Shown: piece by piece, positions 1 through 64,000 of the stretch
Position numbering within the stretch: position 1 is the stretch's first letter
Layout of the letters: each line of letters starts with the position of its first letter
From: a virus
DNA length: 64,000 bases
Direction: 5' to 3' (one strand)
Virus record (IMG/VR): IMGVR_UViG_3300037478_000708
Span: 64,001 to 128,000 of that record
Notes under the pieces: generated by a model
Told to the model about the DNA's origin: nothing
What the model saw: the letters and a program-made list of their open reading frames with translations, nothing else
Databases searched by the model: none
Position numbers and translations under genes: made by a program

Positions 1-1805
1 TCGTCGAGCAGGTCAACGTCTCGACCTTCCTCAGCTCGACGGGCATGGCCGGCGGCGACGATCTGGTCGCGGCTGGGTCCAACGTCGCGGTGCAGATCGG
101 CACCACGGCCGAGGAGACCCTCGACAACTTCCTCGCGGCGCTTACCAGCCTGGGCGTCTCGACGCTGAACATCAGCGGCACCAAGGTCGGCACCGACACG
201 ATCGACCTCGTGAACGGTTCGGTCGGCACGGCGGGCAACATCGCGATCGTGAACGGTGCGACCAACGTCGCCGAGACCGGCATGGCCGGCGGCAGCGACG
301 CGGGCGTCACGCCCGGCGCCGTCGCCGTGGCCGTCGGCTCAACCACGGCCGTCACCGTCGAGAACCTGCGGCAGGCGATCAACAACCAGACCTTCGACGT
401 CACCGCGCTCGCCGGTACGGGCACGATCGCGCAGCTCACGAACACCGTGGCCAACGGCGCGACCGGCAACGTGCCCATTACGGGTACCGACGGCGCCGGT
501 GTGCAGACGCTCGCGGGCATGGCCGGAGGCACCGCTGCGGGCGTGGTCGCGGGCATGACCATCAGCGCGATCACCCCGGGCACCTGGGGCAACTCCGTGC
601 AGGTCGTCGTGCGCCCCACGCAGATCTCGGGCGGCACGGGCTTCGACCTCGACATCATCGCCCCGGTGGGGACCTCCGGCGCGCTGCAGGTCGTCGAGAC
701 GTTCTTCAACCTGTCCACGACGTCCACCAACGCTCGCTTCGTCGAGACCCTCGTCAACACCGGCGTCGTCAACCAGTCCAACCCGAGTCGCTACATCCGC
801 GTGGAGGTCGTCGTCGATCAGGCGCCCGTGGCGGGCACCTACCTGCTCGGCACGACGGTCGCGGGCGTGGACGGTATCACCACCCTGGACGACGCCGACT
901 ACATCGGGACCGCGACGGGAACGCAGGCGACCGGCCTCCAGGCGCTCCGCAACTCGGAGTCGGTGGCCTTCAACCTGCTCGCGATCCCCGGCGTCTCGAG
1001 TGCGGCCGTGATCGCCGAGGCGATCGACGTCTGCGAGTCCCGGCAGGACGCGCTCCTCATCATCGACCCGCCGGCCGACATGACCGTGCAACAGGCCGCG
1101 GACTGGCACAACGGCGTCTCCGTGCTGCCTTCCTCGCCGACCGCGCAGATCGACACGTCCTACGCCTGCGTCTACTGGAGCTGGCCGACCACCGCGAGCG
1201 AGTACCTCCAGACCGTCGTCAAGCTCCCCCCGAGCGGCTTCGTGCTGGCTCAGATGGCGCTCACCGACCGGCAGGTCGGGCACTCCTGGCGGGCCGTCGC
1301 GGGTGCGCAGCGCGGCAAGATCGACGCGCTGTCGGTCGAATACTCGCCGAACCTGGCCGAGCGCAACCTGCTTCTCGGCGGCACGAACGCGGTCAACCCG
1401 ATCGTGACGTTCATCGACTCGGGCATCCAGCTCTACGGCAACGAGACGCTCCAGCGGACGCCCGGTCCGACCGACTCGATCCACATCCGCCGCGGCGTGA
1501 TCGAGCTGAAGCGCAACGCCGTCACGGCCTGTCGGAGCATCCAGTTCGAGCCGAACGATCCGACGACCTGGCGGAACGTGGAGCTGACGGTTCAGCCGCT
1601 CCTCGACTTCCTCGTCAGCGTGCGTGGGCTCGTGCCCGGGGCCAAGGTGATCTGCAACGCGGACACGAACCCGGTCGAGCTGCAAGCGCAGAAGACGGTC
1701 AACGCGAAGATCTTCATCAAGCCGATCGGCGCCGCCGAGACGCTCGAACTCGACTTCGTGCTCGAGGCGATCGGTGCCGGCTCGCTGACCGTGGTGGCCG
1801 CGTAG
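1..1805 (+). CDS. Tail sheath protein (5'-partial; frame open from window start)
   Basis: Sheath hallmarks PGTWGNSVQV, FNLLAIPG, YACVYWSW, PPSGFV, VNPI, G.ETL, IHIRR, FEPNDPTTW, CNADTN; directly upstream of the tube gene; no stop in frame before the ATG at 45. Confidence 0.95.
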   Translation, partial: VEQVNVSTFLSSTGMAGGDDLVAAGSNVAVQIGTTAEETLDNFLAALTSLGVSTLNISGTKVGTDTIDLVNGSVGTAGNIAIVNGATNVAETGMAGGSDAGVTPGAVAVAVGSTTAVTVENLRQAINNQTFDVTALAGTGTIAQLTNTVANGATGNVPITGTDGAGVQTLAGMAGGTAAGVVAGMTISAITPGTWGNSVQVVVRPTQISGGTGFDLDIIAPVGTSGALQVVETFFNLSTTSTNARFVETLVNTGVVNQSNPSRYIRVEVVVDQAPVAGTYLLGTTVAGVDGITTLDDADYIGTATGTQATGLQALRNSESVAFNLLAIPGVSSAAVIAEAIDVCESRQDALLIIDPPADMTVQQAADWHNGVSVLPSSPTAQIDTSYACVYWSWPTTASEYLQTVVKLPPSGFVLAQMALTDRQVGHSWRAVAGAQRGKIDALSVEYSPNLAERNLLLGGTNAVNPIVTFIDSGIQLYGNETLQRTPGPTDSIHIRRGVIELKRNAVTACRSIQFEPNDPTTWRNVELTVQPLLDFLVSVRGLVPGAKVICNADTNPVELQAQKTVNAKIFIKPIGAAETLELDFVLEAIGAGSLTVVAA

Positions 1806-1842
1806 TTCCCTCTCTGATCCAATCCACTAAGGAGCCCTTCCC

Positions 1843-2379
1843 ATGCCCCTCGACACTCTGAACGCCGACCACATCGGCCAGGTCGGAGGCGGCTTCGAGC
1901 CGCAGCGTCAGAACAACATCTTGTTCTACGTGACCGGTCTCGCCGGGAACGAGAACGACGTCATCACGCTGTCGTTCACGTCGGGTCCGCTGCCGAAGTC
2001 GACCATCACGCCCATCGAAGTCAGGTACCTGAACCAGATCCGCAAGTTCGCGGGTACCCCGACGTTCGAGGACATGCCGATGGTCTTCAACGACTACGTG
2101 GACCAGGGCACGGCGAAGGTGCTCGCGGACTGGTTCTACCTCGCGCACAACCCGCTCACGGGCAAGACCGCGCTCGCGTCGCAGTACAAGAAGAACGGGC
2201 GCATGGTCCTCTACGGTCCGAACGGCGAGTTCGACCGCGAGTGGGAGATCCAGGGCGCGTGGGTCTCCAACTACGACCCGGGCGACTCCGACCACGAGGG
2301 CGAGGACCGCGTGCGCATCAACTGCACGCTCACGATCGACAAGGCGATCTACGTGCCCTCCGGCCTGACCTCCGCCTGA
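1843..2379 (+). CDS. Tail tube protein (T4 gp19-like)
   Basis: 178 aa after the sheath, RBS AAGGAG; FEPQRQN, KFAG.PTFE, YKKNG.M.LYGPNG, W.IQGAW pattern. Confidence 0.9.
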   Translation: MPLDTLNADHIGQVGGGFEPQRQNNILFYVTGLAGNENDVITLSFTSGPLPKSTITPIEVRYLNQIRKFAGTPTFEDMPMVFNDYVDQGTAKVLADWFYLAHNPLTGKTALASQYKKNGRMVLYGPNGEFDREWEIQGAWVSNYDPGDSDHEGEDRVRINCTLTIDKAIYVPSGLTSA

Positions 2380-2385
2380 TCTCCT

Positions 2386-2410
2386 GCCCAGTGACACGCT
2401 GTCACTGGGC
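2386..2410 (+). repeat. Dispersed palindrome copy 1 (GCCCAGTGACA-CGC-TGTCACTGGGC)
   Basis: Core GTGACACGCTGTCAC at 2391-2405 with 11-bp perfect arms; intergenic between tube and chaperone. Confidence 0.95.
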
Positions 2411-2462
2411 TCCGACAACTCACCCCGGGACCTCAACCTCCTGACACCGCAGGAGCCCACTC

Positions 2463-3311
2463 ATGGCCGAACTAGGTTGGATCGACTACACCCTCCCCTC
2501 TCGGGGGAGGGTCTACGGGAGCCGGCTTCCCGACGGCAAGGTGCAGATCCGCACCATGACCGCGCGCGAGCAGGCGAAGCTGAGCCAGCAAGGTGGCGGG
2601 ATCGTCGGGAAGGTGAACGCCATCGTCAACGCGTGCGTGCGTCTGCCCGAGGACTTCGGGAGCGCCAAGCAGCTCATCCTGACGGACCGCTTCTCGCTCT
2701 TGCTTGCGATCCGCACGAAGACGTTCGGGCCGGTCTACGAGTACGAGTACCGCTGCGGCGGTTGTGGCGATCAGGTCAAGTCCGTCGTCAACATCGTCGA
2801 GGACTTGGACGAGCGCACGCCCACGGACGACTTCGAGGAGCCCTTCGCAGTGCTCCTGCCCGACTCGGGGAAGACGGTGCGGCTACGCCTCCTGCGCGGC
2901 ATCGACGAGGATCAGATCGTCGCGAACGCGCGTCGGATCCAGATGCAGTCCAACGATCCCGACGATCCGTCCTACCTGATCCGGGTCGCAATGCAGCTCG
3001 TCTCCGTCGACGAGGAGGAGGAGCCGTACAAGCCGCTTCCCTTCCGTCAGCGCTTCATCGAGAACCTGTCGGCCGGAGACCTCATCGCCCTGGAGGACGC
3101 GGTGAACGACGTCGAGCCCGGGATCGACACGCGGGTCTACCCCGCGTGCCCGCGTTGCGAGTACGTCAGCGAGATCAGCATGCCCTTCGTGGCCGAGTTT
3201 TTTCGTCCGAAGCGGCGGAGTCGACCTGCCAACGCTGGAAGCGAACACGTTCTTCCTCGTGTACCACGGCAAGGGGTTCACGAAGGAGGACGTGGACAAC
3301 ATGACGATTGA
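2463..3311 (+). CDS. Tail assembly / baseplate hub chaperone (T4 gp26-like)
   Basis: LPSRG..Y, IR.MTAREQ, L.LTDR, CxxC (CGGC), LRLLRG.DE, CPRC, MPF..EFFRP; position after the tube gene. Confidence 0.85.
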   Translation: MAELGWIDYTLPSRGRVYGSRLPDGKVQIRTMTAREQAKLSQQGGGIVGKVNAIVNACVRLPEDFGSAKQLILTDRFSLLLAIRTKTFGPVYEYEYRCGGCGDQVKSVVNIVEDLDERTPTDDFEEPFAVLLPDSGKTVRLRLLRGIDEDQIVANARRIQMQSNDPDDPSYLIRVAMQLVSVDEEEEPYKPLPFRQRFIENLSAGDLIALEDAVNDVEPGIDTRVYPACPRCEYVSEISMPFVAEFFRPKRRSRPANAGSEHVLPRVPRQGVHEGGRGQHDD

Positions 3312-3426
3312 TGAGCTGCTTCGCTACGCGCGGAGGCTCGCAGACCAGAAGAAGGCCGAGCAGGAAGCCTACGACGAGGCCGTGCGCAAGGCGAAGCGCA
3401 AGTCGAAGCAGCGCTCCCGCCGCTGA
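3199..3426 (+). CDS. Frameshift extension of the chaperone (gp51/'T'-like segment), +1 frame, absent from the ORF track
   Basis: +1 frame after GAG TTT TTT CGT reads FVRSGGVDLPTLEANTFFLVYHGKGFTKEDVDNMTIDELLRYARRLADQKKAEQEAYDEAVRKAKRKSKQRSRR*; no ATG/GTG/TTG before the FFLVYH motif. Confidence 0.75.
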   Translation, partial: FFVRSGGVDLPTLEANTFFLVYHGKGFTKEDVDNMTIDELLRYARRLADQKKAEQEAYDEAVRKAKRKSKQRSRR

Positions 3427-3487
3427 AAGCCCCGCGTAGACGCGTCCCTCTGGGCTTCCTACACTCGTCCCGACGCGGAGGTAACCG

Positions 3488-4744
3488 GTGGCAGCAGAGT
3501 GGAATCAAGCCTCGTTTCAGTTCGACCCGGTGGGTCTATCCCACACGTTCACGTACATCATGGACAAGATCGAGAACTTCTTGATCTTGTCCGGATGGGA
3601 ACGGCCGACCTGGGACGGCGGCGTCTTCGGCCCCGGCACCGTCGGTGCGCCCGATCCGAGTTCCACCGACGCGCGTCACTTCGTCCGTGCGGACCGGACG
3701 ACGCAGGATCGCTGGCGCTACACGGGTGACCTGCTCACGCAGCACGGCGGGATCGTGGTCTGGCACAACCCCGACCCCACGGCGGCCCCTTACGGCCCCA
3801 ACCTCGGCGGTTCCTCGAACGCGAACGAGTCGGGGGAGCAGATCGTCCTCCAGTCCTTTCTGGAGAACTCCGGCGCGACGGCAGTGCAGGTCTACACGCC
3901 GGATCATGTGGGGCTCTTCTCGACGTTCAACCGCTTCGGGTCGGTTCGCCTCGTGGTGGACAACCTCGCCGTCAACAACTACTTGCTGTACGGCGGCGAG
4001 GACGGGCTCTACATCGAGGTCGGTCGCGACAGCTCGCCGAACAACATCGGGCACGGCGCGATCATGACCTTCGGGGAGATCCCCGAGCTGCACGGCACGC
4101 GCGGCTTCGCGACGAAGTGGACGGCGCAGGGTCTCGTCTGCGACTTCCGCGGGCGCTGTCGCTTCTCGCAGAGTCGCAATGACCGCTTCGTGTCGAACGA
4201 CGGATCGAACAAGAACTTCACCGCGTCGTTGCAGCCGTACTCCCCACGCGGCACTGCGGACGTCGACTCGCTGGCTACGCTCATCGCCAACCAGCGTCCG
4301 TACTACATCGGTGCGCGCGACAACTTCTTGTCGATGGGTTACGGGAGCCCCTCGACGACGACTTCGGATTTCGGCACATCCAGCTCCGGCATCTCGTCCA
4401 AGTACGCGGCGACGCTCGGGCTCATCGACACGCCGAAGGACGATCGAATTCGGATCTCACCCCTCGTCATGATTCAGGAGGTTGCGCACGTCAACGCGGG
4501 CGTGACGAGTGCGCTCAGCTCGAACAACGTGGCTGCGGCCGGGAGTGCACTGTCGCTGATCGACATCCGCGACAAGATGCGGCAGATCTTCCGCTTCGCG
4601 GCTGCGGACCACACGCTCATCCCGTCGCTCTCCGTCGTGGACGCCGTGAGCGGCGCCACCTACCGAATCGCGCGCTTCGACGATGATGGTCGCTTCTCGC
4701 AATTCGGCGTCGAAGTTCCCACCGCCACGCTGACGCTGCCGTAG
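3488..4744 (+). CDS. Putative virion structural protein
   Basis: 418 aa, RBS GGAGG, coding-like codon usage; N-terminal 'IENFLILSGW' pattern of tail-associated proteins. Confidence 0.6.
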   Translation: MAAEWNQASFQFDPVGLSHTFTYIMDKIENFLILSGWERPTWDGGVFGPGTVGAPDPSSTDARHFVRADRTTQDRWRYTGDLLTQHGGIVVWHNPDPTAAPYGPNLGGSSNANESGEQIVLQSFLENSGATAVQVYTPDHVGLFSTFNRFGSVRLVVDNLAVNNYLLYGGEDGLYIEVGRDSSPNNIGHGAIMTFGEIPELHGTRGFATKWTAQGLVCDFRGRCRFSQSRNDRFVSNDGSNKNFTASLQPYSPRGTADVDSLATLIANQRPYYIGARDNFLSMGYGSPSTTTSDFGTSSSGISSKYAATLGLIDTPKDDRIRISPLVMIQEVAHVNAGVTSALSSNNVAAAGSALSLIDIRDKMRQIFRFAAADHTLIPSLSVVDAVSGATYRIARFDDDGRFSQFGVEVPTATLTLP

Positions 4745-4750
4745 GATCCC

Positions 4751-6577
4751 ATGACTGCCTTCGGTCAGAACATCATCCCCACGATCTACGAGGACAACAC
4801 CTTCCGCACCTTCTCCAAGGCCGGCATGTTGAGCCACCTCGTTCGTGCGCTCGTCACTGTCGGCATGGAGCCGCTGACCGGCCTGTGGCCGTTCGATCCG
4901 ATTGCGGAGCCGGAGTTCCCGCTTCAGCAGGGGCAGGTCTACCCCTTCGCCTTCGACTATCCCGACGACGGCGGCGTGCTGACGTTCAACGTCAACGGCA
5001 CGCTCTACCGTCCGTGTCTGCTCGTCGTCGTGGGCCACGGCAACGAGGATCTCACGACCAACCCGGGTCGCATGGAGAAGACCCTGCTCGTCGAGAACGC
5101 GATCCGCTTCGACGGGCCGCCCGTGCTCGACAACATCTACACGATGAGCCGGACGCGGGGTCAAAGTGGGCTTATCGGTCTCGGCACCCCGACGACGGCT
5201 TACGATACGGTCTACCCGGATCAGAGCGGTCAGCAGATCACGAAGGAGGACTGGCTTCCGTACCAAGGATCGGTTGCCGGCAACCAGTCGACGTTGGCGG
5301 TCGGTCACTGGTTCGTGTACCTCGGTCCGGCGGGGCTCTTCGTCTACGTCGGCGGTGGCTCGGGCCGCGTCGCCTTCGGGGACCAGATCGCGATGGGGTG
5401 CATCTTCGGCGGGGCGCGTATTCCCGGCCGGGCCAAGCCCGTGCTCGAGGACAGCAACCTCGCGAGGATCAACCCGGCCATCCCGATGTACCTCCGGGAG
5501 ACCAACACCGCGGGGACTGCCGGTTCAAACTTCTGGCACGTCGGCGGATCGAACCCGCTCTTCGATCAGACGTTCCGTCCGAAGATCCACCGCATGCAGG
5601 CGGACCTGAAGTTCACGGAGGAGATCGTGAACTCGTGGCTCTTCAACTTGGAGAACGTCGAGTATCCGATCTTCCCGCTCTACCAGCCGGACACCCGGCC
5701 CAGTCCGCGCGAGATCTCCACCGGCGGGGGTGGGCACATCCTGGCGTACGCCGTGCACGTTCCGGACGGTCTGGAGACGGACGCGACCGACAAGTACGGG
5801 CCGATCATTCCGTCCCTGCACGCCAGCGAGGTGCGCCCGCTCTACGAAGACGTCTTCACGGGACTCGGCTTCCGTTTCTGCGACATCTCCGCGCCGCTGG
5901 GCTTGCACACGGACCCGAACACGCTGCTCGATTGGTTCCTCGTCCCGACCTACAACTCGGGGCAGACGATCGGCTTGCTGCACGAGAACGGCACGACGGT
6001 CGACACGCTCGCGACGGTGACGCTCACCGCGAGCGGCAGTGACTTCTACAACATGACCACGAGCGGGTGGTCGAGCGTGTTCCCGACGCCCGTGACGATC
6101 CTCGAAACCGGCACCTCAACGGCCGTCTGGAGCGACGACCCCGGATTCGACCGACAGATCTTCGTGGTCCCCGACCAGATCTCCACGCAGACCTATCAGG
6201 TTCAGTGGAACATCGATCTGGATACCGGAGACCCGGGCGACACGCTCTATCAGGTGTCGTTCGCGGCCTTCAATCGGGACGACCCGCAGACGGGATCGAA
6301 CCCCTCCGAGGGCTTCAACCCGCTGCTCTTCCAGTACAACTTCAACGGCGTGTGGATCACGGTGCTCACGATCGAGTGCGCCGGCACCAACCCCGCGTTC
6401 GTCAACTCCGAGGGGGAGCTGAGCTACACGCCGCAGAGCTACGCGGCCTTCGTCGCCAAGGACACGAGTTTGGGGACCCCGCGACTCACCGTGCGCTGGA
6501 ACGTGCAGGGCGACACGCAGCGCGGAGCGAACGGAGAGGTCACGACGATCACGGTCAACAAGTTCCGCTATCTGTGA
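4751..6577 (+). CDS. Putative virion structural / tail-associated protein
   Basis: 608 aa, tightly coupled in the tail operon; beta-rich C-terminus. Confidence 0.6.
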   Translation: MTAFGQNIIPTIYEDNTFRTFSKAGMLSHLVRALVTVGMEPLTGLWPFDPIAEPEFPLQQGQVYPFAFDYPDDGGVLTFNVNGTLYRPCLLVVVGHGNEDLTTNPGRMEKTLLVENAIRFDGPPVLDNIYTMSRTRGQSGLIGLGTPTTAYDTVYPDQSGQQITKEDWLPYQGSVAGNQSTLAVGHWFVYLGPAGLFVYVGGGSGRVAFGDQIAMGCIFGGARIPGRAKPVLEDSNLARINPAIPMYLRETNTAGTAGSNFWHVGGSNPLFDQTFRPKIHRMQADLKFTEEIVNSWLFNLENVEYPIFPLYQPDTRPSPREISTGGGGHILAYAVHVPDGLETDATDKYGPIIPSLHASEVRPLYEDVFTGLGFRFCDISAPLGLHTDPNTLLDWFLVPTYNSGQTIGLLHENGTTVDTLATVTLTASGSDFYNMTTSGWSSVFPTPVTILETGTSTAVWSDDPGFDRQIFVVPDQISTQTYQVQWNIDLDTGDPGDTLYQVSFAAFNRDDPQTGSNPSEGFNPLLFQYNFNGVWITVLTIECAGTNPAFVNSEGELSYTPQSYAAFVAKDTSLGTPRLTVRWNVQGDTQRGANGEVTTITVNKFRYL

Positions 6578-6586
6578 GCGACGCTC

Positions 6587-9500
6587 ATGGCGGATTTCAC
6601 GCTTTCAGGACAGCCCGTCGGGAACCCCGATGAGTTCCCGATCGAGCCCGTAGCGCAGATCAGCGGCGACCTCACGATCGCCGCTGTTATCGACCCGAGC
6701 CTGCTCAGCGCGAGCGCCACCGTTTCGGGCTTCGTGGTCCTCGCGCTCGTCGGCACGGTCACGGGCACGCCGAACCTCGGTGTGGGCGGGGGCCCGATCT
6801 TCGGGACCTTCGCGTCGGCCGCGTCGCTCAACCTGCCTTTCGCGCTGCTCGGCGGGGCCCTCAACGCGGACCTGGCTGCGACCGGTGTCGCGGCCGAGCT
6901 GGGCGTGCTTCCGATCTACGCCCCCGCGCAGCTCAGCGGCACGCTCTCCGTGCAGGCGTCGGTGTCCGGCCTACTCTCGGGGACGGCCGCACTCGACGGC
7001 GGCTCGAGCCACGAGGAGTTCATCGGAGCGGGCGACGTCCTCGGGAATGAGCTTCTCTCCGCGGCGGCCTCCGCGAACATGACCGGGGAGCCCGACACGC
7101 TCAAGGATGGGGGCTCCCCTCCCTTCGTCATCTTCGACGGCTCGACGCAGTACCTCTTCTACCCCGACCAGACCGACGCCGACCTGCGGGGCGGCGCCGC
7201 GTTCTCCTGCGCCGTGGTCTTCGATCCGGAGGTCGTCAACAACGGCGGCACGGGAACGCTCGTCGGCAAGCACGACCCGGGCTCGACCGAGTGGGGCTGG
7301 CGCGTTCACTGGGACGCTACGACGGGCGAGGTCACCGTCATCGTCTCCAGTGCGGCCGACGGATCGAATCGCGCGACGCGCACGACGGCCGTCGGCGGTG
7401 CCGGTATCCGCAACCGCACCGTGGTCGCGTTCACTTGGGACAGCTCCGCGCTCGAGCTGTACGTCGCCGGGTCGTCGTCTCAGGGTGCGCAGTCCGACAC
7501 GGGTACGCCTGGCGCGATGGTGGCCGGGAATGCTCAGTTCGCGATCGGTGCGGACAGTTTGGGTAGCGCGCCCGCGAACTTCTTTCAGGGTGCGATTCAC
7601 GCCGTTCACGTCTTCGACGACGTACTCAGCTCGGGTGAGGTCGCCACGATCGACGAGTCGGGCTACGTTCCCGGTCCGCTCGTCGACGCGAACCTCGTCG
7701 CCTCCTGGCGTCCGGACCGCATCGAAGGTTCGACGTCTAACATCGTCATCAAGCGCTGGCGCGATGAGGCCGGCGCGCGCGAGCTGACGATGGTGAACCA
7801 GCCGCTCTGCTTCCCCGGCATTGCCGAGCATCTGCGTTGGTTCTGCGACGAGTGGGACATGGATTTCGTGAACGCGCAGGTCGTGGGCGTTTCCCTCGAC
7901 CAGAACCTCGCCTCCAATTACCCGCTCTCGACGTCGAGCACGAACATCGTCGAGAACGGCGGTTTCCGTCGCTATCAGCCCCCGACGTTTCAGCTCGAGC
8001 CGGAGATCGTCTCCGGGTTCCGCACGGAGTTCCACGACATCACGGTCATCTGGGGTGGGCGCAAGGACAGCAACTCCGCGGCCGACGTGGTGTGGCTCGA
8101 GCTGTACGGCCTTCAGGTCTACTACGACGCGCAGACGCTCGAACTGGATGTCTATCAGGGAGCGGTCGGTACTCCCACGCGCTATCAGTTCGGCGTCTCC
8201 GTGGTGGGTATGGAGGGCACCGTTCCGAACGGTGCGGCCACGGTCTTCGCGCTGCGCTACAACAAGCAGCTCGATCAGTTCACCCTGTTCATCAATGGGG
8301 TGAAGAAGTTCGAGATCTCCACGGCCGTAACGGGCACGGCGATCTCGAACACGGGGCTGCGATTCTGTGAATCTGTGGACTGGGCCGCGATCAACCCCTT
8401 CGCTCCGCAGACCGCGCGCCGAGCCGCGAAGATCATCCCGGCGTGCCTTCCGGACCTGCTCCTCTCGCAGACGCTCAACGAGCTGCAGCCGGGCGTCTAC
8501 GGTCAGCCGGACGGCTTGGACGGTCGCATGCGCGCGGCTCTCCGCGAGGCGCCTCAGATCGGGGGCGACCTGCTCTTCGGGCAGCTCGTCGGCGTGGACT
8601 ACGACATCACGCGAGAGGTCGACGACGAGCCCCCGTCTCCGCGTGCGACCTTCGAGCCGCACCCGGAGGGCTCGGGCACGATCGAGTTCGACGGTCTGCC
8701 GCTGGACGGCGAGCAGGTCACGATCTCCGACGGCACGACCACGGTGACACTGGAGTTCGACAACAACTCCAGCGTGTCGCCGGGCACCCTTCAGGTGCCG
8801 ATCTCCGTGACGATCACGCAGACGCTCCTGAACGTCGCGAGCGTCATCTCGACGTCGGGGCTCAACCTGACCGCGGGTGCTCCGGTCGTCTTCACGCTGG
8901 ACGGCGTGAACGAGGTCGGCTACGTGCGCATCCGGCAGGACGACCTTGCCGACGGGGACCTGCCGCTCATGACGGTTCCTACGGGGCCGCTCGGCAACGT
9001 GCGCGTGACGGGGCCTTATCGGGTGCAGGGACCGCGCGGCTCGCTGGAGCTGTTCGGGCAGCCGGCGGACGGGGATCAGTTCGTGGTCAACGACCGCGTG
9101 AACCCGGTGCGCACGTTCGAGTTCGACTCCGGCGGCGGCGTCACCGCGGGTGCCGTGGCGGTCACGATCGGCGCGGACGTCGAAGAGACGATGGACAACC
9201 TCGTCGTGGCCGTGAACGCCTCTGGGCTCGCGCTCACGGCCTTCCCGACGATCGCCTTCAGCTCCTACGGGGGTGCCGTCATCGACCGGGCCTACTCGGT
9301 CGTCGAGCACGCCCGCTCCAGTGACCCGACGGACTACGCGAACCGTTTCGACGCGGCGATCACGACGCCGACGAACGTCTCTGGCAACCTGGCCGCGACG
9401 GGCATCGAACAGCCCAAGCCTTTCGAGGAAGCGCTACAGGTCCAACAGTCGTCCGTCTACGGGCAACTCAATAGCGCGATCGAGTCGCTCTACGTCGACG

Positions 9501-10387
9501 CGCCCTACGCGGTGCTGGAGCCCGAGCCGGACGAAGACGAGGGCGCAACCATTCCGCCCTTCGTCAACCCGAACCCGGTCGTCGTCTCCGTCACCGCGAA
9601 CGAGGCGAAGATCGTGACCGCGACCGCCAACGCCGGTCCGACCGATGCCGGCGACGTGCGCTCGTGGTGGGAGGTGGAGATCGTGCCGGGCGATTCGCAG
9701 TTCAACCTGCGCATCGACGAGAAGGACAACAGCTTCGCGCTGAACAAGAATCAGGTGGACACCTTCCCGGTGCCCGAGGGTCTCAACTTCGACGAGAAGC
9801 GAATCCGCTTCGTGATCCAGTCGCAGTTGGACCCCGATCAGATCTGGTTCTCCCTCTACGTGCGCATGGAGGGCGATCAGTTCGACAACTCCACGACGGA
9901 GGTCATCATCATTCCCGGCGCGGGGGCGCCGGAGCCGCCTCCGCAGATCGAGCTGGAGATCTCGCTCGCGGAGCAGCAGTTCGTCGTCGAAGAGGACATC
10001 GGTCGGCTCTTCCGGCAGCTCCGTGTCTCGAACCGCTCGCGTTACAAGCTGACGCCGCTCTTCGTGAACCACGAGACGGACCCGCGGATCGAGGGGCGCA
10101 ACGAGGACGGCCTGGAGTTCGGGCTGCTCTCGGTGCTCGACGACTTCCTCACGCTCGGCACGAACATCCGCACCTACGCGGTCTCCGCGACCGACATCGG
10201 CTTCCTCGACCGGATCGCCGCGCGCTTCTACGGCTCCGGCTTCGAGGACTTTTGGTGGGCGATCGCGTACGTCAACCGGATCGTCGACGTCGACACGGAC
10301 ATGTTCGTCGGGCAGCGGCTCGTCCTTCCCCCGCGCGAGGCGCTGACGGCGTTCCTGGCGCGCAAGCCGACGCCGACAGGGACCTAA
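6587..10387 (+). CDS. Large virion protein: LamG/ConA-like domains, two sheath-type insertion repeats and a C-terminal LysM/gp53(gpX)-like wedge domain
   Basis: LamG-like motifs (VVAFTWDSSALELYV, IGA...NFFQGAIHAVHVFDDVLS); C-terminal LDRIAARFYG...WWAIAYVNRI.D....GQRLVLP. Confidence 0.75.
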   Translation: MADFTLSGQPVGNPDEFPIEPVAQISGDLTIAAVIDPSLLSASATVSGFVVLALVGTVTGTPNLGVGGGPIFGTFASAASLNLPFALLGGALNADLAATGVAAELGVLPIYAPAQLSGTLSVQASVSGLLSGTAALDGGSSHEEFIGAGDVLGNELLSAAASANMTGEPDTLKDGGSPPFVIFDGSTQYLFYPDQTDADLRGGAAFSCAVVFDPEVVNNGGTGTLVGKHDPGSTEWGWRVHWDATTGEVTVIVSSAADGSNRATRTTAVGGAGIRNRTVVAFTWDSSALELYVAGSSSQGAQSDTGTPGAMVAGNAQFAIGADSLGSAPANFFQGAIHAVHVFDDVLSSGEVATIDESGYVPGPLVDANLVASWRPDRIEGSTSNIVIKRWRDEAGARELTMVNQPLCFPGIAEHLRWFCDEWDMDFVNAQVVGVSLDQNLASNYPLSTSSTNIVENGGFRRYQPPTFQLEPEIVSGFRTEFHDITVIWGGRKDSNSAADVVWLELYGLQVYYDAQTLELDVYQGAVGTPTRYQFGVSVVGMEGTVPNGAATVFALRYNKQLDQFTLFINGVKKFEISTAVTGTAISNTGLRFCESVDWAAINPFAPQTARRAAKIIPACLPDLLLSQTLNELQPGVYGQPDGLDGRMRAALREAPQIGGDLLFGQLVGVDYDITREVDDEPPSPRATFEPHPEGSGTIEFDGLPLDGEQVTISDGTTTVTLEFDNNSSVSPGTLQVPISVTITQTLLNVASVISTSGLNLTAGAPVVFTLDGVNEVGYVRIRQDDLADGDLPLMTVPTGPLGNVRVTGPYRVQGPRGSLELFGQPADGDQFVVNDRVNPVRTFEFDSGGGVTAGAVAVTIGADVEETMDNLVVAVNASGLALTAFPTIAFSSYGGAVIDRAYSVVEHARSSDPTDYANRFDAAITTPTNVSGNLAATGIEQPKPFEEALQVQQSSVYGQLNSAIESLYVDAPYAVLEPEPDEDEGATIPPFVNPNPVVVSVTANEAKIVTATANAGPTDAGDVRSWWEVEIVPGDSQFNLRIDEKDNSFALNKNQVDTFPVPEGLNFDEKRIRFVIQSQLDPDQIWFSLYVRMEGDQFDNSTTEVIIIPGAGAPEPPPQIELEISLAEQQFVVEEDIGRLFRQLRVSNRSRYKLTPLFVNHETDPRIEGRNEDGLEFGLLSVLDDFLTLGTNIRTYAVSATDIGFLDRIAARFYGSGFEDFWWAIAYVNRIVDVDTDMFVGQRLVLPPREALTAFLARKPTPTGT

Positions 10388-10388
10388 G

Positions 10389-13148
10389 ATGGCACTCTCC
10401 GACAACGCCATCGGCTTCTTCCTCGAGGCGGAAGACGTCTCCCTGACGCGCACACTCGCCAGTGCGACCACCTCCTACGAGCGCTACACGAAGGCCCTGG
10501 AGAAGTACAACGAGCGGGCCTTCCAGAGCACGCAGAAGGGGCTCGGCAAGGTCACGGATCTCCTCAAGGCCGCGGAGAAGCTCCCCGATCGGGTGGCGAA
10601 GGGGATGGCGCGCGCCTCGGCCACGATCGAGAAGGGGCTCAAGCCGGTCACGCAGTCCGTCGAGATCGTGTTCACCGTCGGATCCTCGCAAAAGCTCAAG
10701 GCCGCGGTGGGCCGCGCGGTCTCCGAAGCGATGAGTGGCGCGAACGTGCGCCTGAGCGCGTCGATGCCGCAGAAGCGGATGGCTCTCTTCGACAGCTCCG
10801 TCAGCCTGCGCACGCAGTACGCGAACGTGACGCAGCCCCCGGACATGCGGGGCAAGATTCAGCCGCTCAAGAAGTTCCGCGAGGGCGGTGTCGTCGAAGG
10901 TCCGAACAAGGCGATGGACTCGGTGCTCGCCTTGCTTCAGCCCGGCGAGTTGGTCCTGCCGGTCGACGTGACGAAGCAGCTCAAGAGCCTCGGAGGACAG
11001 CTTCTCAAGACGGGTGGTCTCGACAAGGGCAAGCTCAAGGATCTCGTCGCGCTGACGGAGCTGTACGGGGATGAACTCGCCGACGTGAACAAGGCGCTCG
11101 GCACCGTTCACGACAACCTCGACAACCTGGCCGACGTCACCAAGCAGCGTCTCGGCTCGGCGATGCTCAACGCGACCAAGCGGGTCGAAGCCTTGGAGGA
11201 GGAGACGACGGGAGCCGGCACGGCGCTCAAGAAGCTGCTCGTGGACATCCTCGGTCCCGCGCGCTTCCTGGCCATCCGCGGGGCGATCGCCGACCTACAA
11301 GAAGGGCTCGGGGGACTGCGCTCCGGGTTCGGCAGCGCGTTCACGACGCTGGGAGGCGACGAGATCACCTCGGGTATCGAGGCGATCAACCAGATGAACC
11401 AGTTCCTCGGCGTTAGCCGTGCGCGGCTGCGCGAGATCAAGACGCGCGCGGGGGACATGGCCAAAGAGGTCGAGGGCATCACCTTCGACGAGCTGGGGCG
11501 CGGCCTGCTCCAGGCGGCAGAGCACGGCATCCGCGACGAGGAGACGCTCTTCCGCCTGGCGAAGGCCGGCACGCTCGCGGCGAAGGGGATGAACATCGCG
11601 CAGGAGTCGGCCATCAGCTTGGGCTTCGAGCTGACCAGTTCGCTCAACCTGAGTCAGGAAGGCTTCGAGGCGACGCTCGGCACGTTGGGGCGGCTCTCCG
11701 ACAAGACGTCCGGGTTCAACATCTCGGCCGGGAAGCTCTTCGAGCAGACGACGGCCGACGTCGCCGCGCTGAACACGACGCTGCGGCAGATGAGCGACGA
11801 AGAGTCGCAGAGGCTCATCGGGAGCTTCAACCAGATCGGCGCCGTGCTGGAGAGCCAGTTCATCGACCAGGCCGGCGACATCCGTCAGACGCTCGCGCGA
11901 GCGCTCGAGGGCGGACCGGAGAACGTGGACGCGATGCGCAAGGCGCAACTGCTCACGGGCAAGTCGGTCGAGCAGTTGCGGGCACAACTGGAGAAGGGGG
12001 ACATCGCGGGGATCTTCGACTCGATCGGCGAGCAAGCGCGTGGCATGGACACGCAGCAGCTCAACGCGCTGGCGGATACCGTGGGCCTCAGTGCGGAGAA
12101 CCTCAGCAAGCTCAGTCAGGGTCTCGGGGCCATCAATACCAACTTCGACAAAGCGAACACGCGCATCGCGGCGACGGGGACCGGTCTCGGTCTCCTCGAG
12201 GCACGTGCGCGGGCCAACCGGACGCAGTTCGAGAAGCTCCAAGAAGACGTCACGGACAACGCCGCCGCCTTCCAGATGTTCGGCATCTCCGGCGTGGAGG
12301 TGCTCGACTTCTTCAAGGAGTTCAACGCGACGTCGCTGCTCAGCCTGGCGTTCCTCAGCGGCCCGCTCTTCAAGGGCTTGACCACGGCCGCGGGTGGCTT
12401 CAAGGCGTTCGCGCTGGGGGCCGGTCAAACCGCAGTGTCGCTTTCGACCGTGAAGTCCTTCGCCGTGGGCTTGGGTCCGAAGCTGCTCAGCATCGCCAAG
12501 ATCGCCGGTCCGCTCGCACTGATCGCCGGTGCGGGTGTCGGCTTCGTGAAGTTCGCCGACAAGCTGGAGGAAATCGAGGAAGGCTCGCTGAAGGCGACGG
12601 AGGAGGCGCAGAAGTTCCTCCACATGGACCCCGCGCGCCTGAAGAAGAACATCGAGCGCGTGCAGGCGCAGATCGACATCGACGAAGCGGCCGGCAAGGT
12701 GGCCAACCCGGTCGCGGTGGCCAAGCTCGAGAGCTACAACCAGCAGCTAGCCAATCTTGAGGCGCACCTAAAGGAAACCTACGGTAGGAAGACCACGGGG
12801 ACGAGCGTCGACGCGTTGGATCCGATGGCGCAGTTGGCGGCAGCCCAGGGGCAGCTCGGCGCGCAGATGGCGGAGAACATGCGCTCTCCGACGGAGATCC
12901 CCGCCGTTTCCCCCGAGGAGATTCGGGCGCTCATCGAAGGCGACTTCCAGATGGCGACGGGTGGCACGGAAGAGCGCCTCGACAAGAACAATCAGCTCAT
13001 GGAACAGGTCGTGGAACTCCTGAAGGAACAGGTGCGTCGCTCCGGTGCGACCGCGCCGGGTCCCGTCGCGAGCGCTACGCGCACCCCGCAGGGTCCGTCG
13101 CTCGGCCTGTCTCCGTTCGGGCAGCAGGTCGCCGGAGGGGAGCTTTAG
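10389..13148 (+). CDS. Tape measure protein
   Basis: 919 aa, helical Ala/Leu/Gln-rich with a hydrophobic segment near aa 650-720; motif F.EGG.V.GP..DSV.ALLQPGE.V; upstream of hub genes. Confidence 0.85.
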   Translation: MALSDNAIGFFLEAEDVSLTRTLASATTSYERYTKALEKYNERAFQSTQKGLGKVTDLLKAAEKLPDRVAKGMARASATIEKGLKPVTQSVEIVFTVGSSQKLKAAVGRAVSEAMSGANVRLSASMPQKRMALFDSSVSLRTQYANVTQPPDMRGKIQPLKKFREGGVVEGPNKAMDSVLALLQPGELVLPVDVTKQLKSLGGQLLKTGGLDKGKLKDLVALTELYGDELADVNKALGTVHDNLDNLADVTKQRLGSAMLNATKRVEALEEETTGAGTALKKLLVDILGPARFLAIRGAIADLQEGLGGLRSGFGSAFTTLGGDEITSGIEAINQMNQFLGVSRARLREIKTRAGDMAKEVEGITFDELGRGLLQAAEHGIRDEETLFRLAKAGTLAAKGMNIAQESAISLGFELTSSLNLSQEGFEATLGTLGRLSDKTSGFNISAGKLFEQTTADVAALNTTLRQMSDEESQRLIGSFNQIGAVLESQFIDQAGDIRQTLARALEGGPENVDAMRKAQLLTGKSVEQLRAQLEKGDIAGIFDSIGEQARGMDTQQLNALADTVGLSAENLSKLSQGLGAINTNFDKANTRIAATGTGLGLLEARARANRTQFEKLQEDVTDNAAAFQMFGISGVEVLDFFKEFNATSLLSLAFLSGPLFKGLTTAAGGFKAFALGAGQTAVSLSTVKSFAVGLGPKLLSIAKIAGPLALIAGAGVGFVKFADKLEEIEEGSLKATEEAQKFLHMDPARLKKNIERVQAQIDIDEAAGKVANPVAVAKLESYNQQLANLEAHLKETYGRKTTGTSVDALDPMAQLAAAQGQLGAQMAENMRSPTEIPAVSPEEIRALIEGDFQMATGGTEERLDKNNQLMEQVVELLKEQVRRSGATAPGPVASATRTPQGPSLGLSPFGQQVAGGEL

Positions 13149-13739
13149 ATGGTCGTCGTCGGCAACCTGGGTGACCGTCTGACGATCACGATCGACCCGT
13201 CGTGGCCGCAGATCGGCCTGTGGGCGCATCCGCTGGGCAACACCCTGCGCGTGACGTTCGTCGACTTTGCCTCGGGTGTCTCTGAGGACGCGACGCCGAA
13301 CTACGTCAACACGGAGGTCATCGGACGCGCCGAGTCGTACAAGGCGTTCCTCAACACGCAGAACCGGCAGATCCAGATCCCCTTCCGGTTCCGCGCGCAG
13401 GGGGTGACCTCTTCCGACCCGCGGACGGCCGTCGAGCAGGAGGTCATCTTGCCGGCGCGCTTCCTCGACGCGCTCAAGTACCCCGTGCACGACCCCAACC
13501 AGGGGATCTCCTACGCACCGCCTCCGGTGCTCGTGCACTTCGGGGACCTGTTCACCGCGCGCTGTATCCTGGCGAGCGGTCCGCTGAACTGGATCTTCGA
13601 TCCGATGGAGACGGACACGCTGCTTCCGCACGGCTGCGACGTGAACGTGCAGTTCGAGGTGGTCCGACGCATTCAGGCGGACCTGAGCTACTTCCCGACC
13701 GGTAGCAGCGGCGGGCCGATCTCGGGTGAGTGGCAGTGA
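13149..13739 (+). CDS. Tail tube initiator / CIS tube-like protein
   Basis: Y...EVIGR.E, LKYP....YAPPP.L..FGD pattern; lies between tape measure and hub. Confidence 0.75.
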   Translation: MVVVGNLGDRLTITIDPSWPQIGLWAHPLGNTLRVTFVDFASGVSEDATPNYVNTEVIGRAESYKAFLNTQNRQIQIPFRFRAQGVTSSDPRTAVEQEVILPARFLDALKYPVHDPNQGISYAPPPVLVHFGDLFTARCILASGPLNWIFDPMETDTLLPHGCDVNVQFEVVRRIQADLSYFPTGSSGGPISGEWQ

Positions 13740-14971
13740 CCGGATCGACCGACAGCAACGTCTTTCCGGCAGGTAACGTCACGCTCCTGTCCGCCGGACA
13801 GACGATCGATCTGCCTTTCCATGAGTACCTCATGGACATGGACGTGGAGGTCGTCTCCAAGAGTTCGTGGACCGGTCGCCTCAAGCTCTTCGATCACCAA
13901 GGCGACCGGCTGGAGCAGATCATCATCGCGGCCGGGCACGACCGGGACATCGACGTTCAGTGGGGTTGGGCGGATCCGACCAACAACTTCCAAAGACAGT
14001 TCCACGGCTCGGTCATGGGCTATGCCCTCGAGTTCATGCCGCACGGATCGGTCGTCAACTTCGAGGTCGTATCCCGCTCGGCGTTCTCGCAGGTCATCGA
14101 CCGCCGCATTCGCTCGTTTCAGGAGGGGCAGCGCGTCTCCGACATCGTGCGAGAGATCGCGCAGTCGCGCGGCTGGACCGTGCAGATCGAAGACAGCGTG
14201 GGGTTCATCGAGCAGCCCTTCAACTCGAAGGGTGAGAGCGATCTGAACTTCATCCTCGAGCAGCTCCTTCCGCACGCGGTCAGCGAGCAGGGCTCCGACT
14301 TCCTCTGCTACTTCGACGAGGCCGACGTCTTCCACTTCCACTCGCCGTTCTTCGGAACGCCCGTCCAGCATAGCTACAACTTCACGCGGGACGCGTCTGG
14401 CGACGTCATCATGTTCTCCCCGCAGGACAACCAGCTCTTCGGGGCGTTGTTCGGTGGAGGCAACAGCCTGTACAGCTCGCCGACGAGCTTGCAGGGCGGC
14501 CAGGCTGAGCAGCAGACCGCGCAAGGCGCCGGTCTCAACGGTCAGGGTGCGCCGGCCGCGGTGGACGCCTCGGCGCAGGTCGACCTCGGTGCGGGTGTGC
14601 ACTCGTACAACAACATCGTGGCCCGGGACCCTGCGGAGGTCGAACGGCTCACGCGGGCGCGCTACGCCGAGTACCGACGCAAGGCGTTCAAGGCCAACCT
14701 CCGCGTGCACGGAACCCACCGCGTTCGCGTGAGCGACTACGTGAACGTGGACTTCACCAAGACCGACGGCACGCCGCACTACCTGTCCGGCAACTTCCTC
14801 GTGCTGAGGGTCAAGCACACGGTCGGCGTGGGCCTCGGGTGGACCACGGAGTTCGAGATGCAGCGCGAGGGTATCGAGGCGCTTCCCGGCACGGTTCCGT
14901 TGGCCGTGACGCAGACGGTCTCCCCGCAGCCGGGGGGCGACGATGACGACCTGACGCTGACCGCCACATGA
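13730..14971 (+). CDS. Baseplate hub protein (gpD/gp27-like)
   Basis: RSF....VSDIVREIA, GESDLNFI, YLSGNFLVLRVKHTV..GWTTEFEMQR. Confidence 0.85.
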   Translation: MAVTGSTDSNVFPAGNVTLLSAGQTIDLPFHEYLMDMDVEVVSKSSWTGRLKLFDHQGDRLEQIIIAAGHDRDIDVQWGWADPTNNFQRQFHGSVMGYALEFMPHGSVVNFEVVSRSAFSQVIDRRIRSFQEGQRVSDIVREIAQSRGWTVQIEDSVGFIEQPFNSKGESDLNFILEQLLPHAVSEQGSDFLCYFDEADVFHFHSPFFGTPVQHSYNFTRDASGDVIMFSPQDNQLFGALFGGGNSLYSSPTSLQGGQAEQQTAQGAGLNGQGAPAAVDASAQVDLGAGVHSYNNIVARDPAEVERLTRARYAEYRRKAFKANLRVHGTHRVRVSDYVNVDFTKTDGTPHYLSGNFLVLRVKHTVGVGLGWTTEFEMQREGIEALPGTVPLAVTQTVSPQPGGDDDDLTLTAT

Positions 14972-16218
14972 GAACGCCCTCCGTTACCCCGGGTGACCCC
15001 CGCGAGAAGTTCCCCGGTCTCTACCGGGGCGTGGTGGAGGACGTCGCCGACCCGCAGACGCGCAAGCGCTACCGCGTGCGCGTGGTGAACGTGCACCCTC
15101 CCCAGGTCGAGACGCAGCACCTTCCGTGGGCAGAGCTTGCCGTGGGCTTCGGAGGCAGCGGTTTCGGCGACGTGCCGGCCTACGAGCCCGACGATGAGGT
15201 CTGGGTCATGTTCGAGGGAGGCAACCGGCGCTTCCCCGTCATCGTCGGCGGCATCCTCAACTACGCAGGCGGCATTCCACCGCTTCCTCCCGAGCAGACG
15301 GGCGCCGACTACGAAGAGACGCAGCGGCGCTGGACGCGGATCGATCGGGCGGGCAACAAGATCGAGATGAGCCCGGTGGAGGAGGAGCTTTGGGTTCGGC
15401 TCTCTACGCCGGACGGCTCCGAGGTACGCGTCTCCGCTGCGGACGGCTCCGTGCAGTGCATCGCATCCGGGCGGGTCATCTTGCACGCACCGAACGTGCA
15501 GATCATCGCGGCGGAGGAGATCAATGCGGAGACAGCCCGGCTGATCGCCGACGTTTCCGAAGAGGCCATCGTCCGCGGCTCCGACAAGGTGAGCATCCGC
15601 GGCGCGAACGAGATCAACATCGGCGAGTACACGCCGCCGGACACGACCGGGCTCGGCGCGACGCCGGAGACGTCGTTGGTCGTGAACATCAAGGCCGTCG
15701 ACCTCGTGAAGATCGAGTCCGCGGGCTCGATCGATATCGCCGCGGCGGACGGCATCCAGATCGCCGCCGGCTCGGACATCGTGGTGACGGGGCAGGTGAA
15801 CTCGTCGTTCGCGGTGCAGGGCAACGCCTTGCTCGACGTCGAGGGCGACGTCGAGGTGGACACCGAGGGCACGCTCACGGTCAACGCGGCGCAGAAGATC
15901 CTGATCGAGAGCCAGAGCGACATCGAGGTCAACGCGCAGGCGAACATCCTCGTTACGTCGGGTGCGAACTTCGACATCGACTGCGGTGTCAACTTCTCGC
16001 TGCATGCCGGCGCGGCGATGGCGATCGACGCCGACGCGACGCTCACGATCGAGTCGGCCGCCAACCTCGAGGTAACGTGCTCGGCCGCGCTCACGATCCA
16101 GGCCGACGCGGCGCTCACCCTGGAAGCGCCGATCATCACGATCCATGCAACCTCTCTGCTCGACATGTCGGGCGATTCGACGGCCCTGCTCGACGGAGGC
16201 GTCGTGCTGATCGCCTAG
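14968..16218 (+). CDS. Baseplate spike (gp5/gpV/VgrG-like OB fold plus beta-helix)
   Basis: GLYRGVVEDV.DP...R.RVRV, LPWA, VWVMFEGG..RFPVIVG, then long 8-residue beta-helix repeats. Confidence 0.92.
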   Translation: MRTPSVTPGDPREKFPGLYRGVVEDVADPQTRKRYRVRVVNVHPPQVETQHLPWAELAVGFGGSGFGDVPAYEPDDEVWVMFEGGNRRFPVIVGGILNYAGGIPPLPPEQTGADYEETQRRWTRIDRAGNKIEMSPVEEELWVRLSTPDGSEVRVSAADGSVQCIASGRVILHAPNVQIIAAEEINAETARLIADVSEEAIVRGSDKVSIRGANEINIGEYTPPDTTGLGATPETSLVVNIKAVDLVKIESAGSIDIAAADGIQIAAGSDIVVTGQVNSSFAVQGNALLDVEGDVEVDTEGTLTVNAAQKILIESQSDIEVNAQANILVTSGANFDIDCGVNFSLHAGAAMAIDADATLTIESAANLEVTCSAALTIQADAALTLEAPIITIHATSLLDMSGDSTALLDGGVVLIA

Positions 16219-16219
16219 C

Positions 16220-16240
16220 CCAGTGACAGCGTGTCACTGG
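16220..16240 (-). repeat. Dispersed palindrome copy 2
   Basis: CCAGTGACAGCGTGTCACTGG, the reverse complement of the copy-1 core, just after the spike stop. Confidence 0.95.
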
Positions 16241-16271
16241 ACCCGAACCCCCCTACATCGAGGGAATCCCA

Positions 16272-16928
16272 ATGGCCTGCTCCAACTGCCCCGACGCGGT
16301 GGTCGCCGTGCTCCGGACCAAGGTTCGGAGCGAGCTGAACAAGCTCTCCGCGATCGTCAGCATGACGGCGTTCTTCAACGACGCGATCGGCTCCACCGCG
16401 GGTGTCGCCGTAGCCGACACGCAGAGCGCGGTCGACGCGATCCCGGTCGCCTCGGCTCTGTCCCCGCTGGACATCCTCGAGTACGTCCTCTGCCCCCTGA
16501 CGCCGTTGGCGCTCGGGCTGGACGGCATCCAAGACCTCGTGAGCGGGGACGTGAATACGCAGACCAAGAAGGTGCAGGGGCTCTCCAAGGGCAACGTGGA
16601 CCGCGCCCGCCGAGAGTACGAGAAGGCGCTCAAGAACTCGCCCAACGACAAGCTCATCCGGCAGGCGCGCAAGTACGAGCAGCGCCTCCGCCAGATCGGC
16701 TTCGATGCGAACAGCTTCGCGGAGGCCGTGGTCATTACGGCCACGGTGCAGAGCGTCTGCGACGCGGACGAGTTCGATGACGTTTTTCTCCAGTTCGCGC
16801 AGCTCGCGCAGAACTTCTCGTTCACCGGTGGCGTGCCCGCGACGCTGGACCAGAACCTCGCGGCGCTGATCCAGCGTCTCTCCCAAGGCGAAGCCAAGTT
16901 CGCGGCGCTTCGCGACGCCCTCCACTAA
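16272..16928 (+). CDS. Hypothetical helical protein between spike and PAAR
   Basis: 218 aa, RBS GAGG, N-terminal CxxC. Confidence 0.7.
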   Translation: MACSNCPDAVVAVLRTKVRSELNKLSAIVSMTAFFNDAIGSTAGVAVADTQSAVDAIPVASALSPLDILEYVLCPLTPLALGLDGIQDLVSGDVNTQTKKVQGLSKGNVDRARREYEKALKNSPNDKLIRQARKYEQRLRQIGFDANSFAEAVVITATVQSVCDADEFDDVFLQFAQLAQNFSFTGGVPATLDQNLAALIQRLSQGEAKFAALRDALH

Positions 16929-16934
16929 GACGCT

Positions 16935-17237
16935 ATGGCTATCCCCGTTCTTCAGGGCGACGTCGGCGGTCCCTACACCTACCCGAGCACGCCTCCGCTC
17001 ACGGCACCGGCTACGATGCTGACGGGCTCGACCAAGGTCTTCATCGGTGGTCGTTCGGTCATGCTGGTCGGGCAGGCGAACACGACACTCGGGGCGATCG
17101 TCGCGAGCACGCTCGTCAGCCTCAAGACCTTCGTCGAGGGTGCTCCGCTTCACCTCTCCGGATCGGTGACGAACACGTCCGCTGGCTGGCTCGGCGGCGT
17201 GCTGCAAGGAACGATTCCCAACGTCCAAGTCACCTAG
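16935..17237 (+). CDS. PAAR-like spike-tip protein
   Basis: 100 aa; GSTKVFIGG and S.KTFVEG.P repeats; position between spike and gp25. Confidence 0.7.
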   Translation: MAIPVLQGDVGGPYTYPSTPPLTAPATMLTGSTKVFIGGRSVMLVGQANTTLGAIVASTLVSLKTFVEGAPLHLSGSVTNTSAGWLGGVLQGTIPNVQVT

Positions 17238-17287
17238 CCGTCCCTGTAGAGAGGCGCCCGGACACCCTGTAGACTGCCCCCCGACCG

Positions 17288-17728
17288 ATGGTAAGCTCCG
17301 ACCTACTTTCCTCCCGCGAACTGCGCGGACTCGCGCTCCCGGCCCTCAAGGGCTCCGGGGGCTATTTCGAGTCCAAGGGTGAGGGAGACGTCGCCTGGGG
17401 CGATCTCCTGATGGCGCTGTTCGTTCCGATCGGGGGCCGCGTCATGCGGCGGTCGTTCGGCAGCTCGCTCTACGAGCTGCTCTTCGATCCCATCATCGAG
17501 GGCGAGTTCCAGCTCGTCGACGCGGCGATCAAGGACATCGCGGCACGGAACCTTCCTCACGTCACCGTGACGCGCACGCTCATCCGTACTGCGGAGAGCA
17601 ACAAGGGCATCGAGATCAAGGTCTTCTTCCGGGTCAACTCGAGCCGGGACCAAGAGCGCGCGCAGACGGTCCTGATCCCGAAGACCTACGTGCCGCCGTC
17701 GAGCGCAGCGATGAACGCGGGAGTGTAG
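17288..17728 (+). CDS. Baseplate wedge gp25/GPW family
   Basis: L..PIG.RVMRRSFGS.LYELLFDP motif. Confidence 0.9.
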   Translation: MVSSDLLSSRELRGLALPALKGSGGYFESKGEGDVAWGDLLMALFVPIGGRVMRRSFGSSLYELLFDPIIEGEFQLVDAAIKDIAARNLPHVTVTRTLIRTAESNKGIEIKVFFRVNSSRDQERAQTVLIPKTYVPPSSAAMNAGV

Positions 17729-17732
17729 CTAC

Positions 17733-19400
17733 ATGCCGGACGTCAGCCCGCCGCAACTCTCCTACACCGACCGGGACTTCGCGACCATCTTCGACGCGCT
17801 CGAAGGCTTCGTGCAGGCCACCCGGCCGGAGGACTTCACCGACTTCTTCACGTCCAACCTGGGCATCACGCTCATGGAGATGCTCGCCTTCGTCGGCGAT
17901 CTCCTGAGCTACGGGCAGGACGTCACCGCGCAGGAGGTCTTCCTGGCCACTGCGCGGCGCCTGGAGAGCGCCCTGCGGGCCGCGCGCTCCGTCGGCTACG
18001 TTCCCCGGTCGGCCACGGCCGCGACGGTCGTGGTGGCCTCCGGGGCCCTCCCGGCCAACGTGGTGAGCTTCGGCGCGATCGTGCCCGCCGGCAACTCCGT
18101 CCAGGGGGCCAACGGCCTTCGCTACGAGATCGTCGAGGACGTGACGATCATTCCGGGCTCGTCGACCACCTCGTTCACGCTCCGCGAGGGGCAGAGCTTC
18201 ACTGAGGCGTTCACGCCGACGAAGCAGCCGAACCAGAAGTTCACCGTTTCGCGTGGCATCGTGGAGGAAGCCTCCTGGCAGGTGTTCGTCGGCGACCCCG
18301 ACAACCCGCTCAACCAGTGGACGCAGGTGCCCAACGTGCTCTTCGAGACGTCGGACACCGAGACCTATCAGGTCTTCTTCGACGGGCAGGGTCGGCTGAC
18401 GGTCATCTTCGGCAACGGGACGGCCGGCAAGGTCCCCGACGCCACGGTCACGATCAACTACCGCACGACCAACGGGGCGGCCGGCAACGCGGGCGTCGGA
18501 ACGATTCAGGGCTCGCTCCAGGCCGAGGTGATTGGCACGTCGACCACGGCCGCGATTCCGGTCAAGAACTCGTCGCAGCCGGCGACCGGCGGCCAGGCGC
18601 GCGAGAGCGTGGCCGAGCTGCGCGTGGCGATCCCTGCCTTCATCCGCACGCTCGATAAGGTCATCACGATCGCGGACTACGAGGAGGCGGTCGCGACGCA
18701 GGCGGGCGTAGCGCTCGCGTTCGCGGACAACCCGATCGCGAGCCTGAACGGCAACGTGGTCCGCGTGCACATCTGGGCTTCCGAGCAGTTCACCTTCGTC
18801 TCGACGAGCCCGGGGCAGGGGTTCACGTCGGCGGTCAACTATCAGCGCTACGTGCAGGCACCTACGGCGCGGGTCTACACCGTGCAGCAGTACCTCCGTC
18901 CGCGCACGATCGCGACCGTGCACAACGTCGTCATCCGTCCGACCGTCGCGCAGGTTGACGTCGACCTGGGTCAGGTCAAGTACGACACGCTCAACCGGAC
19001 GGAGGACGTGCACGAGGCGATCGTCGAGGCTCTCGTCGAGCTGTTCGAGACGTCGAGCGGGTTCCTCATCCGGATCTCCGACATCTACAACGTCGTCAAC
19101 CGGGTGCCCGGCGTCATCGGTTTCACGATTCGCCAGATCACGTTCGAGCACATCGACTTCGACGATCCGAGTCTGGGAACCGTCATCGACGTCTACCGGA
19201 CCAATCAGGACATCACGGGGTCTCAGGGTGGGCCGTTCGATCCGCTTCAGGATCTCAGCATTCCCGCTGCGTCGGAGAAGAAGTTCTACGACGACGCCTT
19301 CCTGTACGACAACGAGATCCTCTTCGACTCCGAGATCGACTCAACGACGGTGCAGGCGATCAACCTGCGGTCGCTGGTCTTCACTCTCATCGCCGGCTAA
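17733..19400 (+). CDS. Baseplate wedge J / gp6-like
   Basis: YTDRDF, FL.TA, VGY.PRSA, FG.GT.GK.P, GG...ES..ELR, .IT..DY. Confidence 0.92.
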   Translation: MPDVSPPQLSYTDRDFATIFDALEGFVQATRPEDFTDFFTSNLGITLMEMLAFVGDLLSYGQDVTAQEVFLATARRLESALRAARSVGYVPRSATAATVVVASGALPANVVSFGAIVPAGNSVQGANGLRYEIVEDVTIIPGSSTTSFTLREGQSFTEAFTPTKQPNQKFTVSRGIVEEASWQVFVGDPDNPLNQWTQVPNVLFETSDTETYQVFFDGQGRLTVIFGNGTAGKVPDATVTINYRTTNGAAGNAGVGTIQGSLQAEVIGTSTTAAIPVKNSSQPATGGQARESVAELRVAIPAFIRTLDKVITIADYEEAVATQAGVALAFADNPIASLNGNVVRVHIWASEQFTFVSTSPGQGFTSAVNYQRYVQAPTARVYTVQQYLRPRTIATVHNVVIRPTVAQVDVDLGQVKYDTLNRTEDVHEAIVEALVELFETSSGFLIRISDIYNVVNRVPGVIGFTIRQITFEHIDFDDPSLGTVIDVYRTNQDITGSQGGPFDPLQDLSIPAASEKKFYDDAFLYDNEILFDSEIDSTTVQAINLRSLVFTLIAG

Positions 19401-19420
19401 CCCCTCAAGGAAAGAACCCA

Positions 19421-19876
19421 ATGCCCAGCCTGACGAACTACGGACAGCAGGTCGCCCTCTACGACGACAACCGCACCTTCCTCGCCGGTCTGACCGGTGC
19501 GACGCCCGCCCTCGTGGGCGGCATCGCGCAGATCGCCGCGGGGCTCGAGCTGTTCGCCGATACCGGCTCCGTGCTCGACAAGGACGCCTCCGTCCTGAAC
19601 CTCCCGAGCCCCGGCGGTGGCGGCTACACGGGCGTCATCGCGCTCACCAAGGGCGGCAACTGGTCCAACCCGAGCGCCAGCTCGGGCGACACGCAGATCG
19701 TGCTCACGCCGAACCAGACGTTCACGGCGACCGCCAACCCGATCAACGACATCGGCGGTGCCTACATCGAGGACGGCGACGACAACGTGCTCGCGTGGTG
19801 GGAGCGCTCGTCGCCGATCACCCTGGCGACGAACGACACCATCACGGCCGACCAGCTCACGATCCGGATCGTCTGA
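19421..19876 (+). CDS. Small virion / fibre-associated protein
   Basis: 151 aa, RBS AAGGA; C-terminal 'VLAW.....ITL..NDTIT' pattern of small tail-associated beta proteins. Confidence 0.65.
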   Translation: MPSLTNYGQQVALYDDNRTFLAGLTGATPALVGGIAQIAAGLELFADTGSVLDKDASVLNLPSPGGGGYTGVIALTKGGNWSNPSASSGDTQIVLTPNQTFTATANPINDIGGAYIEDGDDNVLAWWERSSPITLATNDTITADQLTIRIV

Positions 19877-19896
19877 TCGTCCTCGCGGACTGAGAC

Positions 19897-21480
19897 GTGG
19901 CGAGCTTCTTCATCGGCAACGGGGACGTTCCCGGGAACGAGCTGCTCAGTGCGAGCGGCACGTTCTTCGGGAACTTCATCCGTTCCATCACCACCGACCG
20001 ACTGCTTCAGGCCGGGACGTTCCTCGAGTGGTACTTCGAGACCTCGGGGGGCGGTGGTGAGTTCGGTGAGGGGCCCCCGCACTTTCCGCGCGTAGGCGGT
20101 CACGCCGTCCTGTCGGGCGCTCTGACGAAGGGCGGTCCCGCGGCCGATAACCCGCAGCTCACCGCTACCGCGAGCGTCACCGGGTCCCTGATCGTTTCGG
20201 CGGTCATCACCAACGCGGAGTTGTTGGCCGCGGGCAACCTCTTCGGGGGCTTGCAGATCGCGGTCTCGATCGTCGGCGAGATCACGGCCGCGTCGTTTCT
20301 CGCCGGTGACCTCATCGTGGCGCTCTTCCCGGAGCTGTCGCGAGACGCGATCGCGCAGGCGACGGGAGTGCGGCCGTGCTTCCCGTTGCTGATCTACCTC
20401 GACGACGTGAGCCACATCGGCAACCTGCATGAGCCCGACGGGGTGACGCCGAAGCTCGAACTCAACCAGGCGTTTCGCATGGCCGCGTCCTACACGGCGC
20501 CGCCGGGCGAACAGCTCGGACTCTTCGGTGCGTTGCCGAACTCCATCGGGATGCGCGTGCTCGTGGACCTCGAGGGTGACGGCATCGAAGAGGAGGCGAT
20601 TCTCTTCCGCCGGCCGGAGGAGAACGAGGTCGTGGCGCTGCTCGACGGCACCGTCGAGAAGTACGACGCGGAGAGCGGTGCTTGGGTCGCGCACACGACG
20701 CTGCCCCAGCGGGCCCTTATGGGGATGCGTGTCTTCGAGATCCTCGATCCGAACGGCATCTACGACTACTACGCGAAGCTCGTCGGGCTGAAGTACCATC
20801 AGCTCGCGTACGACACCCGGAAGATCCTCGACTTCATCGATCCGGAGCTGTGTCCGATCGAGCTGCTTCCGCTGCTCGCGTCGAACTTCGGTGCGGACAT
20901 CGACGCGGATCAGCCGGAGATCTTGCAGCGGGAGATCCTGCGGAGCTGGGTCCCGCTCATGCAGATCAAGGGGCTCGACCAGGCGGTCCGAGTTGCCTTG
21001 CGCATGCTCGGCTTCTCGGGTTACGCGACGCAGATCTGGATCAAGCCCGGCGGCTCTGCAACGGACTTCATCGAGAAGCCCTTCAACTACTCGAACGAGT
21101 TCCCGACGCCGAGCGATCCGACGGTCTACCACCCGGCCGCGCAGGTCGCCATCCACCTCAACGAGCTGGATGGCACGCCCTTCGTCGTCATCGACGATTC
21201 GACCAAGCAGAAGGTCGCCACGTTCCTCAAGATGAACGTGCTGCCTGCGCACGTGCGCATCCGGACGTTCACGACGGACATCGTGGTCGAAGCGGAGGAT
21301 GCCGTCGTGGCCTCCGATGCCGTGGTGGCCTTCGAGGCTGCGCACATTGCTCTCGTGGCCGCTGCCGCGGGCCCCGCGACGACCTCCTTCGTCGTGTCCG
21401 TGCTTCCCGTCAAAGCCACCGTCGCTGCGCAGGCGGGCGCGGCAACTACCCTGGTCGCCGTGGAGGTCATCTCGCCGTGA
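19897..21480 (+). CDS. Baseplate wedge gpI/gp7-like tail protein with N-terminal extension
   Basis: IDPELCPIELLPLLASNFG...REILRSW..L.QIKG....VR..LRMLG...LPAHV motif. Confidence 0.8.
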   Translation: MASFFIGNGDVPGNELLSASGTFFGNFIRSITTDRLLQAGTFLEWYFETSGGGGEFGEGPPHFPRVGGHAVLSGALTKGGPAADNPQLTATASVTGSLIVSAVITNAELLAAGNLFGGLQIAVSIVGEITAASFLAGDLIVALFPELSRDAIAQATGVRPCFPLLIYLDDVSHIGNLHEPDGVTPKLELNQAFRMAASYTAPPGEQLGLFGALPNSIGMRVLVDLEGDGIEEEAILFRRPEENEVVALLDGTVEKYDAESGAWVAHTTLPQRALMGMRVFEILDPNGIYDYYAKLVGLKYHQLAYDTRKILDFIDPELCPIELLPLLASNFGADIDADQPEILQREILRSWVPLMQIKGLDQAVRVALRMLGFSGYATQIWIKPGGSATDFIEKPFNYSNEFPTPSDPTVYHPAAQVAIHLNELDGTPFVVIDDSTKQKVATFLKMNVLPAHVRIRTFTTDIVVEAEDAVVASDAVVAFEAAHIALVAAAAGPATTSFVVSVLPVKATVAAQAGAATTLVAVEVISP

Positions 21481-22049
21481 GGGTTCACGATCTGCTTCGC
21501 GTTCGCGGTTCCCTGCGCATCGTGCACATCCCGGGCGATTGCATGGGCGAGGATCCGTGCTGCCCGCTGTCGCCCGACGCCGTGGACCGTCTCTGCCACA
21601 CCGGCCGCGCGCACGCTTCCTGTCGCTACGAAAACCTCGTGGTGGATACGGGTCTCGAGATCATCCGCGCGCTCATCGGCTTCGGCCTCAACTTCCCGAC
21701 GACCGGCGCGTTCGGCGTGCAGGACACGAGCGACTTGCAGATCACGAGCATGCGCATCGGCTCCGCGCTCTCGCCTCCCGCGCCGGCTGCAGGTGACACG
21801 GACATCTCCGTCGTGCCGCCGCTCTACACGATCCTCGGCGTGACGGCCTTCTATCCGAGCGCAACGTCCGTCACGCTGGCCGGCGTCGTGCCGCAAGCGC
21901 AGTCAGCGCTCGACGGCGTGGGTCTGACCGAGGAGGGTGCATTCGCCGAGAACGGTGCCATGCTGGCCCGGGTGACGTTCCCCGCTGAGGTCAAGATCCC
22001 GACGCACGCGCTCCAGTTCGAGCACCAGATCTTCATCGGACGGCCTTAG
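21477..22049 (+). CDS. Tail fibre-attachment / collar-fibre N-terminal-like protein
   Basis: GTG overlapping the previous stop, RBS GGAGG; NLVV..G, M.IG, LTE.G.F..G.MLAR..F...K pattern; the track start at 20682 is over-extended. Confidence 0.7.
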   Translation: MRVHDLLRVRGSLRIVHIPGDCMGEDPCCPLSPDAVDRLCHTGRAHASCRYENLVVDTGLEIIRALIGFGLNFPTTGAFGVQDTSDLQITSMRIGSALSPPAPAAGDTDISVVPPLYTILGVTAFYPSATSVTLAGVVPQAQSALDGVGLTEEGAFAENGAMLARVTFPAEVKIPTHALQFEHQIFIGRP

Positions 22050-22528
22050 CGAACATCTTTCCACGATCTGAAATGCACGGCCGCACTGATAGTCCCCGGC
22101 GAGACGCCGAACGAAGCCGCGATGTTGCTCAGCGTCTCTCCTCTACCTCTTCGTTTCCGGGCTTCTCGGACGCGAGCTTCCGTCAGCCGCCTGCGGTACG
22201 TATTCCGCCGGTTCTCGCCGATAGTGACGTACCGCAGGTTGTCCTCGCAGTTCGCTTGGCGATCGTCGTTCTCGTGGTCAATTTCGTAGCCGTCGGGGCA
22301 GGGGCCGAGGAAGGCTTCGGCGACGAGCTTGTGTGTGTTGAAGCGGCGCGTCTCGCCTCGTCGGCAGAGCATGACCGACAGGTAGCCGTTGGACTTCGTG
22401 GTCTGTCGGAGAATGCGTCCTGCAACGGTGTTGCGGTCGCCGCCCCGTACGCGCTTCACGCGTCCTCGATCGGAGACTGCGTACCAGCCCTCGTAGCCGA
22501 CGACGGGCTTCCATCGTTCTCGCACCAT
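22046..22528 (-). mobile_element. Free-standing NUMOD4-HNH homing endonuclease, antisense within the tail operon
   Basis: ERWKPVVGYEGWYAVSDRGRVKR (NUMOD4), HKLVAEAFLG...IDHEN.DRQ.N...NLRY (HNH) and a C-terminal HTH. Confidence 0.9.
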
Positions 22529-22559
22529 GCGGCGGTAGACTACACGAGGAGCGTTTGAC

Positions 22560-23807
22560 GTGCCTGAACTTCCCGAGATCCCGATCGACCCGATCAACCC
22601 GCCGACGTCGATCGACCTGACGGATGAGGACAATACTTATCCGCTGCTCGAGTCGATCGTCGGTCCGCCCAACCCGGACTCGGTTGGACCCGAGGCCGGC
22701 AACCGGCAGCCGCGGGCACTCGACCTGCGCACGGAGACCCTGCGCGAGGCGGTCAACAAGCTCATCGAGGTCACGAATTCGCTGAACGAGAACCTCCTGC
22801 ACCGCGACGGCGCGAGTGCGGTCGTGGACGGGTCGCTGTCGCCGAGCTACATGCGCGGTGACCTCGACATGGGGGACGATCCGCTGAGCCCCTCGTTCCA
22901 CCGGGTCATCAACATGGCCGACGGCGTGGACGACACCGATGCCGTCACCAAGCAGCAGCTCGACACGCTCTCGGCGTTCCTGAACTCGCTCCAGAATCAG
23001 CTCAACGGCGCTCTCAAGACGAACGGCACGAACCAGATGCTCGCGCCCCTCAACATGGGGGGTTTCCGCGTCGAGTTCCTGGGCGATCCGGTCAACGTCG
23101 CCGACGCCGTGAACAAGGGCACGATGGACACCGAGCTGGATCAGATCCGCGCCGACTACGTGCGCCGCGACGGCGGCAACACGATGATCGGCAATCTGGA
23201 CCTCGGCGGGTTCAAGATCGTGAACATGAACCTGGCCATCCCGTCGAACGACGGGGACGGCGTGAGTCGGGGCTACCTGTTGCAGGTGCTCTCGGATATC
23301 GCTGCGACCCCGCCGGGTGCGATCGCGGTCTGGGCAGGGTCCGAGGGCGCCGTGCCGACCGGGTGGCTTTTGTGCGCGGGGCAGACGGTTTCGCAAGCAA
23401 CCTTCGCGAACCTCTTCGCCGTGGTCGGAACCACGTACAACATCGGCGGCGAACCGGGCGGAGAGTTCCGCCTGCCCGATCTCCGCGGTCGCGTGCCGGT
23501 GGGTCTCGACAACATGGGGGGCAGCTCGGCGAACGTCCTCACGAGTGCGCAGGCCGACATCCTCGGCGGCACGCTCGGCGAGGAGTTCCACACGCTCACG
23601 CTGGACGAGATCGCGTCGCACACGCACCAATACGACGATCGCTACGTGGCCGTCGCTACCGGAGGCGCGGAGGAGGGTCCGTCCGTGGTCAACGCGACGT
23701 CCGACTTCGTGACCCTGACCGGTCAGGTCACGGATCCCCAGGGCAACGACAACCCGCACAACAACGTGCAGCCGTCGATCGCCATGAACTTCATCATCAA
23801 GATCTGA
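22560..23807 (+). CDS. Tail fibre protein with tail-collar domain (paralogue A)
   Basis: Repeats M.G.L.MGG.+I.N+ADP...DA..K; collar motif P.G.I..WAG..P.GWLLC.G, F.LPDLRGR, HTH, HNNVQPS. Confidence 0.88.
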   Translation: MPELPEIPIDPINPPTSIDLTDEDNTYPLLESIVGPPNPDSVGPEAGNRQPRALDLRTETLREAVNKLIEVTNSLNENLLHRDGASAVVDGSLSPSYMRGDLDMGDDPLSPSFHRVINMADGVDDTDAVTKQQLDTLSAFLNSLQNQLNGALKTNGTNQMLAPLNMGGFRVEFLGDPVNVADAVNKGTMDTELDQIRADYVRRDGGNTMIGNLDLGGFKIVNMNLAIPSNDGDGVSRGYLLQVLSDIAATPPGAIAVWAGSEGAVPTGWLLCAGQTVSQATFANLFAVVGTTYNIGGEPGGEFRLPDLRGRVPVGLDNMGGSSANVLTSAQADILGGTLGEEFHTLTLDEIASHTHQYDDRYVAVATGGAEEGPSVVNATSDFVTLTGQVTDPQGNDNPHNNVQPSIAMNFIIKI

Positions 23808-23816
23808 GGTGTTCTC

Positions 23817-24191
23817 ATGACCGCGACCCCTAACAGCCCGGTTCTCTTGGATCTCCTCTCCGCGGAGGAACGCGCCGAGATCCGCAAGGAGAGCGACGCT
23901 GAGATCGATCGTCTCCTCAACGGCCACGTCGCTCCGGTCTGCCTGCCCTCGGTGCAGGACCGCGGCGGGTCTGTGAGCGTTGCGAAGGCGTTGTATGAGG
24001 CGAGGGTGCTGCCGGGCGTCCGTCACGAGGAAGGCTGCCCTCCACTGCACGACTTCACCCAAGTCGGGTACGCGCACGAGAAGGAGAGCCGAGGTCTCCG
24101 AAACACGGAGCAGTTCGCGTGGTGCGTGGTGGCTCCGCTGGCGTTCTCTCTCGGTGTTCTCGTCGCCACGCTCTTTTTCGTCCTGTTCTGA
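23817..24191 (+). CDS. Small protein with C-terminal transmembrane helix
   Basis: 124 aa, hydrophobic C-terminus, stop overlaps the next ATG. Confidence 0.6.
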   Translation: MTATPNSPVLLDLLSAEERAEIRKESDAEIDRLLNGHVAPVCLPSVQDRGGSVSVAKALYEARVLPGVRHEEGCPPLHDFTQVGYAHEKESRGLRNTEQFAWCVVAPLAFSLGVLVATLFFVLF

Positions 24192-25411
24192 TGGCTCAGT
24201 GGCCCCCGACTCCTGTTTCTCCGCTACCCAGCACGGGTGCGACATGGCCGTCTCGTACGGAGGTCGGTCCGCTCACGCTCATCGGTCCGACTGCGGAGAA
24301 CCAGCAACCGTCGGCCCTCGACACGCGCACCGAGACGCTTCGGCAGATCACGAACGTCTTGATAGGGCTCTACAACTTCATCCAAGACTTCTTCTTGGAT
24401 CGCGACGGGGCGGACCTTCCGATCGCCGACTCGACGCAGGGCTCCTACTTCATGCGCGGCAACATGGACCTCGGCGGGTTCAAGATCGTGAACCTCGCCG
24501 ACGCGCAGGACATCCGGGACGCGATTACGATTCAACAGCTCGAGGCGGTGCAGTTCTCTGCGGAGGACGACGTGGAGCAGGTGCTCGACTCGTTCGTCGT
24601 CAAGCAGGACGGAAGCGCAGCGATGATCGCGCCTCTCAACATGGGGGGCTTCCGGATTCTCAACATGGCCGCCGCGGTCATTGACACCGACGCGATCCGT
24701 AGGGACACGCTCACGGCCGAGGAGGCGACGATCACGTCGGCCTTCCTGCGTCGGGTGGGCGTGCCGGGCATGCTGGCCAACCTGAACTTCGACGGAGACG
24801 ATCCACTCGAACCGGGGTTCATCCCGACGAATCTGGGGGACCCGACGGGCCCCGCGGACCTCGTGAACAAGCGCTACCTCGACGAGCAGGTTGCGATCTC
24901 CGCTGCCCAGGACGTCCCTGTCGGCGCCGTGGTGCCGTACGCCGGTCCGCAGGGGACGATTCCGGTCAACTTCCTCGTCTGCGACGGCCGTGAGGTGTCG
25001 CGCTTCACCTACCAGAATCTCTTCAACATCATCGGCATCGCCTACGGCAGCCCCACGAGCGCCTCGGTGTTCAAGTTGCCCGATCTCCGCGGCCGGACCG
25101 TGGTCGGCATGGACATCATGGGCGGGCAGCCTGCGGACGTGCTCACGAGTTCGTTCGCGGACCTGCTCGGGGGCAAGGGGGGCGTCGAGCGGTACGCCCT
25201 GAAGGGCGGGGAGATGCCGTCGCACACGCACACCTACGACGACGTGACCTACGCGCAGGGTGCCGGCGGAGCGGAGATCGGCGACGACAACGCCTCCGAC
25301 AACAACAACGTGGTCGGAATCAGCCCGAGCGTGATGGGGAGCGCGGGTTCGAGCACGCCGCACAACAACGTGCAGCCGTCGATCGCGCTGAACTGGCTCA
25401 TCCGCTACTAG
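24191..25411 (+). CDS. Tail fibre protein with tail-collar domain (paralogue B)
   Basis: Same architecture as 22560..23807; ATG at 24191 overlaps the upstream stop. Confidence 0.88.
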   Translation: MAQWPPTPVSPLPSTGATWPSRTEVGPLTLIGPTAENQQPSALDTRTETLRQITNVLIGLYNFIQDFFLDRDGADLPIADSTQGSYFMRGNMDLGGFKIVNLADAQDIRDAITIQQLEAVQFSAEDDVEQVLDSFVVKQDGSAAMIAPLNMGGFRILNMAAAVIDTDAIRRDTLTAEEATITSAFLRRVGVPGMLANLNFDGDDPLEPGFIPTNLGDPTGPADLVNKRYLDEQVAISAAQDVPVGAVVPYAGPQGTIPVNFLVCDGREVSRFTYQNLFNIIGIAYGSPTSASVFKLPDLRGRTVVGMDIMGGQPADVLTSSFADLLGGKGGVERYALKGGEMPSHTHTYDDVTYAQGAGGAEIGDDNASDNNNVVGISPSVMGSAGSSTPHNNVQPSIALNWLIRY

Positions 25412-25450
25412 CCCGTTCCCCATCACAACGCGGGAGAACTGACACACGGC

Positions 25451-25471
25451 CCGGTGACACGCTGTCACTGG
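25451..25471 (+). repeat. Dispersed palindrome copy 3
   Basis: CCGGTGACACGCTGTCACTGG, intergenic. Confidence 0.95.
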
Positions 25472-25560
25472 ACGCTCCCGGCGGGGTGTAGACACGCCCG
25501 GGGCGACGCGTCACCATACGCCCACTCGACGCTTCCCTAACCGCCCGAGAAGATCTCCTC

Positions 25561-25953
25561 ATGGCCCTGACGCACGTAACCGCCATCCGCAACGCACTCG
25601 CGGATCTCGTCGTGGACGCGATCGACGCGGGCACCGCCGACGCGGCCGGTGACACCCAGATCGGCACGGCGGGCTTCGCCGCGATCCTGGCGGAGATCGA
25701 CTTCGCCAACCCGGCCTTCGGCGCGGCTGCCGGGGGCACCGCGACCGCGCTCGGCGTGCCGTTGGAGGACTCCAACGCGGCCGGCGGCGGCACCGCGTCC
25801 GTCTTCCGCTGCCGCGACCGGGACAACGCCGAGGTCTTCCAAGGCGTCGTCACGGGCACCGGCGGAGGCGGCGACATGGAGCTGTCCTCCACGACGATCA
25901 ACCCCGGTGACGCCGTGAGGATCAACAGCTTCACCTACACGTCCTCGCCGTAA
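25561..25953 (+). CDS. Small virion / fibre-associated protein
   Basis: 130 aa; RNA.AD...., F..PAFGAAA.G, GTA..FR, G.V..G.GGDMEL..T.I..G..V.I.SFTYT pattern. Confidence 0.7.
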   Translation: MALTHVTAIRNALADLVVDAIDAGTADAAGDTQIGTAGFAAILAEIDFANPAFGAAAGGTATALGVPLEDSNAAGGGTASVFRCRDRDNAEVFQGVVTGTGGGGDMELSSTTINPGDAVRINSFTYTSSP

Positions 25954-25977
25954 GGCTCCGCGCTCCGGGCGAATCAG

Positions 25978-27093
25978 ATGTCGGTCGTCCTCGTCAGACC
26001 CGCGCACTTCGTCCCGCTGCCCCTCGCCAGCCAGGTCTCCTACAGCCCCGGCGGCAGCATCGTCGCCACGGACGTTCAGGCCGCGATCGAGGAGCTGGAC
26101 GCCGAGAAGCTCTCGGCTGTCGTCGAAGACACGACGCCGCAGCTCGGCGGTCACCTCGACGTCAACGGACAGGTGCTCGGAGACGGCAGCGCGACGCTGC
26201 TCAGCTTCGTCGAGCAGCCCGGCGCCGTGAACAACCTCGAGGTCGAGAACAGCATCTCGTTGGGTGGTCCGACGCTGCGCGCGGTCGGTTCCGATATCGA
26301 TGTCGACCTGCACCTGCACGCGAAGGGCAACGGCACGGTGCACGTCGACACGAACCTCGAGGTCGACGGGAACATCGTCGTCTTCGGCTCGGTCGACGGT
26401 CGAGACATTGCAGCGGATGGGACGAAGCTGGATGGGATCGAAGCTGGCGCCGCAGCTCCGCCCTACGGCACGACAGACTTGTCCGACAACGCCGTCACGG
26501 ACACGAAGCTGCGCGACTCGGCTGCGCTCTCCGTAATCGGGCGCTCGGTGAACAGCGTCGGCGATCCCGCCGACATCGCTGCGCCCGCGGACGGTGCCGT
26601 GCTTCGCCGCGCCGGTACCGTCTTGGGTTTCGGGACGCTCGGAGCCAACTCGATCGCCAACAACGCGATCGTGAACACGAAGCTCGCGCAGATGTTGGAG
26701 GCCCACGTCAAGGGCCGCGCGGCGGGTGCGGGGACGGGCAACACGGTTGACCTCACCGCGGATCAGTTGCGCGCGATCGTGGCAGGATTCTCAGTGTCCT
26801 TCCCGACCGTGGTGGAGATCCCGTTCACGATCTTGTTTGACGGTGCGGGCGGTTCGACCGCGACGTTCGCGCACGGTCTCACGGACATCGACACCACGCA
26901 GCCCGTCATGGTGATCGCCTCGGTCTACAACGCGGGCCTCACGCTCAACGCCTTCGTTCCCGGCCTCGTTGTCGGCTTTGGCCCGACGATCACGCTGAGC
27001 ATCTTCCGCCTGGGCGCGAACCTTGAGTTCCGTGCGAGCCAAGACCTCAGCACGTGGAGCGCCGTGGCACTCGTCGCGTACACGCCGACCTGA
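25978..27093 (+). CDS. Tail fibre-like protein
   Basis: TDVQAAIEEL, DTTPQLGG.LD.NG, VDGRDIAADGTKLDGIEAGA, AVT..KL fibre motifs. Confidence 0.8.
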   Translation: MSVVLVRPAHFVPLPLASQVSYSPGGSIVATDVQAAIEELDAEKLSAVVEDTTPQLGGHLDVNGQVLGDGSATLLSFVEQPGAVNNLEVENSISLGGPTLRAVGSDIDVDLHLHAKGNGTVHVDTNLEVDGNIVVFGSVDGRDIAADGTKLDGIEAGAAAPPYGTTDLSDNAVTDTKLRDSAALSVIGRSVNSVGDPADIAAPADGAVLRRAGTVLGFGTLGANSIANNAIVNTKLAQMLEAHVKGRAAGAGTGNTVDLTADQLRAIVAGFSVSFPTVVEIPFTILFDGAGGSTATFAHGLTDIDTTQPVMVIASVYNAGLTLNAFVPGLVVGFGPTITLSIFRLGANLEFRASQDLSTWSAVALVAYTPT

Positions 27094-27097
27094 TCCG

Positions 27098-28639
27098 ATG
27101 CCGACCCTGAAGAGCGTCACTACGACGGCACAGCCTGCCTCGCCTAGTGTGAACGATGCGTACTTTCTGCCGATCGGTAAGACCGGTGCGGCTTGGTCGG
27201 CGTTTGCCGATCACTCGATCGCGACGTTCGCCCCCTTGTTCGGGTGGGTCAATTCCCCGACCGTTCCCGACGTGATCTACATCGTCGAGGACGAACCCAG
27301 TTCGGGCGGTGACCAGTTCTTGATCTACTCCGGCGCGGGTGTGTTTCGGCCGCTGGGGGTACTGACCGGAGACGCCTCGAGCATCTGGTACGCGGCCGAG
27401 TGGGGGGACGATGCTGCGAGCGGTCGTGACCCCAACGATCCGATGCGCTTGGTCCAGATCGCGATCGACGCTGCTGAAGCGGCCGGTCCGACGCAGGCGG
27501 GTCCGAACAGCGTGGTGGTTCTCGACGCGGAACGGCACGTAGAGGATCTGACGGTCCCGTCGTTCGTGAACGTGTTCATGCCGTTCTCGGTGCTGGCGGG
27601 TGACGTCGATCTTGAAGACCAGTCGAGCTTCAACGCGCACATCCACGAAGGCAGCATCGATCGTGTCACGGGAAGCACGGGCGAGGCTTTCTACAAGGTC
27701 GACCGGCAGATCGGCGCCGTCACGAATACGGTCTCGGGTTCGGTGCTGGTCGTTGCGATCGGTCAGGCTCAGATCATCGACACGTCCGCGATAGGGCTCT
27801 CGCTCACGACGGCCGGCGCTTCGATCCGTGGACGGATCGCGAGTCTGCGCGATCAAGGTGCCGCCACGACCACTGGCATCGTAGTCTCGAACGGTACTTG
27901 TGACCTCGCGGTCGGCGCGATCGAAGCCGACACCGCCTACAACGTGAGCGGCGGGACGCTGCGACTCTCGTGCATTTCGATCACGGGGACGCAGACGCAC
28001 TCGGGCGGAACGCTCGTGCGCGACCTCCTGACGGACGGGTCGCGGCCGATGACGGGCGACCTCGATCTCGACGGCAACGATCTCGACCTCGGAGGCGGCG
28101 GGATCCTCGAGGACGGCGCGGCTGCGGGCGACGTGATGGTCCACGACGGGACCCGGTACGTCGGGGAGACACCAACGGGCACGAGCTTCCCGGGGACGCC
28201 GCGCGAGGGTCAGAAGTTCTACCGCACCGACCTCGAGGAGGAGTTCTACTTCGACAGTTCCCGATCGAAGTGGCTCTCGGTGCGGACGCACTGCATCAAG
28301 GGATTCGCTTCGGCCAACAACACGGCACCGGTGTACCTGTTCGTGAACCCCGCGGTGCCGTACGCGGCTGCGATCGGCTGGGTCTGCCCCTGGGACTGCA
28401 TCGTGGTCGAGTTCAGTGCGCTCGTCATGGTCTCATCGACCTGCACGTTCAGCGTGCGCGATGACGGGACGGACGTGACAGGTGGTTCGCTCGCGCTCAG
28501 TAGCCAGCAGAAGCTCGCGTCCGATTCGATCAACAGCAACACGATCGCGTCGGGTAGCACCGTGTCGCTCGCGCTCACGGCGGGCAGCTTCACCGGCGGC
28601 TGCCTCGTGTACGCTACGTTCCGAAGGGTGGAGACCTGA
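27098..28639 (+). CDS. Tail fibre/spike-like protein with DUF2793-like N-terminus
   Basis: P.SP...D.Y......TGA.W......IA.....W N-terminus; beta-helix middle; DGSRPMTGDLDLDGN; FP..P..G..FYRTD. Confidence 0.7.
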   Translation: MPTLKSVTTTAQPASPSVNDAYFLPIGKTGAAWSAFADHSIATFAPLFGWVNSPTVPDVIYIVEDEPSSGGDQFLIYSGAGVFRPLGVLTGDASSIWYAAEWGDDAASGRDPNDPMRLVQIAIDAAEAAGPTQAGPNSVVVLDAERHVEDLTVPSFVNVFMPFSVLAGDVDLEDQSSFNAHIHEGSIDRVTGSTGEAFYKVDRQIGAVTNTVSGSVLVVAIGQAQIIDTSAIGLSLTTAGASIRGRIASLRDQGAATTTGIVVSNGTCDLAVGAIEADTAYNVSGGTLRLSCISITGTQTHSGGTLVRDLLTDGSRPMTGDLDLDGNDLDLGGGGILEDGAAAGDVMVHDGTRYVGETPTGTSFPGTPREGQKFYRTDLEEEFYFDSSRSKWLSVRTHCIKGFASANNTAPVYLFVNPAVPYAAAIGWVCPWDCIVVEFSALVMVSSTCTFSVRDDGTDVTGGSLALSSQQKLASDSINSNTIASGSTVSLALTAGSFTGGCLVYATFRRVET

Positions 28640-29073
28640 TGGCCGAGATCGTCGCACACGTCACTTCGTCCGGCGTACCGCTGACGACGCCAACGACGCT
28701 GCCGCGCATCACGATCCGGCGGCTCGACACGGGTGCGGCGGTCGTGACGGCGCAGTCGATGACGGAGGTTGGGGACGGCGCGTACCGCTACACGTTCGCG
28801 CCCGACGCCGCGCTCGAGTACAGCGTGATGGTCGACGCGGACCCGCTCGCGGCTGGACAGGTCGGACCGGAGGAGCGTTACCACTTCGGTTCGTTCAGCG
28901 GCATCACGATCGCTCGCATCGAAGACGACATTCCCCGGATCAAGAAGGTGACGGCTAACCGCGTGGTGGTGAACGGCACCGACACGCAGATGGACGTGTA
29001 CGAGGACGACGACACGTCCATTGCGTTCAGCTTCTCCATCTCTGCCGATCGTCGAGACCGCACGCCGATCTAA
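28639..29073 (+). CDS. Hypothetical virion protein
   Basis: 144 aa, coupled; MTEVGDG.YRY.F pattern. Confidence 0.65.
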   Translation: MAEIVAHVTSSGVPLTTPTTLPRITIRRLDTGAAVVTAQSMTEVGDGAYRYTFAPDAALEYSVMVDADPLAAGQVGPEERYHFGSFSGITIARIEDDIPRIKKVTANRVVVNGTDTQMDVYEDDDTSIAFSFSISADRRDRTPI

Positions 29074-31334
29074 TGCCGAACCCGGTCAGCGTCTTCGCCC
29101 TTGCGACGCGTGACCTGGCCTACCCGCCCGGGGTGGAGAGCCCGGTCAGCGTCTTTCCGGTTGCGGTTCGCAATCAGGCGTTCCCGCCGACGCATATCGT
29201 CACCGTCGCGGCCTCCGCGGATCCCGCCGACACGACGATCGCCGGGCAGCTCGTTCTCCAGACGGACGTCAGCGCTTCGGCCGGCGCCGTCACGCTCGTC
29301 CTCGACGTCGACAAGATCGTCCAGACCGACGTCGCCGCCTCCGCCGGAGCCGCGACCTCCGTCTCCTCCGCGCAGCTCGCCCTCCAGACCGACGCCGCCG
29401 TTCAGGCGGGTGCTGCGACTTCCGCGGTCGCCGGACAACGGGTCGTTCAGACCGCTGTCTCCGCGCAGGCCGGATCCGCCGACGTGCTCACGGACGTCGA
29501 CACGATCGTCCAGACCGACCTCGCGCTCCAGGCCGGCGCGGTCACGCTCACCCTCGACGTCGACAAGCTGAGTCAGACGGCTGTCTCCGCTCAGGCGAGC
29601 GTCGCGACGAGTGCGATCGCCGTCGACGTCGGTGCGACCATATCGGGCGATGCGCTCGTTCAGGCGAGTGCGGCGACCTCCGCGATCGCCGGGCAGCGGG
29701 TCGTTCAAACCTCCGTCGCGGCTCAAGCCGGCGCGGCTGTCGTTGCAGCGGCGTCGCAGCTCGTCCCGCAGACCGACGTCGCCGCTCAAGCGGGGTCGGC
29801 GACCTCCGCGGTTGCGGGGCAGCGCGTCGATCAGGTCGGCGTCTCCGTGCAGGCAGGCGCGGCCGACGTGCTCACCGACGTCGACGTGCTCCGGCAGACC
29901 GACCTGGCCGTCTTGGCCGCAACGGCCTCCGTCAGCCTCGACGTCGACAAGCTCAGCCAGACCGACGTCACCGTGCAGGCGGGTGCCGCGACGGTTGCCG
30001 TGGTCACGCAGCTCCCGCTCGCGGCCACGGTTGCCGCCTCCGCCGGTGCGGCCACGGTGGCCATTGCGGCGCAGCGAATCGAGCAGGTCGATCTCGCCGT
30101 CCAGGCGGACCCCGCCGCGAGCAGCGTCGCCGCTCAGCGCGTCTCGCAGGCGTCCCTCGCGCCCGCGGCCTCCGCGGCCTCCGTCAGCCTCGACGCCGAC
30201 AAGCTCAGCCAGACGGCCCCCCAGGTCGCCGCAGGGGCCGCAACGGCGCTGGTCGCCGCGGAGAAGGTCGGGGAGAAGGCTGCGGCCGTGGCAGCGGAGG
30301 CCGGCGCGGCGACCGCTGCCATATCGGCAGACCACATCGCTCAAGCCGACCTCGCCCTCCAGGCCACGGCTGCCGAGGTTGCCCTCGACGCGGATAAGGT
30401 CTCCCAGACCTCCCTGGCGCTCTCCGCAGGCGCCGCGACCGTCTCGGCGGCCGGCGACGTCTTCCAGAGCACGGGCACGGTCACCGCGGCTCAGGGGGCC
30501 TCCCAGGCCGTCGTGGCGGCCCAGCGGGTCGTCCAGACCTCCCTGGCGCTCCAGGCGGCATCTGCGACGGTCTCCGTGGACGCCGATCACGTCGGCCTCA
30601 CGAGTCTGGCGGTGGCCTCGGGCGCAGCCACGGCGCTCCTACAGGCCCAGCGGGTCGTACAGACGGACCTGGCGCTGGCGGCGGCTCCCGCGACCGCGGA
30701 CGTCGACGGCACGGTCATCCAGAGCGAGGTCACCGTCGCCGCGCAGGCCGGGGCGGCCACGGTCGCGCTCGACGCCGACAAGCTGAGCCAGACCGTCCTC
30801 GTGCTGACCGCCGACGCGGCCACGGTCACGTTCGTCATTGAGCAGGGGATCGGCATCTCGACGGTGCTCGCGCTCCAAGCCGGCGCGGCTACGACGGCCG
30901 TCCTCGCTCAGCGGGTCGTGCAAGCCGACGTCGCCGCGGTGGCCGGTCAAGCAACGGTTGCGATCGTCGCGGCTCTCAACGTGGAGGCGTCGGTCGCGCT
31001 CCAAGCCGGCGATGCTCTCGCGGAGATCTCCGCGCAGCGCATCGTGCAGACGGTCGTGACGCTCGCCGCTCGTCCTGCGAAGGCTCGCGCGCTCGACTTC
31101 GTGCTGCCGTTCCAACAGGCGGCGCCGTCGGTTGTCTTCCCGGCGGTCACCGGGCACACTGCCACGGCCGCGCCGAGAACCTCGATCCTCTTGGAGCCCG
31201 TCACCACACACGAAGCCGTGCTGTTCCACGTCCATGACCTGCTCGTCGGTGACGAGATGCCGACGGTGTTTCTCGTCGGCGTGACGCTCTCGGCTGCGCC
31301 CGCGGTCGCGTCGATTCAGGGAGTCGTCGTATGA
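29073..31334 (+). CDS. Ala/Val/Gln-rich protein with about 30 tandem 21-aa repeats
   Basis: Unit QTDVA.QAGAAT.....(Q/D)(R/K)(V/L/I).; 63-nt DNA period seen at 29259, 29322, 29385, 29448, 29511, 29574. Confidence 0.85.
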   Translation: MPNPVSVFALATRDLAYPPGVESPVSVFPVAVRNQAFPPTHIVTVAASADPADTTIAGQLVLQTDVSASAGAVTLVLDVDKIVQTDVAASAGAATSVSSAQLALQTDAAVQAGAATSAVAGQRVVQTAVSAQAGSADVLTDVDTIVQTDLALQAGAVTLTLDVDKLSQTAVSAQASVATSAIAVDVGATISGDALVQASAATSAIAGQRVVQTSVAAQAGAAVVAAASQLVPQTDVAAQAGSATSAVAGQRVDQVGVSVQAGAADVLTDVDVLRQTDLAVLAATASVSLDVDKLSQTDVTVQAGAATVAVVTQLPLAATVAASAGAATVAIAAQRIEQVDLAVQADPAASSVAAQRVSQASLAPAASAASVSLDADKLSQTAPQVAAGAATALVAAEKVGEKAAAVAAEAGAATAAISADHIAQADLALQATAAEVALDADKVSQTSLALSAGAATVSAAGDVFQSTGTVTAAQGASQAVVAAQRVVQTSLALQAASATVSVDADHVGLTSLAVASGAATALLQAQRVVQTDLALAAAPATADVDGTVIQSEVTVAAQAGAATVALDADKLSQTVLVLTADAATVTFVIEQGIGISTVLALQAGAATTAVLAQRVVQADVAAVAGQATVAIVAALNVEASVALQAGDALAEISAQRIVQTVVTLAARPAKARALDFVLPFQQAAPSVVFPAVTGHTATAAPRTSILLEPVTTHEAVLFHVHDLLVGDEMPTVFLVGVTLSAAPAVASIQGVVV

Positions 31335-31678
31335 GCCAAGGGATCAAGATCCCGGTGTTCGTCGGGAACACGGTCAGGCACACGATCAACCTGCGTCGGT
31401 TCGGTCAGAATGCGCCGGCCGACGTCTCCGGCGCGACGCAGATCCTCTTGGAGTGGGAGCTGCCGGACGGGACCAATCAGGCGCCGATCCCCGTGAGCGA
31501 GCTGGAGCCCGGCGCGGATTGGGCGAACGGTGCCGTGGTGGTCGTGATCGCTCCGCCCATCACGAACGCGCAGGCGGACTACCCCTTCGGGCTCACCGTC
31601 TTCATCGCGGGTGAAGAGATCACCTACGACTGCGGCGAGATCAACGTGCGCAACCGGCCGGGCTACCCGTACCCCTGA
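31331..31678 (+). CDS. BppU N-terminal-like small virion protein (end of tail module)
   Basis: G.T....I.L....P.DVSGAT......PDG...D.ANG.V pattern. Confidence 0.6.
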   Translation: MSQGIKIPVFVGNTVRHTINLRRFGQNAPADVSGATQILLEWELPDGTNQAPIPVSELEPGADWANGAVVVVIAPPITNAQADYPFGLTVFIAGEEITYDCGEINVRNRPGYPYP

Positions 31679-31679
31679 T

Positions 31680-32231
31680 CTAGCTCGCCGCGACGACCTC
31701 GCCGAGGAACCGCAGCGGAACGCGGTACAGGCGATCGTTGTACTTGCCGAGGATGCGCCGTCCGCTCACGGACACGATCTCGACCTCCGGGATCGTCGCG
31801 CTGTCCAGCCGCACGACCTGGCCGGGCTTGAGGGAGCGGCGGAGCTTCTTCTTCTCGGCCTTGTCTTGCCAGTACGCGCGCACGCCCTCGCGCCACTCCG
31901 CGCACGCCACGGGGGCGGCGTCGAGGAAGCGCAGCGGGCAGGAGAACGTGTACGAGCCCATCGACTCCTCCATGTCCTTGTAGCCCCAGCCGTAGCCGCG
32001 CTTCGAGGCCAGGAGGAAGAGCGCGATCCACTTCTGTCGCTCCAGTCGCTCCTCGCCGCTCTCGATGTCGGTCGTGATGGTCTCGAACAGGACCCAGAGC
32101 GCGTTGCCCTGGACGGACTTGTCGAGGGCCTTGTGCTCGACGCGGTGACCCCCGTACTCGAAGGGCCTCTGCTCGATCTGCTCGCGGATCACGTCCGCCT
32201 TCGTCGCACCTGAAGTGAATGTCCAACCCAT
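31680..32231 (-). CDS. DUF6927-like protein
   Basis: Starts MGWTF; WGYKDMEESMG....CP.RFLD....WRE motif. Confidence 0.75.
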   Translation of the reverse strand: MGWTFTSGATKADVIREQIEQRPFEYGGHRVEHKALDKSVQGNALWVLFETITTDIESGEERLERQKWIALFLLASKRGYGWGYKDMEESMGSYTFSCPLRFLDAAPVACAEWREGVRAYWQDKAEKKKLRRSLKPGQVVRLDSATIPEVEIVSVSGRRILGKYNDRLYRVPLRFLGEVVAAS

Positions 32232-32256
32232 AGCGATACCAGCCTTTCTGCCTCTC

Positions 32257-32286
32257 TCTTCGTCCTCCCGGAACCCGCGACTTGAG
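32257..32286 (-). promoter_or_regulatory. sigma28-like promoter P1
   Basis: CTCAAG-N16-GACGAAGA upstream of the DUF6927-like gene. Confidence 0.75.
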
Positions 32287-32295
32287 CCCAAAGGC

Positions 32296-32316
32296 CCAGT
32301 GACACGCTGTCACTGA
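32296..32316 (+). repeat. Dispersed palindrome copy 4
   Basis: CCAGTGACACGCTGTCACTGA, 9 bp from the -35 element of P1. Confidence 0.95.
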
Positions 32317-32513
32317 GCAGGGGGCACCTTGGGAAAGGTGCCGTACCTCCGGCAGACGACGCAGCACGCCGTCTCCGCGGCGACGCGTAGGGTCTCCTGC
32401 CGGCGAACCGGCCGGACCGCTCTACGCGCGCAGTCCTCGCTGCACACGTACTCCTGCGCGTCGGTGGCCAGGATCGTTACCCAGCGCGTCCGTTGTTGAT
32501 CGTAGGTCGGCAC
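32310..32513 (-). CDS. Small Cys-containing hypothetical protein
   Basis: 67 aa with CSEDC and CCVVC; fills the gap in the minus-strand operon. Confidence 0.4.
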   Translation of the reverse strand: MPTYDQQRTRWVTILATDAQEYVCSEDCARRAVRPVRRQETLRVAAETACCVVCRRYGTFPKVPPAQ

Positions 32514-32518
32514 GGGGG

Positions 32519-33067
32519 TTACCTCTTCAGCCGGGCGGAGAGCCCGTCGAGCCAGGCGATATCCGCGGCCGTCTGCGGATTACCGACCACGAGCCCGACG
32601 CGGCGCCAGCGGTTGTTGCCGAGGTACCTCATCTCGATCACCCACGTCTCGCGTATGGTGGCACCGAACGCGTTCTGCGCATCGACCCAGCCGTTCACGA
32701 CCCAGGTGCCGTCTCCGAGGTTGAGGGCGCTCTCGCTCGGCTTCTGGTACTCGCCACCGCCGAACCAGCCGGCCGATCCGAAGTCGGCCGTCGACGGCGA
32801 GCGCAGCGCGCTCGTCACGAAGTCCTGCGCCATGACCCACGCGTCGACTGCATCGACCGTGCTGGGCTTCGCCTTGGGCTTCGGTTTCGGTTTGGGCGCC
32901 TCGGTCTCCTTCGCGCTTGCGGCGAAGCTCTTGCTCTCGGTCGTCGTCTCGCTCGCGGCGAGACCCTTGCCGGTCGATACGCGCGGCGTGTCTTCGTCGA
33001 AGCCGAGTGCGATCCCGAGGAGCAGTCCGGCGAGCACGACGATGCACATAAGCGTTCGTAACTTCAT
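32519..33067 (-). CDS. Membrane-anchored / exported protein
   Basis: N-terminal TM helix MKLRTLMCIVVLAGLLLG; LRSPSTADF...VDAQNAFGA motif. Confidence 0.75.
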   Translation of the reverse strand: MKLRTLMCIVVLAGLLLGIALGFDEDTPRVSTGKGLAASETTTESKSFAASAKETEAPKPKPKPKAKPSTVDAVDAWVMAQDFVTSALRSPSTADFGSAGWFGGGEYQKPSESALNLGDGTWVVNGWVDAQNAFGATIRETWVIEMRYLGNNRWRRVGLVVGNPQTAADIAWLDGLSARLKR

Positions 33068-33405
33068 GGTCTTTGAGTAGGGGGTCGCGTTTCGTCGAAA
33101 TTGACCGGACCGCGATCCGCGTTCCGGACGTGGTAGTTGGGGTCGTCGGGGGGCGCCGGGATCCGAACGTTGGGCGCCTGCGCCCCGCCGATCCGAACGG
33201 ACGTGAGCTTGTCGTTCGGGGAGGCTGCCCGGACGGCGCGGTGATACGCCGAAACCGTCGACCGACGAACGTTGCCCCCGCAGACCGGGCACCTGACGGG
33301 AGACGCGCCGCGCGTGCCCAGACAGGCGGATCCGTGGTGCGGAACCCGAACGCGATAGAACGCTCGGCAATCCTCGCACCGGCCGACGGAGTTGATCTTG
33401 CTCAT
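33064..33405 (-). CDS. Zn-ribbon hypothetical protein
   Basis: CEDC and CPVC; coupled to its neighbours. Confidence 0.6.
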   Translation of the reverse strand: MSKINSVGRCEDCRAFYRVRVPHHGSACLGTRGASPVRCPVCGGNVRRSTVSAYHRAVRAASPNDKLTSVRIGGAQAPNVRIPAPPDDPNYHVRNADRGPVNFDETRPPTQRP

Positions 33406-35456
33406 GCTTCACCGACCTGCCGGCGGTACTTGCGAGCCATCTTGACGGCCGCCGCCCACTGCTTGTCCGACAGCAGTCCGCGCGACTCGATCTGCGCGGC
33501 CAGGGAGTGACCGAACTCGCCGTCGAGCTTGTTGAAGCCCATGCCGTTGATCTCCTGCGCCCTGTCGGGATCCATCGAGGCGAGTTGGACCAGCGCCCGA
33601 GCGGCGTGCTCCTCGACGGCGTTCGCGGCCGAGCGGAACTTGCCGCTGACCTGCAGCTCGCGGCCGTCGTAGGCGGAGCCCAACGAGCGCTTGACGCTCG
33701 CGACCGCCTGCTCGGCCTGCTCCGCGGCTTGCCGCGCGACCTCTGCGTTGCGGGCCTCGACCTCGGTCAGGACGGCGGCCGACTGCTCCGCGGCGCGCGC
33801 GAGCGCTTCCGCGGGCGACGCGCCAACGTAGTCGGCCTCGACCGCGCTGGCTTCGACGCTGGCCTCGATGATGCGCTGCTTCTCGGTGAGCAGCTCGACG
33901 ACGCGGGCGTCGACGGCGTGACGCGCGACGAGCCGCTTGACGACGACGCCGCGGTCTTGGCCGATCCGGCACACGCGGTCTTCCGCTTGTTGGTTCAGCG
34001 CAGGAGTCCAGTTCAGATCGACCATGAGCAGGTGGCTCGCCTTGGTCAGCGTCACGCCCACGCCCATCGCGCCGATCGTTCCGGCGACGCCCTTCAGCTC
34101 GCCGGCCTGGAAGCGCTCGACGATCCGGCCGCGCTCGTCGAGGGCGGTCTCGCCCGTGATGACCGCCCACCCTTCGCGCTGGCGCAGCGCTTCGACGGGA
34201 GCGGTGTGAGCGGAGAAGACGACCAGCGGCTCGTCCGCCTCTTCGTACTCCTCGACCAGCTCGAGCATGGCCGGGATCTTGGCCGTGGCCAGCGCCGCGC
34301 GGGCGCGCGAGAGCTGCTCGAAGGCGGCCCCGGTGATCTTGGTCGCCGCGACGTCCGCGTCCGCGTCGTTCAGGTCGATGCCGCTCTCGGCCAGGGTCTC
34401 GAGCACGGCGTCGCACAGCTTGCGGGTCTTCGCGTCGAGATCATTGACCTCGATGTCCTGACGGACCTTGGTCGGCAGCTCGGGCAGCACCTCGAGCCGA
34501 CGGCGGTGCAGCATGACCTTGCGCAGGACGTCGGGGACCTCCTCGCTCGGCTGACCCCAGTCGTAGCCGTACTGCCCCTTGCGGCCGTCGAACAGCCGCA
34601 CGAAGTTGTACCAGTTGCCGAAGGCGGCTTCCGCGAGCCCGGCGGCCTTGAGGACGTGCCACAGCTCCGGCGGGCGGTTCAGGAGCGGCGTGCCGGTGAT
34701 GAGCCACACGCGACCCTGGCTCGCGCTCACCTGCTCGCGAAGCCCCTGCCAGCGCGCGGTGCGCTTGGCCCGGGGGTTCTTCAAGAGGTGCGCTTCGTCG
34801 GCCATCATGACCATGCCGACCGGCGGCATGCCCGGGATCTCTTCGGGGTCCGGCATCACGCCGTAGGTCGCGATGACGACCTCACCCGCGACCGGCCAAC
34901 GGAACTGCCGGCGCGACGCCACGACGGCCGGGGACAGGTCGGGGCGCCACCGGCGGACCTCACCCTCCCACGCGAAGCGCACCGCGCCCGGCACGATGAC
35001 CAGAGCAGCGGCGTTGTCGGGCAGTGCGAGGAGCGCCTGAACGGTCTTGCCGAGACCCATCTCGTCGGTGAGGAGCGCGCTCATGCGCGGGGCGATCCAC
35101 TCGACGCCCGTGCGCTGGTAGGGGTAGAGCGCTTCGCCGCGCTCGGCCAGGGCCACGTCGACCTTGGCGAGACGTTCGCGGCCGGCGGAGAGGAGCGCGG
35201 TCGCCTCCGCGGCCTGCTCGCGCAGACGCTCGGCGACGGCACGGTCGACCTCGACCGGGAGCCCCGCGTCCGTGAGGCCCGCGAGGATCTGCGGCACGGC
35301 GTCGACCGGCGCGCGGTTGGCCTTCTCCGCCGGCACGAAGCGCGCGCCGTTGGAGAAGCAGACGTCCCGGTAGGCGCCGAAGCGGTCGCCGCCGAGGTAG
35401 GCGGTGAGCTTGAGGGTGACCGTTTCGCCGGTCGGATCGAGAGTGAGCTGAATCAT
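33402..35456 (-). CDS. SNF2-family helicase/translocase
   Basis: LYPYQ..G, DEMGLGKT, DEAH.LKN, TGTPLLN, RR....L.ELP, GVGVTLT, WTP...QAEDR..RIGQ. Confidence 0.95.
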   Translation of the reverse strand: MIQLTLDPTGETVTLKLTAYLGGDRFGAYRDVCFSNGARFVPAEKANRAPVDAVPQILAGLTDAGLPVEVDRAVAERLREQAAEATALLSAGRERLAKVDVALAERGEALYPYQRTGVEWIAPRMSALLTDEMGLGKTVQALLALPDNAAALVIVPGAVRFAWEGEVRRWRPDLSPAVVASRRQFRWPVAGEVVIATYGVMPDPEEIPGMPPVGMVMMADEAHLLKNPRAKRTARWQGLREQVSASQGRVWLITGTPLLNRPPELWHVLKAAGLAEAAFGNWYNFVRLFDGRKGQYGYDWGQPSEEVPDVLRKVMLHRRRLEVLPELPTKVRQDIEVNDLDAKTRKLCDAVLETLAESGIDLNDADADVAATKITGAAFEQLSRARAALATAKIPAMLELVEEYEEADEPLVVFSAHTAPVEALRQREGWAVITGETALDERGRIVERFQAGELKGVAGTIGAMGVGVTLTKASHLLMVDLNWTPALNQQAEDRVCRIGQDRGVVVKRLVARHAVDARVVELLTEKQRIIEASVEASAVEADYVGASPAEALARAAEQSAAVLTEVEARNAEVARQAAEQAEQAVASVKRSLGSAYDGRELQVSGKFRSAANAVEEHAARALVQLASMDPDRAQEINGMGFNKLDGEFGHSLAAQIESRGLLSDKQWAAAVKMARKYRRQVGEA

Positions 35457-35480
35457 GGAAGGTGTCTCCTGACTCTCTCC

Positions 35481-35510
35481 CTATCGACGTTCGGGCAGTC
35501 CCGCGTGAAG
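35481..35510 (-). promoter_or_regulatory. sigma28-like promoter P2
   Basis: CTTCAC-N16-GTCGATAG upstream of the SNF2 gene. Confidence 0.65.
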
Positions 35511-35686
35511 TCGATCGGCGGAAATCGCGAGATTCCTCGCCGTCAGCGGGAAGAGCTTTCCCTGCGCGAAAGAGGCAGAGCCGCAGTCAAGTCCACCGGG
35601 GCGGAGATGGAGGGAGGGAGAGATGACCCCCCGGTCTGACCGGGTTTTCACCGGTTCGGAGCATGCTGCGACTCTGCCAGAAAGGT

Positions 35687-35760
35687 TGGTGGATCGGACG
35701 GGGATCGAACCCGTTCGAGGGGTGTCCAAGCTCCCCGCGGACTCGCCAGAGACCCGGCCC
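35687..35760 (-). tRNA. Degenerate tRNA-like RNA (possible Pro-TGG) with encoded CCA
   Basis: GGGCCGG...ACGGG-TTCGATC-CCCGT-CCGATCC-A-CCA: perfect T arm, 6/7 acceptor pairs, loop CTTGGAC; D and anticodon stems aberrant. Confidence 0.55.
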
Positions 35761-35770
35761 ACCGAGAGCG

Positions 35771-36634
35771 CTAGTTGCGGCTCTCGTTGAACGCGAGAGC
35801 GGCGGTGCCCTCGCGCTCGTCTTCGACGAGCTTGCCCACCTCGAAGCCGTAGGCGTCGGTGATGACGCGCGGGAAGCCCTTCACGCCGCGCTCCATGAGA
35901 CGCGGGCTGCTCCACGTCTTCGCGACCTCGGTGACCGCGTTGACGAGCGACCAGAGGTTGCGCGGCCCGAACGCCTCGTGGTACGGGTTCTCCTCGTCGA
36001 GGTACCCGCGGTACACCGCGTCGATCTTGCCGAGCTGACCCCACGCGAACGCGTTGCGACGCGCACCCTCCATGAGGAGACGATCGACGCGTTCGTCGGT
36101 GACCTCTTCGCCGAAGAGGAACTCGAGCAGGCGCTTGGCGTCCGTGGCCTGCTGCGACCAGACCTCCATGCCCTCGGAGATCCCCTGCTCCATGCGCTCG
36201 ACGTTGCCGGAGGTCGTCTTGAAGCCGAAGAGGAAGTCGCCGACGATCATGCCGTTCGCGCAGACCGCGACGCGCTCCCCGTGCACGCCGTACAGACGCA
36301 TGCGCTGCATGTTGGAGTGGCGGAAGCCGACCTCCGGCGTGATCCCACCGGAGCCCGGCAGGTCGGGCATCGACGGCGCGCTCGCCGGGTCGAAGCGCAG
36401 GAAGCCGTAGATGTCGTGGCCGTCGTCGCTCGTGCAGAAGCTCTCGCTCTCCACCCGCAGACCGATTCTCTTCGCGGCCGACTCGATCTCCTCGATCAGC
36501 TCGAGGTGTGGGATGGGCTTCCACCGGCTGCCGGCGCGATCGTCCTTGCGCTGCACGCGCAACTCCTCGACGGTCGGGACGGCGTAGTCGCGCAGGGCGG
36601 CGCGCGTGACCATGTTCTTGCTCGGATACAGCAT
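35771..36634 (-). CDS. DUF932/DUF945-like protein
   Basis: WKPIPH.ELIE, GFRHSN, RV.VCANGMIVG, NLWSLVNAVTE. Confidence 0.8.
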   Translation of the reverse strand: MLYPSKNMVTRAALRDYAVPTVEELRVQRKDDRAGSRWKPIPHLELIEEIESAAKRIGLRVESESFCTSDDGHDIYGFLRFDPASAPSMPDLPGSGGITPEVGFRHSNMQRMRLYGVHGERVAVCANGMIVGDFLFGFKTTSGNVERMEQGISEGMEVWSQQATDAKRLLEFLFGEEVTDERVDRLLMEGARRNAFAWGQLGKIDAVYRGYLDEENPYHEAFGPRNLWSLVNAVTEVAKTWSSPRLMERGVKGFPRVITDAYGFEVGKLVEDEREGTAALAFNESRN

Positions 36635-36858
36635 CGGTCTCTCCGTTGGTGTCGGGTTCGTGAGGGCCGGATTAGCTCCGGCCGCGCCTTGCTTTCACTC
36701 AACCCTACCGAGCCGCTGGAGCGCGTGCGGGGCAAATCTTGAGAAAACCCGCTCCCAGTCGGCAGAAATCCCGCTCGTCCGCCGACCGCGGGTCGGTGCG
36801 CGGGGTAAGCTCCGGGTGTCCGCAAGGAACCCCGATCTTGCATCCAAGGAGTCCTGTA

Positions 36859-37284
36859 ATGGCGCTCGACTACAGCAACCCCCAGGTCAGAGAGACCGCC
36901 GACCTGTACTCTCAGGCCCTTCGGGCGGAGCGGGAGTTCCGCTGGGAGGATGCGATCGGGCTGTACCAGCAGTGCGCCGACGCCTATGAAGCTCTCCCTC
37001 GGGAAGCGAAGAAGCCGACCAGGGTGGAGTTCGCCGTGTTCCTGATGGGCGGCGGCGTGAGCGGTCTCGGATCCCGCGCGTGCGAGCGAGCGCTGCGTCT
37101 CATTGGGATCGAAGCCGATCCGGACGTGCTCCGTGACCTGCATGAGGACTGGAAGCAACGAGCCAGGGATCCGTACCTGCCGTCAATGTCGGATGAGCTG
37201 CGTAGGCGCGTGCAGGGGAAGTGGCGGGAGGCCGTCGTCGCGCTCGAGGCTCGTCACCCGTTCCTGAAGAAGAGGGCGCGCTGA
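36859..37284 (+). CDS. Hypothetical helical protein
   Basis: ATG with RBS AAGGAG, 141 aa. Confidence 0.7.
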   Translation: MALDYSNPQVRETADLYSQALRAEREFRWEDAIGLYQQCADAYEALPREAKKPTRVEFAVFLMGGGVSGLGSRACERALRLIGIEADPDVLRDLHEDWKQRARDPYLPSMSDELRRRVQGKWREAVVALEARHPFLKKRAR

Positions 37285-37315
37285 TGGAGGTCGAGGCAGG
37301 ACGATCCGAGATCGG

Positions 37316-37345
37316 CTAAAGTTCGGATGGCGTCTCCGCCGACAA
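37316..37345 (+). promoter_or_regulatory. sigma28-like promoter P3
   Basis: CTAAAG-N16-GCCGACAA upstream of the GHKL ATPase gene. Confidence 0.75.
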
Positions 37346-37387
37346 GGGAGAGGACAGGGCTTCGGCCCACAACGGAGGACTACAGGC

Positions 37388-38914
37388 ATGGCGAAGGACA
37401 ACTGGTTCGCGGTCGACCGCAAGGGCATGGCGCAGGTGCTCGCCCGACGGTCCAAGGCCGCCGCGATCTTCGAGCTGATCTCGAACGCGTGGGACGCGCC
37501 GGGTGTGACGGAGGTCAACGTGTACCTGCGCGCGGTCGAGGGCCGAGCGCTCGTCGACCTCTCGGTCGTGGACAACTCGCCTGAAGGCTTCCTCGATCTG
37601 GAGGAGGCCCGCACGCTCTTCGCGCCGAGCCGCAAGAAGAGCGACCCGACGCAGCGCGGGCGCTTCAACCTCGGCGAGAAGCTCTTCCTCGCACTCTGCA
37701 CCGAAGCGCGCATCACGAGCATGCGCGGCTCGTTGATCTTCTCGGAGGACGGCAGCGTCAGCCGCTCGCGTCAGTTCCGCGAGATCGGCACCGAAGTCTC
37801 CGCGCGCTTGCGCATGACGCGGGCGGAGCTGGCGGAAGCCGACGGTGAGCTGAGCAACCTCGTCAGCCCCGCAGGCATCGTCACGCGCATCGCCATGAGG
37901 TTCGGCGACGGGGTGCAGGACGTCGACGTGACGCAGCTCGCGCCCGTCCGGCCGGAGGTCGTCTTCACGGCCGCCCTGCCGACCGAGCTGGCCGGCGCAG
38001 ACGGAGAGCTTCGGCCGACCGTCCGCCAGACCGAGGTACAGGTCTGGCGTGCCGACGTCGGTCGGCTCTACGAGATGGGCATCCCGGTCGTGGAGATCGA
38101 GGGCTCGCTCTCGTTCAACGTGATGCAGAAGATCCCGCTCACGATCGACCGCGAGAACGTCAAGCCCGCCTTCCTGCGACGCGTGCGCGTCGAGGCGCTC
38201 AACGCCCGGCCGGCGCTCGTGCGCGAGAAGAACGAGGCGGAAGAGGTGTGGGTCACCGAAGCCCTGGGCTCGAGCAACCCGCGGCCGACCTCCGACCTGA
38301 TCGAGTACGTCATGGACCTTCGCTTCGGCAAGAAGCGGGTCTCGTACGACCCGAGCGACGTCGAGGGTTCGCAGCTCGCCATGAGCAAGGGCTACACGGT
38401 CGTCTCGGGCGGAGCGCTCCCGCGCGAGGTCTGGACCAACGTTCGGGAGTCGGAAGCGATCAAGCCGGCCGGACAGGTCACGCCGTCGAACCGTGTGCAG
38501 TTCAGCGCGACGGGCAAGGACGTCACGGTCGACCCCGCGAAGGTGCCGGGAGCGCCGGAGGTCATCGAAGCCTTCCGGCGTATCGGCGAGATGCTGCTCG
38601 GCTTCCCGGGGGACCTGCGCGTCGACCTCCTGAACGATCCGCGCAACTACGGTGCGTGCTACGGCAAGCGCATGCTGCACCTGAACCTACGCCGCCTCGG
38701 CCGCGCCTGGTTCCGGACCGCGCTCGACGACGGGCGTCTCGGCAAGGACCACCTCAAGCTGCTCGTTCACGAGCTGGGCCACGACTACGCCGAGAGCCAC
38801 CTCGACGAGGGCTTCCACAAGTCGCAGACCGAGCTGGGCGTGGTGCTCGCGCTGCTCGTGGCCGAGCACGGGCCGGACCTGCTCCAGCTCGAGCTGTCCG
38901 AGGTGTGGCCGTGA
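37388..38914 (+). CDS. GHKL (HATPase_c) ATPase fused to a C-terminal zincin-like HEXXH domain
   Basis: ELISNAWDA, V.DNSPEGF, LF..S.K......RGRFNLGEK, GT.V; C-terminal LLVHELGH.....H...F. Confidence 0.85.
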   Translation: MAKDNWFAVDRKGMAQVLARRSKAAAIFELISNAWDAPGVTEVNVYLRAVEGRALVDLSVVDNSPEGFLDLEEARTLFAPSRKKSDPTQRGRFNLGEKLFLALCTEARITSMRGSLIFSEDGSVSRSRQFREIGTEVSARLRMTRAELAEADGELSNLVSPAGIVTRIAMRFGDGVQDVDVTQLAPVRPEVVFTAALPTELAGADGELRPTVRQTEVQVWRADVGRLYEMGIPVVEIEGSLSFNVMQKIPLTIDRENVKPAFLRRVRVEALNARPALVREKNEAEEVWVTEALGSSNPRPTSDLIEYVMDLRFGKKRVSYDPSDVEGSQLAMSKGYTVVSGGALPREVWTNVRESEAIKPAGQVTPSNRVQFSATGKDVTVDPAKVPGAPEVIEAFRRIGEMLLGFPGDLRVDLLNDPRNYGACYGKRMLHLNLRRLGRAWFRTALDDGRLGKDHLKLLVHELGHDYAESHLDEGFHKSQTELGVVLALLVAEHGPDLLQLELSEVWP

Positions 38915-39048
38915 CGGTGCGCCCCGTCTTCGCGTGGTACGACCTGTGGGTCGGTGCCTTCTACGACCGCGCCAAGCGTCGGCTGTACGTCTTGCCCCTG
39001 CCGTGCCTCGGGCTCGTCATCGACTTTAGAGGAGGACGATCAACATGA
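38911..39048 (+). CDS. Small hydrophobic phage protein
   Basis: FAWYDLWVGAFYD....LYVLPLPC; GTG overlaps the upstream stop. Confidence 0.6.
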   Translation: MTVRPVFAWYDLWVGAFYDRAKRRLYVLPLPCLGLVIDFRGGRST

Positions 39049-39266
39049 ACATGCGTGAAGAAGAACTCGCGGCGCTCGAAGCCCACCGTGCCCAGGTCGA
39101 AGAGGCGTGCGAACAGATCGATCGCGCTGTCGCAGAGATCGAGGCGTCCGCCGGTCGCATCGAGACCGCCGGCAACCCCGAGTTAGCTCAGCGCCTCCGG
39201 TTACGTGCGGACGTGCTACGCGGGAAGCAGAGGGAGCTGCGCGATGGGATCCGCTCGCCGGGCTAA
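39045..39266 (+). CDS. Small coiled-coil protein
   Basis: RBS GGAGG, 73 aa. Confidence 0.6.
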   Translation: MNMREEELAALEAHRAQVEEACEQIDRAVAEIEASAGRIETAGNPELAQRLRLRADVLRGKQRELRDGIRSPG

Positions 39267-39792
39267 GGAACAGCGTCGCAAGGCGCGCAAAGAGAAGCAG
39301 GCCGTGAAGCGCGAGCGCGTCTGCGGAGAGTGCCGCGCGTGCTGCACGGTGCTCAGCATCCCCGAGGTCGACACGCCCGCGGGCACGCCCTGCCAGCACG
39401 AGTGCGACAAGGGCTGCGCCATCTACCGGGTGCGTCCGAAGCGCTGTCAGGAGTTCTCCTGCGGTTGGCTCCACGGTGTCGGCCGCTCTGCGGATCGCCC
39501 CGACAAGGCGGGCTGGTTCGTGTCGGTGGAGCGACAGACGTCGCGGCTCTTCGACGTCGTTGGCGGCGCGAACGCCTCGAACACGCTCCTCGTGGTCCGG
39601 GCGTTCCGTTCGGGCAGCGTGGACACGCCGGAGTTCCGTGCGCTCCTGCGGGGATGGGTCGAGCGAGGCAGCGCGGTGCTCGTACTTGAGCGGAACGTGG
39701 TCGACGGGGCTTCGTGGCTATACGGCCCGCGCTTCCCCAAAGGCGTTCAGATCCCGACGCGAGACATCTCCGGCGTGCAACCGAGGACGTGA
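39244..39792 (+). CDS. CxxCxxCC (YkgJ-like) Zn/Fe-cluster protein
   Basis: CGECRACC...C.H....GC.IY..RP..C..F.C.W. Confidence 0.8.
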   Translation: MGSARRAKEQRRKARKEKQAVKRERVCGECRACCTVLSIPEVDTPAGTPCQHECDKGCAIYRVRPKRCQEFSCGWLHGVGRSADRPDKAGWFVSVERQTSRLFDVVGGANASNTLLVVRAFRSGSVDTPEFRALLRGWVERGSAVLVLERNVVDGASWLYGPRFPKGVQIPTRDISGVQPRT

Positions 39793-40025
39793 TGGCAGAG
39801 TTCGTGTACCTGCAAGGCGCGGAGGACGTGCGTTCCGCCGGCAGCGCGATGAGGTCTGCGGCCGAGCAGATGGCCCTCGCCGCGTCCGCCCTGAACGAAA
39901 CGTTGCAGCACGATCGAATGCTCCGCGAGGAGGCGGACCGGATTCGGCACGATCAGATGGAGAGCTTGGTGACGCGCTTCGAGCGCGCGGTCGAACGTCT
40001 GTGCGACCTGCGGGACAAGCAATGA
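39792..40025 (+). CDS. Small hypothetical protein
   Basis: MAEFVYLQGAEDVRSAG..., coupled start/stop. Confidence 0.6.
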   Translation: MAEFVYLQGAEDVRSAGSAMRSAAEQMALAASALNETLQHDRMLREEADRIRHDQMESLVTRFERAVERLCDLRDKQ

Positions 40026-40261
40026 ACGAGAGCAACGACAAGGCCGCGGTGTGCCCGTGCGGCAAAGCCGGTCCGTTCACGCCGTTCCAATACTGCGACT
40101 CCTGCGGTCGCCAGTATCAGGGGCGGGGTCACTGGGGCGACATCGCGTCGGACCGGCGCGTCGACGAGTACCGTGAGCGCTACGTCAGCGACGAGCCGAC
40201 GCACAAGCTCGGGGACTATGGCGATCCGGATGATCCCGAGTTCCGTGGGGGTTGGAACTGA
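40022..40261 (+). CDS. Small Zn-ribbon protein
   Basis: CPCG...CDSCG; ATGA overlap. Confidence 0.6.
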   Translation: MNESNDKAAVCPCGKAGPFTPFQYCDSCGRQYQGRGHWGDIASDRRVDEYRERYVSDEPTHKLGDYGDPDDPEFRGGWN

Positions 40262-40467
40262 TGCCCAAGCGGAAGCTGAGGGTCACGGTCGTCTCGTGCA
40301 ACGACTTCCCCGAGCGCGTTATGCGCAGCGAGGAGAAGGCGGAGGCGTGGGTCCGGGAGCAGAACGAGTCCGAGAGGCAGCGGATGGCGGATGAGGACAA
40401 CGGCGTTCGGCGCTCCGGGATGCCGCGGCGCTACTACCACTGCCACACGTTCGAGCTTGAGGACTGA
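40261..40467 (+). CDS. Small hypothetical protein
   Basis: TGATG coupling, 68 aa. Confidence 0.6.
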   Translation: MPKRKLRVTVVSCNDFPERVMRSEEKAEAWVREQNESERQRMADEDNGVRRSGMPRRYYHCHTFELED

Positions 40468-40493
40468 GGCCCGCGGGATTCGGTCCGGTTTCG

Positions 40494-40523
40494 CTCAAGT
40501 GATGCGCAGGCGGCGGCCGATGA
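40494..40523 (+). promoter_or_regulatory. sigma28-like promoter P4
   Basis: CTCAAG-N16-GCCGATGA. Confidence 0.8.
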
Positions 40524-40544
40524 GGAGGGCGTAGGAAAACACCA

Positions 40545-41273
40545 ATGAGCGAGAACCTCGCCGAATACCGGGACGTCTTGAGCCGCCGCCTTGCCAGCGT
40601 GCGCGAGAAAGGCGCGCTGCACGACAAGCTCCGCGACAGCCTGCGGGATGCGCTCGCGGGCGAGTTGAAGCTGTCCACGTCGCCCCCGTCCGTCGTCGAC
40701 GTGCTGGCGGCCGAGTACGAAGGTCGGTACTGGCGCACGGCGCTTTCGCTGATGCAGGCGGAGGAGAACCTGCGTCGGGAGCGTCCGCGGGTGTACGCGG
40801 GCTACGCGTCCGCCGAGGCGTACCGGGATCAGTGCCGCGAGGAACGCGACGCTGCGCTTGGGGTTCTCGCTCCGCTCCGCGCGGAGTACGCGCGGCGTCC
40901 GTGGCTGCGGTACTTCCTCGTTCCGGGCGGCCACGTGCACCGCGGCATGAGCTGCTCGACCTGCTACCCGACGACCCACTACGGGTGGCTTCCTGAGCTG
41001 TCCGGGTGCGACGAAGCCGCGATGGTCGAGGTGTACGGAACGGCTGCCTGCACGATCTGCTTCCCCGACGCGCCGACGCTGCCCGGGTGGCTAGCCGCAG
41101 AGAAGCGCAACGCGGCGGAGGCCGCTGCGAAGGCGGCAAAGACCTGCCCTGGCTCAGGACGGCCCGCCGTCGGCGGTCGCCGTTACCAATCGTGCCCCGA
41201 GTGCCAGACGGCGCAGTTCGTGACGGCCAATGGCTACGGGAAGTTCCGCAAGCACAACCGCCCCGAGGAATGA
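40545..41273 (+). CDS. Cys/His-rich hypothetical phage protein
   Basis: W.RYFLV.GGHVH..M.CSTC...WLPELSG...CTICFPDAP; C-terminal CPGSG..CPEC. Confidence 0.75.
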   Translation: MSENLAEYRDVLSRRLASVREKGALHDKLRDSLRDALAGELKLSTSPPSVVDVLAAEYEGRYWRTALSLMQAEENLRRERPRVYAGYASAEAYRDQCREERDAALGVLAPLRAEYARRPWLRYFLVPGGHVHRGMSCSTCYPTTHYGWLPELSGCDEAAMVEVYGTAACTICFPDAPTLPGWLAAEKRNAAEAAAKAAKTCPGSGRPAVGGRRYQSCPECQTAQFVTANGYGKFRKHNRPEE

Positions 41274-41432
41274 CGATGCTGCAACCCGCTCGTCTCTCCG
41301 GTCCGCGCGTCTGCTCCGCGCCCGTGCCGCCGCCCGGCGCAAGCTCGACCTCCCCCAGGAGACGCGTTAGCGTGATCTGCAAGCGGGATCGGCCTCCTGG
41401 GTCTAGGTGGTCTCGGCTCGCTGGATAGATCC

Positions 41433-41711
41433 ATGAGTGACCAAGTTCTAATCGCCTTCGCCGCCAGTCTCGCACCGACGCTGCTCGCGACCGCTACTCT
41501 CGTCGTCGCCATGCGCGGCGTTCGCAAGGTCGAACAGGTGGCGAGGGTCACCGAAGAGGTGCACAAGGCGACCAATTCTCTCACCGATCGACTCGTCGAG
41601 ACCACGCGCACCGATGCACACGCGCGAGGTGTCTTGGACGAGAAGGAGCGGGCCGAATCGCAGCAGCCCGACCAAAAGCAAGAGCCGGCAGGGGGCTCGG
41701 AGACCCTGTAA
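41433..41711 (+). CDS. Small membrane protein
   Basis: N-terminal hydrophobic helix followed by a polar tail. Confidence 0.6.
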   Translation: MSDQVLIAFAASLAPTLLATATLVVAMRGVRKVEQVARVTEEVHKATNSLTDRLVETTRTDAHARGVLDEKERAESQQPDQKQEPAGGSETL

Positions 41712-41761
41712 CCCGGAGCGCCGCCCTGTGCGTCGGTGACTCCCTCTTCAAGGACCGACGC

Positions 41762-42739
41762 ATGAAGCACTTCTTCGACCCCGACCTGCCTGAGCCGCTG
41801 ATCGTCAACTTCGGCGGCGGTGTGGACTCGACGGCGATTCTCGTCGGACTCACGCGCCTCGTACGCGACGGTGACGAGTCCGCCCGTCCGGACCTCGTGC
41901 TGTTCGCCGACACCGGAGGCGAGCTGCCGGCGACGTACGAGAACGTGGAGCGCATGTCGAAGTGGCTTCGCTTCCGCGGGTTCCCGTCCGTGACGACCGT
42001 CAGCCGTCCGTCCGAGATCAAAGGCCGCGTCGGCTACACGACGCTCGAGGAGAACTGCCTCGAGAACGAGACGCTACCCAGCGAAGCGTTCGGTCGTGGC
42101 GCGTGCAGCTCGAAGTGGAAGCACGAGCCGATGGACGCGTTCCTCTTCGGCCGCAAGCGTCCGTACAAGCAAGGCTGGCTTGAGGCCAACGGCTTCGCCG
42201 GTCTCAAGCCGACCAAGCTGATCGGCTACGACGCGACCGAGACGAAGTGCGGCAAGCGCGGGAAGTGGGCCAAGGTCAGCGAGGACGCCGTGGCGAAGTA
42301 CCGGTTCCCGCTCGTCGAGTGGGGCTGGACGCGCGAGCGCTGCATCCAAGAGATCGCGCGCGAGGGCCTGCCGGTCCCGGTGAAGAGCGCGTGCTTCTTC
42401 TGCCCCAATCAGCAGGTCGAGGAACTGCGCGCGATCGCGGAGCACTCCCCGGAGCTGTTCCTGCGCGCGCTCGTGATCGAGCAGGTCGCCCACATGGGCC
42501 GGCACGGCCTGCACTCGATTGAGGGCCTGTGGAGGCGCACGAGGAAGACCGACCGCCGGCCGGGGTCCTGGGTGACCTGGGCTCAGCGCGAGGGCCTCCT
42601 AGAGGCCGCAGAGCGCGCCGTGGGCAAGACCCTGGAGGAAGCGGTCGCCGATGCCAAGCCGGACCTGGCGTCGAGCCCGCGGGCCGCAGAGCGGCTCCGC
42701 GGACTTCGGGTGGACGAGCCGTCTTGCGCGGGAATCTGA
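41762..42739 (+). CDS. PAPS-reductase-like (PP-loop) protein
   Basis: VNFGGGVDSTA, FADTGGE, C..KWK..P, IGYD, RFPL.EWGW.R..C, KSACFFCP. Confidence 0.85.
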   Translation: MKHFFDPDLPEPLIVNFGGGVDSTAILVGLTRLVRDGDESARPDLVLFADTGGELPATYENVERMSKWLRFRGFPSVTTVSRPSEIKGRVGYTTLEENCLENETLPSEAFGRGACSSKWKHEPMDAFLFGRKRPYKQGWLEANGFAGLKPTKLIGYDATETKCGKRGKWAKVSEDAVAKYRFPLVEWGWTRERCIQEIAREGLPVPVKSACFFCPNQQVEELRAIAEHSPELFLRALVIEQVAHMGRHGLHSIEGLWRRTRKTDRRPGSWVTWAQREGLLEAAERAVGKTLEEAVADAKPDLASSPRAAERLRGLRVDEPSCAGI

Positions 42740-42766
42740 CGACCCGCTCCAGATTCTCCGGGTACG

Positions 42767-42796
42767 TTTCAGGTGGGAGCGGTCAACGGTCGAAAG
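42767..42796 (+). promoter_or_regulatory. sigma28-like promoter P5
   Basis: TTTCAG-N16-GTCGAAAG. Confidence 0.6.
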
Positions 42797-42818
42797 AGAG
42801 GGAGCAGGAGGCATCACC

Positions 42819-43187
42819 ATGAACCAACAACTGACTCCCGAGGAGCGCGTCGGCCGCCACCTCGCCTACCGCCGTCGAATCGGCGAACAGGCGTTTCAGG
42901 TCGAGCACTACCTCGCGCTCTGGAAGAGCGCCCCGACGGCTGCCAACTGGCGGCGCGTCGTCGAAGCGGCCGAGGCGTACTACCCGCTCCTCGATGACGA
43001 GGGTCCGGAGGCGCTCGCTCGCCGGCTGCGCGCGGGGCAACGCATCTACTGGACGTTCGCTCGTTGTGGCGGCGTGTCCGGTTCGGTGCGCACGGGGCTC
43101 GGTCGCTTCACGCGAGCGGGCGCGCGCGGAAGGCTCTACGAGCAGCGCTTCCGCAAGGGGTCGAGGAGCTGGACGAAGGAGAGCTGA
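42819..43187 (+). CDS. Hypothetical protein
   Basis: ATG with RBS AGGAGG after P5. Confidence 0.65.
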   Translation: MNQQLTPEERVGRHLAYRRRIGEQAFQVEHYLALWKSAPTAANWRRVVEAAEAYYPLLDDEGPEALARRLRAGQRIYWTFARCGGVSGSVRTGLGRFTRAGARGRLYEQRFRKGSRSWTKES

Positions 43188-43190
43188 GAG

Positions 43191-43604
43191 ATGAACGCCA
43201 TGCAACGAACCCACGATCTCACCCGCGACGCGGATCTGCTCCACGCCGCGCTCTACCACTCCTCGCCCGCGCGCTTCGCGCTCGACGGCCGTCAACGTCT
43301 GCAAGCCTTCGTGCTCTGCGACGGCTACGGGTCGCGCTCGGCCGACGAGCTGATCGAGGCCGGGCTCACCGCAGACTGGTCGCACGTGCGCGACTCCAGC
43401 GACGAGGCCCGCGTGCGCGCGGCGGCCTACGTTCGCGAACAGCTTGGGTCCGTCGGGCTCGCCAAGGTGGCGCAGCTCCTCGGACAGGCGCCGCTCTGCG
43501 CGGTCTGTGAGGCGGTGGAGGGCACCGTCGACGCGCAGTGGGATCATCGCGAGGTCAAGGTCTGCGCAGACTGCTTCGAGAACGAGACGGGAGACAAGCC
43601 GTGA
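43191..43604 (+). CDS. Hypothetical protein with C-terminal Zn finger
   Basis: DWSHVRDSS motif; CAVC...CADC. Confidence 0.65.
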   Translation: MNAMQRTHDLTRDADLLHAALYHSSPARFALDGRQRLQAFVLCDGYGSRSADELIEAGLTADWSHVRDSSDEARVRAAAYVREQLGSVGLAKVAQLLGQAPLCAVCEAVEGTVDAQWDHREVKVCADCFENETGDKP

Positions 43605-43834
43605 CGGAACAACTGCATCTGCGCGAAGACGGGACCGCGAGCCACTGGACCATGACGCGCCGCGAGTTCTTCGCGACGCACACCGACTTCCGCAACAAGC
43701 CCGGACGGACGGACATGCCGATGCGGCTGGCGCTCTGCCCCAAGGGGGGTACGGTGAGCGTGACGGTGCAGTTCGTCTGCGCGCACGGGGTCGCCGAGAA
43801 GGCGCGCTGCGAGGCGTGCGGAGAGGCGCGGTGA
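43601..43834 (+). CDS. Small hypothetical protein
   Basis: GTGA coupling; HTDF+ motif. Confidence 0.55.
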   Translation: MTEQLHLREDGTASHWTMTRREFFATHTDFRNKPGRTDMPMRLALCPKGGTVSVTVQFVCAHGVAEKARCEACGEAR

Positions 43835-44211
43835 TGGCGAGCTACCGCTACGGAGTGAAGTGGATCGCCGAGAACGACGAACCGCTCGACACCGATCCCG
43901 AGTCGGTGTCGGGGTTCATCTCGGTTCTTCTGCTCGCCGACCTGTTCGCGCGGGACCCGGAGGACGTCGCCCGTGACGTGCTGCTCCTGCGTCTCGACGC
44001 CTACGCGACTCCTCCCGGCGAGTACATGCACATCCGCGGGGGTGGAGAGGTCTATCACTACGGCCGCGTCGAAGCGTACGCGGACCCGCTCTGCGGCAAG
44101 GCGCTTCGCGGGGTGGGTCCCTGCAATCCGCCGAATCGGGAGGTCTCACCGAACGCGACGCTCTGCCCGCGGTGCAAGAAGGCCGCGCTGGAACGGATCG
44201 GAACGGCGTGA
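43834..44211 (+). CDS. Hypothetical protein
   Basis: MASYRYGVKWIAEND...V.LLADLF; C-terminal LCG..CPRC. Confidence 0.6.
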   Translation: MASYRYGVKWIAENDEPLDTDPESVSGFISVLLLADLFARDPEDVARDVLLLRLDAYATPPGEYMHIRGGGEVYHYGRVEAYADPLCGKALRGVGPCNPPNREVSPNATLCPRCKKAALERIGTA

Positions 44212-44429
44212 CGCGTCCGCTCACGAGGCACCTCGCCGCCGAGCTGCGCCGCGCGGTGAACGCGACGGGGACGTACGACCCGCGCATCGCGCTGGTCGTG
44301 ATCGAGGAGTGGCTGACAGCGGAAGAGTTGGAGGACGCGGAGGCGTTCCTCAAGTGGATCTATCAGCGAGGGCTTACCTTCGGGCACAACATCTTTGAGG
44401 TCTGGGAAACGTGGCAGAGGTTGACATGA
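44208..44429 (+). CDS. Small hypothetical protein
   Basis: Coupled; FL.W......TFG..N motif. Confidence 0.55.
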   Translation: MTRPLTRHLAAELRRAVNATGTYDPRIALVVIEEWLTAEELEDAEAFLKWIYQRGLTFGHNIFEVWETWQRLT

Positions 44430-45163
44430 GGTACGCGCGAACCGCGGCGGAGGTCGCGAAGATCATCGGCATTCCCGTCGAGCGCTGGCCGGGGCAGTGC
44501 TACGGCATCGCGAGCGCGATGCTCAAGCACGAACTCATCGACGACGAGACGGCTGAGCTGCGCTACGGGCACTGGCTCGGGCCGGTCAGCGAGAAGTGCC
44601 CGGTGGCGCGCTTCCGCGAGAGCCACGCGGCCGGCACGCCGTTCCAGCGGCACGGGTGGATTGAGATCCCCGTGGACCCCTACACGCGCGCCTGCGCGAC
44701 CTGCGCGCACATGGAGGACGAGCACGAGAGTTCGTTCCTGGCTCCGTGCGCGCACTGCACCTGCCCGAGCTTCGAGCCTGAAGAGGCGCGCATCGTCGAT
44801 CCGACGCGTTGGGTCTTCGAGGGGGTCGAGCCCTACGTGTACGAGGGTCCGAACGACTACTACGACATGGGCGGCAATCGCTACCGTGAAGCGAACGAGC
44901 GGCCGTGCCCCCCGTACCGCTCGAGCGCGGACCGCGTGTGCCTGGACATCTGGAAGCACGATCGCGATGCGCACCGATTCGTGCTGGACGAGCTTCTCGG
45001 CTCTGCGCCGGGCATCACGCAGGAGATGGCCTTCTGGTTGGCCAACCTCTCCCTCTCGCGCCTGGGTTCGCACGCGCACGCGATCTACTCAGGACTGCGA
45101 GATGTGGGGCTCAAGGCGCGCGTGCCGATCGACAACTGGCGGGCCGTGATGGGTCAGGATTAG
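44426..45163 (+). CDS. Hypothetical protein, possible transglutaminase/papain-like fold
   Basis: GQCY..A...HGWI...IVDPT (Cys-His-Asp spacing) with an inserted Zn ribbon. Confidence 0.6.
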   Translation: MRYARTAAEVAKIIGIPVERWPGQCYGIASAMLKHELIDDETAELRYGHWLGPVSEKCPVARFRESHAAGTPFQRHGWIEIPVDPYTRACATCAHMEDEHESSFLAPCAHCTCPSFEPEEARIVDPTRWVFEGVEPYVYEGPNDYYDMGGNRYREANERPCPPYRSSADRVCLDIWKHDRDAHRFVLDELLGSAPGITQEMAFWLANLSLSRLGSHAHAIYSGLRDVGLKARVPIDNWRAVMGQD

Positions 45164-45193
45164 CTCAAGTCGGAGACCCCGCGCGGTCGAAGA
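45164..45193 (+). promoter_or_regulatory. sigma28-like promoter P6
   Basis: CTCAAG-N16-GTCGAAGA. Confidence 0.8.
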
Positions 45194-45233
45194 GGGGCGT
45201 ACAACGGGACACCGAAATCAGGAGAACCGAACC

Positions 45234-45539
45234 ATGCAACATCGATTCGCCAAGCCCGAGCCGCACGTCTTTCAGGGTCCGCCCTTGTGGTGGGCCACCC
45301 TTGATCCGCTTTCGGGTGACGGCCGTCCGGGCTGCGGACTGCTTCCCGGCTGGCGTCTGGAGGTCTTCTGCGGCCCCGTGCTGCGCTATCGCGAGACGTA
45401 CGTCGATCGTCCTCGCGTGATCGAGGACGCGCGAGCGGACGCGGACGCGTACATGAACGGGCGCGTGCCCGAGTGGCGCGCGGCCGTCGTGGGCGGGCTG
45501 ACCCTCGAGGATCTGGATCTGTCGAGGGAACCCGCGTGA
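45234..45539 (+). CDS. Hypothetical protein
   Basis: RBS AGGAG, first gene after P6. Confidence 0.6.
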   Translation: MQHRFAKPEPHVFQGPPLWWATLDPLSGDGRPGCGLLPGWRLEVFCGPVLRYRETYVDRPRVIEDARADADAYMNGRVPEWRAAVVGGLTLEDLDLSREPA

Positions 45540-47017
45540 ACACGACCTACGAAGAGGCGGGGGTCATTCCCTCCATCAGCATCGATGCGCTCCTGGCCGC
45601 CCGAGACGGCGCGCACGCGGCGTTCCTCGAGGCCAAGCGGTTGCTCGACGCCGCTGCCGAGCGTCTCCAGGCGTTCGGTGTTCGGCTTCCCGACGTCGAG
45701 GTCGAGTTCCCGGGGAACACGTACCGCTCGCTGCGTGACGAGCGCTACGCGGAGCCGATCGCGAACGAGATCGACCGATTCGTCTGGCTGCAGCTCTTCA
45801 AGCTGACGAACATCGATACGATCATGGACCACAAGACGCGCAACGAGCTGTTCGAGCGGCTCCACCGTTCGCGCGCGTACCTGTCCGATCAAGACGACGC
45901 GCTGCCGCCGCTCACGAAAGAGAACATCGAAGCGACCTTCGCGGCCGTGCACGCGCAGCAAGGCGAGTTCTTCGAGAAGTGCGTCGAATCCGTCTACAAC
46001 TCGCTGAGCTGGGATCACAAGACCAACGAGCCCGCGAAGATCGGCGACAAGCTCATCGTCAACGGGGCCTTCTACCAGTGGTCGCGCGCTCTGCAAGGGA
46101 ACACGGTCTCGCTGAACAATCACGAGAGCCTGCACGACCTCGAGCGCGTCCTGTGCATCCTCGACGGGCAAGCTCCGCCGACGCACGGTACGGGCCTGCG
46201 CGCGCTTCAGCGGATCCCCTACGGACAGTGGGTCGAGGTGCCGAGTCCCAGCGGCGGCGCTCCGCTGCTTCAGGTCAAGTGCTTCCGCAAGGGCACGACG
46301 CACGTTCGGATCCTGAACACGCGGCATGTCGACGCCATGAACAGGATCATGGCGCACCGGCACCCTGGCGCGATCCCGGAGCCGGCCGAGTCGAAGGCTT
46401 CACGCCGTCGCGGCGAGGCTCAGCGGCCCGTGGCTTCGACGGCCGTCGCGAAGAGCGAGAAGGCCGCGCGTCAGGCGTTCTACACGCCCGAAGACCTCGC
46501 GGCCGAGCTGGTCGAAGCGGCCGGCGTGGGTCGCGGAGATCGCGTGCTCGAGCCCTCGGCCGGTGAGGGCGCGATCGTCCGCGCGGCATTGCGCCGTGGT
46601 GCCGCGCACGTGACGGCCGTCGAGAACGACCCTCGCGCCGTTGAGCTGCTCGGCTACCTCGCGGAACGCGTGGCCAAACGCGGCCATAACGCGGTGCGCG
46701 TCATCGGGTGCGACTTCTTCGACTTCAAGATCCGGACGCTGGAGGACCGCTTCGACGCCGTGGTCATGAACCCTCCGTTCGCCAACGCGCAGGAGGTCGA
46801 GCACGTTCTCCGTGCCTGGACCTACGTGAAGCCCGGAGGCCGGCTCGTGTCGGTCATGTCGGCTGCCGCGGCGAGTCGTCAGACCGGCCGCTATGGGGCT
46901 CTCGCCGCGTTCCTCGAGAAGCATGGCGCAGAGATCCGACCGCTCGCTCCGGGCGCGTTCAAGGACGCCGGAACGGACGTCAACACCGTCATGGTCATCG
47001 TCGAGAAGCCGGCATGA
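45536..47017 (+). CDS. DUF4942-like domain fused to an amino-DNA methyltransferase
   Basis: LSWDHKTN.P.KIG.K.I, L.DLERV...LDG, +CF+KG..H; then FYTP, VLEPSAGEG, MNPPF, KPGGRLV. Confidence 0.88.
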   Translation: MNTTYEEAGVIPSISIDALLAARDGAHAAFLEAKRLLDAAAERLQAFGVRLPDVEVEFPGNTYRSLRDERYAEPIANEIDRFVWLQLFKLTNIDTIMDHKTRNELFERLHRSRAYLSDQDDALPPLTKENIEATFAAVHAQQGEFFEKCVESVYNSLSWDHKTNEPAKIGDKLIVNGAFYQWSRALQGNTVSLNNHESLHDLERVLCILDGQAPPTHGTGLRALQRIPYGQWVEVPSPSGGAPLLQVKCFRKGTTHVRILNTRHVDAMNRIMAHRHPGAIPEPAESKASRRRGEAQRPVASTAVAKSEKAARQAFYTPEDLAAELVEAAGVGRGDRVLEPSAGEGAIVRAALRRGAAHVTAVENDPRAVELLGYLAERVAKRGHNAVRVIGCDFFDFKIRTLEDRFDAVVMNPPFANAQEVEHVLRAWTYVKPGGRLVSVMSAAAASRQTGRYGALAAFLEKHGAEIRPLAPGAFKDAGTDVNTVMVIVEKPA

Positions 47018-47253
47018 GTCGCTACACGGGTGCGGGCAGCTACGGTCACCGCGTCAGGTCCACGGCATACCCTGATGAGTTCGTGATTCGCTGGACGTAT
47101 GACCGCTACTACAGCGGGAGCCGCTTGCGCTTCCCGCAATGTCGCGAGAGGTGGACGGACCGCAAGGGAGCGCTGCGCTTCGCGAAGAAGTGGGGTCTTC
47201 GCGGAAAGGACTCCGGCGGCCTGATCCCCGAGAAAGCCGGGCGCCTGACATGA
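47014..47253 (+). CDS. Small hypothetical protein
   Basis: ATGA coupling; GSRLRFP...A.RFAKKWG. Confidence 0.6.
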   Translation: MSRYTGAGSYGHRVRSTAYPDEFVIRWTYDRYYSGSRLRFPQCRERWTDRKGALRFAKKWGLRGKDSGGLIPEKAGRLT

Positions 47254-47633
47254 ACGTCTCCGAAGCGATCGCGATCGTCAGCCGGCTCACCTACAAGCCG
47301 GGCTGGTCGCTCCAGGCGTACCCCGAGCCGCACACCGGCGGTCTGATCCTTCGCTTCGGGAAAGACGAGCCTGACAGCGAGAAGGGCGGCGACGCCGTGC
47401 GTCCGCTCATGTACACGACGCAGATCCCGAAGCAGCGCCTTGATGACTTCTCGCGAGATCTCTTCTTGCGGACCGTCTTCGCTACCGTGACCGCGCGGGA
47501 GCTGCACGAGGTCGAGGAGTGGCTCCGCCTGGATGGGGAGCCGCTCTTCGAGCCGCATCCGGAGACGGGGCACCGTGGCGTCTTGGGGGACGGCACGAGC
47601 CTCGTGCCCGTTCTTCGACATTTCCTCAAGTGA
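47250..47633 (+). CDS. Hypothetical protein
   Basis: YKPGW, ELHE..EW.R.DG...F.PH motif of small phage proteins. Confidence 0.65.
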   Translation: MNVSEAIAIVSRLTYKPGWSLQAYPEPHTGGLILRFGKDEPDSEKGGDAVRPLMYTTQIPKQRLDDFSRDLFLRTVFATVTARELHEVEEWLRLDGEPLFEPHPETGHRGVLGDGTSLVPVLRHFLK

Positions 47634-47654
47634 CGCGCGGTCGCATGCCGATGA
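47625..47654 (+). promoter_or_regulatory. sigma28-like promoter P7
   Basis: CTCAAG-N16-GCCGATGA. Confidence 0.8.
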
Positions 47655-47675
47655 CGTCTGTGGAGGCAACATCCC

Positions 47676-48122
47676 ATGCAGATCGAGATCCCGACCAACA
47701 GCAACGTCTTCCGTCACCTTCGCGACGGGGTGGCCGAAACTCCGGCCCTCACGCTCCCGAAGGCGACCATCTACCTGCCGAACGAGTTCTTCGGCAACTG
47801 GGTTCGCGTCGAGGTGCGCAACCTCGTCGTCTACCAGGCGCAGTACGCGCAGTACCCCTCGGCGTTGCACGTGACGTACGTGCCCAAGGGCAAGCGCAAG
47901 GCGCGCTCGCGGACCTTCGGTGCCTACCCGCGTCTCGTCGTCTACGAAGGCTGGGGAGCCGGTCCGGAGCCCGAGAGCATGCTCGGCGAGCTGCGGCAGG
48001 AGGGCTCCGTCACCGTGCGGTCCTCCCGGCGCGCTTCCTGCGATGCCGGCTGGGACGTGGAGATGCGGCGGCGCGTCGAGGCCGCGGAAGGTCGGCCGGT
48101 CTTCTCGGTGTTCGTGAGCTGA
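47676..48122 (+). CDS. Hypothetical protein
   Basis: RBS GGAGG; YAQY..A....Y.PKGKRK.R motif. Confidence 0.7.
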   Translation: MQIEIPTNSNVFRHLRDGVAETPALTLPKATIYLPNEFFGNWVRVEVRNLVVYQAQYAQYPSALHVTYVPKGKRKARSRTFGAYPRLVVYEGWGAGPEPESMLGELRQEGSVTVRSSRRASCDAGWDVEMRRRVEAAEGRPVFSVFVS

Positions 48123-48155
48123 GCCCCGATGACGGGACGCTCGGAAGAAAAGGCC

Positions 48156-48185
48156 CTAAAGGTCCGACCGCCGTTCGGTCGATGA
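48156..48185 (+). promoter_or_regulatory. sigma28-like promoter P8
   Basis: CTAAAG-N16-GTCGATGA. Confidence 0.8.
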
Positions 48186-48207
48186 GGGAGTATTAGGAGG
48201 CAACGTC

Positions 48208-48798
48208 ATGAGAGTCATCGAAGTCATCCCCGCGCGCCGTTGGCGCAACGTCGTGAACGGCCGCGCCGTGAGCATCTACGGCTGCGTGCCGTGGACGAGC
48301 GACGCCGAGAAGGCCGACTGGACCCTGGAGACGTCCGGTTGGACCTGGCGCAACGACAACGGAACCGTCGGTCTCAGCCGGCCGCCCGCGAAGACGCGCG
48401 AAGAGGCCGAGCAGATCATGCGGACGTTCAACAACCTCGGAGTCGAGTCGGGAGACGGCGTGAAGAAGAGCATGAAGAAGCGACTGACGCCGCAGGAGTC
48501 CGCGAAGCGCCTTCGCAGTCGCCTCAAGAAGAGCTTCCCCGGCGTGAAGTTCTCGGTCCGTCTCTCGCGAGGCACGGCCTACGGCAACGTGAGCGTGCGC
48601 TGGTCGGAAGGCCCGCCCTTCTACGAAGACGTCGCGAAGGTCGCGCTGCCCTACGAGGGCAAGAGCTTCGACGCGATGACGGACTCGACGTCGCACCACG
48701 AGCGACCGATCGGAACGGAGGACGGAACGGTCCTGCTCTCCGGGCTCGGCTACGTGCTCCTCCACGGCCCCTGGCGAGCGGCGGGAGTGCAGCCGTGA
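48208..48798 (+). CDS. Protein with C-terminal LPD29-like domain
   Basis: AK.LR..LKK.FPGVKFSVR...V.W..GP...Y.G..FD.M.D. Confidence 0.75.
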   Translation: MRVIEVIPARRWRNVVNGRAVSIYGCVPWTSDAEKADWTLETSGWTWRNDNGTVGLSRPPAKTREEAEQIMRTFNNLGVESGDGVKKSMKKRLTPQESAKRLRSRLKKSFPGVKFSVRLSRGTAYGNVSVRWSEGPPFYEDVAKVALPYEGKSFDAMTDSTSHHERPIGTEDGTVLLSGLGYVLLHGPWRAAGVQP

Positions 48799-49187
48799 GC
48801 AAGCCTCTGATCCACGACGAGCAGGGGCTCCGTGGCGCGACCGTGAACGGCTACAAGGTCCGCGTCTGGGACGACGGCTCAGGTCCCCTGTGGGTCCTGC
48901 TGGAGACGCTAGGCGTCACCGGCATCGTGCGTGCGGAGACCTTGGAGAAAGCCTTCGTCTGCGCCGTGGATGAGATCATGGACGACGCAGATGAGTCCGA
49001 CCCCGACAACCGCCCCGATGAGCACGGCAACCTTCCCGAGGGCCTGCACTACCGCGGGAGCGGCGTCCCCAGCCAAGAAGGGCTGGAGAGCCCTGTGGCG
49101 CAGGAGGACGTGAACGGCAGCCGCCTGGAGCGTCTGACGCCTGAGCTGGCCGAGGAGCTGCGCGTAGAGGTCGTGCTCTCCACGTGA
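48795..49187 (+). CDS. Acidic hypothetical protein
   Basis: GTGA coupling; DDG.GPLW...GIVRA motif. Confidence 0.6.
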   Translation: MSKPLIHDEQGLRGATVNGYKVRVWDDGSGPLWVLLETLGVTGIVRAETLEKAFVCAVDEIMDDADESDPDNRPDEHGNLPEGLHYRGSGVPSQEGLESPVAQEDVNGSRLERLTPELAEELRVEVVLST

Positions 49188-49212
49188 TACGCTGACCTCG
49201 TTGGGTGGAAGC

Positions 49213-49233
49213 CCGGTGACAGCGTGTCACTGG
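49213..49233 (-). repeat. Dispersed palindrome copy 5
   Basis: CCGGTGACAGCGTGTCACTGG, intergenic before P9 and the GGDEF gene. Confidence 0.95.
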
Positions 49234-49337
49234 ACATTGCGTGTGCATCGGGGCAACGCGGTCTCGTCAGCCGCGCTTGCCGATTCTCCTGAGTGACGAG
49301 CGACCCCTGGAGTCCTGTTCTCCAGGGGTCGTTTTCG

Positions 49338-49367
49338 CTTCAGTCCCGTTGCCGCCCTGGTCGATGA
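49338..49367 (+). promoter_or_regulatory. sigma28-like promoter P9 (likely leaderless GGDEF transcript)
   Basis: CTTCAG-N16-GTCGATGA; GTG start 7 nt downstream. Confidence 0.75.
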
Positions 49368-49374
49368 AGGGTCC

Positions 49375-49869
49375 GTGGAAGACCTGACCAGAACCCAACT
49401 GCGGCGCCGCGTGGCGTTCCTCGAAGAGCGCAATCGCCAGCTCGAATTGCTCGTGAACACGGACGGCCTCACGGGGCTCCTGAACCGGCGTGCGTGCGAT
49501 CAGTCGCTCGCGGAGCGTCCCGGGGCGTACGTGATCGCGATCGACCTGAACGGCTTCAAGGCCGCTCAAGACGCGCCTGATCGAGGGCACCCGTGGGGGG
49601 ATGCCCTACTGCGGCGCTTCGCCGACTGGCTGCGCGCGACGACGCGCGAGCACGACTACCTGGCTGCACGGCCGGGCGGGGACGAATTCGTGGTCGTGGC
49701 GAGCGCGGACGCCGCGGGGGCGCAAGCGGTCGCGGAGCGGGTTCAACAATGGGAAGACTCCGGCGTCACCGCTTCGGCCGGGGTGGGCGCGTCCTGGGAC
49801 GCGGCCGACGCAGCGCTCTACCGCGTGAAGGCCGCGCGGAGGTCGAAGAAGGAACGGGTCGCCGCCTAA
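49375..49869 (+). CDS. Stand-alone GGDEF (diguanylate cyclase-like) protein
   Basis: Coiled coil, then TDGLTGLLNRR, DLNGFK, GH..GD.LL, RxxD, R.GGDEF, SAG, AD.ALY..K. Confidence 0.92.
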   Translation: MEDLTRTQLRRRVAFLEERNRQLELLVNTDGLTGLLNRRACDQSLAERPGAYVIAIDLNGFKAAQDAPDRGHPWGDALLRRFADWLRATTREHDYLAARPGGDEFVVVASADAAGAQAVAERVQQWEDSGVTASAGVGASWDAADAALYRVKAARRSKKERVAA

Positions 49870-49948
49870 CGATCCGCTCCTCTCGCTCCGGAAAGGAAAC
49901 CGCAAAGCCCCCTTTCGTCTCCCGGACGGAGGGGGTAGCGTTGATGCC

Positions 49949-50137
49949 ATGACGGAACCTCGTGTTGCGGAGCGCCCCTGTCAGGGACGCTACGAAGATG
50001 GTCGCTGCACGGTTTGCGGACACGCCGATGAGGATGCCGCGTTCGGTGCTGCGTGCCGTCGAAACGAATCCGGGTCACCCCGCGAGTTTCGTCATGTTCT
50101 GGGGGTGGCGGGCGACACCGGCTCGCTGCCCCAATGA
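49949..50137 (+). CDS. Small Cys-rich hypothetical protein
   Basis: 62 aa with CTVCG. Confidence 0.4.
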   Translation: MTEPRVAERPCQGRYEDGRCTVCGHADEDAAFGAACRRNESGSPREFRHVLGVAGDTGSLPQ

Positions 50138-50168
50138 CAACAACCCTGATTCCCTGAGAGGATCCCCC

Positions 50169-50660
50169 ATGCTTCGCGCACTTTCCCACCTCTGTCTGAT
50201 GGCGGCCATGCTCTGCTCGCCGCTGATGCTCCACGCGCAGCTCACGCCCGGCGGCAACGACATCGGCAGCATCCCGGCGGCGGCCCAGAAGGGCACCAAG
50301 AAGACCATTCACCCGGGCGACTGCCACACCAACGGTGACGGCGTGAAGGTCTGCAACGGAGAGGCCAGCTCCGGCAACGCGACCATCGACCCCAAGGATG
50401 GCGACGAAGCGAGCGCTACGACCGTCGATACGAAGAGCGGTTTCCAGGGCAAGATCGAGGGAACCGACAGCAACGACACCGTGAACCTCGGCAGCGGCAA
50501 CAAGGCGACCGTCTCCGGCAGCGGTTCGACGATCAACGTCTCCGGCGGCTCGACGATCACGGTTCAAAACGCAGCGGGCGGTGGCGACATGACCGTCAAC
50601 CTCCCGAGCGGCGATCACGTCTCCGTGCCGGCGGGCTCGTCCGTCGTGGTTCACACCTAG
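50169..50660 (+). CDS. Secreted Gly/Ser/Thr/Asn-rich beta-solenoid-like protein
   Basis: Signal peptide MLRALSHLCLMAAMLCSPLMLHA-Q; repeats TVN.GSG, TIN.SGGS. Confidence 0.75.
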   Translation: MLRALSHLCLMAAMLCSPLMLHAQLTPGGNDIGSIPAAAQKGTKKTIHPGDCHTNGDGVKVCNGEASSGNATIDPKDGDEASATTVDTKSGFQGKIEGTDSNDTVNLGSGNKATVSGSGSTINVSGGSTITVQNAAGGGDMTVNLPSGDHVSVPAGSSVVVHT

Positions 50661-50669
50661 GTCCGAGCC

Positions 50670-51323
50670 ATGAAGACCCTCGCAGTATTGGCCGTCGTGG
50701 TGTCCGTGCTCATCTTCGCGCACTTCGCGCGTCACTCTGCGAGAGAAGCGCAGGAGCACCGGGCGGTGCTCGCGCGCAGTGAGATTCGCGATGCCGAAAG
50801 GGCTCTCATTGAGCCGGCTTCGCAAGAGCCCGTGCGCGAGCCTGCCAGCCTTTCTCCCTCGGCTGCTCTTCCCGAAGAGCATGGCAGTCTCGCGCCTTCT
50901 TCCACCCAAGCGGTGCTTCCGGACGTGTCCGCAGAGTGTCTGGAGCTGCACCGCGAGAACGCGACGCTCAAGAAGCGCGTCGAGTGGCTGGAGGTCGAGT
51001 TGTCGCTGTGCGGATCCGAGGTCACCAAGGGTGCGATCGGCGAGTGGCTCTCGGTGCTGCGCATCGACGAGCGGCCCGACGCCGAGACGTTGCGCACGAT
51101 GGCCTATCTGCTCGCCGAGTATCCGGGCGTGCGCCTGGCGGTCGAGGAGGGGCTGTGGATCGCTGAACGCGTCAAGGCGAAGGATTGGAAGAGCTGGGCG
51201 CCCACGATCGACGAGGCGCTCATCATGATGCTCGGCGCAGATCGCATCGCGCGGGAAGTGCCTCCGACGAAGCTGGAGGAGCTGCGCGAAGACTGGCAGG
51301 ACGAAGGCTACTTCGACCGCTGA
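50670..51323 (+). CDS. Membrane-anchored hypothetical protein
   Basis: N-terminal TM helix, Pro/Ser linker, coiled coil. Confidence 0.7.
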   Translation: MKTLAVLAVVVSVLIFAHFARHSAREAQEHRAVLARSEIRDAERALIEPASQEPVREPASLSPSAALPEEHGSLAPSSTQAVLPDVSAECLELHRENATLKKRVEWLEVELSLCGSEVTKGAIGEWLSVLRIDERPDAETLRTMAYLLAEYPGVRLAVEEGLWIAERVKAKDWKSWAPTIDEALIMMLGADRIAREVPPTKLEELREDWQDEGYFDR

Positions 51324-51416
51324 CGCGACGAACGACAACCGGCCGTTACGAGGGCTGTCGGGAACACGCTTCTCGGCAGCCCTTTTCTTCAACCATCCAC
51401 TGCTACGGGTTCAGCT

Positions 51417-52124
51417 ATGCAACGGAGAAGGGGCAGGTACGCCGCGTGGGAAGATGCGCGCATCACCGAAGAGTTCGCGCGCACGCGCTTGGAGCAGCTC
51501 GCCGACAAGATCGGACGCGAGCCGGAGAAGGTCGAAGCGCGCGCAGCACTCCTCTTCCAGGGTCCGGAGCGCGCCGGCCCGTGGACGCAAGAGGAGGACG
51601 CGCTGCTTCGGGAGTGCGTCGGAGTCGGTGCGCTGCCCCACGTTGCTGTGCGGTTGCGCCGGTCGACGTGGGACGTGCAGGAGCGCCTGCGGGGGTTGCT
51701 CTCAGAGGCGCAGCGGAGTGAGCCGCTCACGCACGCAGAGCGGCAAGTGCTCAAGCGGGTCTACGGGAGCCGCAAGCTCGACGAGCTGCGCGTGATCTTC
51801 GGTCGACGCGGGGAAGTGATCGAGTCGACCGCCGCGCAGATGTACCTCGCGAAGGACAAGGCTTTCGTGCGGAGCATCGGCGGGTCCTCCCGCATGCCGC
51901 GCTGGTCCGACGAGGAAGAGACCTTGCTGCGCAAGTGCTACGCGCAGAGTTCCAATGTTGAACTGGCGTCTCTGCTCGGTCGGTCGGTAAAGTCCATCAT
52001 CGCGAAGGCCAGTTCGATGGGCTTGAAGAAGGGGCCGGAACGGCTGCGCGCGATGGGACAAGAGAACATTAGACTTCGATACAGGAAAAAGACACCGGAT
52101 GTTCACGATCGACGCGGCGCTTGA
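51417..52124 (+). CDS. Multi-repeat Myb/SANT-like HTH DNA-binding protein
   Basis: Four repeats such as PWTQEEDALLRE...LRRS and RWSDEEETLLRK.Y....NVELA.LLGRSV.S. Confidence 0.8.
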   Translation: MQRRRGRYAAWEDARITEEFARTRLEQLADKIGREPEKVEARAALLFQGPERAGPWTQEEDALLRECVGVGALPHVAVRLRRSTWDVQERLRGLLSEAQRSEPLTHAERQVLKRVYGSRKLDELRVIFGRRGEVIESTAAQMYLAKDKAFVRSIGGSSRMPRWSDEEETLLRKCYAQSSNVELASLLGRSVKSIIAKASSMGLKKGPERLRAMGQENIRLRYRKKTPDVHDRRGA

Positions 52125-53859
52125 GGTTCTTCGCGAGCGCTGGGGCTACTCCAGTTTCCGGCCGAGTCAGCGCGAAGCCATGCGCTGCATCGGTGAGGGG
52201 GATGACGTGCTGGCCGTGCTACCCACCGGCACCGGCAAGTCGCTGCTCTTCCAACTCCCCGCGCTCATGGAAGAGGGTGGCACGATCGTCGTGTCGCCCC
52301 TGATCGCGCTGATGAAGGATCAGGTCGACGCCGCGCAGGCGCGCGGCATCCCGGCCGCGTGCATCAACTCCAACATGGACGAGGACGATCAGTGGGACGC
52401 CTTGGAGGGGTTCGTCTCCGGCGCCTACAAGCTGCTCTACATCTCGCCCGAGCGCATCGGCGTGCGTTCGTTCCTGACGGCCGTGCAGCGCGCGGACGTG
52501 TCGATCGTGGCCGTTGACGAGGCGCACTGTTGCTCGCAGTGGGGGCATCAGTTCCGGCCGGAGTACATGCACATCCACCGCCTGATCCGTTCGCTCTCCG
52601 ATGGGGAGACCCGGCCGCAGGTGCTCGCCATGACGGCCACGGCCACGCGTATCGTGGTGGAGGACATCGTGCAGTCCCTCGGCCTCAAGGCCGACGAGGT
52701 GAGCACCCTTGTCGCCGATCCGATTCGGCCGAACCTGAGCTACCTCGTGGAGGACGGGGGCATCGACGGCTACGGGAACGCGTGGAACATCTTCCGCCGG
52801 ATCGTGCGCACCTTCGACGTGCGCGACGGCCGGCACATCGTCTACGTGAACTCACGCGCAGGCGCGGAGAAGCTCGCGGAGGTCTGCGAAGAAGAGCTGT
52901 GGTCGGGGATCGCTGCCCCGTACCACGCGGGGCTCACCGGCGAGAAGCGGACCGCGATTCAGGAGGACTTCACCGATCCGAGCGGTGCGGTCAAGATCGC
53001 GTGCGCGACGACAGCCTTCGGGATGGGCGTCGACGTTCCGAACATCCGGACCGTGGTCCTGTTCGGGTATCCGGGCTCGCTCGAGGACTACGTGCAGCAG
53101 ACCGGCCGCGCCGGCCGCGACGGGCTCCTGTCGAAGACGATCCTCATCGCCGACGAGATGTCCGCCAGCTTCCAGATGCGGATGATCGAGAACGAGAACC
53201 CGCCGCTCCAGTCCTACGTGCTCTTGTGGGACTGGCTCCATGCGCAGCTCCAGCCGGGCGAGACGTTGCGCGCATCGCGCATGTCGATCTCGCAGGCGGT
53301 TTCGCGACAGGGGGTCGCCGCCATGAACCCCGATCAGGTGGGCGTGGTCCTGAACCGCCTGCATTCGGTGGGTCTGATCGAGCGTCGGCCGATTGAGGAG
53401 GGTGTGCCCGTCAAGGTCAAGCTGGACGGCCTCACGGAGGCCCTCGCCAACCCGGGCAAGGCCCGGCCGCAGATCACGCACGTCTGGAGAGCCTTCGCCG
53501 AGAACTGCGTGAAGCCCGCCCAGGCCAAGGCGCCGGCTGAGGATCCGCTGACCGTCTGGATCAACAAGACGGCGCTGAAAGAGGCTTCGGGGCTCAGCCC
53601 GTACTACGTGACGAAGGCGCTGGAGGCGCTCCTCAAGCGGGGGGCCGTCTTGGACATCGGCAAGGCGCAGTCGGGTTACCTCATCAAGATCCTCAAGTGG
53701 CGCGTTCCGCTCGAGGTGGAGCTACCGGTAGGGCGCATCGAGGAGAAGCGCGCACGGGACTTCGCTCGGTTCGACCGCATGCGGACCTTCTCGAGGCTCC
53801 TCGGGGAGGACGAGCGCAAGGACATGCTGCGCCACTACTTCCTTCACGCGACCGAATGA
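52099..53859 (+). CDS. recQ: RecQ-family DNA helicase
   Basis: WGYSSFRP.Q, LPTGTGKSL.FQLPAL, SPLIALMKDQV, DEAHCCSQWGHQFRP.Y, TATAT, YHAGL, TTAFGMGVD, Y.Q..GRAGRDG. Confidence 0.95.
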   Translation: MFTIDAALEVLRERWGYSSFRPSQREAMRCIGEGDDVLAVLPTGTGKSLLFQLPALMEEGGTIVVSPLIALMKDQVDAAQARGIPAACINSNMDEDDQWDALEGFVSGAYKLLYISPERIGVRSFLTAVQRADVSIVAVDEAHCCSQWGHQFRPEYMHIHRLIRSLSDGETRPQVLAMTATATRIVVEDIVQSLGLKADEVSTLVADPIRPNLSYLVEDGGIDGYGNAWNIFRRIVRTFDVRDGRHIVYVNSRAGAEKLAEVCEEELWSGIAAPYHAGLTGEKRTAIQEDFTDPSGAVKIACATTAFGMGVDVPNIRTVVLFGYPGSLEDYVQQTGRAGRDGLLSKTILIADEMSASFQMRMIENENPPLQSYVLLWDWLHAQLQPGETLRASRMSISQAVSRQGVAAMNPDQVGVVLNRLHSVGLIERRPIEEGVPVKVKLDGLTEALANPGKARPQITHVWRAFAENCVKPAQAKAPAEDPLTVWINKTALKEASGLSPYYVTKALEALLKRGAVLDIGKAQSGYLIKILKWRVPLEVELPVGRIEEKRARDFARFDRMRTFSRLLGEDERKDMLRHYFLHATE

Positions 53860-54434
53860 TGTTCGACTTCCGCCCCAAGAACGTCTGGCTGACGGCCGAT
53901 CATCACTTCTTCCACAACGGCATCCTGCATCCGCAGCACGGCTCCTCGCGGGCGAGCCGATGGAGCACGCCGGAGGAGATGCACGCGGCGCTGCTCGACC
54001 AGTGGCGCCACACGGTCGGCCCGCACGATGTCGTCTACTCCGTCGGAGACCTGTTCTTCCGCATCGGTCGGGCTCGAACGCTCGAGCTGCTGCGCGCGCT
54101 GAGCGGGTTTCGGATCGTGCTCCTCTGCGGCAACCACGACGGGGAGCGGCTCGAGAAGCTCGCGCGACAGCAGGCGCTTCCGGACAACGTGCAGGTCGTG
54201 CCGCGGTCGGAGAGTTTCGTGGCGCTCGGCGAGTACCGGCGCGCGGTGATGAGCCACTGGCACACGGAGCGCTGGCCCGGCCGTGAACGCGGTACGGTGC
54301 TTGTACACGGTCACTCCCACGGGAAGCGCAAGGTGGAACCCGACCGGCTCGACGTCGGATGGGACGTCTACGGCAGGCTTCTTCACCTCGAAGAGGTGCG
54401 CGCCTACTTCGAGCGCGGGGAACGTCCGAAGTAG
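53856..54434 (+). CDS. Calcineurin-like metallophosphoesterase
   Basis: ADHHF.H, VGD, GNHD, SH, HGHSH, DVG.D. Confidence 0.9.
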   Translation: MMFDFRPKNVWLTADHHFFHNGILHPQHGSSRASRWSTPEEMHAALLDQWRHTVGPHDVVYSVGDLFFRIGRARTLELLRALSGFRIVLLCGNHDGERLEKLARQQALPDNVQVVPRSESFVALGEYRRAVMSHWHTERWPGRERGTVLVHGHSHGKRKVEPDRLDVGWDVYGRLLHLEEVRAYFERGERPK

Positions 54435-54520
54435 GCACTTGTGCGGCCGTGGGAAGTAGACCCCCAACATCTTGCGGTTGACGAGCCGCCGCCAGACCTG
54501 TATCCGCGCACGCGCACTAT

Positions 54521-54650
54521 GCCTGTAAGGGGCCTTGAAGGGAGCTTGTAGGTCCCTGGAAGACGCCTGTAAGGGAGCCTGGAAGGCGCCTTCCAAAACA
54601 GTAGAGACCAAAGAGACTACAGAGACAGAAGCTACAAAATACACAAGAGG
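54521..54650. repeat. Origin-like region: about six 10-12-bp direct repeats followed by an A-rich tract
   Basis: GCCTGTAAGGG, GCCTTGAAGGGA, GCTTGTAGGTC, CCTGGAAGAC, GCCTGTAAGGGA, GCCTGGAAGGC, then AAAACAGTAGAGACCAAAGAGACTACAGAGACAGAAGCTACAAAATACACAAGAGG. Confidence 0.6.
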
Positions 54651-54722
54651 GGGCGGTCCTGGCGGACCGCCCCGACCGGAAGGCTTCGCTTGGGTTCGGG
54701 AAGCCACCGCCCGGACACCTGT

Positions 54723-54743
54723 CCAGTGACAGCGTGTCACCGG
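54723..54743 (-). repeat. Dispersed palindrome copy 6
   Basis: CCAGTGACAGCGTGTCACCGG; with flanks, a 23-bp exact reverse complement of copy 3. Confidence 0.95.
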
Positions 54744-54853
54744 AAAAAATCTGCGCGCGAGCTTCGCCCAGGTACCCCCGGTCGGTAGAATCCTGTTCCC
54801 ACGTGGGGATCTCACGCTCGGACGCGCAGGTCACCACACCCATGCGGGAACAG

Positions 54854-54887
54854 CCCCCCGGGCCTTTCGGGGTCCGGGGGGTCTTTT
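54854..54887 (+). terminator. Intrinsic terminator
   Basis: CCCCCCGGGCCT-TTCG-GGGTCCGGGGGG followed by TCTTTT. Confidence 0.8.
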
Positions 54888-54935
54888 CCATCCGAGACCA
54901 CGGCTCATCGAGCCGACCGGACGGGGATACCTGCC

Positions 54936-56522
54936 ATGAAACATCGCGCGGCCATCTACGTGCGCGGCGCCTGGGCCGAGCTGAGGAACGCTCCCGCCGG
55001 GACGCTGGAGGGGTGCCTCTCGTTCAAGCACCCGAACCCCTGGTACTCCAAGGCGTTCCGGGAGAAGCGCTGGGACGGCCGCGTGCGCCTGTTCAAGGGC
55101 GATCAGTTCCCGGCCGGGCACACGCCGATCGTCGCGGCGTACCTGAGCGAACTCGGGCGGGACGTCTTCATCTCGGGCTTCGAGGATCGGAAAGACGTCG
55201 ACCTGTCCGAGCTGACAAGAGACTACCTTCCCGGAATCGAACTGTGGGATCATCAATGGAACGCAATCACTTCTCTTCTTAGTCACAAGAGGGGTGTTGT
55301 CAAGAGCCCCACCGGGTCCGGGAAGACCGAAGACATCTTCACCGTGGCCGCGTACCTGTGGGAGCAACGGAACTGGCGCTCGTTGGTGATCGAGCCCACC
55401 AAGGGCTTGATGCGGCAGACGTACGAGCGCGCCTGCGCGTACTTCCACGACTGGATCTCCGTCGGCATGGCCGGCGACGGCGAGCGTGTCGAAGGCAACG
55501 TCGTCATCGCGACGGGTCAGACGATGCAACACTGGCGCACCACGCGCCGCAAGGGGCGCATCCGTCCAGCGGACGCGTGGCTCCGCGATCTGGTCAAGCA
55601 CTACGAGGTCATGTTCCTCGACGAGTGCCACAAGGCCAGCTCGGACATGTGGTACGACATCGCGATGAACTCCGGTGCGCACCGGCGCTACGGGTTCAGC
55701 GGCACGCCGATCAAGGACAACGTGATCGACGACATGCGCCTGATCGGAGCGACGGGTCCGATCGTCTTCGACGTCGCCGCCACCGGGCTGATCGAGCGGG
55801 GGCTGGCCGCGCGTCCGAAGATCCTCATGGTCATGAGCGACGCGGTGAGCGGGCCCTCGATCGACGAAGACATCGAGCTGGCGTGCGAGGAGCAGGAGGC
55901 CGCGCTTCGGAAGAAGCGCAGGGCTCGTGGCGGGAAGACGCCCAAGCCGAGCAAGTACCGCATCGCCTACCGGCTCGGGATCTTGGAGAACGAGAGTCAC
56001 AACCGCGCCGTCGTGCGCGTCGCGCAGTGGATGGTCGACCACGGCCGCAAGACGCTGCTCCTGTGCCGCTACAAGGAGCACTACGACATCCTCGCGGAGC
56101 TGCTCGAGGAACAGGGCACGAAGTTCATCGGCGTCTGGGGCGCGACGGACAACTCCGATCGTGCCCACGCGAAGAAGGCGCTCGGCGACGGGCGCGTTAG
56201 CTTGGTCCTCGCGACAGGGATCTGGGACGAGGGTGAAGACATCCCCGGCGTGAACGGACTCGTGTTCGCGGAGGGTGTGGCCGCGACCACGAACTCGCGT
56301 CAGCGCGTCGGCCGCGGGATGCGCGGAGACACCGAGGATGTTTGGGTTGTTGACTTTGTTCCCACCTGCAACAAGACCCTTATCGAACACGCCGCGAAGC
56401 GCGCGGATGCGTGGGAAGGCGAGGGGTACGAAGTGCTCGTGTGGGAGGACTGGCCCGAAGAAGGCAAGGAGCTAGATCTTCCGTTCGCGAGGTGGGATGA
56501 TTCGTGCGAACGTTCGGCGTGA
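54936..56522 (+). CDS. SF2 helicase (UvsW/XPB-like)
   Basis: WDG.VRLF, LWDHQ, PTGSGKT, DECH, GFSGTP, DEG.DIP, QRVGRGMR, V.DF. Confidence 0.92.
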   Translation: MKHRAAIYVRGAWAELRNAPAGTLEGCLSFKHPNPWYSKAFREKRWDGRVRLFKGDQFPAGHTPIVAAYLSELGRDVFISGFEDRKDVDLSELTRDYLPGIELWDHQWNAITSLLSHKRGVVKSPTGSGKTEDIFTVAAYLWEQRNWRSLVIEPTKGLMRQTYERACAYFHDWISVGMAGDGERVEGNVVIATGQTMQHWRTTRRKGRIRPADAWLRDLVKHYEVMFLDECHKASSDMWYDIAMNSGAHRRYGFSGTPIKDNVIDDMRLIGATGPIVFDVAATGLIERGLAARPKILMVMSDAVSGPSIDEDIELACEEQEAALRKKRRARGGKTPKPSKYRIAYRLGILENESHNRAVVRVAQWMVDHGRKTLLLCRYKEHYDILAELLEEQGTKFIGVWGATDNSDRAHAKKALGDGRVSLVLATGIWDEGEDIPGVNGLVFAEGVAATTNSRQRVGRGMRGDTEDVWVVDFVPTCNKTLIEHAAKRADAWEGEGYEVLVWEDWPEEGKELDLPFARWDDSCERSA

Positions 56523-56613
56523 AATTTTCTTGAGACACGCTTGACGTCGCCCGTCGGAAGGGATAAACCAGCCCCCGTGGTGATCCCGATGGCGTTTGAT
56601 TCGACGAGAGAGC

Positions 56614-57546
56614 GTGAAGACGAAACTACCAGTCCCGTCTCCAGACGGCGTGCCGCCGTGCTTCGGTGTTCAGTACCGCGAGGCCGACAAGGGCTGCGCT
56701 TGCTGCCGAGTGCGCGCACACTGCGCACCGAGAGCGCAACGCTGGCGCGAGAAGCGCTCGCTCTCCGAGCTGCTCGCCGATGCCGACGCGCGGTTGCGTC
56801 ACGCGCGTTCCGACGAAACGCTGCAAGAGATCTACGACCGGCTGCACCGCGAGATCTTCGGGACGATCTCACGCCGTTCCTCGAGTGAGGCGAACGAGGA
56901 TCTCTTCGCGCGGTTGTTCGCCTTCCTGCGCCGTGAGGAGATCGACCTAGCGACCTACGTCGCCGGTAACATGTGGGCGATGAAGCCCTGGGTCGAGTCG
57001 AATCCGCGCATCGGGTTCCAACCCAACCACCTGTCCGGCGAGCGCGCCCTGCGGCGCTACTACGCGTACCTCGGCCGGCAGAGACGGCGCTTCCGGCAGC
57101 AACGGCACACGGGCGAGACGGGCGGCACGCTGACGGCCAACATCCGACAGCAGATCTTCCTGGGGGAGTACGCGGTGGGGCTGGAGTACGTGCGGACGTA
57201 CGTGGCCGAGGGAGACGCGAGCTGGGCCGCCGCGATCGAAGAGGCGCAGCCGTCGGCGGATTGGCGCGCGGTCGAATGCGGCCCCTCGGGAGGCAAGCGC
57301 TACCACGAGCTGTGCACGATCTTCGGCACGCATCGGCTGTCGGCGGAGAAGCAGCGGGCCACGCTCAAGGCGGCCTGCGTCGTGGCCGAGAGCTACGAGC
57401 ACGACCTCTCGCACCGCGTCGGCGTCCGCGGTGCGTTCACCTGGGCCGACTTCGCCGTGCTCATCGCGCGGCTCTACCCGCTCGACACGCCCAGTGACAC
57501 GCTGTCACTGGCCGAGGTGCAGGGGGTCGCCTGGCATGGTTGCTGA
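56614..57546 (+). CDS. Hypothetical replication-module protein with N-terminal Cys cluster
   Basis: PPCFG.......C.CC.....C; directly upstream of the DnaB-like helicase (start 56614 or 56596). Confidence 0.65.
   Translation: MKTKLPVPSPDGVPPCFGVQYREADKGCACCRVRAHCAPRAQRWREKRSLSELLADADARLRHARSDETLQEIYDRLHREIFGTISRRSSSEANEDLFARLFAFLRREEIDLATYVAGNMWAMKPWVESNPRIGFQPNHLSGERALRRYYAYLGRQRRRFRQQRHTGETGGTLTANIRQQIFLGEYAVGLEYVRTYVAEGDASWAAAIEEAQPSADWRAVECGPSGGKRYHELCTIFGTHRLSAEKQRATLKAACVVAESYEHDLSHRVGVRGAFTWADFAVLIARLYPLDTPSDTLSLAEVQGVAWHGC
57491..57511 (+). repeat. Dispersed palindrome copy 7 (inside a CDS, 24 nt before the helicase ATG)
   Basis: CCAGTGACACGCTGTCACTGG. Confidence 0.95.
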
Positions 57547-59077
57547 GGGGACCTACGAGTTCGGAGACACCTTTCAGCATCATGCTCTCGCTGTACTCGC
57601 CCGGATCCCCGGCGGCGTCGTGCGCTACCGCTCCGCGCTCGACCACACCTACTTCGGGTCGAAGCAGCTCCGCATCGTGTCGGAGGCGCTCTTCAAGCAC
57701 GTCGATGTGCACCGCAAGCTCCCGCAGCAGCCGACGTTGCTGGAAGACGTTCGCGACGTCAGCGGAGACGACGACTTTCCCGGCGTGCGCCGCGTCGTCT
57801 CGCGGCTCTACAAGGAGGACATCTCCGACGCGCGTGCCGTCCTCGAGCGACTGATCGAATTCGGGAAGCAGCAGGCTTTCGTCAACGCGACGCTCAAGGC
57901 GGCCGACAAGCTCGACCGCGGCGACCGCAACCTGCGCCCGCTCTTCGACGAGGCCGCGCTCGTCGGCGAGGATCTGCTCGACGTAGGCATCGACTACGCG
58001 GGCAGTCCGGAGTCCCGGTTGGAGTGGTACCGCAACCCGCAGGTGCAGGCCGCCGATCAGATCCGCACCGGCGTTCCCCACCTCGACGCGATGTTGGGCG
58101 GAGGGATCGCGCGCGGTGGCATGGGCGTCGTGCTCGCGCCCCCCAAGCGCGGCAAGACGACCACGCTCATCAACATCGGCTTCGGTGCGCTGACGGCCGT
58201 GTCGCGCTACAACGTCGTGCACTACTCGATGGAGATGGATCAGGATCGCGTGAGCCGTCGCTACGACGATCGTCTGATGGGCGAGAAGGTGCAGCTCAGG
58301 AAGAGCGACCCGGATCGCTACGCCGAGCTGCTCGAGGCGCGTCTGAAGAAGACGGTGCGCGGCCGGCTCTTCGTCAAGAACTACCCGACGCGCACGGCCA
58401 CGGTGTCGAAGCTGCGCTCGCACCTGTCGCTCCTGTCGGCACGAGCCTTCCACCCCGACGTCATCATCGTCGACTACGCCGACATCATGAAGCCCGAGCG
58501 GCGCCTAGGAGAGATGCGCCACGAGCAAGCCGGCATCTACGAAGACCTCCGCCAGCTCGCCGGGGAGTTCAACGCCGTGGTGTGGACGGGTTCGCAGGCG
58601 AGTCGCGGCGCGCTCGAGAAGGACGTCATCACGATCAACGACTTCGCCGAGACGTTCGAGAAGGCGGCGATCGTCGACGCGGCCATCGCGTTTTGCCAGA
58701 CCGATGACGAGCGCATCGAGCGGAAGTGCCGTCTGTTCGGTGCTGCGCTGCGCGATCAGGAAGACGGTCGCACCGTTGAGTGTGAGATCCACCGCAACCA
58801 GTGTCGGATCCGTTCCATCTCGCTGCTCGACGTCGCGGGTACGCGCATCGTCGTGGACGGCGTGGACGATAAGCGGGAGGACTACACGGAGACGCGCACC
58901 GAGGTCGTTCGCAAGAAGGCCGTCGAGACGATCAAGGATCGAGCGGGGTTGCGTCGCAAGAAGGCCGTGAAGCGCGAAGCGCGGCCCGTGGCACGCAAGA
59001 AGTTCTCGACCAAGAAGGGTGGGAAGAGGGTCGCCGAACGTCGTGACCGTCCGACGAGGAAGGTGGAGGCAGCATGA
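57536..59077 (+). CDS. DnaB/gp41-like replicative helicase
   Basis: TG..LD..LGGG, APPKRGKT, YSMEM, IIVDYADIM, WTGSQ.SR; start MVAEG at 57536. Confidence 0.93.
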   Translation: MVAEGTYEFGDTFQHHALAVLARIPGGVVRYRSALDHTYFGSKQLRIVSEALFKHVDVHRKLPQQPTLLEDVRDVSGDDDFPGVRRVVSRLYKEDISDARAVLERLIEFGKQQAFVNATLKAADKLDRGDRNLRPLFDEAALVGEDLLDVGIDYAGSPESRLEWYRNPQVQAADQIRTGVPHLDAMLGGGIARGGMGVVLAPPKRGKTTTLINIGFGALTAVSRYNVVHYSMEMDQDRVSRRYDDRLMGEKVQLRKSDPDRYAELLEARLKKTVRGRLFVKNYPTRTATVSKLRSHLSLLSARAFHPDVIIVDYADIMKPERRLGEMRHEQAGIYEDLRQLAGEFNAVVWTGSQASRGALEKDVITINDFAETFEKAAIVDAAIAFCQTDDERIERKCRLFGAALRDQEDGRTVECEIHRNQCRIRSISLLDVAGTRIVVDGVDDKREDYTETRTEVVRKKAVETIKDRAGLRRKKAVKREARPVARKKFSTKKGGKRVAERRDRPTRKVEAA

Positions 59078-59436
59078 AACACGTCCTGACGATTACGGGT
59101 CCCCCCGGTAGCGGTAAGAGCACGGTGTTGCGTACGGTGGCGCGGGGGTTCGCGGTGGACGGAGGTCTCCGTGTGGCGTTCGTCGACGCGGATCACGTTC
59201 CGGGCTCTCTCGAGCCGTTCTTCCGCAACACTGAGGTCTCTGTGCTGCACACCCGCTCCGGTGACCACCTGTGGCCCTTCCTCGCGAAGCTCGCGGAGGG
59301 GTTCGACGTGATCGCCGTGGACATCCCGCACCTGACACAAGCGGACGCAGACGAGTTGGCGGCCGTGGCCAGGGAGCGGGACTGCTCGTTCATCCTCACG
59401 CGGCAGACGAATCGTAAGCCGGAGGCGGGAGAATGA
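59074..59436 (+). CDS. Minimal RecA/DnaB-fold P-loop protein
   Basis: ITGPPGSGKST, VAFVD, DVIAVD, ILTRQTNR within 120 aa. Confidence 0.7.
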   Translation: MKHVLTITGPPGSGKSTVLRTVARGFAVDGGLRVAFVDADHVPGSLEPFFRNTEVSVLHTRSGDHLWPFLAKLAEGFDVIAVDIPHLTQADADELAAVARERDCSFILTRQTNRKPEAGE

Positions 59437-60443
59437 AACGCCGCTCGCTCATCGACTACCTCGACTCGCGCCTGGGCAAGCACTCAGGGAACGGGCCGGA
59501 GTACACGTTCCACTGCCCGGCGTGCTCCGCTCGGTTGGGTAGCGACAGCGGCAAGAAGAAGTTCGCCGTCAACCTCGTCAAGCAGCGCGGTCAGTGCTTC
59601 CGCTGCGAGTTCAAGTTCCGCGCGCTCGAGCAGCTCTTCCGCTACCTGAACGGCGGGTTCGTGACGCCGGAGGAGCGCATCCTCCTTCGCGACGACCCTC
59701 CGCTGGTTGTCGTGTCCGTGCGTCGCACCGTGCAGGCGTTGCTGCGCGGAGAGGACGATGCGCGGCCGGAGAGGTTGCGTACGCATCGGCTGCCGCGTGA
59801 GGCGAAGGCGCTCACCGAGGTCGATCCCAAGAAGATGCCGTGGAAGCGCGCCGTCGGTTACCTGCGAAGGCGGGGGTTCGACCTAGAGGACGCGCGCCGC
59901 TTCGACCTGCACTACTGCGCCACGGGCGACTACAGCGGCTACATCATCTTTCCGGTCGTGCAGGGCGGCGAGACGGTCTACTGGACGAGTCGCTACTGCG
60001 GTGACAAGAACCCGATCAAGAGTCGGAACCCCCCGAAGGGTGACGATCGCTACGGCCGCGAGCACTGCCTCCTAAACTACGATGCCGTGGTCGGCGCTCC
60101 AGTGGTGGCGCTCGTGGAGGGGCCGCTCGACTGCGTGGCCTTCGTCGACCCTCCGGCGATCGCGCTCATGGGGCGCAAGCTGAGCGCGATGCAGGCCGCG
60201 CTGATCGGTGCGCTCGCGGAGCTGGGCCTCGAGGAGGTCGTGATCGCGCTCGACCCGGGTGCGGGGACGGACATGGACGAGATCCGCACGAGTCTCACGG
60301 GCCGCGTGCCCCGCGTCACCACGCTCTATTTCGACAGCGGCGACCCCGCGTCCCGGCGCGCTGAGCTGCGCAGCCTCGTGACCGGACGCACGTCCGAGCC
60401 GACCCTAGGCCAACGCGTCCGGTCACGGTTGGTCGCGAAGTGA
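59433..60443 (+). CDS. DNA primase (Zn finger plus TOPRIM)
   Basis: CPAC...CFRC, YL.RRG, IIFP, VEGPLD, ALMG, ALD, GDP. Confidence 0.92.
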   Translation: MKRRSLIDYLDSRLGKHSGNGPEYTFHCPACSARLGSDSGKKKFAVNLVKQRGQCFRCEFKFRALEQLFRYLNGGFVTPEERILLRDDPPLVVVSVRRTVQALLRGEDDARPERLRTHRLPREAKALTEVDPKKMPWKRAVGYLRRRGFDLEDARRFDLHYCATGDYSGYIIFPVVQGGETVYWTSRYCGDKNPIKSRNPPKGDDRYGREHCLLNYDAVVGAPVVALVEGPLDCVAFVDPPAIALMGRKLSAMQAALIGALAELGLEEVVIALDPGAGTDMDEIRTSLTGRVPRVTTLYFDSGDPASRRAELRSLVTGRTSEPTLGQRVRSRLVAK

Positions 60444-60465
60444 CGGGTCTGGAAAAGACCCGTCA
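60441..60465 (+). terminator. Hairpin at the primase stop (possible terminator or processing site)
   Basis: TGACGGGTCT-GGAAA-AGACCCGTCA, 10-bp perfect stem, no U tract. Confidence 0.45.
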
Positions 60466-60508
60466 GGATTGGTAAATTCCCCCCTCGTCCCCCCGCTTCT
60501 TCCCCCCG

Positions 60509-60874
60509 ATGCGCGACCAAGAGTGGAACCTGATCGAGCCCGGCGACCTGCTCGACTACATGCCTCCGGCGTCTTCCGCCGAGCCCCATCCAACGTCGCG
60601 GCGCTTTCAGGTCTTCAAGCTCGACAAGGGTGTCGTCTTCGCGGTGCGCATCCTGAACAACCGCGACGACGGTTCCGCGGACTTCACGGTCAGCGAGACC
60701 GTGCGCATCGCGAAGAACTCGCCTCGGTGGAAGATGGTGTCGCTGAAGTCGAAGCTGGTTGCCACCGGCGGCTTCCTCGTCACGCGGGCGGACGGTTCGA
60801 CGGAGTACGACCGATGCCCGACACCGCTCGATCGAAGTCAAGCCGCCCCTCAGACGCTTCAGTCGCGCGGCTGA
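60509..60874 (+). CDS. Hypothetical protein
   Basis: 121 aa with coding-like codon usage. Confidence 0.6.
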   Translation: MRDQEWNLIEPGDLLDYMPPASSAEPHPTSRRFQVFKLDKGVVFAVRILNNRDDGSADFTVSETVRIAKNSPRWKMVSLKSKLVATGGFLVTRADGSTEYDRCPTPLDRSQAAPQTLQSRG

Positions 60875-60879
60875 GGGTC

Positions 60880-61029
60880 ATGCTCAAGTCACCGGCGATC
60901 ACCCCGCGTTGCTTCGGGCAACCGGAGCGCTGTGCAGAGTGCCGTGCCTGTGGGCTTCGTGTGCTGTGCTACGAACGTCACGCGCAGGAACCCGTGCACC
61001 TCTTGCCGCGCGTCCGGATTCCCGTGTGA
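60880..61029 (+). CDS. Small Cys-cluster protein
   Basis: MLKSPAITPRCFGQPERCAECRACGLRVLC; stop overlaps the polymerase GTG. Confidence 0.55.
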   Translation: MLKSPAITPRCFGQPERCAECRACGLRVLCYERHAQEPVHLLPRVRIPV

Positions 61030-64000
61030 AGGTTGCTAGACGCAAGAAGGCAACGGCGAAGAAGCGGCCGGGGCTCAAGCAGCGCGCGCGAGAGGCGCGG
61101 CCGATCTCGTTGCGGCCGATCGTGCTGCGGGGAGATGAGCCGAAGTCCGGATGTCGGTGGTGTCCGCTCTTCCCCTGGAGTGCGGACTTTCCCTGCGAGG
61201 GTGACTATCACCTCGACGCCGACAAGCAGCGCGCTAAGGAACCCGAGGGGCACCGCGTCCGCAACCGCTGCGTGCAGGAGCCGGAGTGGACTCAGGTCGA
61301 CGTGCTCTGCGTGGGCGAGGCTCCGGGCGGCGATGAGGATCGAGTCGGGCTGCCCTTCGTAGGGCGCTCGGGGAAGCTCCTGCGCGAGACGATTCAGACC
61401 CTCGCGGAGACGACGCCCCTGAAGGTGGAGCAGTTCGGCTTCACGAACGTCGTGCGCTGCCGGCCGTCGTCGCGCAACCGCAAGCCGGGCAAGACGGAGA
61501 TCAAGAGCTGCCTGCCCCAGCTCGTTCGGGAGATCGAGGCGCGCAAGCCGAAGGTGCTGATGGCCTTCGGGGGCATCGCCTTGGAGTACCTGACGGGGCA
61601 GACGGGCATCACGTCGTTCAACGCCCGCGTGCTCGATTGCGTCCTGCCGGGCTGGGAAGACCTCAAGGTCGTGGCTTGTGTCCACCCCGCGTACATCCTG
61701 CGGATGGACCACGAGCTGCCGAAGTTCATCGAAGCCTTCGAGGTGCTCGCGGATGTCGTGATGGGAACACACGAGCCGCTGCCGGGGCCGGGTGAGTACG
61801 CCGTCCTGACGCGTCTCGCGGAAGTCCGCGGGTTGATCGCTTCCTACCGCAAGGTGGGAACGAAGGTGGCCGTCGACACCGAGACCGGGAGCCTCTATTG
61901 GTTTCAGGAGAAGTGGCCGCGGTTGTTGTGCTTCTCGCTGACCAACAAGGCCGGTGAGGCGTACGTGATTCCGCTGGACCACAAGGACAGTCCGTGGCGT
62001 GTCGGTGGGCCCCTGGAGCACGAACGCGCGGAGCTGTTCACGATCATCGGTGGGCTGCTCGAGGACCCCGGGATCGAGAAGGTGCTCCAAAACGGGAAGT
62101 TCGACGCGAAGCACGTCGAGCACGCGATCGGCTACGCGCTCGTGAACTACCGCGACACGATGCTGACGCACCTTGTCCTCGACGAGCGCAAGGGAACGCA
62201 CGGCCTGAAGACCTTGGCCTACGGCTACACGGGCATGGGCGGCTACGAGAAGCCGCTAGACGACTACTGCGAGAAGCACCCGGAAGCGAACGTGAGGCGG
62301 GGAGGGAGCTACGCCAACGTTCCCGGGGAGATCCTCTTCGTGTATGCCGGGATGGACGCCGACGTGACGTTCCGCGTCGACGAAGGTCTGCTCGCGGAGG
62401 AGGCGTACCGGACGAATCCTCGGTTGCAGGCGTTGGCCGAGACGTTCCTGCCGGCGCTGTCGGTCGTGCTCTCCGACATCGAGTACGAGGGCGCGCAGAT
62501 CGACAAGCGCGTCGTCAAGAAGCTCGACAAGAAGTACACGCGCATCATGGCGGACAAGACGCGCGAGATCGCGCGCTTCCCCGCTGTCGTTGAGTACGCG
62601 CAGTCGCCCGACAAGACGGGCGATCCCGGCGTCTTCAATCCGGGTAGCCACCGGCAGCTACAGGACGTGCTGTTCGGCTACATGGGTGCCACGCCGGTCT
62701 CCCTGACCGACGGCGGACTGAAGCGGCTCTCGCTGCGCTACGACAAGGCCGTGCAGAAGTGGCGCAACCGGCGCAAGGGGCCCAAGCCGCGGTTTCAGTC
62801 CGTCGTGCAGAAGGCCATTCGGAGCGCGGAGTGGGAGTTCTTCTCGACGGACGCCGAGGTGCTGCATGAGCTGGAGCGCAAGGGCAACAAGCTCTGCCCG
62901 CTGATCCTCGAGTACCGCGCGGCGGAGACGCTCTACGGCACGTTCGTCAAGCCGCTCATGTACAACTTGGATCCGCACGGACGGATCCACGGCAACTTCA
63001 ACATTCACGGCACCGTCACGGGTCGGCTCAGTTCGGACGATCCGAACCTACAGAACATCCCCAACAAGGGCGGCGGTCTCATCAAGAGCGCCTACGTCTC
63101 GCGCTTCGGAGACGAGGGTCTGCTCGGCCAAGCGGACTACTCGCAGATCGAGCTGCGGGTCGCGGCGAGCGTCTTCAGCGAGCCCAACATGCTCCGCGCG
63201 TACCGCGAAGGGCAGGACGTGCACATGCTGACCGCGATCGACATCTCGGGTCTCTCGCCCGAGAAGTTCAAGCGGCTGTCGTCGTCCGATCAGAAAGCGT
63301 GGCGCACGCGGGCCAAGCGGATCAACTTCGGCATCCTCTACGGTGGTGGTCCGCCCACGCTCCAGAACACCCTGCGGAAGGACGGCGTGTTCGTCACGCT
63401 CGACGAATGCCGTGAGCTGCTCGAGCGGTACTTCCGCGTGCGTCCGAAGCTCAAGGAAGGGATCGCGGCGCTCGAGCGCGGCGTGCGCAAGCTCGGCTAT
63501 CTGGAGAGCTTCACCGGCCGCCGTCGGCGTCTGCCGGAGGTGTACAGCGAGGACGAGGAGATCGTCGCCCGTGCACTCCGCCAGTCGGGCAACTTCCCGA
63601 TCCAAAACGGTGCTTCCGAGATGACGCTCATGTCGCTGGTCCTCATCTGGCAGGAGATGCAGGACCGTGGCTACCGCTCGAAGATCATCCTGACCGTGCA
63701 CGACTCGATCATCTTCGATCTGCACGTCGACGAAGCCTTCGAGGTGATGTCGCTCGCTCGGCAGATCATGGAGTCGATCACGAAGCTCTCGGATCAAGTG
63801 CTGCCGGGGCTGGACTGGTCGTGGCTCAAGGTTCCGATCGTCGCCGACTGTGAGGTCGGCCGCGATTGGCAGGCGCTCGTGGGCATTGATCCCGACGACA
63901 TCCTGCGCGGCGCCACGAGCAAGAAGGAACTGTGGGCGTGGGACGAGGAGAAGGAGGACTGGTTCCTGGCGCGGGATCCGGCCAACGAAGACGAACTCTG
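61026..64000 (+). CDS. Family A DNA polymerase with N-terminal family-4 UDG-like domain and 3'-5' exonuclease (3'-partial; absent from the ORF track)
   Basis: One open frame from GTG 61026: CRWCPL, VGEAPG..ED..G.PFVG.SG.LL, N.VRC.P, HPA; exonuclease DTET, N.KFD, YA.MD; polymerase TGRLSS..PNLQN, DYSQIELR, AKRINFGILYG, VHDS. Confidence 0.95.
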   Translation, partial: MKVARRKKATAKKRPGLKQRAREARPISLRPIVLRGDEPKSGCRWCPLFPWSADFPCEGDYHLDADKQRAKEPEGHRVRNRCVQEPEWTQVDVLCVGEAPGGDEDRVGLPFVGRSGKLLRETIQTLAETTPLKVEQFGFTNVVRCRPSSRNRKPGKTEIKSCLPQLVREIEARKPKVLMAFGGIALEYLTGQTGITSFNARVLDCVLPGWEDLKVVACVHPAYILRMDHELPKFIEAFEVLADVVMGTHEPLPGPGEYAVLTRLAEVRGLIASYRKVGTKVAVDTETGSLYWFQEKWPRLLCFSLTNKAGEAYVIPLDHKDSPWRVGGPLEHERAELFTIIGGLLEDPGIEKVLQNGKFDAKHVEHAIGYALVNYRDTMLTHLVLDERKGTHGLKTLAYGYTGMGGYEKPLDDYCEKHPEANVRRGGSYANVPGEILFVYAGMDADVTFRVDEGLLAEEAYRTNPRLQALAETFLPALSVVLSDIEYEGAQIDKRVVKKLDKKYTRIMADKTREIARFPAVVEYAQSPDKTGDPGVFNPGSHRQLQDVLFGYMGATPVSLTDGGLKRLSLRYDKAVQKWRNRRKGPKPRFQSVVQKAIRSAEWEFFSTDAEVLHELERKGNKLCPLILEYRAAETLYGTFVKPLMYNLDPHGRIHGNFNIHGTVTGRLSSDDPNLQNIPNKGGGLIKSAYVSRFGDEGLLGQADYSQIELRVAASVFSEPNMLRAYREGQDVHMLTAIDISGLSPEKFKRLSSSDQKAWRTRAKRINFGILYGGGPPTLQNTLRKDGVFVTLDECRELLERYFRVRPKLKEGIAALERGVRKLGYLESFTGRRRRLPEVYSEDEEIVARALRQSGNFPIQNGASEMTLMSLVLIWQEMQDRGYRSKIILTVHDSIIFDLHVDEAFEVMSLARQIMESITKLSDQVLPGLDWSWLKVPIVADCEVGRDWQALVGIDPDDILRGATSKKELWAWDEEKEDWFLARDPANEDEL

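What the first reader, a model, noticed from the sequence alone, without database searches (positions are those of the whole stretch)
2386..57511. Seven dispersed copies of an invariant 15-bp palindrome GTGACA-CGC-TGTCAC (matS-like), in both orientations
Seen: cores at 2391, 16223(-), 25454, 32299, 49216(-), 54726(-) and 57494, with extended consensus CCRGTGACACGCTGTCACYGR, 3-17 kb apart and present in all three modules. Six lie at gene boundaries and one is retained inside a CDS. The asymmetric centre (CGC/GCG) never varies, but its orientation does not track transcription: copies 1 and 2 are opposite within one + operon. This argues for a dsDNA protein-binding site rather than an RNA hairpin. 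Known: the half-sites match the MatP site matS (GTGACRNYGTCAC) with a 3-nt instead of 1-nt centre. Inference: a genome-wide organising, partition, packaging or 'stoperator'-type site system. Copies beside the putative origin, the helicase start, P1 and the GGDEF gene suggest a global regulator.
Basis: partly seen in the sequence, partly recalled or inferred. Interest (0 to 1): 0.85.

Follow-up and report, generated by a model that had tools for sequence, protein, structure and literature searches.

The report
Evenly spaced ParB-type palindromes on phage
An uncultured 156-kb T4-like phage repeats one exact 15-letter DNA palindrome 17 times, about every 9,000 letters and almost always between genes; it most likely marks where the phage's own partner-less ParB/KorB-type DNA clamp docks, though binding has not been shown.

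Summary
All seven exact copies lie at the stated coordinates, against 0 expected by chance. The whole 156,008-bp phage genome carries 17 identical copies and no degenerate ones. 15 of the 17 are intergenic (P~1e-12), and their spacing is far more even than chance (CV 0.40, P~1e-4).

It is not matS: the spacing differs and there is no MatP gene. It is not an intrinsic terminator: no T-run follows any copy, and ordinary terminators sit beside several copies. No RAYT gene and no abundant host copies were found, which argues against a REP element.

Related phages carry a different palindrome of their own at the same gene junctions, for example CTGGAC-N5-GTCCAG, TTGACA-CAA-TGTCAA and ATTTACGC-W-GCGTAAAT. 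So a whole site array changes in concert within a lineage.

The genome encodes an orphan ParB, 4 kb beyond the window end. It has the CTPase motifs, an HTH and a histone-H1-like tail, and no ParA. One palindrome lies 68 bp behind this gene. In 9 of 13 loci of this ParB family a GAC-type palindrome sits beside or inside the parB promoter.

Best reading (about 0.5): docking or loading sites for this ParB, working like KorB and its OB operators on plasmid RK2. Rivals are another dimeric regulator, an RNA hairpin, or recombination repeats. This scan has reached the same reading on several other phage genomes, but those are unchecked notes.

The parts
2391..2405 (.). Palindrome copy 1 (CGC on + strand; flanks gccca/tgggc give an 11-bp dyad). 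It lies 12 nt after the stop of the gp19-like tail tube gene (1843-2379) and 58 nt before the T4_baseplate gene (2463).
   Evidence: The same junction carries the lineage's own palindrome in G1, G2, G3, G6, G8 and G9.
16223..16237 (.). Palindrome copy 2 (GCG on + strand). It lies 5 nt after the stop of the gp5/VgrG-like baseplate hub gene (14968-16218) and 35 nt before the next start (16272).
25454..25468 (.). Palindrome copy 3 (CGC). It lies 43 nt after the tail-fibre gene 24119-25411. The putative late-promoter word TGTAGAC follows at 25487, and the next gene starts at 25561.
   Evidence: The orthologous junction in G1 carries CTGGAC-CCGGT-GTCCAG, also followed by gtgtagac.
32299..32313 (.). 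Palindrome copy 4 (CGC on + strand), between two minus-strand ORFs. It lies 8 nt upstream of the start of 31680-32291(-) and overlaps the TGA of the small ORF 32310-32513(-).
49216..49230 (.). Palindrome copy 5 (GCG), in the spacer upstream of the GGDEF-domain gene (49375-49869). A sigma28-like -10 (GCCGAT) and a classic terminator hairpin follow it.
54726..54740 (.). Palindrome copy 6 (GCG), in the 501-nt intergenic region with iteron-like repeats (54435-54935). The order there is GC-rich terminator hairpin, then palindrome, then A6 tract, then TAGAAT -10, then the helicase gene at 54936.
57494..57508 (.). Palindrome copy 7 (CGC), inside the 3' end of ORF 56596-57546, where it reads SDTLSL. 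It lies just upstream of the DnaB-like helicase gene.
   Evidence: G8 has three tandem copies of its own palindrome just upstream of its DnaB gene.
25487..25493 (+). TGTAGAC, a putative late-promoter word. This is one of 10 + strand copies in the genome, 5 of which lie within 65 nt of a palindrome.
   Evidence: 0 of 20,000 random placements reached the observed count of 5.

Best explanation
The palindrome is a double-stranded DNA site read by a symmetric (dimeric) phage protein. The most likely reader is the phage's own orphan ParB/KorB-family protein, encoded at genome 132092-133399, which is 4 kb beyond the window end.

Proposed mechanism, all inferred: ParB dimers recognise the two GTGACA half-sites and load there as CTP-dependent clamps. 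They then slide or spread into flanking DNA. Because sites recur about every 9 kb, the 17 sites together reach the whole 156-kb chromosome.

Many sites sit directly after a terminator and before a promoter or start codon. The array therefore probably modulates transcription-unit boundaries, as KorB does from its OB operators. The protein's Lys/Ala-rich histone-H1-like tail suggests it may also coat or compact phage DNA.

Shown here: the site array, its even spacing, its concerted replacement in relatives, the ParB gene and its motifs, and the parB-palindrome adjacency.

Inferred: binding, clamp loading, and the downstream effect.
For: (1) Array properties.
- 17 identical copies with no degenerate ones, 15 of 17 intergenic, and spacing far more even than chance.

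(2) The pattern looks like dsDNA rather than RNA.
- The asymmetric centre is invariant yet occurs in both orientations within + strand operons.
- At the first flanking position the half-sites vary independently: 6 single-sided changes and 0 double changes.
- No T-run longer than 3 follows any copy on either strand.
- Ordinary GC-rich terminators exist, and one stands directly upstream of the palindrome in the parB-exonuclease spacer and at 54726.

(3) Concerted, lineage-specific sites at conserved junctions.
- G1 and G2 carry CTGGAC-N5-GTCCAG (7 copies in 72 kb and 3 in 37 kb).
- G3 carries TTGACA-CAA-TGTCAA (9 copies).
- G8 and G9 carry ATTTACGC-W-GCGTAAAT (16 and 5 copies, some in tandem).
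- G5, G6 and G7 have others.
- Exactly orthologous junctions include the one after the tail tube gene, the one before the MazG-like gene, the one after the tail fibre gene, and parB-exonuclease.

- ParB_N scores 1e-14.
- It aligns with Spo0J, Noc and ParB structures across the CTPase domain and HTH at E 2e-13.
- The GERR and ENxxxxR motifs are invariant in 12 homologs.
- No ParA gene is present. No ParA-binding LG[KR]GL motif appears in the sequence printed; the motif definition comes from PMC12704722.
- The homolog P0002 carries an H1/HC2-like tail hit, PF07382.

(5) Adjacency.
- A site lies 68 bp after parB in G0, and at the same place in L309, L310 and L311.
- A palindrome overlaps the -35/spacer of the parB promoter in L230, L313, L319 and L321. 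Half-sites flank it in G8.
- 9 of 13 parB loci have a GAC-type palindrome within -220 to +120 of the gene, 5.6 times background.
- One of these, L312, is in a non-syntenic context.
- Arrays recur around parB in L321, L311 and L312.

(6) Suggestive co-variation.
- The residue after the conserved Arg-Arg of the recognition helix is Ser in the three ParBs whose site has GGAC, and these lie on two separate branches.
- It is Ala in four of the ParBs whose site has (T/A)GACA or TGACAA (G0, P0010, P0012, P0022); two others with TGACA-type sites have Cys.

(7) Precedent.
- KorB is a ParB-family CTP clamp that acts from operators placed either next to or far from promoters (PMC11790492, read).
Against: - No binding data of any kind exist.
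- G8's ParB keeps the same KVRR recognition core yet its palindrome is entirely different, so the read-out rule is unclear.
- G4 is complete and has a ParB homolog, but carries a different, longer inverted repeat. None of its copies was listed near parB.
- L318 and L320 have only weak GC-rich palindromes at parB.
- G3, G5, G6 and G7 show arrays, but their contigs are fragments without a ParB gene, so co-occurrence there is untested.
- The co-variation rests on about ten pairs of related proteins.
- An invariant 3-bp centre is unusual for a dimer that contacts only its half-sites. It could instead mean recent copying.
- The adjacency statistic counts nested hits and related loci.
Confidence: 0.5

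Rival explanations
1. The sites are operators for a different phage-encoded dimeric DNA-binding regulator, such as an early-gene shut-off repressor or a late activator. ParB would then be merely one of its regulated genes.
For: - The same dsDNA-type evidence applies.
- In G3, L230, L313, L319 and L321 the palindrome overlaps the -35/spacer of sigma70-type promoters, the classic repressor position.
- In G0, 5 of 10 TGTAGAC words lie within 65 nt of a site.
- G8's ParB keeps the KVRR helix although its site is unrelated.
- Other candidates exist: a Myb/D5-like regulator at 51417-52124, and a small basic zinc-ribbon protein whose start lies 10 nt from the site at genome 57215.
Against: - No other DNA-binding gene shows conserved adjacency to the palindromes.
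- The parB-proximal palindrome persists over 40-60% ParB divergence and in a non-syntenic context.
- Even 9-kb spacing is not expected of ordinary promoter operators.
Confidence: 0.2
2. The palindrome acts in RNA, or in single-stranded DNA, as a stable hairpin. It would be a U-tract-less attenuator, an mRNA 3'-end stabiliser, or a device that couples translation of adjacent genes.
For: - It forms an 11-bp stem with a triloop at -17 to -19 kcal/mol, z about -5.
- About 10 copies lie within 45 nt after a stop codon.
- Four copies use the TGA inside GTGACA as the upstream stop, and about seven have a start codon within 10 nt.
- The junction after the highly expressed tail tube gene carries some hairpin in all relatives, including distant ones with ordinary terminators.
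- Arms change in a compensatory way between lineages.
Against: - A structure-only hairpin need not be identical in 17 places, nor keep an invariant loop that flips between CGC and GCG relative to transcription.
- There is no pairing covariation outside the core, and no bias toward G-U over A-C: 4 against 2.
- No U-tract follows any copy.
- Classic terminators sit immediately upstream of several copies.
- Tandem copies and half-sites at promoters in G8 fit protein binding.
Confidence: 0.15
3. The copies are recombination or mobility repeats: PeSL-like shuffling points, REP-like elements spread by a transposase, or targets of a homing endonuclease. On this view they have no trans-acting reader.
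For: - Perfect identity, including the centre, would follow from recent copying.
- One copy abuts a NUMOD4-HNH homing endonuclease gene at genome 7357.
- In G3, four copies sit in conserved terminator-plus-promoter cassettes of about 100 nt that resemble PeSLs (PMC4122927).
- Paralogous genes flank two of the sites.
Against: - Similarity between G0 copies stops at 25-31 bp.
- No RAYT/Y1 transposase is present.
- No multi-copy host or viral source was found.
- Positions are conserved across lineages while the sequence is replaced in concert. Copy-paste spread does not predict this, nor the even spacing.
Confidence: 0.07

Closest known systems
KorB and its OB operators on IncP-1 plasmid RK2 (PMC11790492; PMC13584720; PMC13768133)
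   Same:
- One palindromic operator is dispersed over the replicon, some copies just upstream of promoters and others far from any.
- It acts over a distance by sliding from the loading site.
   Different: - KorB has a ParA partner (IncC) and clamp-locking co-repressors (KorA, TrbA). No ParA is present here, and no KorA-like partner has been identified.
- The replicon here is a 156-kb T4-like phage, apparently lytic, not a plasmid.
- The sites are evenly spaced at about 9 kb.
- The site sequence is unrelated.
- The protein carries a histone-H1-like tail.
17-bp repeat TGTTCGG-NNN-CCGAACA of Cluster O mycobacteriophages (Corndog; PMC4351075)
   Same: - Invariant inverted-repeat arms around a 3-bp asymmetric centre that occurs in both orientations without relation to transcription.
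- Tens of copies per phage genome, many in short intergenic gaps.
- Absent from the host.
   Different: - The sequence and the phage group (siphoviruses of Mycobacterium) are different.
- There are 34 copies in about 70 kb, a third of them inside genes.
- No even spacing or ParB link was reported.
- The centre is variable there but invariant here.
Dispersed SopB centromere repeats of the linear plasmid-prophage N15, and chromosomal parS/ParB (from my own knowledge; not read here)
   Same: A ParB-family protein with several palindromic sites scattered through a phage genome rather than clustered.
   Different: - N15 is a temperate plasmid-prophage with a ParA (SopA) and only four sites that serve partition.
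- Here there is no ParA, there are 17 sites, and nothing indicates lysogeny.
matS/MatP of enterobacteria
   Same: The GTGAC/GTCAC arms.
   Different: - matS is 13 bp with 3 nt between the GTGAC arms; here the gap is 5 nt.
- No MatP gene is present.
- The relatives' palindromes drift away from GTGAC altogether.
PeSL promoter-terminator cassettes of T4-type phages (PMC2839356; PMC4122927)
   Same: - Repeated intergenic elements in T4-like genomes that pair a stem-loop with a promoter.
- Four G3 copies sit in such cassettes.
   Different: - PeSLs are composite cassettes of a stem-loop, promoter and Shine-Dalgarno sequence, with variable stem-loops, and are concentrated in hyperplastic early regions.
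- Here only 25 bp is conserved, it is invariant, and it is spread evenly through the structural and replication modules.

Membership tests
ParB/KorB-type site array (parS or OB-like) | Short palindromic DNA site with dyad symmetry | tested here: met
   15-bp invariant core with 6-bp arms, extendable to 9-11 bp.
ParB/KorB-type site array (parS or OB-like) | A ParB-family protein (N-terminal CTPase fold with GxxRxxA and ENxxR boxes, plus an HTH) encoded by the same replicon | tested here: met
   ParB_N scores 1e-14. It aligns with Spo0J, Noc and ParB structures over the CTPase domain and HTH at E 2e-13. The GERR and EN...R columns are invariant. HTH_ParB is recorded on homologs.
ParB/KorB-type site array (parS or OB-like) | At least one site next to the parB gene or in its promoter | tested here: met
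   68 bp after the parB stop in G0, and at the same place in L309, L310 and L311. In the promoter in L230, L313, L319 and L321. 9 of 13 loci in all.
ParB/KorB-type site array (parS or OB-like) | The protein binds the site specifically and loads as a CTP-dependent clamp | not testable with these tools
   Needs EMSA, ChIP, or CTPase and cross-linking assays.
ParB/KorB-type site array (parS or OB-like) | Reader and site co-vary between lineages | tested here: inconclusive
   Ser against Ala after the conserved RR tracks GGAC against (T/A)GAC on two branches, but there are only about ten pairs, and G8 is an exception to any simple rule.
ParABS partition system | A ParA/Soj ATPase partner, and a ParA-binding motif on ParB | tested here: not met
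   PF13614 finds nothing in the genome, while the control rings in 14 of 14 genomes. No LG[KR]GL motif is in the sequence printed.
matS/MatP | 13-bp GTGACRNYGTCAC site | tested here: not met
   The arms are 5 nt apart here, not 3.
matS/MatP | MatP protein available to read it | tested here: not met
   PF06303 finds nothing in the phage at E<=0.1. The host is unknown.
Intrinsic (rho-independent) terminator | GC-rich hairpin followed by a U-tract | tested here: not met
   The hairpin is stable, but the longest T-run within 25 nt is 3 or less on both strands at all 17 sites. True terminators of that kind occur elsewhere in the genome.
REP elements with RAYT transposase | A Y1 transposase (RAYT), and many copies in the host chromosome | tested here: not met
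   PF01797 is absent.
Cluster A stoperators | Asymmetric 13-14-bp site oriented with transcription and read by the immunity repressor | tested here: not met
   The site is palindromic, and its centre orientation is mixed within + strand operons. No repressor or integrase was identified among the roughly 90 ORFs scanned.
PeSL cassettes | Composite conserved stem-loop plus sigma70 early promoter plus Shine-Dalgarno sequence | tested here: not met
   G0 copies share only 25-31 bp. There is no -10 at a fixed distance. Only the four G3 early-region copies look PeSL-like.

The most novel reading that the evidence does not exclude
A clade of uncultured T4-like phages tiles its whole chromosome with loading sites for a partner-less ParB clamp that carries a histone-H1-like tail. 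The phage DNA would then be coated or compacted, or its transcription units gated, by a phage-made chromatin-like system. This use of the ParB CTPase has no published description that I could find.
Probability: 0.3. Interest if true: 0.8.

Novelty: new variant of a known kind. Interest (0 to 1): 0.62.

Why it matters
- **A new role for ParB.** ParB/KorB clamps are known from chromosome and plasmid partition, and from plasmid and ICE gene control. Orphan ParBs are known to be common in phages, but their DNA targets and roles are undescribed (PMC12704722). An evenly spaced, genome-wide site array in a large phage without ParA would be such a role: whole-genome regulation, compaction or protection.

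- **A natural specificity series.** At least six different palindromes occupy the same junctions in related phages, which gives a ready-made series for studying how a DNA-binding specificity and dozens of its sites switch together.

- **Practical use.** The palindrome word is a lineage marker. It links contigs of one phage, as with G1 and L309, which come from one sample.

- **Testability.** The idea can be tested with one synthetic protein and a 25-bp duplex.

Tried and rejected
- **RNA evidence:** no RNA holder listed. The only run holding the stretch is the probable source DNA metagenome.
- **Laying that run's contigs on 44000-60000:** this gave only joints between 49233/49237 and 57491 with 22-23-nt sides. 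Those are short unitigs of the repeat itself, not rearrangements.
- **Exact and loose scans of viral contigs for the palindrome:** these found only single chance copies in unrelated contigs.
- **Megablast of 20 kb against cultured phages:** no match. The closest cultured major capsid proteins are under 33% identical, so there is no literature on a close relative.
- **Search for close ParB relatives:** the viral contigs gave one distant hit and the metagenome contigs gave none. The protein database search was what worked. Three of the twelve contig look-ups returned no DNA, so the sites of P0003, P0005 and P0008 are unknown.
- **Palindrome as a fixed -35 element:** rejected for G0. No -10 lies at a constant distance, and a strict TTGAC-N16-18-TAnnnT scan finds one site in the genome.
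- **AhdI-type restriction site (GAC-N5-GTC):** considered and dropped, because the loose word is common and not avoided.
- **Structure and complex prediction:** not run, because sequence-level membership of ParB was already clear.

Full report
**1. Observation**

The 15-mer GTGACACGCTGTCAC occurs seven times in the window, at 2391(+), 16223(-), 25454(+), 32299(+), 49216(-), 54726(-) and 57494(+). Shuffled sequence gives 0.00 copies. Allowing two mismatches and any centre adds nothing.

The window is bases 64001-128000 of a 156,008-bp virus record with 66.7% G+C, rated complete. The whole genome has 17 exact copies. Every looser pattern I tried, down to GTGAC-N5-GTCAC, also finds exactly these 17. 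Aligned, the copies read gYCCR-GTGACA-CGC-TGTCAC-YGGac, with up to 11-bp arms in six of them.

A rough GC3-based gene call gives about 88% coding sequence. 15 of the 17 copies are intergenic (P~1e-12). The two inside genes both read S-D-T-L-S-L. Gaps run from 2.8 to 16.9 kb with CV 0.40. That evenness is reached by 8e-5 of uniform placements and by 3e-5 of random choices among gene junctions.

**2. What the genome is**

- The window starts in the tail module: gp19-like tube, T4 baseplate protein, gp5/VgrG-like hub, baseplate J, and collar-domain fibres.
- It then passes through a region of small accessory genes: SNF2 helicase, methyltransferase, and a GGDEF protein.
- It ends in the replication module: two helicases, DnaB, primase, and a UDG-PolA fusion.
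- Outside the window lie a T4-type portal, RecA, SbcCD-like genes and three ParB_N-domain proteins.
- No cultured phage is close. Megablast finds nothing, and the major capsid protein is at most 33% identical to any cultured phage protein.

**3. What the palindrome is not**

- **Not matS.** The GTGAC arms are 5 nt apart, not 3, and no MatP gene is present.
- **Not a host or viral REP-like repeat, as far as tested.** No other viral contig has more than one copy. There is no RAYT transposase.
- **Not a MITE or long cassette.** Copies share only 25-31 bp.
- **Not the phage's terminator.** The hairpin would be stable, at -17 to -19 kcal/mol. But no copy is followed by more than three T's on either strand.
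  - The genome does use ordinary GC-rich hairpins with T-rich tails, for example after the major capsid gene.
  - In the parB-exonuclease spacer, such a terminator stands immediately upstream of the palindrome in G0 and in three relatives. The same order of terminator, palindrome, promoter is seen at 54726.

**4. DNA or RNA?**

- The centre CGC is asymmetric and never varies, yet it points either way within + strand operons (9 CGC and 7 GCG). On double-stranded DNA these are the same object. In RNA they are two different loops.
- At the first flanking position the left half is A or G and the right half is T or C. There are six single-sided changes and no double change. The split is 4 G-U-compatible against 2 A-C, so there is no sign of pairing selection outside the invariant core.
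- In G8 the lineage's palindrome occurs in tandem pairs and triplets 27-49 bp apart, and as half-sites inside a promoter. This is typical of protein operators.
- I found no transcript data.
- These points favour a dsDNA site read by a symmetric protein, but they do not prove it.

**5. Relatives**

Contigs were found through the tail tube and capsid proteins. Each carries its own dispersed palindrome:

| Contig | Palindrome | Copies |
|---|---|---|
| G1 | CTGGAC-N5-GTCCAG | 7 in 72 kb |
| G2 | CTGGAC-N5-GTCCAG | 3 in 37 kb |
| G3 | TTGACA-CAA-TGTCAA | 9 in 96 kb |
| G5 | GGTGAC-N5-GTCACC | 5 |
| G6 | CCAACAA-W-TTGTTGG | 5 |
| G7 | TGACAC-W-GTGTCA | 2 |
| G8 | ATTTACGC-W-GCGTAAAT | 16 in 74 kb |
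| G9 | ATTTACGC-W-GCGTAAAT | 5 |
| G4 | a longer inverted repeat | about 7 |

The places are conserved while the word changes. Four junctions show this:
- The junction after the tail tube gene carries the local palindrome in G0, G1, G2, G3, G6, G8 and G9.
- The junction before the MazG-like gene carries it in G0, G1 and G2.
- The junction after the tail-fibre gene carries it in G0 and G1.
- The parB-exonuclease spacer carries it in G0, L309, L310 and L311.

Aligned on the dyad, G0 (GTGACA), G3 (TTGACA) and G2 (TGGACA) differ by single, mirrored substitutions. A whole array therefore switches in concert within a lineage. A free hairpin has no reason to do this. A site set that co-evolves with one reader does, as is known for other repeated operator sets.

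**6. The candidate reader**

- Genome 132092-133399 encodes a 435-aa protein with ParB_N (1e-14) and an HTH.
- It aligns with T. thermophilus Spo0J, with Noc and with ParB structures across both domains, at E 2e-13.
- The GERR and EN...R nucleotide-binding boxes are invariant among 12 homologs.
- No ParA is encoded. No ParA-binding LG[KR]GL motif is present in the sequence; the motif definition is from PMC12704722.
- The N-terminus is a Lys/Ala-rich tail. The homolog P0002 hits the histone-H1-like HC2 family.
- 46 homologs at 34-60% identity exist. In most of the loci fetched they keep the gene order RecA-ParB-5'-3' exonuclease.

**7. Link between ParB and the palindromes**

- A site lies 68 bp behind parB in G0. 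L309 comes from the same sample as G1 and carries G1's word, and it has a site at the same place. So does L310, which carries G2's word, and L311, which carries GGACA-TCG-TGTCC.
- In L230, L313, L319 and L321 a palindrome of the TGACA type overlaps the -35 and spacer of the parB promoter. In G8, half-sites of its own word flank the promoter.
- Over 13 loci, 9 have a GAC-type palindrome within -220 to +120 of parB. That is 5.6 times the density elsewhere (Poisson 6e-8). Nested hits and related loci inflate this figure.
- L312 carries the pair in a different, non-syntenic context. L321, L311 and L312 show further copies around parB.
- The residue after the conserved Arg-Arg of the recognition helix is Ser in the three ParBs whose site has GGAC. 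Those three fall on two separate branches of the tree. The residue is Ala in four of those whose site has (T/A)GACA or TGACAA, and Cys in two others with TGACA-type sites. This is suggestive only.
- **Counter-points.**
  - G8's ParB keeps the KVRR helix with an unrelated site.
  - G4 has ParB but a different repeat, with no listed copy near parB.
  - L318 and L320 show only weak GC palindromes.
  - The fragments G3 and G5-G7 have arrays but no ParB on the DNA held.

**8. Likely mechanism**

The best-supported reading is that the 17 copies are docking or loading sites for the orphan ParB. Known ParB-family clamps load at their palindrome and slide kilobases. KorB does this to reach promoters from both proximal and distal operators (PMC11790492).

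Sites every 9 kb or so would let such a clamp reach the whole phage chromosome. That would explain selection for even spacing. Many sites lie between a terminator and the next promoter or start. Five of the ten TGTAGAC words, a putative late-promoter motif, lie within 65 nt of a site. This points to an effect at transcription-unit boundaries. The H1-like tail points to coating or compaction. All of this is inference; nothing about binding or effect has been shown.

**9. Comparison and novelty**

- It works like KorB/OB of RK2, but lacks ParA and any known co-repressor, and it sits on a large T4-like phage.
- The closest published look-alike is the 17-bp repeat of Cluster O mycobacteriophages. 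Its arms, 3-bp asymmetric centre and orientation-free placement match this case closely, and its function is still unknown (PMC4351075).
- PeSL cassettes (PMC4122927) resemble only the four early-region copies of G3.
- Orphan phage ParBs are known to be common, without assigned sites (PMC12704722).
- Two literature searches found no description of such arrays in lytic phages.
- Earlier notes of this scan reached the same reading for several other phage genomes. They are unchecked AI notes, not independent evidence, but they suggest the arrangement is widespread.
- I rate it a new variant of a known kind.

Noticed in passing
window 17268-17274 and 25487-25493; genome 57, 25051, 39836, 43471, 50815, 52364, 57275, 62806, 81268, 89487: The word (C/G)TGTAGAC occurs 10 times on the + strand, all within genome 57-89487. 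The copies I inspected lie just upstream of late genes. It is a candidate late-promoter element, the T4 TATAAATA analogue of this clade, and it also follows a G1 palindrome.
   Followed up: partly
window 49250-49375: Just after palindrome copy 5 there is a sigma28-like -10 (GCCGATTC), followed about 40 nt later by a classic terminator (CCCCTGGAG...CTCCAGGGG plus a T-run). This may be a very short transcript or small RNA upstream of the GGDEF gene.
   Followed up: no
genome 132060-132090 (window-equivalent 68060-68090, beyond the window); L309, L310, L311 upstream of parB: The parB leader holds a conserved word, CCCTCGGACAACGCTGAGGAG, in four lineages. CCTC can pair with the GAGG Shine-Dalgarno sequence, so this may be a translational control hairpin.
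   Followed up: no
window 54435-54935: A 501-nt intergenic region upstream of a helicase gene holds iteron-like repeats (CCTGTAAGGG / GCCTGGAAGG), several hairpins and a TAGAAT -10.
   Followed up: no
genome 39808->49039 and 80223->89454: Two gaps between successive palindromes are exactly 9231 bp. No duplication explains this (self-BLAST), so it is probably coincidence. G3 also has two successive gaps of exactly 5989 bp.
   Followed up: partly
genome 32619 and 39808 (outside the window): One palindrome lies in a linker of the 2,572-2,619-aa polyprotein, right after the G-E-S of a protease-type linker. Another overlaps the polyprotein's stop codon. This is consistent with modules having been fused at former gene junctions.
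   Followed up: no
genome 57000-57200, minus strand (outside the window): A small, very basic zinc-ribbon protein (about 65 aa) starts 10 nt from a palindrome, in a divergent promoter region. It is a possible DNA-binding protein.
   Followed up: no
G4 (155-kb relative with terminal repeats): 4441, 13689, 26630/26653, 62701, 119581, 138357/138380, 149230: A different dispersed element of about 50 bp: GTCAAGGGGTAATT...AATTACCCCTTGAC, with an inner GGTAA-TTCG-TTACC palindrome, preceded by GACAGTTGTC.
   Followed up: partly
window 60759-64000: The DNA polymerase A gene is fused at its N-terminus to a uracil-DNA-glycosylase-family domain. This is conserved in all relatives fetched.
   Followed up: no
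genome 43576-44859 and 47325-48569 (outside the window): Two further ParB_N-domain proteins. One is fused to an N6/N4 DNA methyltransferase. Both are conserved in G1, G2, G6 and G7.
   Followed up: partly

Follow-up and report, generated by a model that had tools for sequence, protein, structure and literature searches.

A sigma-28-like promoter class with a fixed 16-nt spacer precedes accessory genes of an uncultured phage and suggests the use of a host sigma factor

Promoters of sigma-28-family factors are marked by a TMAAG −35 element and a GCCGAT-like −10 element with an invariant CGA, whereas ECF promoters carry AAC and CGT. Phages usually take over transcription through the housekeeping sigma or through factors of their own, and T4 gp55 and SPO1 gp28 are divergent sigmas that once went unrecognised, while T4 MotA/AsiA acts by sigma appropriation. 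E. coli FliA sites follow TAAAG-N14-GCCGATAA (PMC4183435). For actinobacterial WhiG factors, the consensus is T(A/C)AA-N16-GCCGATAA for WhiG2 and CTCA-N16-17-GCCGAACT for WhiG1, and WhiG promoters are often predicted before diguanylate cyclase genes (PMC12871210).

The window analysed here, a stretch of 64,000 nt, belongs to the record of an uncultured 156-kb phage that CheckV estimates to be 100% complete. The first-pass annotation had described nine bipartite sites ahead of accessory genes, each with a hexamer and an octamer separated by 16 nt, and all nine were confirmed, in position and strand, by reading the sequence (gap of exactly 16 nt in 9/9). They are listed below as P1 to P9 in window coordinates, together with two genes discussed later; two extra sites and a doubtful match are given in genome coordinates.

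32257..32286, minus strand: P1, CTCAAG-N16-GACGAAGA; ATG of a 183-aa gene 25 nt on
33402..35456, minus strand: SNF2-family helicase gene, first gene behind P2, used as query for relatives
35481..35510, minus strand: P2, CTTCAC-N16-GTCGATAG; SNF2 helicase gene 24 nt on; position kept in contig L183
37316..37345, plus strand: P3, CTAAAG-N16-GCCGACAA; 508-aa GHKL-ATPase-like gene 42 nt on
40494..40523, plus strand: P4, CTCAAG-N16-GCCGATGA; 242-aa gene (phrog_2433) 21 nt on
42767..42796, plus strand: P5, TTTCAG-N16-GTCGAAAG; 122-aa gene 22 nt on
45164..45193, plus strand: P6, CTCAAG-N16-GTCGAAGA; 101-aa gene 40 nt on, then a DUF4942-methyltransferase gene
47625..47654, plus strand: P7, CTCAAG-N16-GCCGATGA; 148-aa gene 21 nt on
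48156..48185, plus strand: P8, CTAAAG-N16-GTCGATGA; 196-aa LPD29-domain gene 22 nt on
49338..49367, plus strand: P9, CTTCAG-N16-GTCGATGA; directly 3′ of a hairpin and T-run; GTG 7 nt on, a leaderless geometry
49375..49869, plus strand: GGDEF (diguanylate cyclase) gene, 164 aa, GTG start, behind P9
Genome 24432-24461, minus strand: extra site outside the window, before leftward genes within the late-gene region
Genome 42260-42289, minus strand: extra site outside the window, before leftward genes within the late-gene region
Genome 32073: twelfth high-scoring match, overlapping the junction of two giant genes; doubtful

When the whole genome was scanned with a weight matrix built from the nine sites, 12 matches exceeded 16 bits at a spacer of 16, compared with 0-3 at the other spacers from 12 to 20, and the scores left an empty gap between 13.9 and 16.4. 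The original count of nine was thus incomplete, the two further sites lying outside the window; within it, the tail and replication modules are free of sites, as had been claimed. A looser consensus ([CT]T[ACT][AC]A[GC]-N16-G[ACT]CGA[ACT][AG][AG]) matched 13 times genome-wide at N16, with 11/13 matches intergenic, while every other spacing between 10 and 22 gave 0-4 matches each and a single intergenic one in total. In 200 dinucleotide-preserving shuffles, the same N16 pattern occurred 1.2 times on average (maximum 6). Intergenic DNA makes up 6.6% of the genome, so that the intergenic placement of the sites has a binomial probability of 7e-12. The sites do point toward genes, as first proposed: all 11 good ones are intergenic, and each faces the next same-strand start codon, 7-43 nt off.

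The consensus of the class is (T-rich)-CTMAAG-N16-GYCGAWGA. The hexamer is CT[CA]AAG in 7/11 sites and [CT]TTCA[GC] in the other 4/11, where position 2 is always T and position 5 always A, and the octamer is G-[CTA]-CGA-[TAC]-[GA]-[AG], its CGA being present in 11/11 phage sites and in both sites of L183. A T-rich stretch lies upstream and purine-rich sequence follows 3′ of the octamer; the 16 bases between the elements are unconserved, the two halves are asymmetric, and the orientation is strict. The sites head gene runs, including every leftward unit, and at P9, as at the two sites of L183, the start codon begins exactly 7 nt past the octamer, near the expected start of a sigma-28 transcript. 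Together, these observations support the bipartite motif as a real promoter-like regulon.

The two elements agree with those of sigma-28 promoters, in that the hexamers match a −35 of the TAAA/TCAA(G) type and the octamers a −10 of the GCCGATAA type with its essential CGA core. The spacing does not, being always 16 nt against 14-15 nt in characterised systems, and to our knowledge no characterised sigma-28 system has its mode at 16 nt. The original sigma-28 reading is partly supported: the elements agree, invariant CGA included, and the spacer does not. Its excess of 1-2 nt over known modes, already remarked at first pass, is backed by the E. coli FliA sites, the actinobacterial WhiG consensuses and the phylum survey below. 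With FliA/SigD promoters of Proteobacteria and Bacillus (TAAAG-N14-GCCGATAA), the phage sites have in common the TMAAG −35, the GCCGATAA-like octamer with its CGA, the strict orientation and a fixed spacer; they differ in a spacer of 16 rather than 14, in an octamer that ends in GA rather than AA, and in sitting in a phage, where they drive non-flagellar genes. The likeness to actinobacterial WhiG lies in a CTCA/TCAA −35 with a GCCGA −10, in high-GC genomes and in one phage site driving a GGDEF gene, but counted the WhiG way the phage arrangement is TCAA-N17, hexamer-to-octamer N16 is rare in Actinomycetota (3/74 sites from 151 genomes), and the phage pattern is not enriched there.

The phage is a T4-like myovirus and, like T4 with its temporal classes (early sigma-70, middle MotA/AsiA, late gp55), it serves different sets of genes by promoters of distinct classes. 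In contrast to T4, its structural genes are preceded by a separate, sigma-70-like class (cTGTAGAC-N17/18-TAnnnT), the accessory class looks like promoters of an alternative sigma of the host, and no gp55, MotA or AsiA homologue was found. The accessory sites cluster in one region; no sigma-70 consensus promoter was found in the window between 31500 and 51000, and Rfam and ARAGORN searches of the accessory region returned no RNA. Most of the ~184 phage genes are without annotation and most of those downstream of the sites have no recognisable function, and the early timing and anti-defence role once assigned to these cassettes found no support.

A regulon under a phage-encoded sigma of the SPO1 gp28 or T4 gp55 kind would call for a sigma-like gene, and profile searches detected none. 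In six-frame searches of the phage genome, Sigma70_r2 (Pfam) gave no match at E<=1, and nothing was found with the T4 gp55 families or PHROGs 234 and 12791. Sigma70_r4 and r4_2 (Pfam) gave only weak, below-cut-off helix-turn-helix matches; the Sigma70_r4 match was rejected as a sigma, being the helix-turn-helix of an HNH endonuclease. The first-pass annotation had left a choice between a host sigma and a sigma-28 homologue encoded by the phage beyond the window. The searches argue against the latter and favour a host sigma, since they brought up no sigma gene in a record of 100% completeness by CheckV estimate.

Relatives of the phage are scarce. Cultured phages yielded no close relative by megablast or tblastn, and none has a capsid protein more than 32% identical to that of the phage. 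SNF2 homologues at 57-61% identity do exist in protein searches, and a metagenome contig, L183, encodes an SNF2 protein 59% identical to that of the phage and no other gene in common with it. In L183, CTCAAG-N16-GCCGATAG immediately precedes the SNF2 gene, and another N16 site lies upstream; that this contig has the motif while having a single gene in common with the phage suggests that the host, rather than a common phage factor, sets the motif. SNF2 relatives on groundwater and ocean contigs (L184, L185 and L181) are without the motif. An alignment search of IMG/VR yielded relatives at <=50% identity, none with the motif, single-protein locus searches there found nothing, a ParB palindrome search returned one unrelated contig, and a generic SNF2 pattern scan of genome contigs gave no close relative.

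The spacing was surveyed with the pattern CTMAAG-N(13-18)-GCCGATAA in six phyla. The counts at spacers 13 to 18 were 7, 67, 22, 5, 13 and 11 in Pseudomonadota (125 exact sites, 151 genomes; mode 14), 4, 23, 33, 3, 4 and 7 in Actinomycetota (74 sites, 151 genomes; mode 15), 5, 23, 38, 23, 9 and 13 in Planctomycetota, 4, 5, 12, 0, 1 and 1 in Acidobacteriota (mode 15), 4, 4, 7, 0, 2 and 2 in Verrucomicrobiota, and 2, 5, 7, 4, 0 and 4 in Myxococcota. Among these phyla, N16 is frequent only in Planctomycetota, a moderate excess (Fisher against the rest, 6e-6). The phage-type pattern at N16 gave 103 matches against 60 for the control in 121 planctomycete genomes, and 76 against ~70 in 401 actinobacterial genomes. 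Five unpublished genomes (G244, G087, G323, G125 and G724) contribute one match each to the Actinomycetota or Acidobacteriota tallies, and no conclusion hinges on them. A relaxed search (CTCAAG-N13-18-GCCGAT) in five planctomycete genomes was noisy, with no spacing peak visible.

The planctomycete N16 sites (CTMAAG-N16-GYCGAWRA) lie mostly between genes. Downstream of them are pilM (2 genomes), spoIID-like genes (2 genomes), one flagellin gene, an FtsW/RodA-family gene, and genes for an L,D-transpeptidase, for glycosyltransferases and for a histidine kinase. In several, the sequence is CTCAAG-N16-GCCGAAGA-GGAG... with the ATG 18-28 nt on, as in the phage cassettes. The planctomycete sites agree with those of the phage in hexamer, in spacing, in the octamer variants GCCGAAGA and GTCGATGA, in a leader that opens GGAG-rich and in an ATG close by, although they lie before pili, cell-wall and cell-division genes and are without the T-rich upstream stretch. 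Comparison of the products of these planctomycete genes with phage proteins gave no similarity. FliA/WhiG factors scored above the curated cut-off in 5/5 planctomycete genomes checked, with one to three paralogues each, and in 3/5 additional paralogues passed the cut-off or narrowly missed it. Agreement broke down at the flagellin promoters, which the first-pass annotation had proposed for comparison: in four planctomycete genomes with N16 sites, these have spacers of 14-15, not 16, and the idea that the phage copies a host flagellin promoter was rejected on that ground. Given these spacers, a different paralogue, or a different sigma, may read the N16 class. The survey suggests that sigma-28-type promoters of planctomycetes fall into two spacing classes, next to two or three FliA/WhiG paralogues.

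Since the 16-nt spacing matches a native class in part of Planctomycetota, a planctomycete is the leading host candidate, and the promoter sequences indicate that the host is possibly a member of this phylum. No independent host link was found: a capsid search of 301 planctomycete genomes gave one remote homologue, in G577, with 30-34% identity, at a contig end, and it is no closer than Bacillus phages and its contig is without the motif.

Several other explanations of the sites have to be weighed. They could be middle-type promoters read through a phage factor missed by profiles, either a divergent sigma or a sigma-appropriating activator that redirects the host polymerase, and their unusual uniformity, the T-rich stretch missing from planctomycete sites, their clustering in one region, as temporal classes do, and the many unannotated phage genes would suit such a factor. 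We consider this unlikely, given that the record, complete by CheckV estimate, has no Sigma70_r2, convincing r4 or gp55-family match, that planctomycete chromosomes have sites of this motif and spacing ahead of ordinary cellular genes, and that L183 has the motif with one gene in common with the phage.

A different host alternative sigma (ECF or other group-3), with sites that merely resemble those of sigma-28, seems less likely again: the phage elements are of the GCCGAT and TMAAG kind, with the invariant CGA, rather than the AAC and CGT of ECF promoters, and an N16 site does precede one flagellin gene of a planctomycete, even though the spacing is nearer an ECF-like geometry (16-17 nt) than the classical one and flagellin promoters in the candidate host phylum are spaced 14-15. 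That the sites are not promoters but an operator bound by a regulator, or else a conserved element of the leader or of translation, is a reading to which we give hardly any credence. Such an element would agree with a fixed position just before start codons and with the purine-rich sequence past the octamer; it is difficult to reconcile with asymmetric halves, unconserved intervening bases, strict orientation, and sites that head gene runs, every leftward unit too, where there is no other recognisable promoter.

On balance, we think it somewhat probable that a sigma-28-family factor of the host, plausibly a planctomycete, reads the N16 sites. What is observed is the motif with its statistics and placement, its conservation in one relative and the native sites of planctomycetes; which sigma acts, where transcripts begin, which host is infected and when the genes are expressed is what we infer. 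The sites would be promoters of one class, each opening a short transcription unit of accessory genes, and would most likely be recognised by host RNA polymerase with a factor of the FliA/SigD/WhiG kind; because the phage appears to be without its own sigma, the host would supply this factor. The −35 element would be the hexamer, and the octamer, with the invariant CGA, would form an extended −10 element. Transcription would start ~7-8 nt past the octamer, presumably giving a leader of 14-36 nt with a GGAG ribosome site or, where the start codon lies 7 nt past the octamer, a leaderless mRNA. Structural genes would use the separate sigma-70-like class.

With promoters of the sigma-28 type, the accessory genes are probably expressed only when the host factor is active, and expression of the region may hinge on the host having that sigma free, for example as a swarmer or during envelope remodelling. 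The tie of the cassettes to a motile or developmental cell state, as originally put forward, is plausible on this promoter evidence. A more ambitious picture, which we hold to be doubtful, is that of a lytic T4-like planctomycete phage whose entire accessory region is wired to one host sigma-28 paralogue, that of the 16-nt spacing and of pili, cell-wall remodelling and division genes, so that the genes would fire only in a particular stage of the dimorphic life cycle, with the sensor-less diguanylate cyclase, itself among these genes, feeding back on the host's state via c-di-GMP.

We know of few phages described for Planctomycetota, and here the promoter layout itself offers a clue to the host, the 16-nt spacing setting the motif apart from proteobacterial and actinobacterial sigma-28 sites and pointing to this phylum. 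The two suggested planctomycete spacing classes alongside FliA/WhiG paralogues are a by-product of the survey and directly testable. Full-text literature searches found no described case of a phage gene block dependent on a host flagellar or developmental sigma. If the proposed reading is true, ~35 phage genes would be conditional on the state of the host cell through such a sigma.

The virus is a distant T4-like myovirus (156,008 bases, 100% complete by CheckV's estimate, about 66% GC), in which a T4-type major head protein, head protease and tail sheath are all present; the window covers its bases 64001-128000. The head protein shows no more than 32% identity to its counterpart in any cultured phage, and no DNA-level relative was found among cultured phages. 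A codon-usage model, trained on long open frames from the same genome, called 184 genes, with a coding share of 93% and an intergenic share of only 6.6%. The nine bipartite, sigma-28-like sites that the first-pass annotation had described within window 32257-49367 were right in coordinates and strand, with exactly 16 nt (N16) between hexamer and octamer in all nine. A weight matrix built from them and scanned over spacers of 12-20 gave 12 matches above 16 bits at spacer 16 vs 0-3 at each other spacer. Scores are empty between 13.9 and 16.4 bits; above this gap all matches are intergenic or at a gene junction, and below it essentially all fall within genes. The twelfth match, at genome position 32073 (counted on the whole record), straddles the junction of two giant genes, covering a stop and a start codon, and was left uncounted, and two matches are new, each preceding a leftward gene or gene pair set within the rightward late region.

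New sites of the sigma-28-like class outside the window, from the weight-matrix scan
Genome 24432-24461, minus strand
Genome 42260-42289, minus strand

A loose consensus drawn to cover all nine original sites had 13 matches at N16, 11 of them intergenic (binomial probability 7e-12, given the intergenic share of the genome), and 0-4 at any other spacing, where a single match in total was intergenic; 200 dinucleotide-preserving shuffles gave a mean of 1.2 and a maximum of 6. The enrichment that the first-pass annotation had proposed to check across the whole genome is there, the N16 matches being far above shuffles, mostly intergenic and facing genes. We consider it very probable that these sites, referred to as class B (CTMAAG-N16-GYCGAWGA), form a functional promoter family. 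The sole intergenic match with another spacing, CTAAAG-N14-GTCGAAAA, lies outside the window in the gap before a gp32-like SSB gene (L014 ~3050-3085, genome ~129050-129085) and ends 2 nt 5' of its ATG; it may be a chance match, or the SSB start codon may be mis-called. A weak, sub-threshold site resembling class B, CTAAAG-N16-TTCGACTT, is found at genome 5950-5990 (locus L010) in a 261-nt gap of a small-gene region.

Aligned, the 11 sites read T-rich (often TTTCG)-CT[CAT][AC]AG-16 unconserved bases-G[TCA]CGA[TAC][GA][AG]. T2 and A5 in the hexamer and CGA in the octamer never vary, and a purine-rich stretch (GGAG, GGGAG) lies 3' of the octamer. All 11 face the next start codon on their strand, at 21-25 nt from the octamer in six, 34-42 nt in three, 10 nt in one and, provided that translation begins at the GTG at 49375, 7 nt in P9 (window 49338-49367, plus strand), directly 5' of which are a hairpin and a T-run. 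Class B stands before four leftward units and at the head of seven rightward gene runs, and a standard sigma-70 scan of window 31500-51000 found no consensus promoter.

Upstream-region word enrichment, used to look for further motifs, returned CTGTAGA/TGTAGAC and the known ParB palindrome. GTAGAC has 15 copies on the plus strand, 14 of them intergenic. Most of the copies precede structural genes between genome 58 and 89488, and TAnnnT (TACACT, TAGACT, TACTAT) lies 17-19 nt 3' of them. The predicted element, cTGTAGAC-N17/18-TAnnnT, is of sigma-70-like geometry, with TAGAC instead of TTGAC.

Sites of the cTGTAGAC class before structural-gene blocks
Window 3436-3480, plus strand
Window 17250-17287, plus strand
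Window 25488-25530, plus strand
Genome 58, plus strand
Genome 25052, plus strand
Genome 39837, plus strand
Genome 43472, plus strand
Genome 50816, plus strand
Genome 57276, plus strand
Genome 62807, plus strand

This class numbers about 13-15 copies, on the plus strand throughout and often adjoined by the ParB palindrome. With two distinct motif classes, the phage therefore has at least two promoter grammars, of which the sigma-28-like one is kept for accessory genes.

The SNF2 protein encoded behind P2 (window 35481-35510, minus strand) has many homologues at 57-61% identity, and a degenerate DNA pattern for its lineage-specific C terminus retrieved eight metagenome stretches. One of these (L183), part of a 23.6-kb JGI contig of 71% GC, encodes an SNF2 protein 59% identical to the phage's and has no further gene in common with the phage. 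CTCAAG-N16-GCCGATAG lies directly 5' of this SNF2 gene, and 760 nt upstream CTAAAG-N16-GCCGATAG precedes a 38-codon frame; each has an ATG exactly 7 nt after the octamer, as in P9. Start codons exactly 7 nt past the octamer in three independent sites (L183:694-733, L183:1453-1492 and window 49338-49377) suggest, from sequence, leaderless mRNAs beginning at the start codon. The motif was not found in SNF2 relatives from groundwater (L184, L185), the ocean (L181) or IMG/VR (at most 50% identity), and is therefore common to a small group of high-GC phages rather than to the gene family at large.

The best-supported reader of class B is a factor of the sigma-28 family, an identity we consider more probable than not. 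TAAAG/TCAAG-N14-GCCGATAA is both the fixed-width motif of the E. coli FliA ChIP-seq table (PMC4183435) and the consensus in Pseudomonas (PMC7286023); the actinomycetotal consensus is T(A/C)AA-N16-GCCGATAA for WhiG2 and CTCA-N16-17-GCCGAACT for WhiG1, with stress on the conserved CGA and with predicted sites before diguanylate cyclases (2026 preprint, PMC12871210). The phage motif in WhiG-style counting is TCAA-N17-GYCGA, with a spacer 1 nt longer than that of WhiG2 and 2 nt longer than that of E. coli FliA, the latter within the excess of about 1-2 nt over the enterobacterial and Bacillus consensus claimed at first pass. Full-text literature searches turned up no described phage regulon under host sigma-28, though one may exist.

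Either the phage or its host could supply this factor. Profile searches of the whole record yielded no sigma, which speaks against the proposal of a phage sigma-28 homologue encoded outside the window: Sigma70_r2 had no match at E<=1 in six frames, the sole Sigma70_r4 match is weak and falls in the helix-turn-helix of a NUMOD4/HNH homing endonuclease, the two weak r4_2 matches are in a small HTH protein and a ParB-like protein, and the PHROG families holding T4 gp55 had no match. The endonuclease gene (NUMOD4, HNH_3 and helix-turn-helix; window 22046-22633, minus strand) is a lone leftward gene in the tail module, without a class-B promoter. A very divergent phage factor, beyond such searches, is a possible reader of class B; the host is the likelier source, given that the searches of the phage gave no sigma and that cellular chromosomes carry sites of this same grammar. 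Such sites were surveyed with exact CTMAAG-N(13-18)-GCCGATAA in sampled genomes of six phyla, and spacers were tallied by hand from match coordinates.

Matches at spacers 13, 14, 15, 16, 17 and 18, by phylum
Pseudomonadota, 151 genomes: 7, 67, 22, 5, 13, 11; 125 matches, control about 55
Actinomycetota, 151 genomes: 4, 23, 33, 3, 4, 7; 74 matches, control about 28
Planctomycetota, 121 genomes: 5, 23, 38, 23, 9, 13; 111 matches, control about 35
Acidobacteriota, 91 genomes: 4, 5, 12, 0, 1, 1; not above control
Verrucomicrobiota, 91 genomes: 4, 4, 7, 0, 2, 2; not above control
Myxococcota, 91 genomes: 2, 5, 7, 4, 0, 4; not above control

The expected modes were recovered (14 in Pseudomonadota, 15 in Actinomycetota), and of the six phyla sampled only Planctomycetota show a clear excess of spacer 16 (Fisher's test vs the other five pooled, 6e-6; Poisson test vs flanking spacers, 7e-5). 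The phage's degenerate pattern at N16 had 103 matches vs 60 in the control in 121 planctomycete genomes (binomial 5e-4), and 76 vs about 70 in 401 actinobacterial genomes. Certain large, high-GC planctomycete genomes are prominent, for example G608 (7 matches vs 1 in the control), where four of the 7 carry GTCGATGA, the commonest phage octamer.

Most of the 40 planctomycete N16 sites that we fetched are intergenic. The frames behind them, identified by Pfam match, encode PilM and SpoIID-domain proteins (two genomes each), a flagellin, TPR/SPOR proteins, a histidine kinase, two glycosyltransferases, a PrsW protease, a LysM-YkuD L,D-transpeptidase and an FtsW/RodA-family protein. That the sites recur before orthologous genes in different genomes speaks for real promoters, and the fetched loci have no protein similarity to the phage and are therefore not mis-binned phage contigs. 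Several sites in two genomes (G609, G634) read CTCAAG-N16-GCCGAAGA-GGAG... with an ATG 18-28 nt on, the layout of the phage cassettes. Furthermore, a FliA/WhiG-family sigma scores above NCBI's curated cut-off in all five genomes tested, and in three of the five additional paralogues score above this cut-off or narrowly miss it.

Comparison with the flagellin promoters of candidate hosts, as proposed at first pass, went against a match: in four genomes with N16 sites (G610, G577, G666, G620) the sigma-28-type promoters before the main flagellin genes show spacers of 14 or 15 nt, not 16, so the phage motif is no copy of the flagellin promoter. The N16 and flagellin classes may be read by different sigma paralogues. 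Single planctomycete genomes (L186, L187, L190, L197 vs L198-L237) have sigma-28-type promoters of two spacings, N14-15 at flagellin genes and N16 at pilM, spoIID-like, FtsW/RodA-family and L,D-transpeptidase genes; these genomes carry two or three FliA/WhiG paralogues, and the spacing may differ from one paralogue to the next. Searching 301 planctomycete genomes with the capsid protein gave one match, 30-34% identical and no closer than Bacillus phages, a homologue of the T4-type major head protein (G577:C23:52719-53735; L243, L246) at the very end of a 53.8-kb contig with neither the motif nor other similarity to the phage. A planctomycete host is a tentative lead, which we hold with more doubt than confidence.

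Behind the class-B promoters are genes for the SNF2 helicase, a weakly GHKL-ATPase-like protein, a DUF4942-methyltransferase, an LPD29-domain protein, a sensor-less GGDEF protein, a weak PAPS-reductase/SspD-like protein and many proteins without a match, a content that does not establish the early timing or anti-defence role first ascribed to the cassettes. Four proteins resemble parts of DNA-modification or defence systems known from bacteria.

Window 33402-35456, minus strand, DpdE/ZorD-like SNF2 helicase
Window 41762-42739, plus strand, weak SspD/PAPS-reductase-like protein
Window 45536-47017, plus strand, mad2-like methyltransferase fused to DUF4942
Window 52099-53859, plus strand, DpdF-like helicase (E 1e-109)

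These four may form one DNA-modification module. At window ~35640-35730 (minus strand) an end resembles a tRNA 3' half (GGTTCGATCCCC...CCACCA); ARAGORN and Rfam found no gene there, and the stretch may be a tRNA remnant. If all these readings are true, expression of the accessory region would be limited to cells in which the sigma-28-family factor is free. The GGDEF gene behind P9 could in that case feed back through c-di-GMP, an idea modelled on the RsiG-WhiG system of Actinomycetota (PMC12871210).
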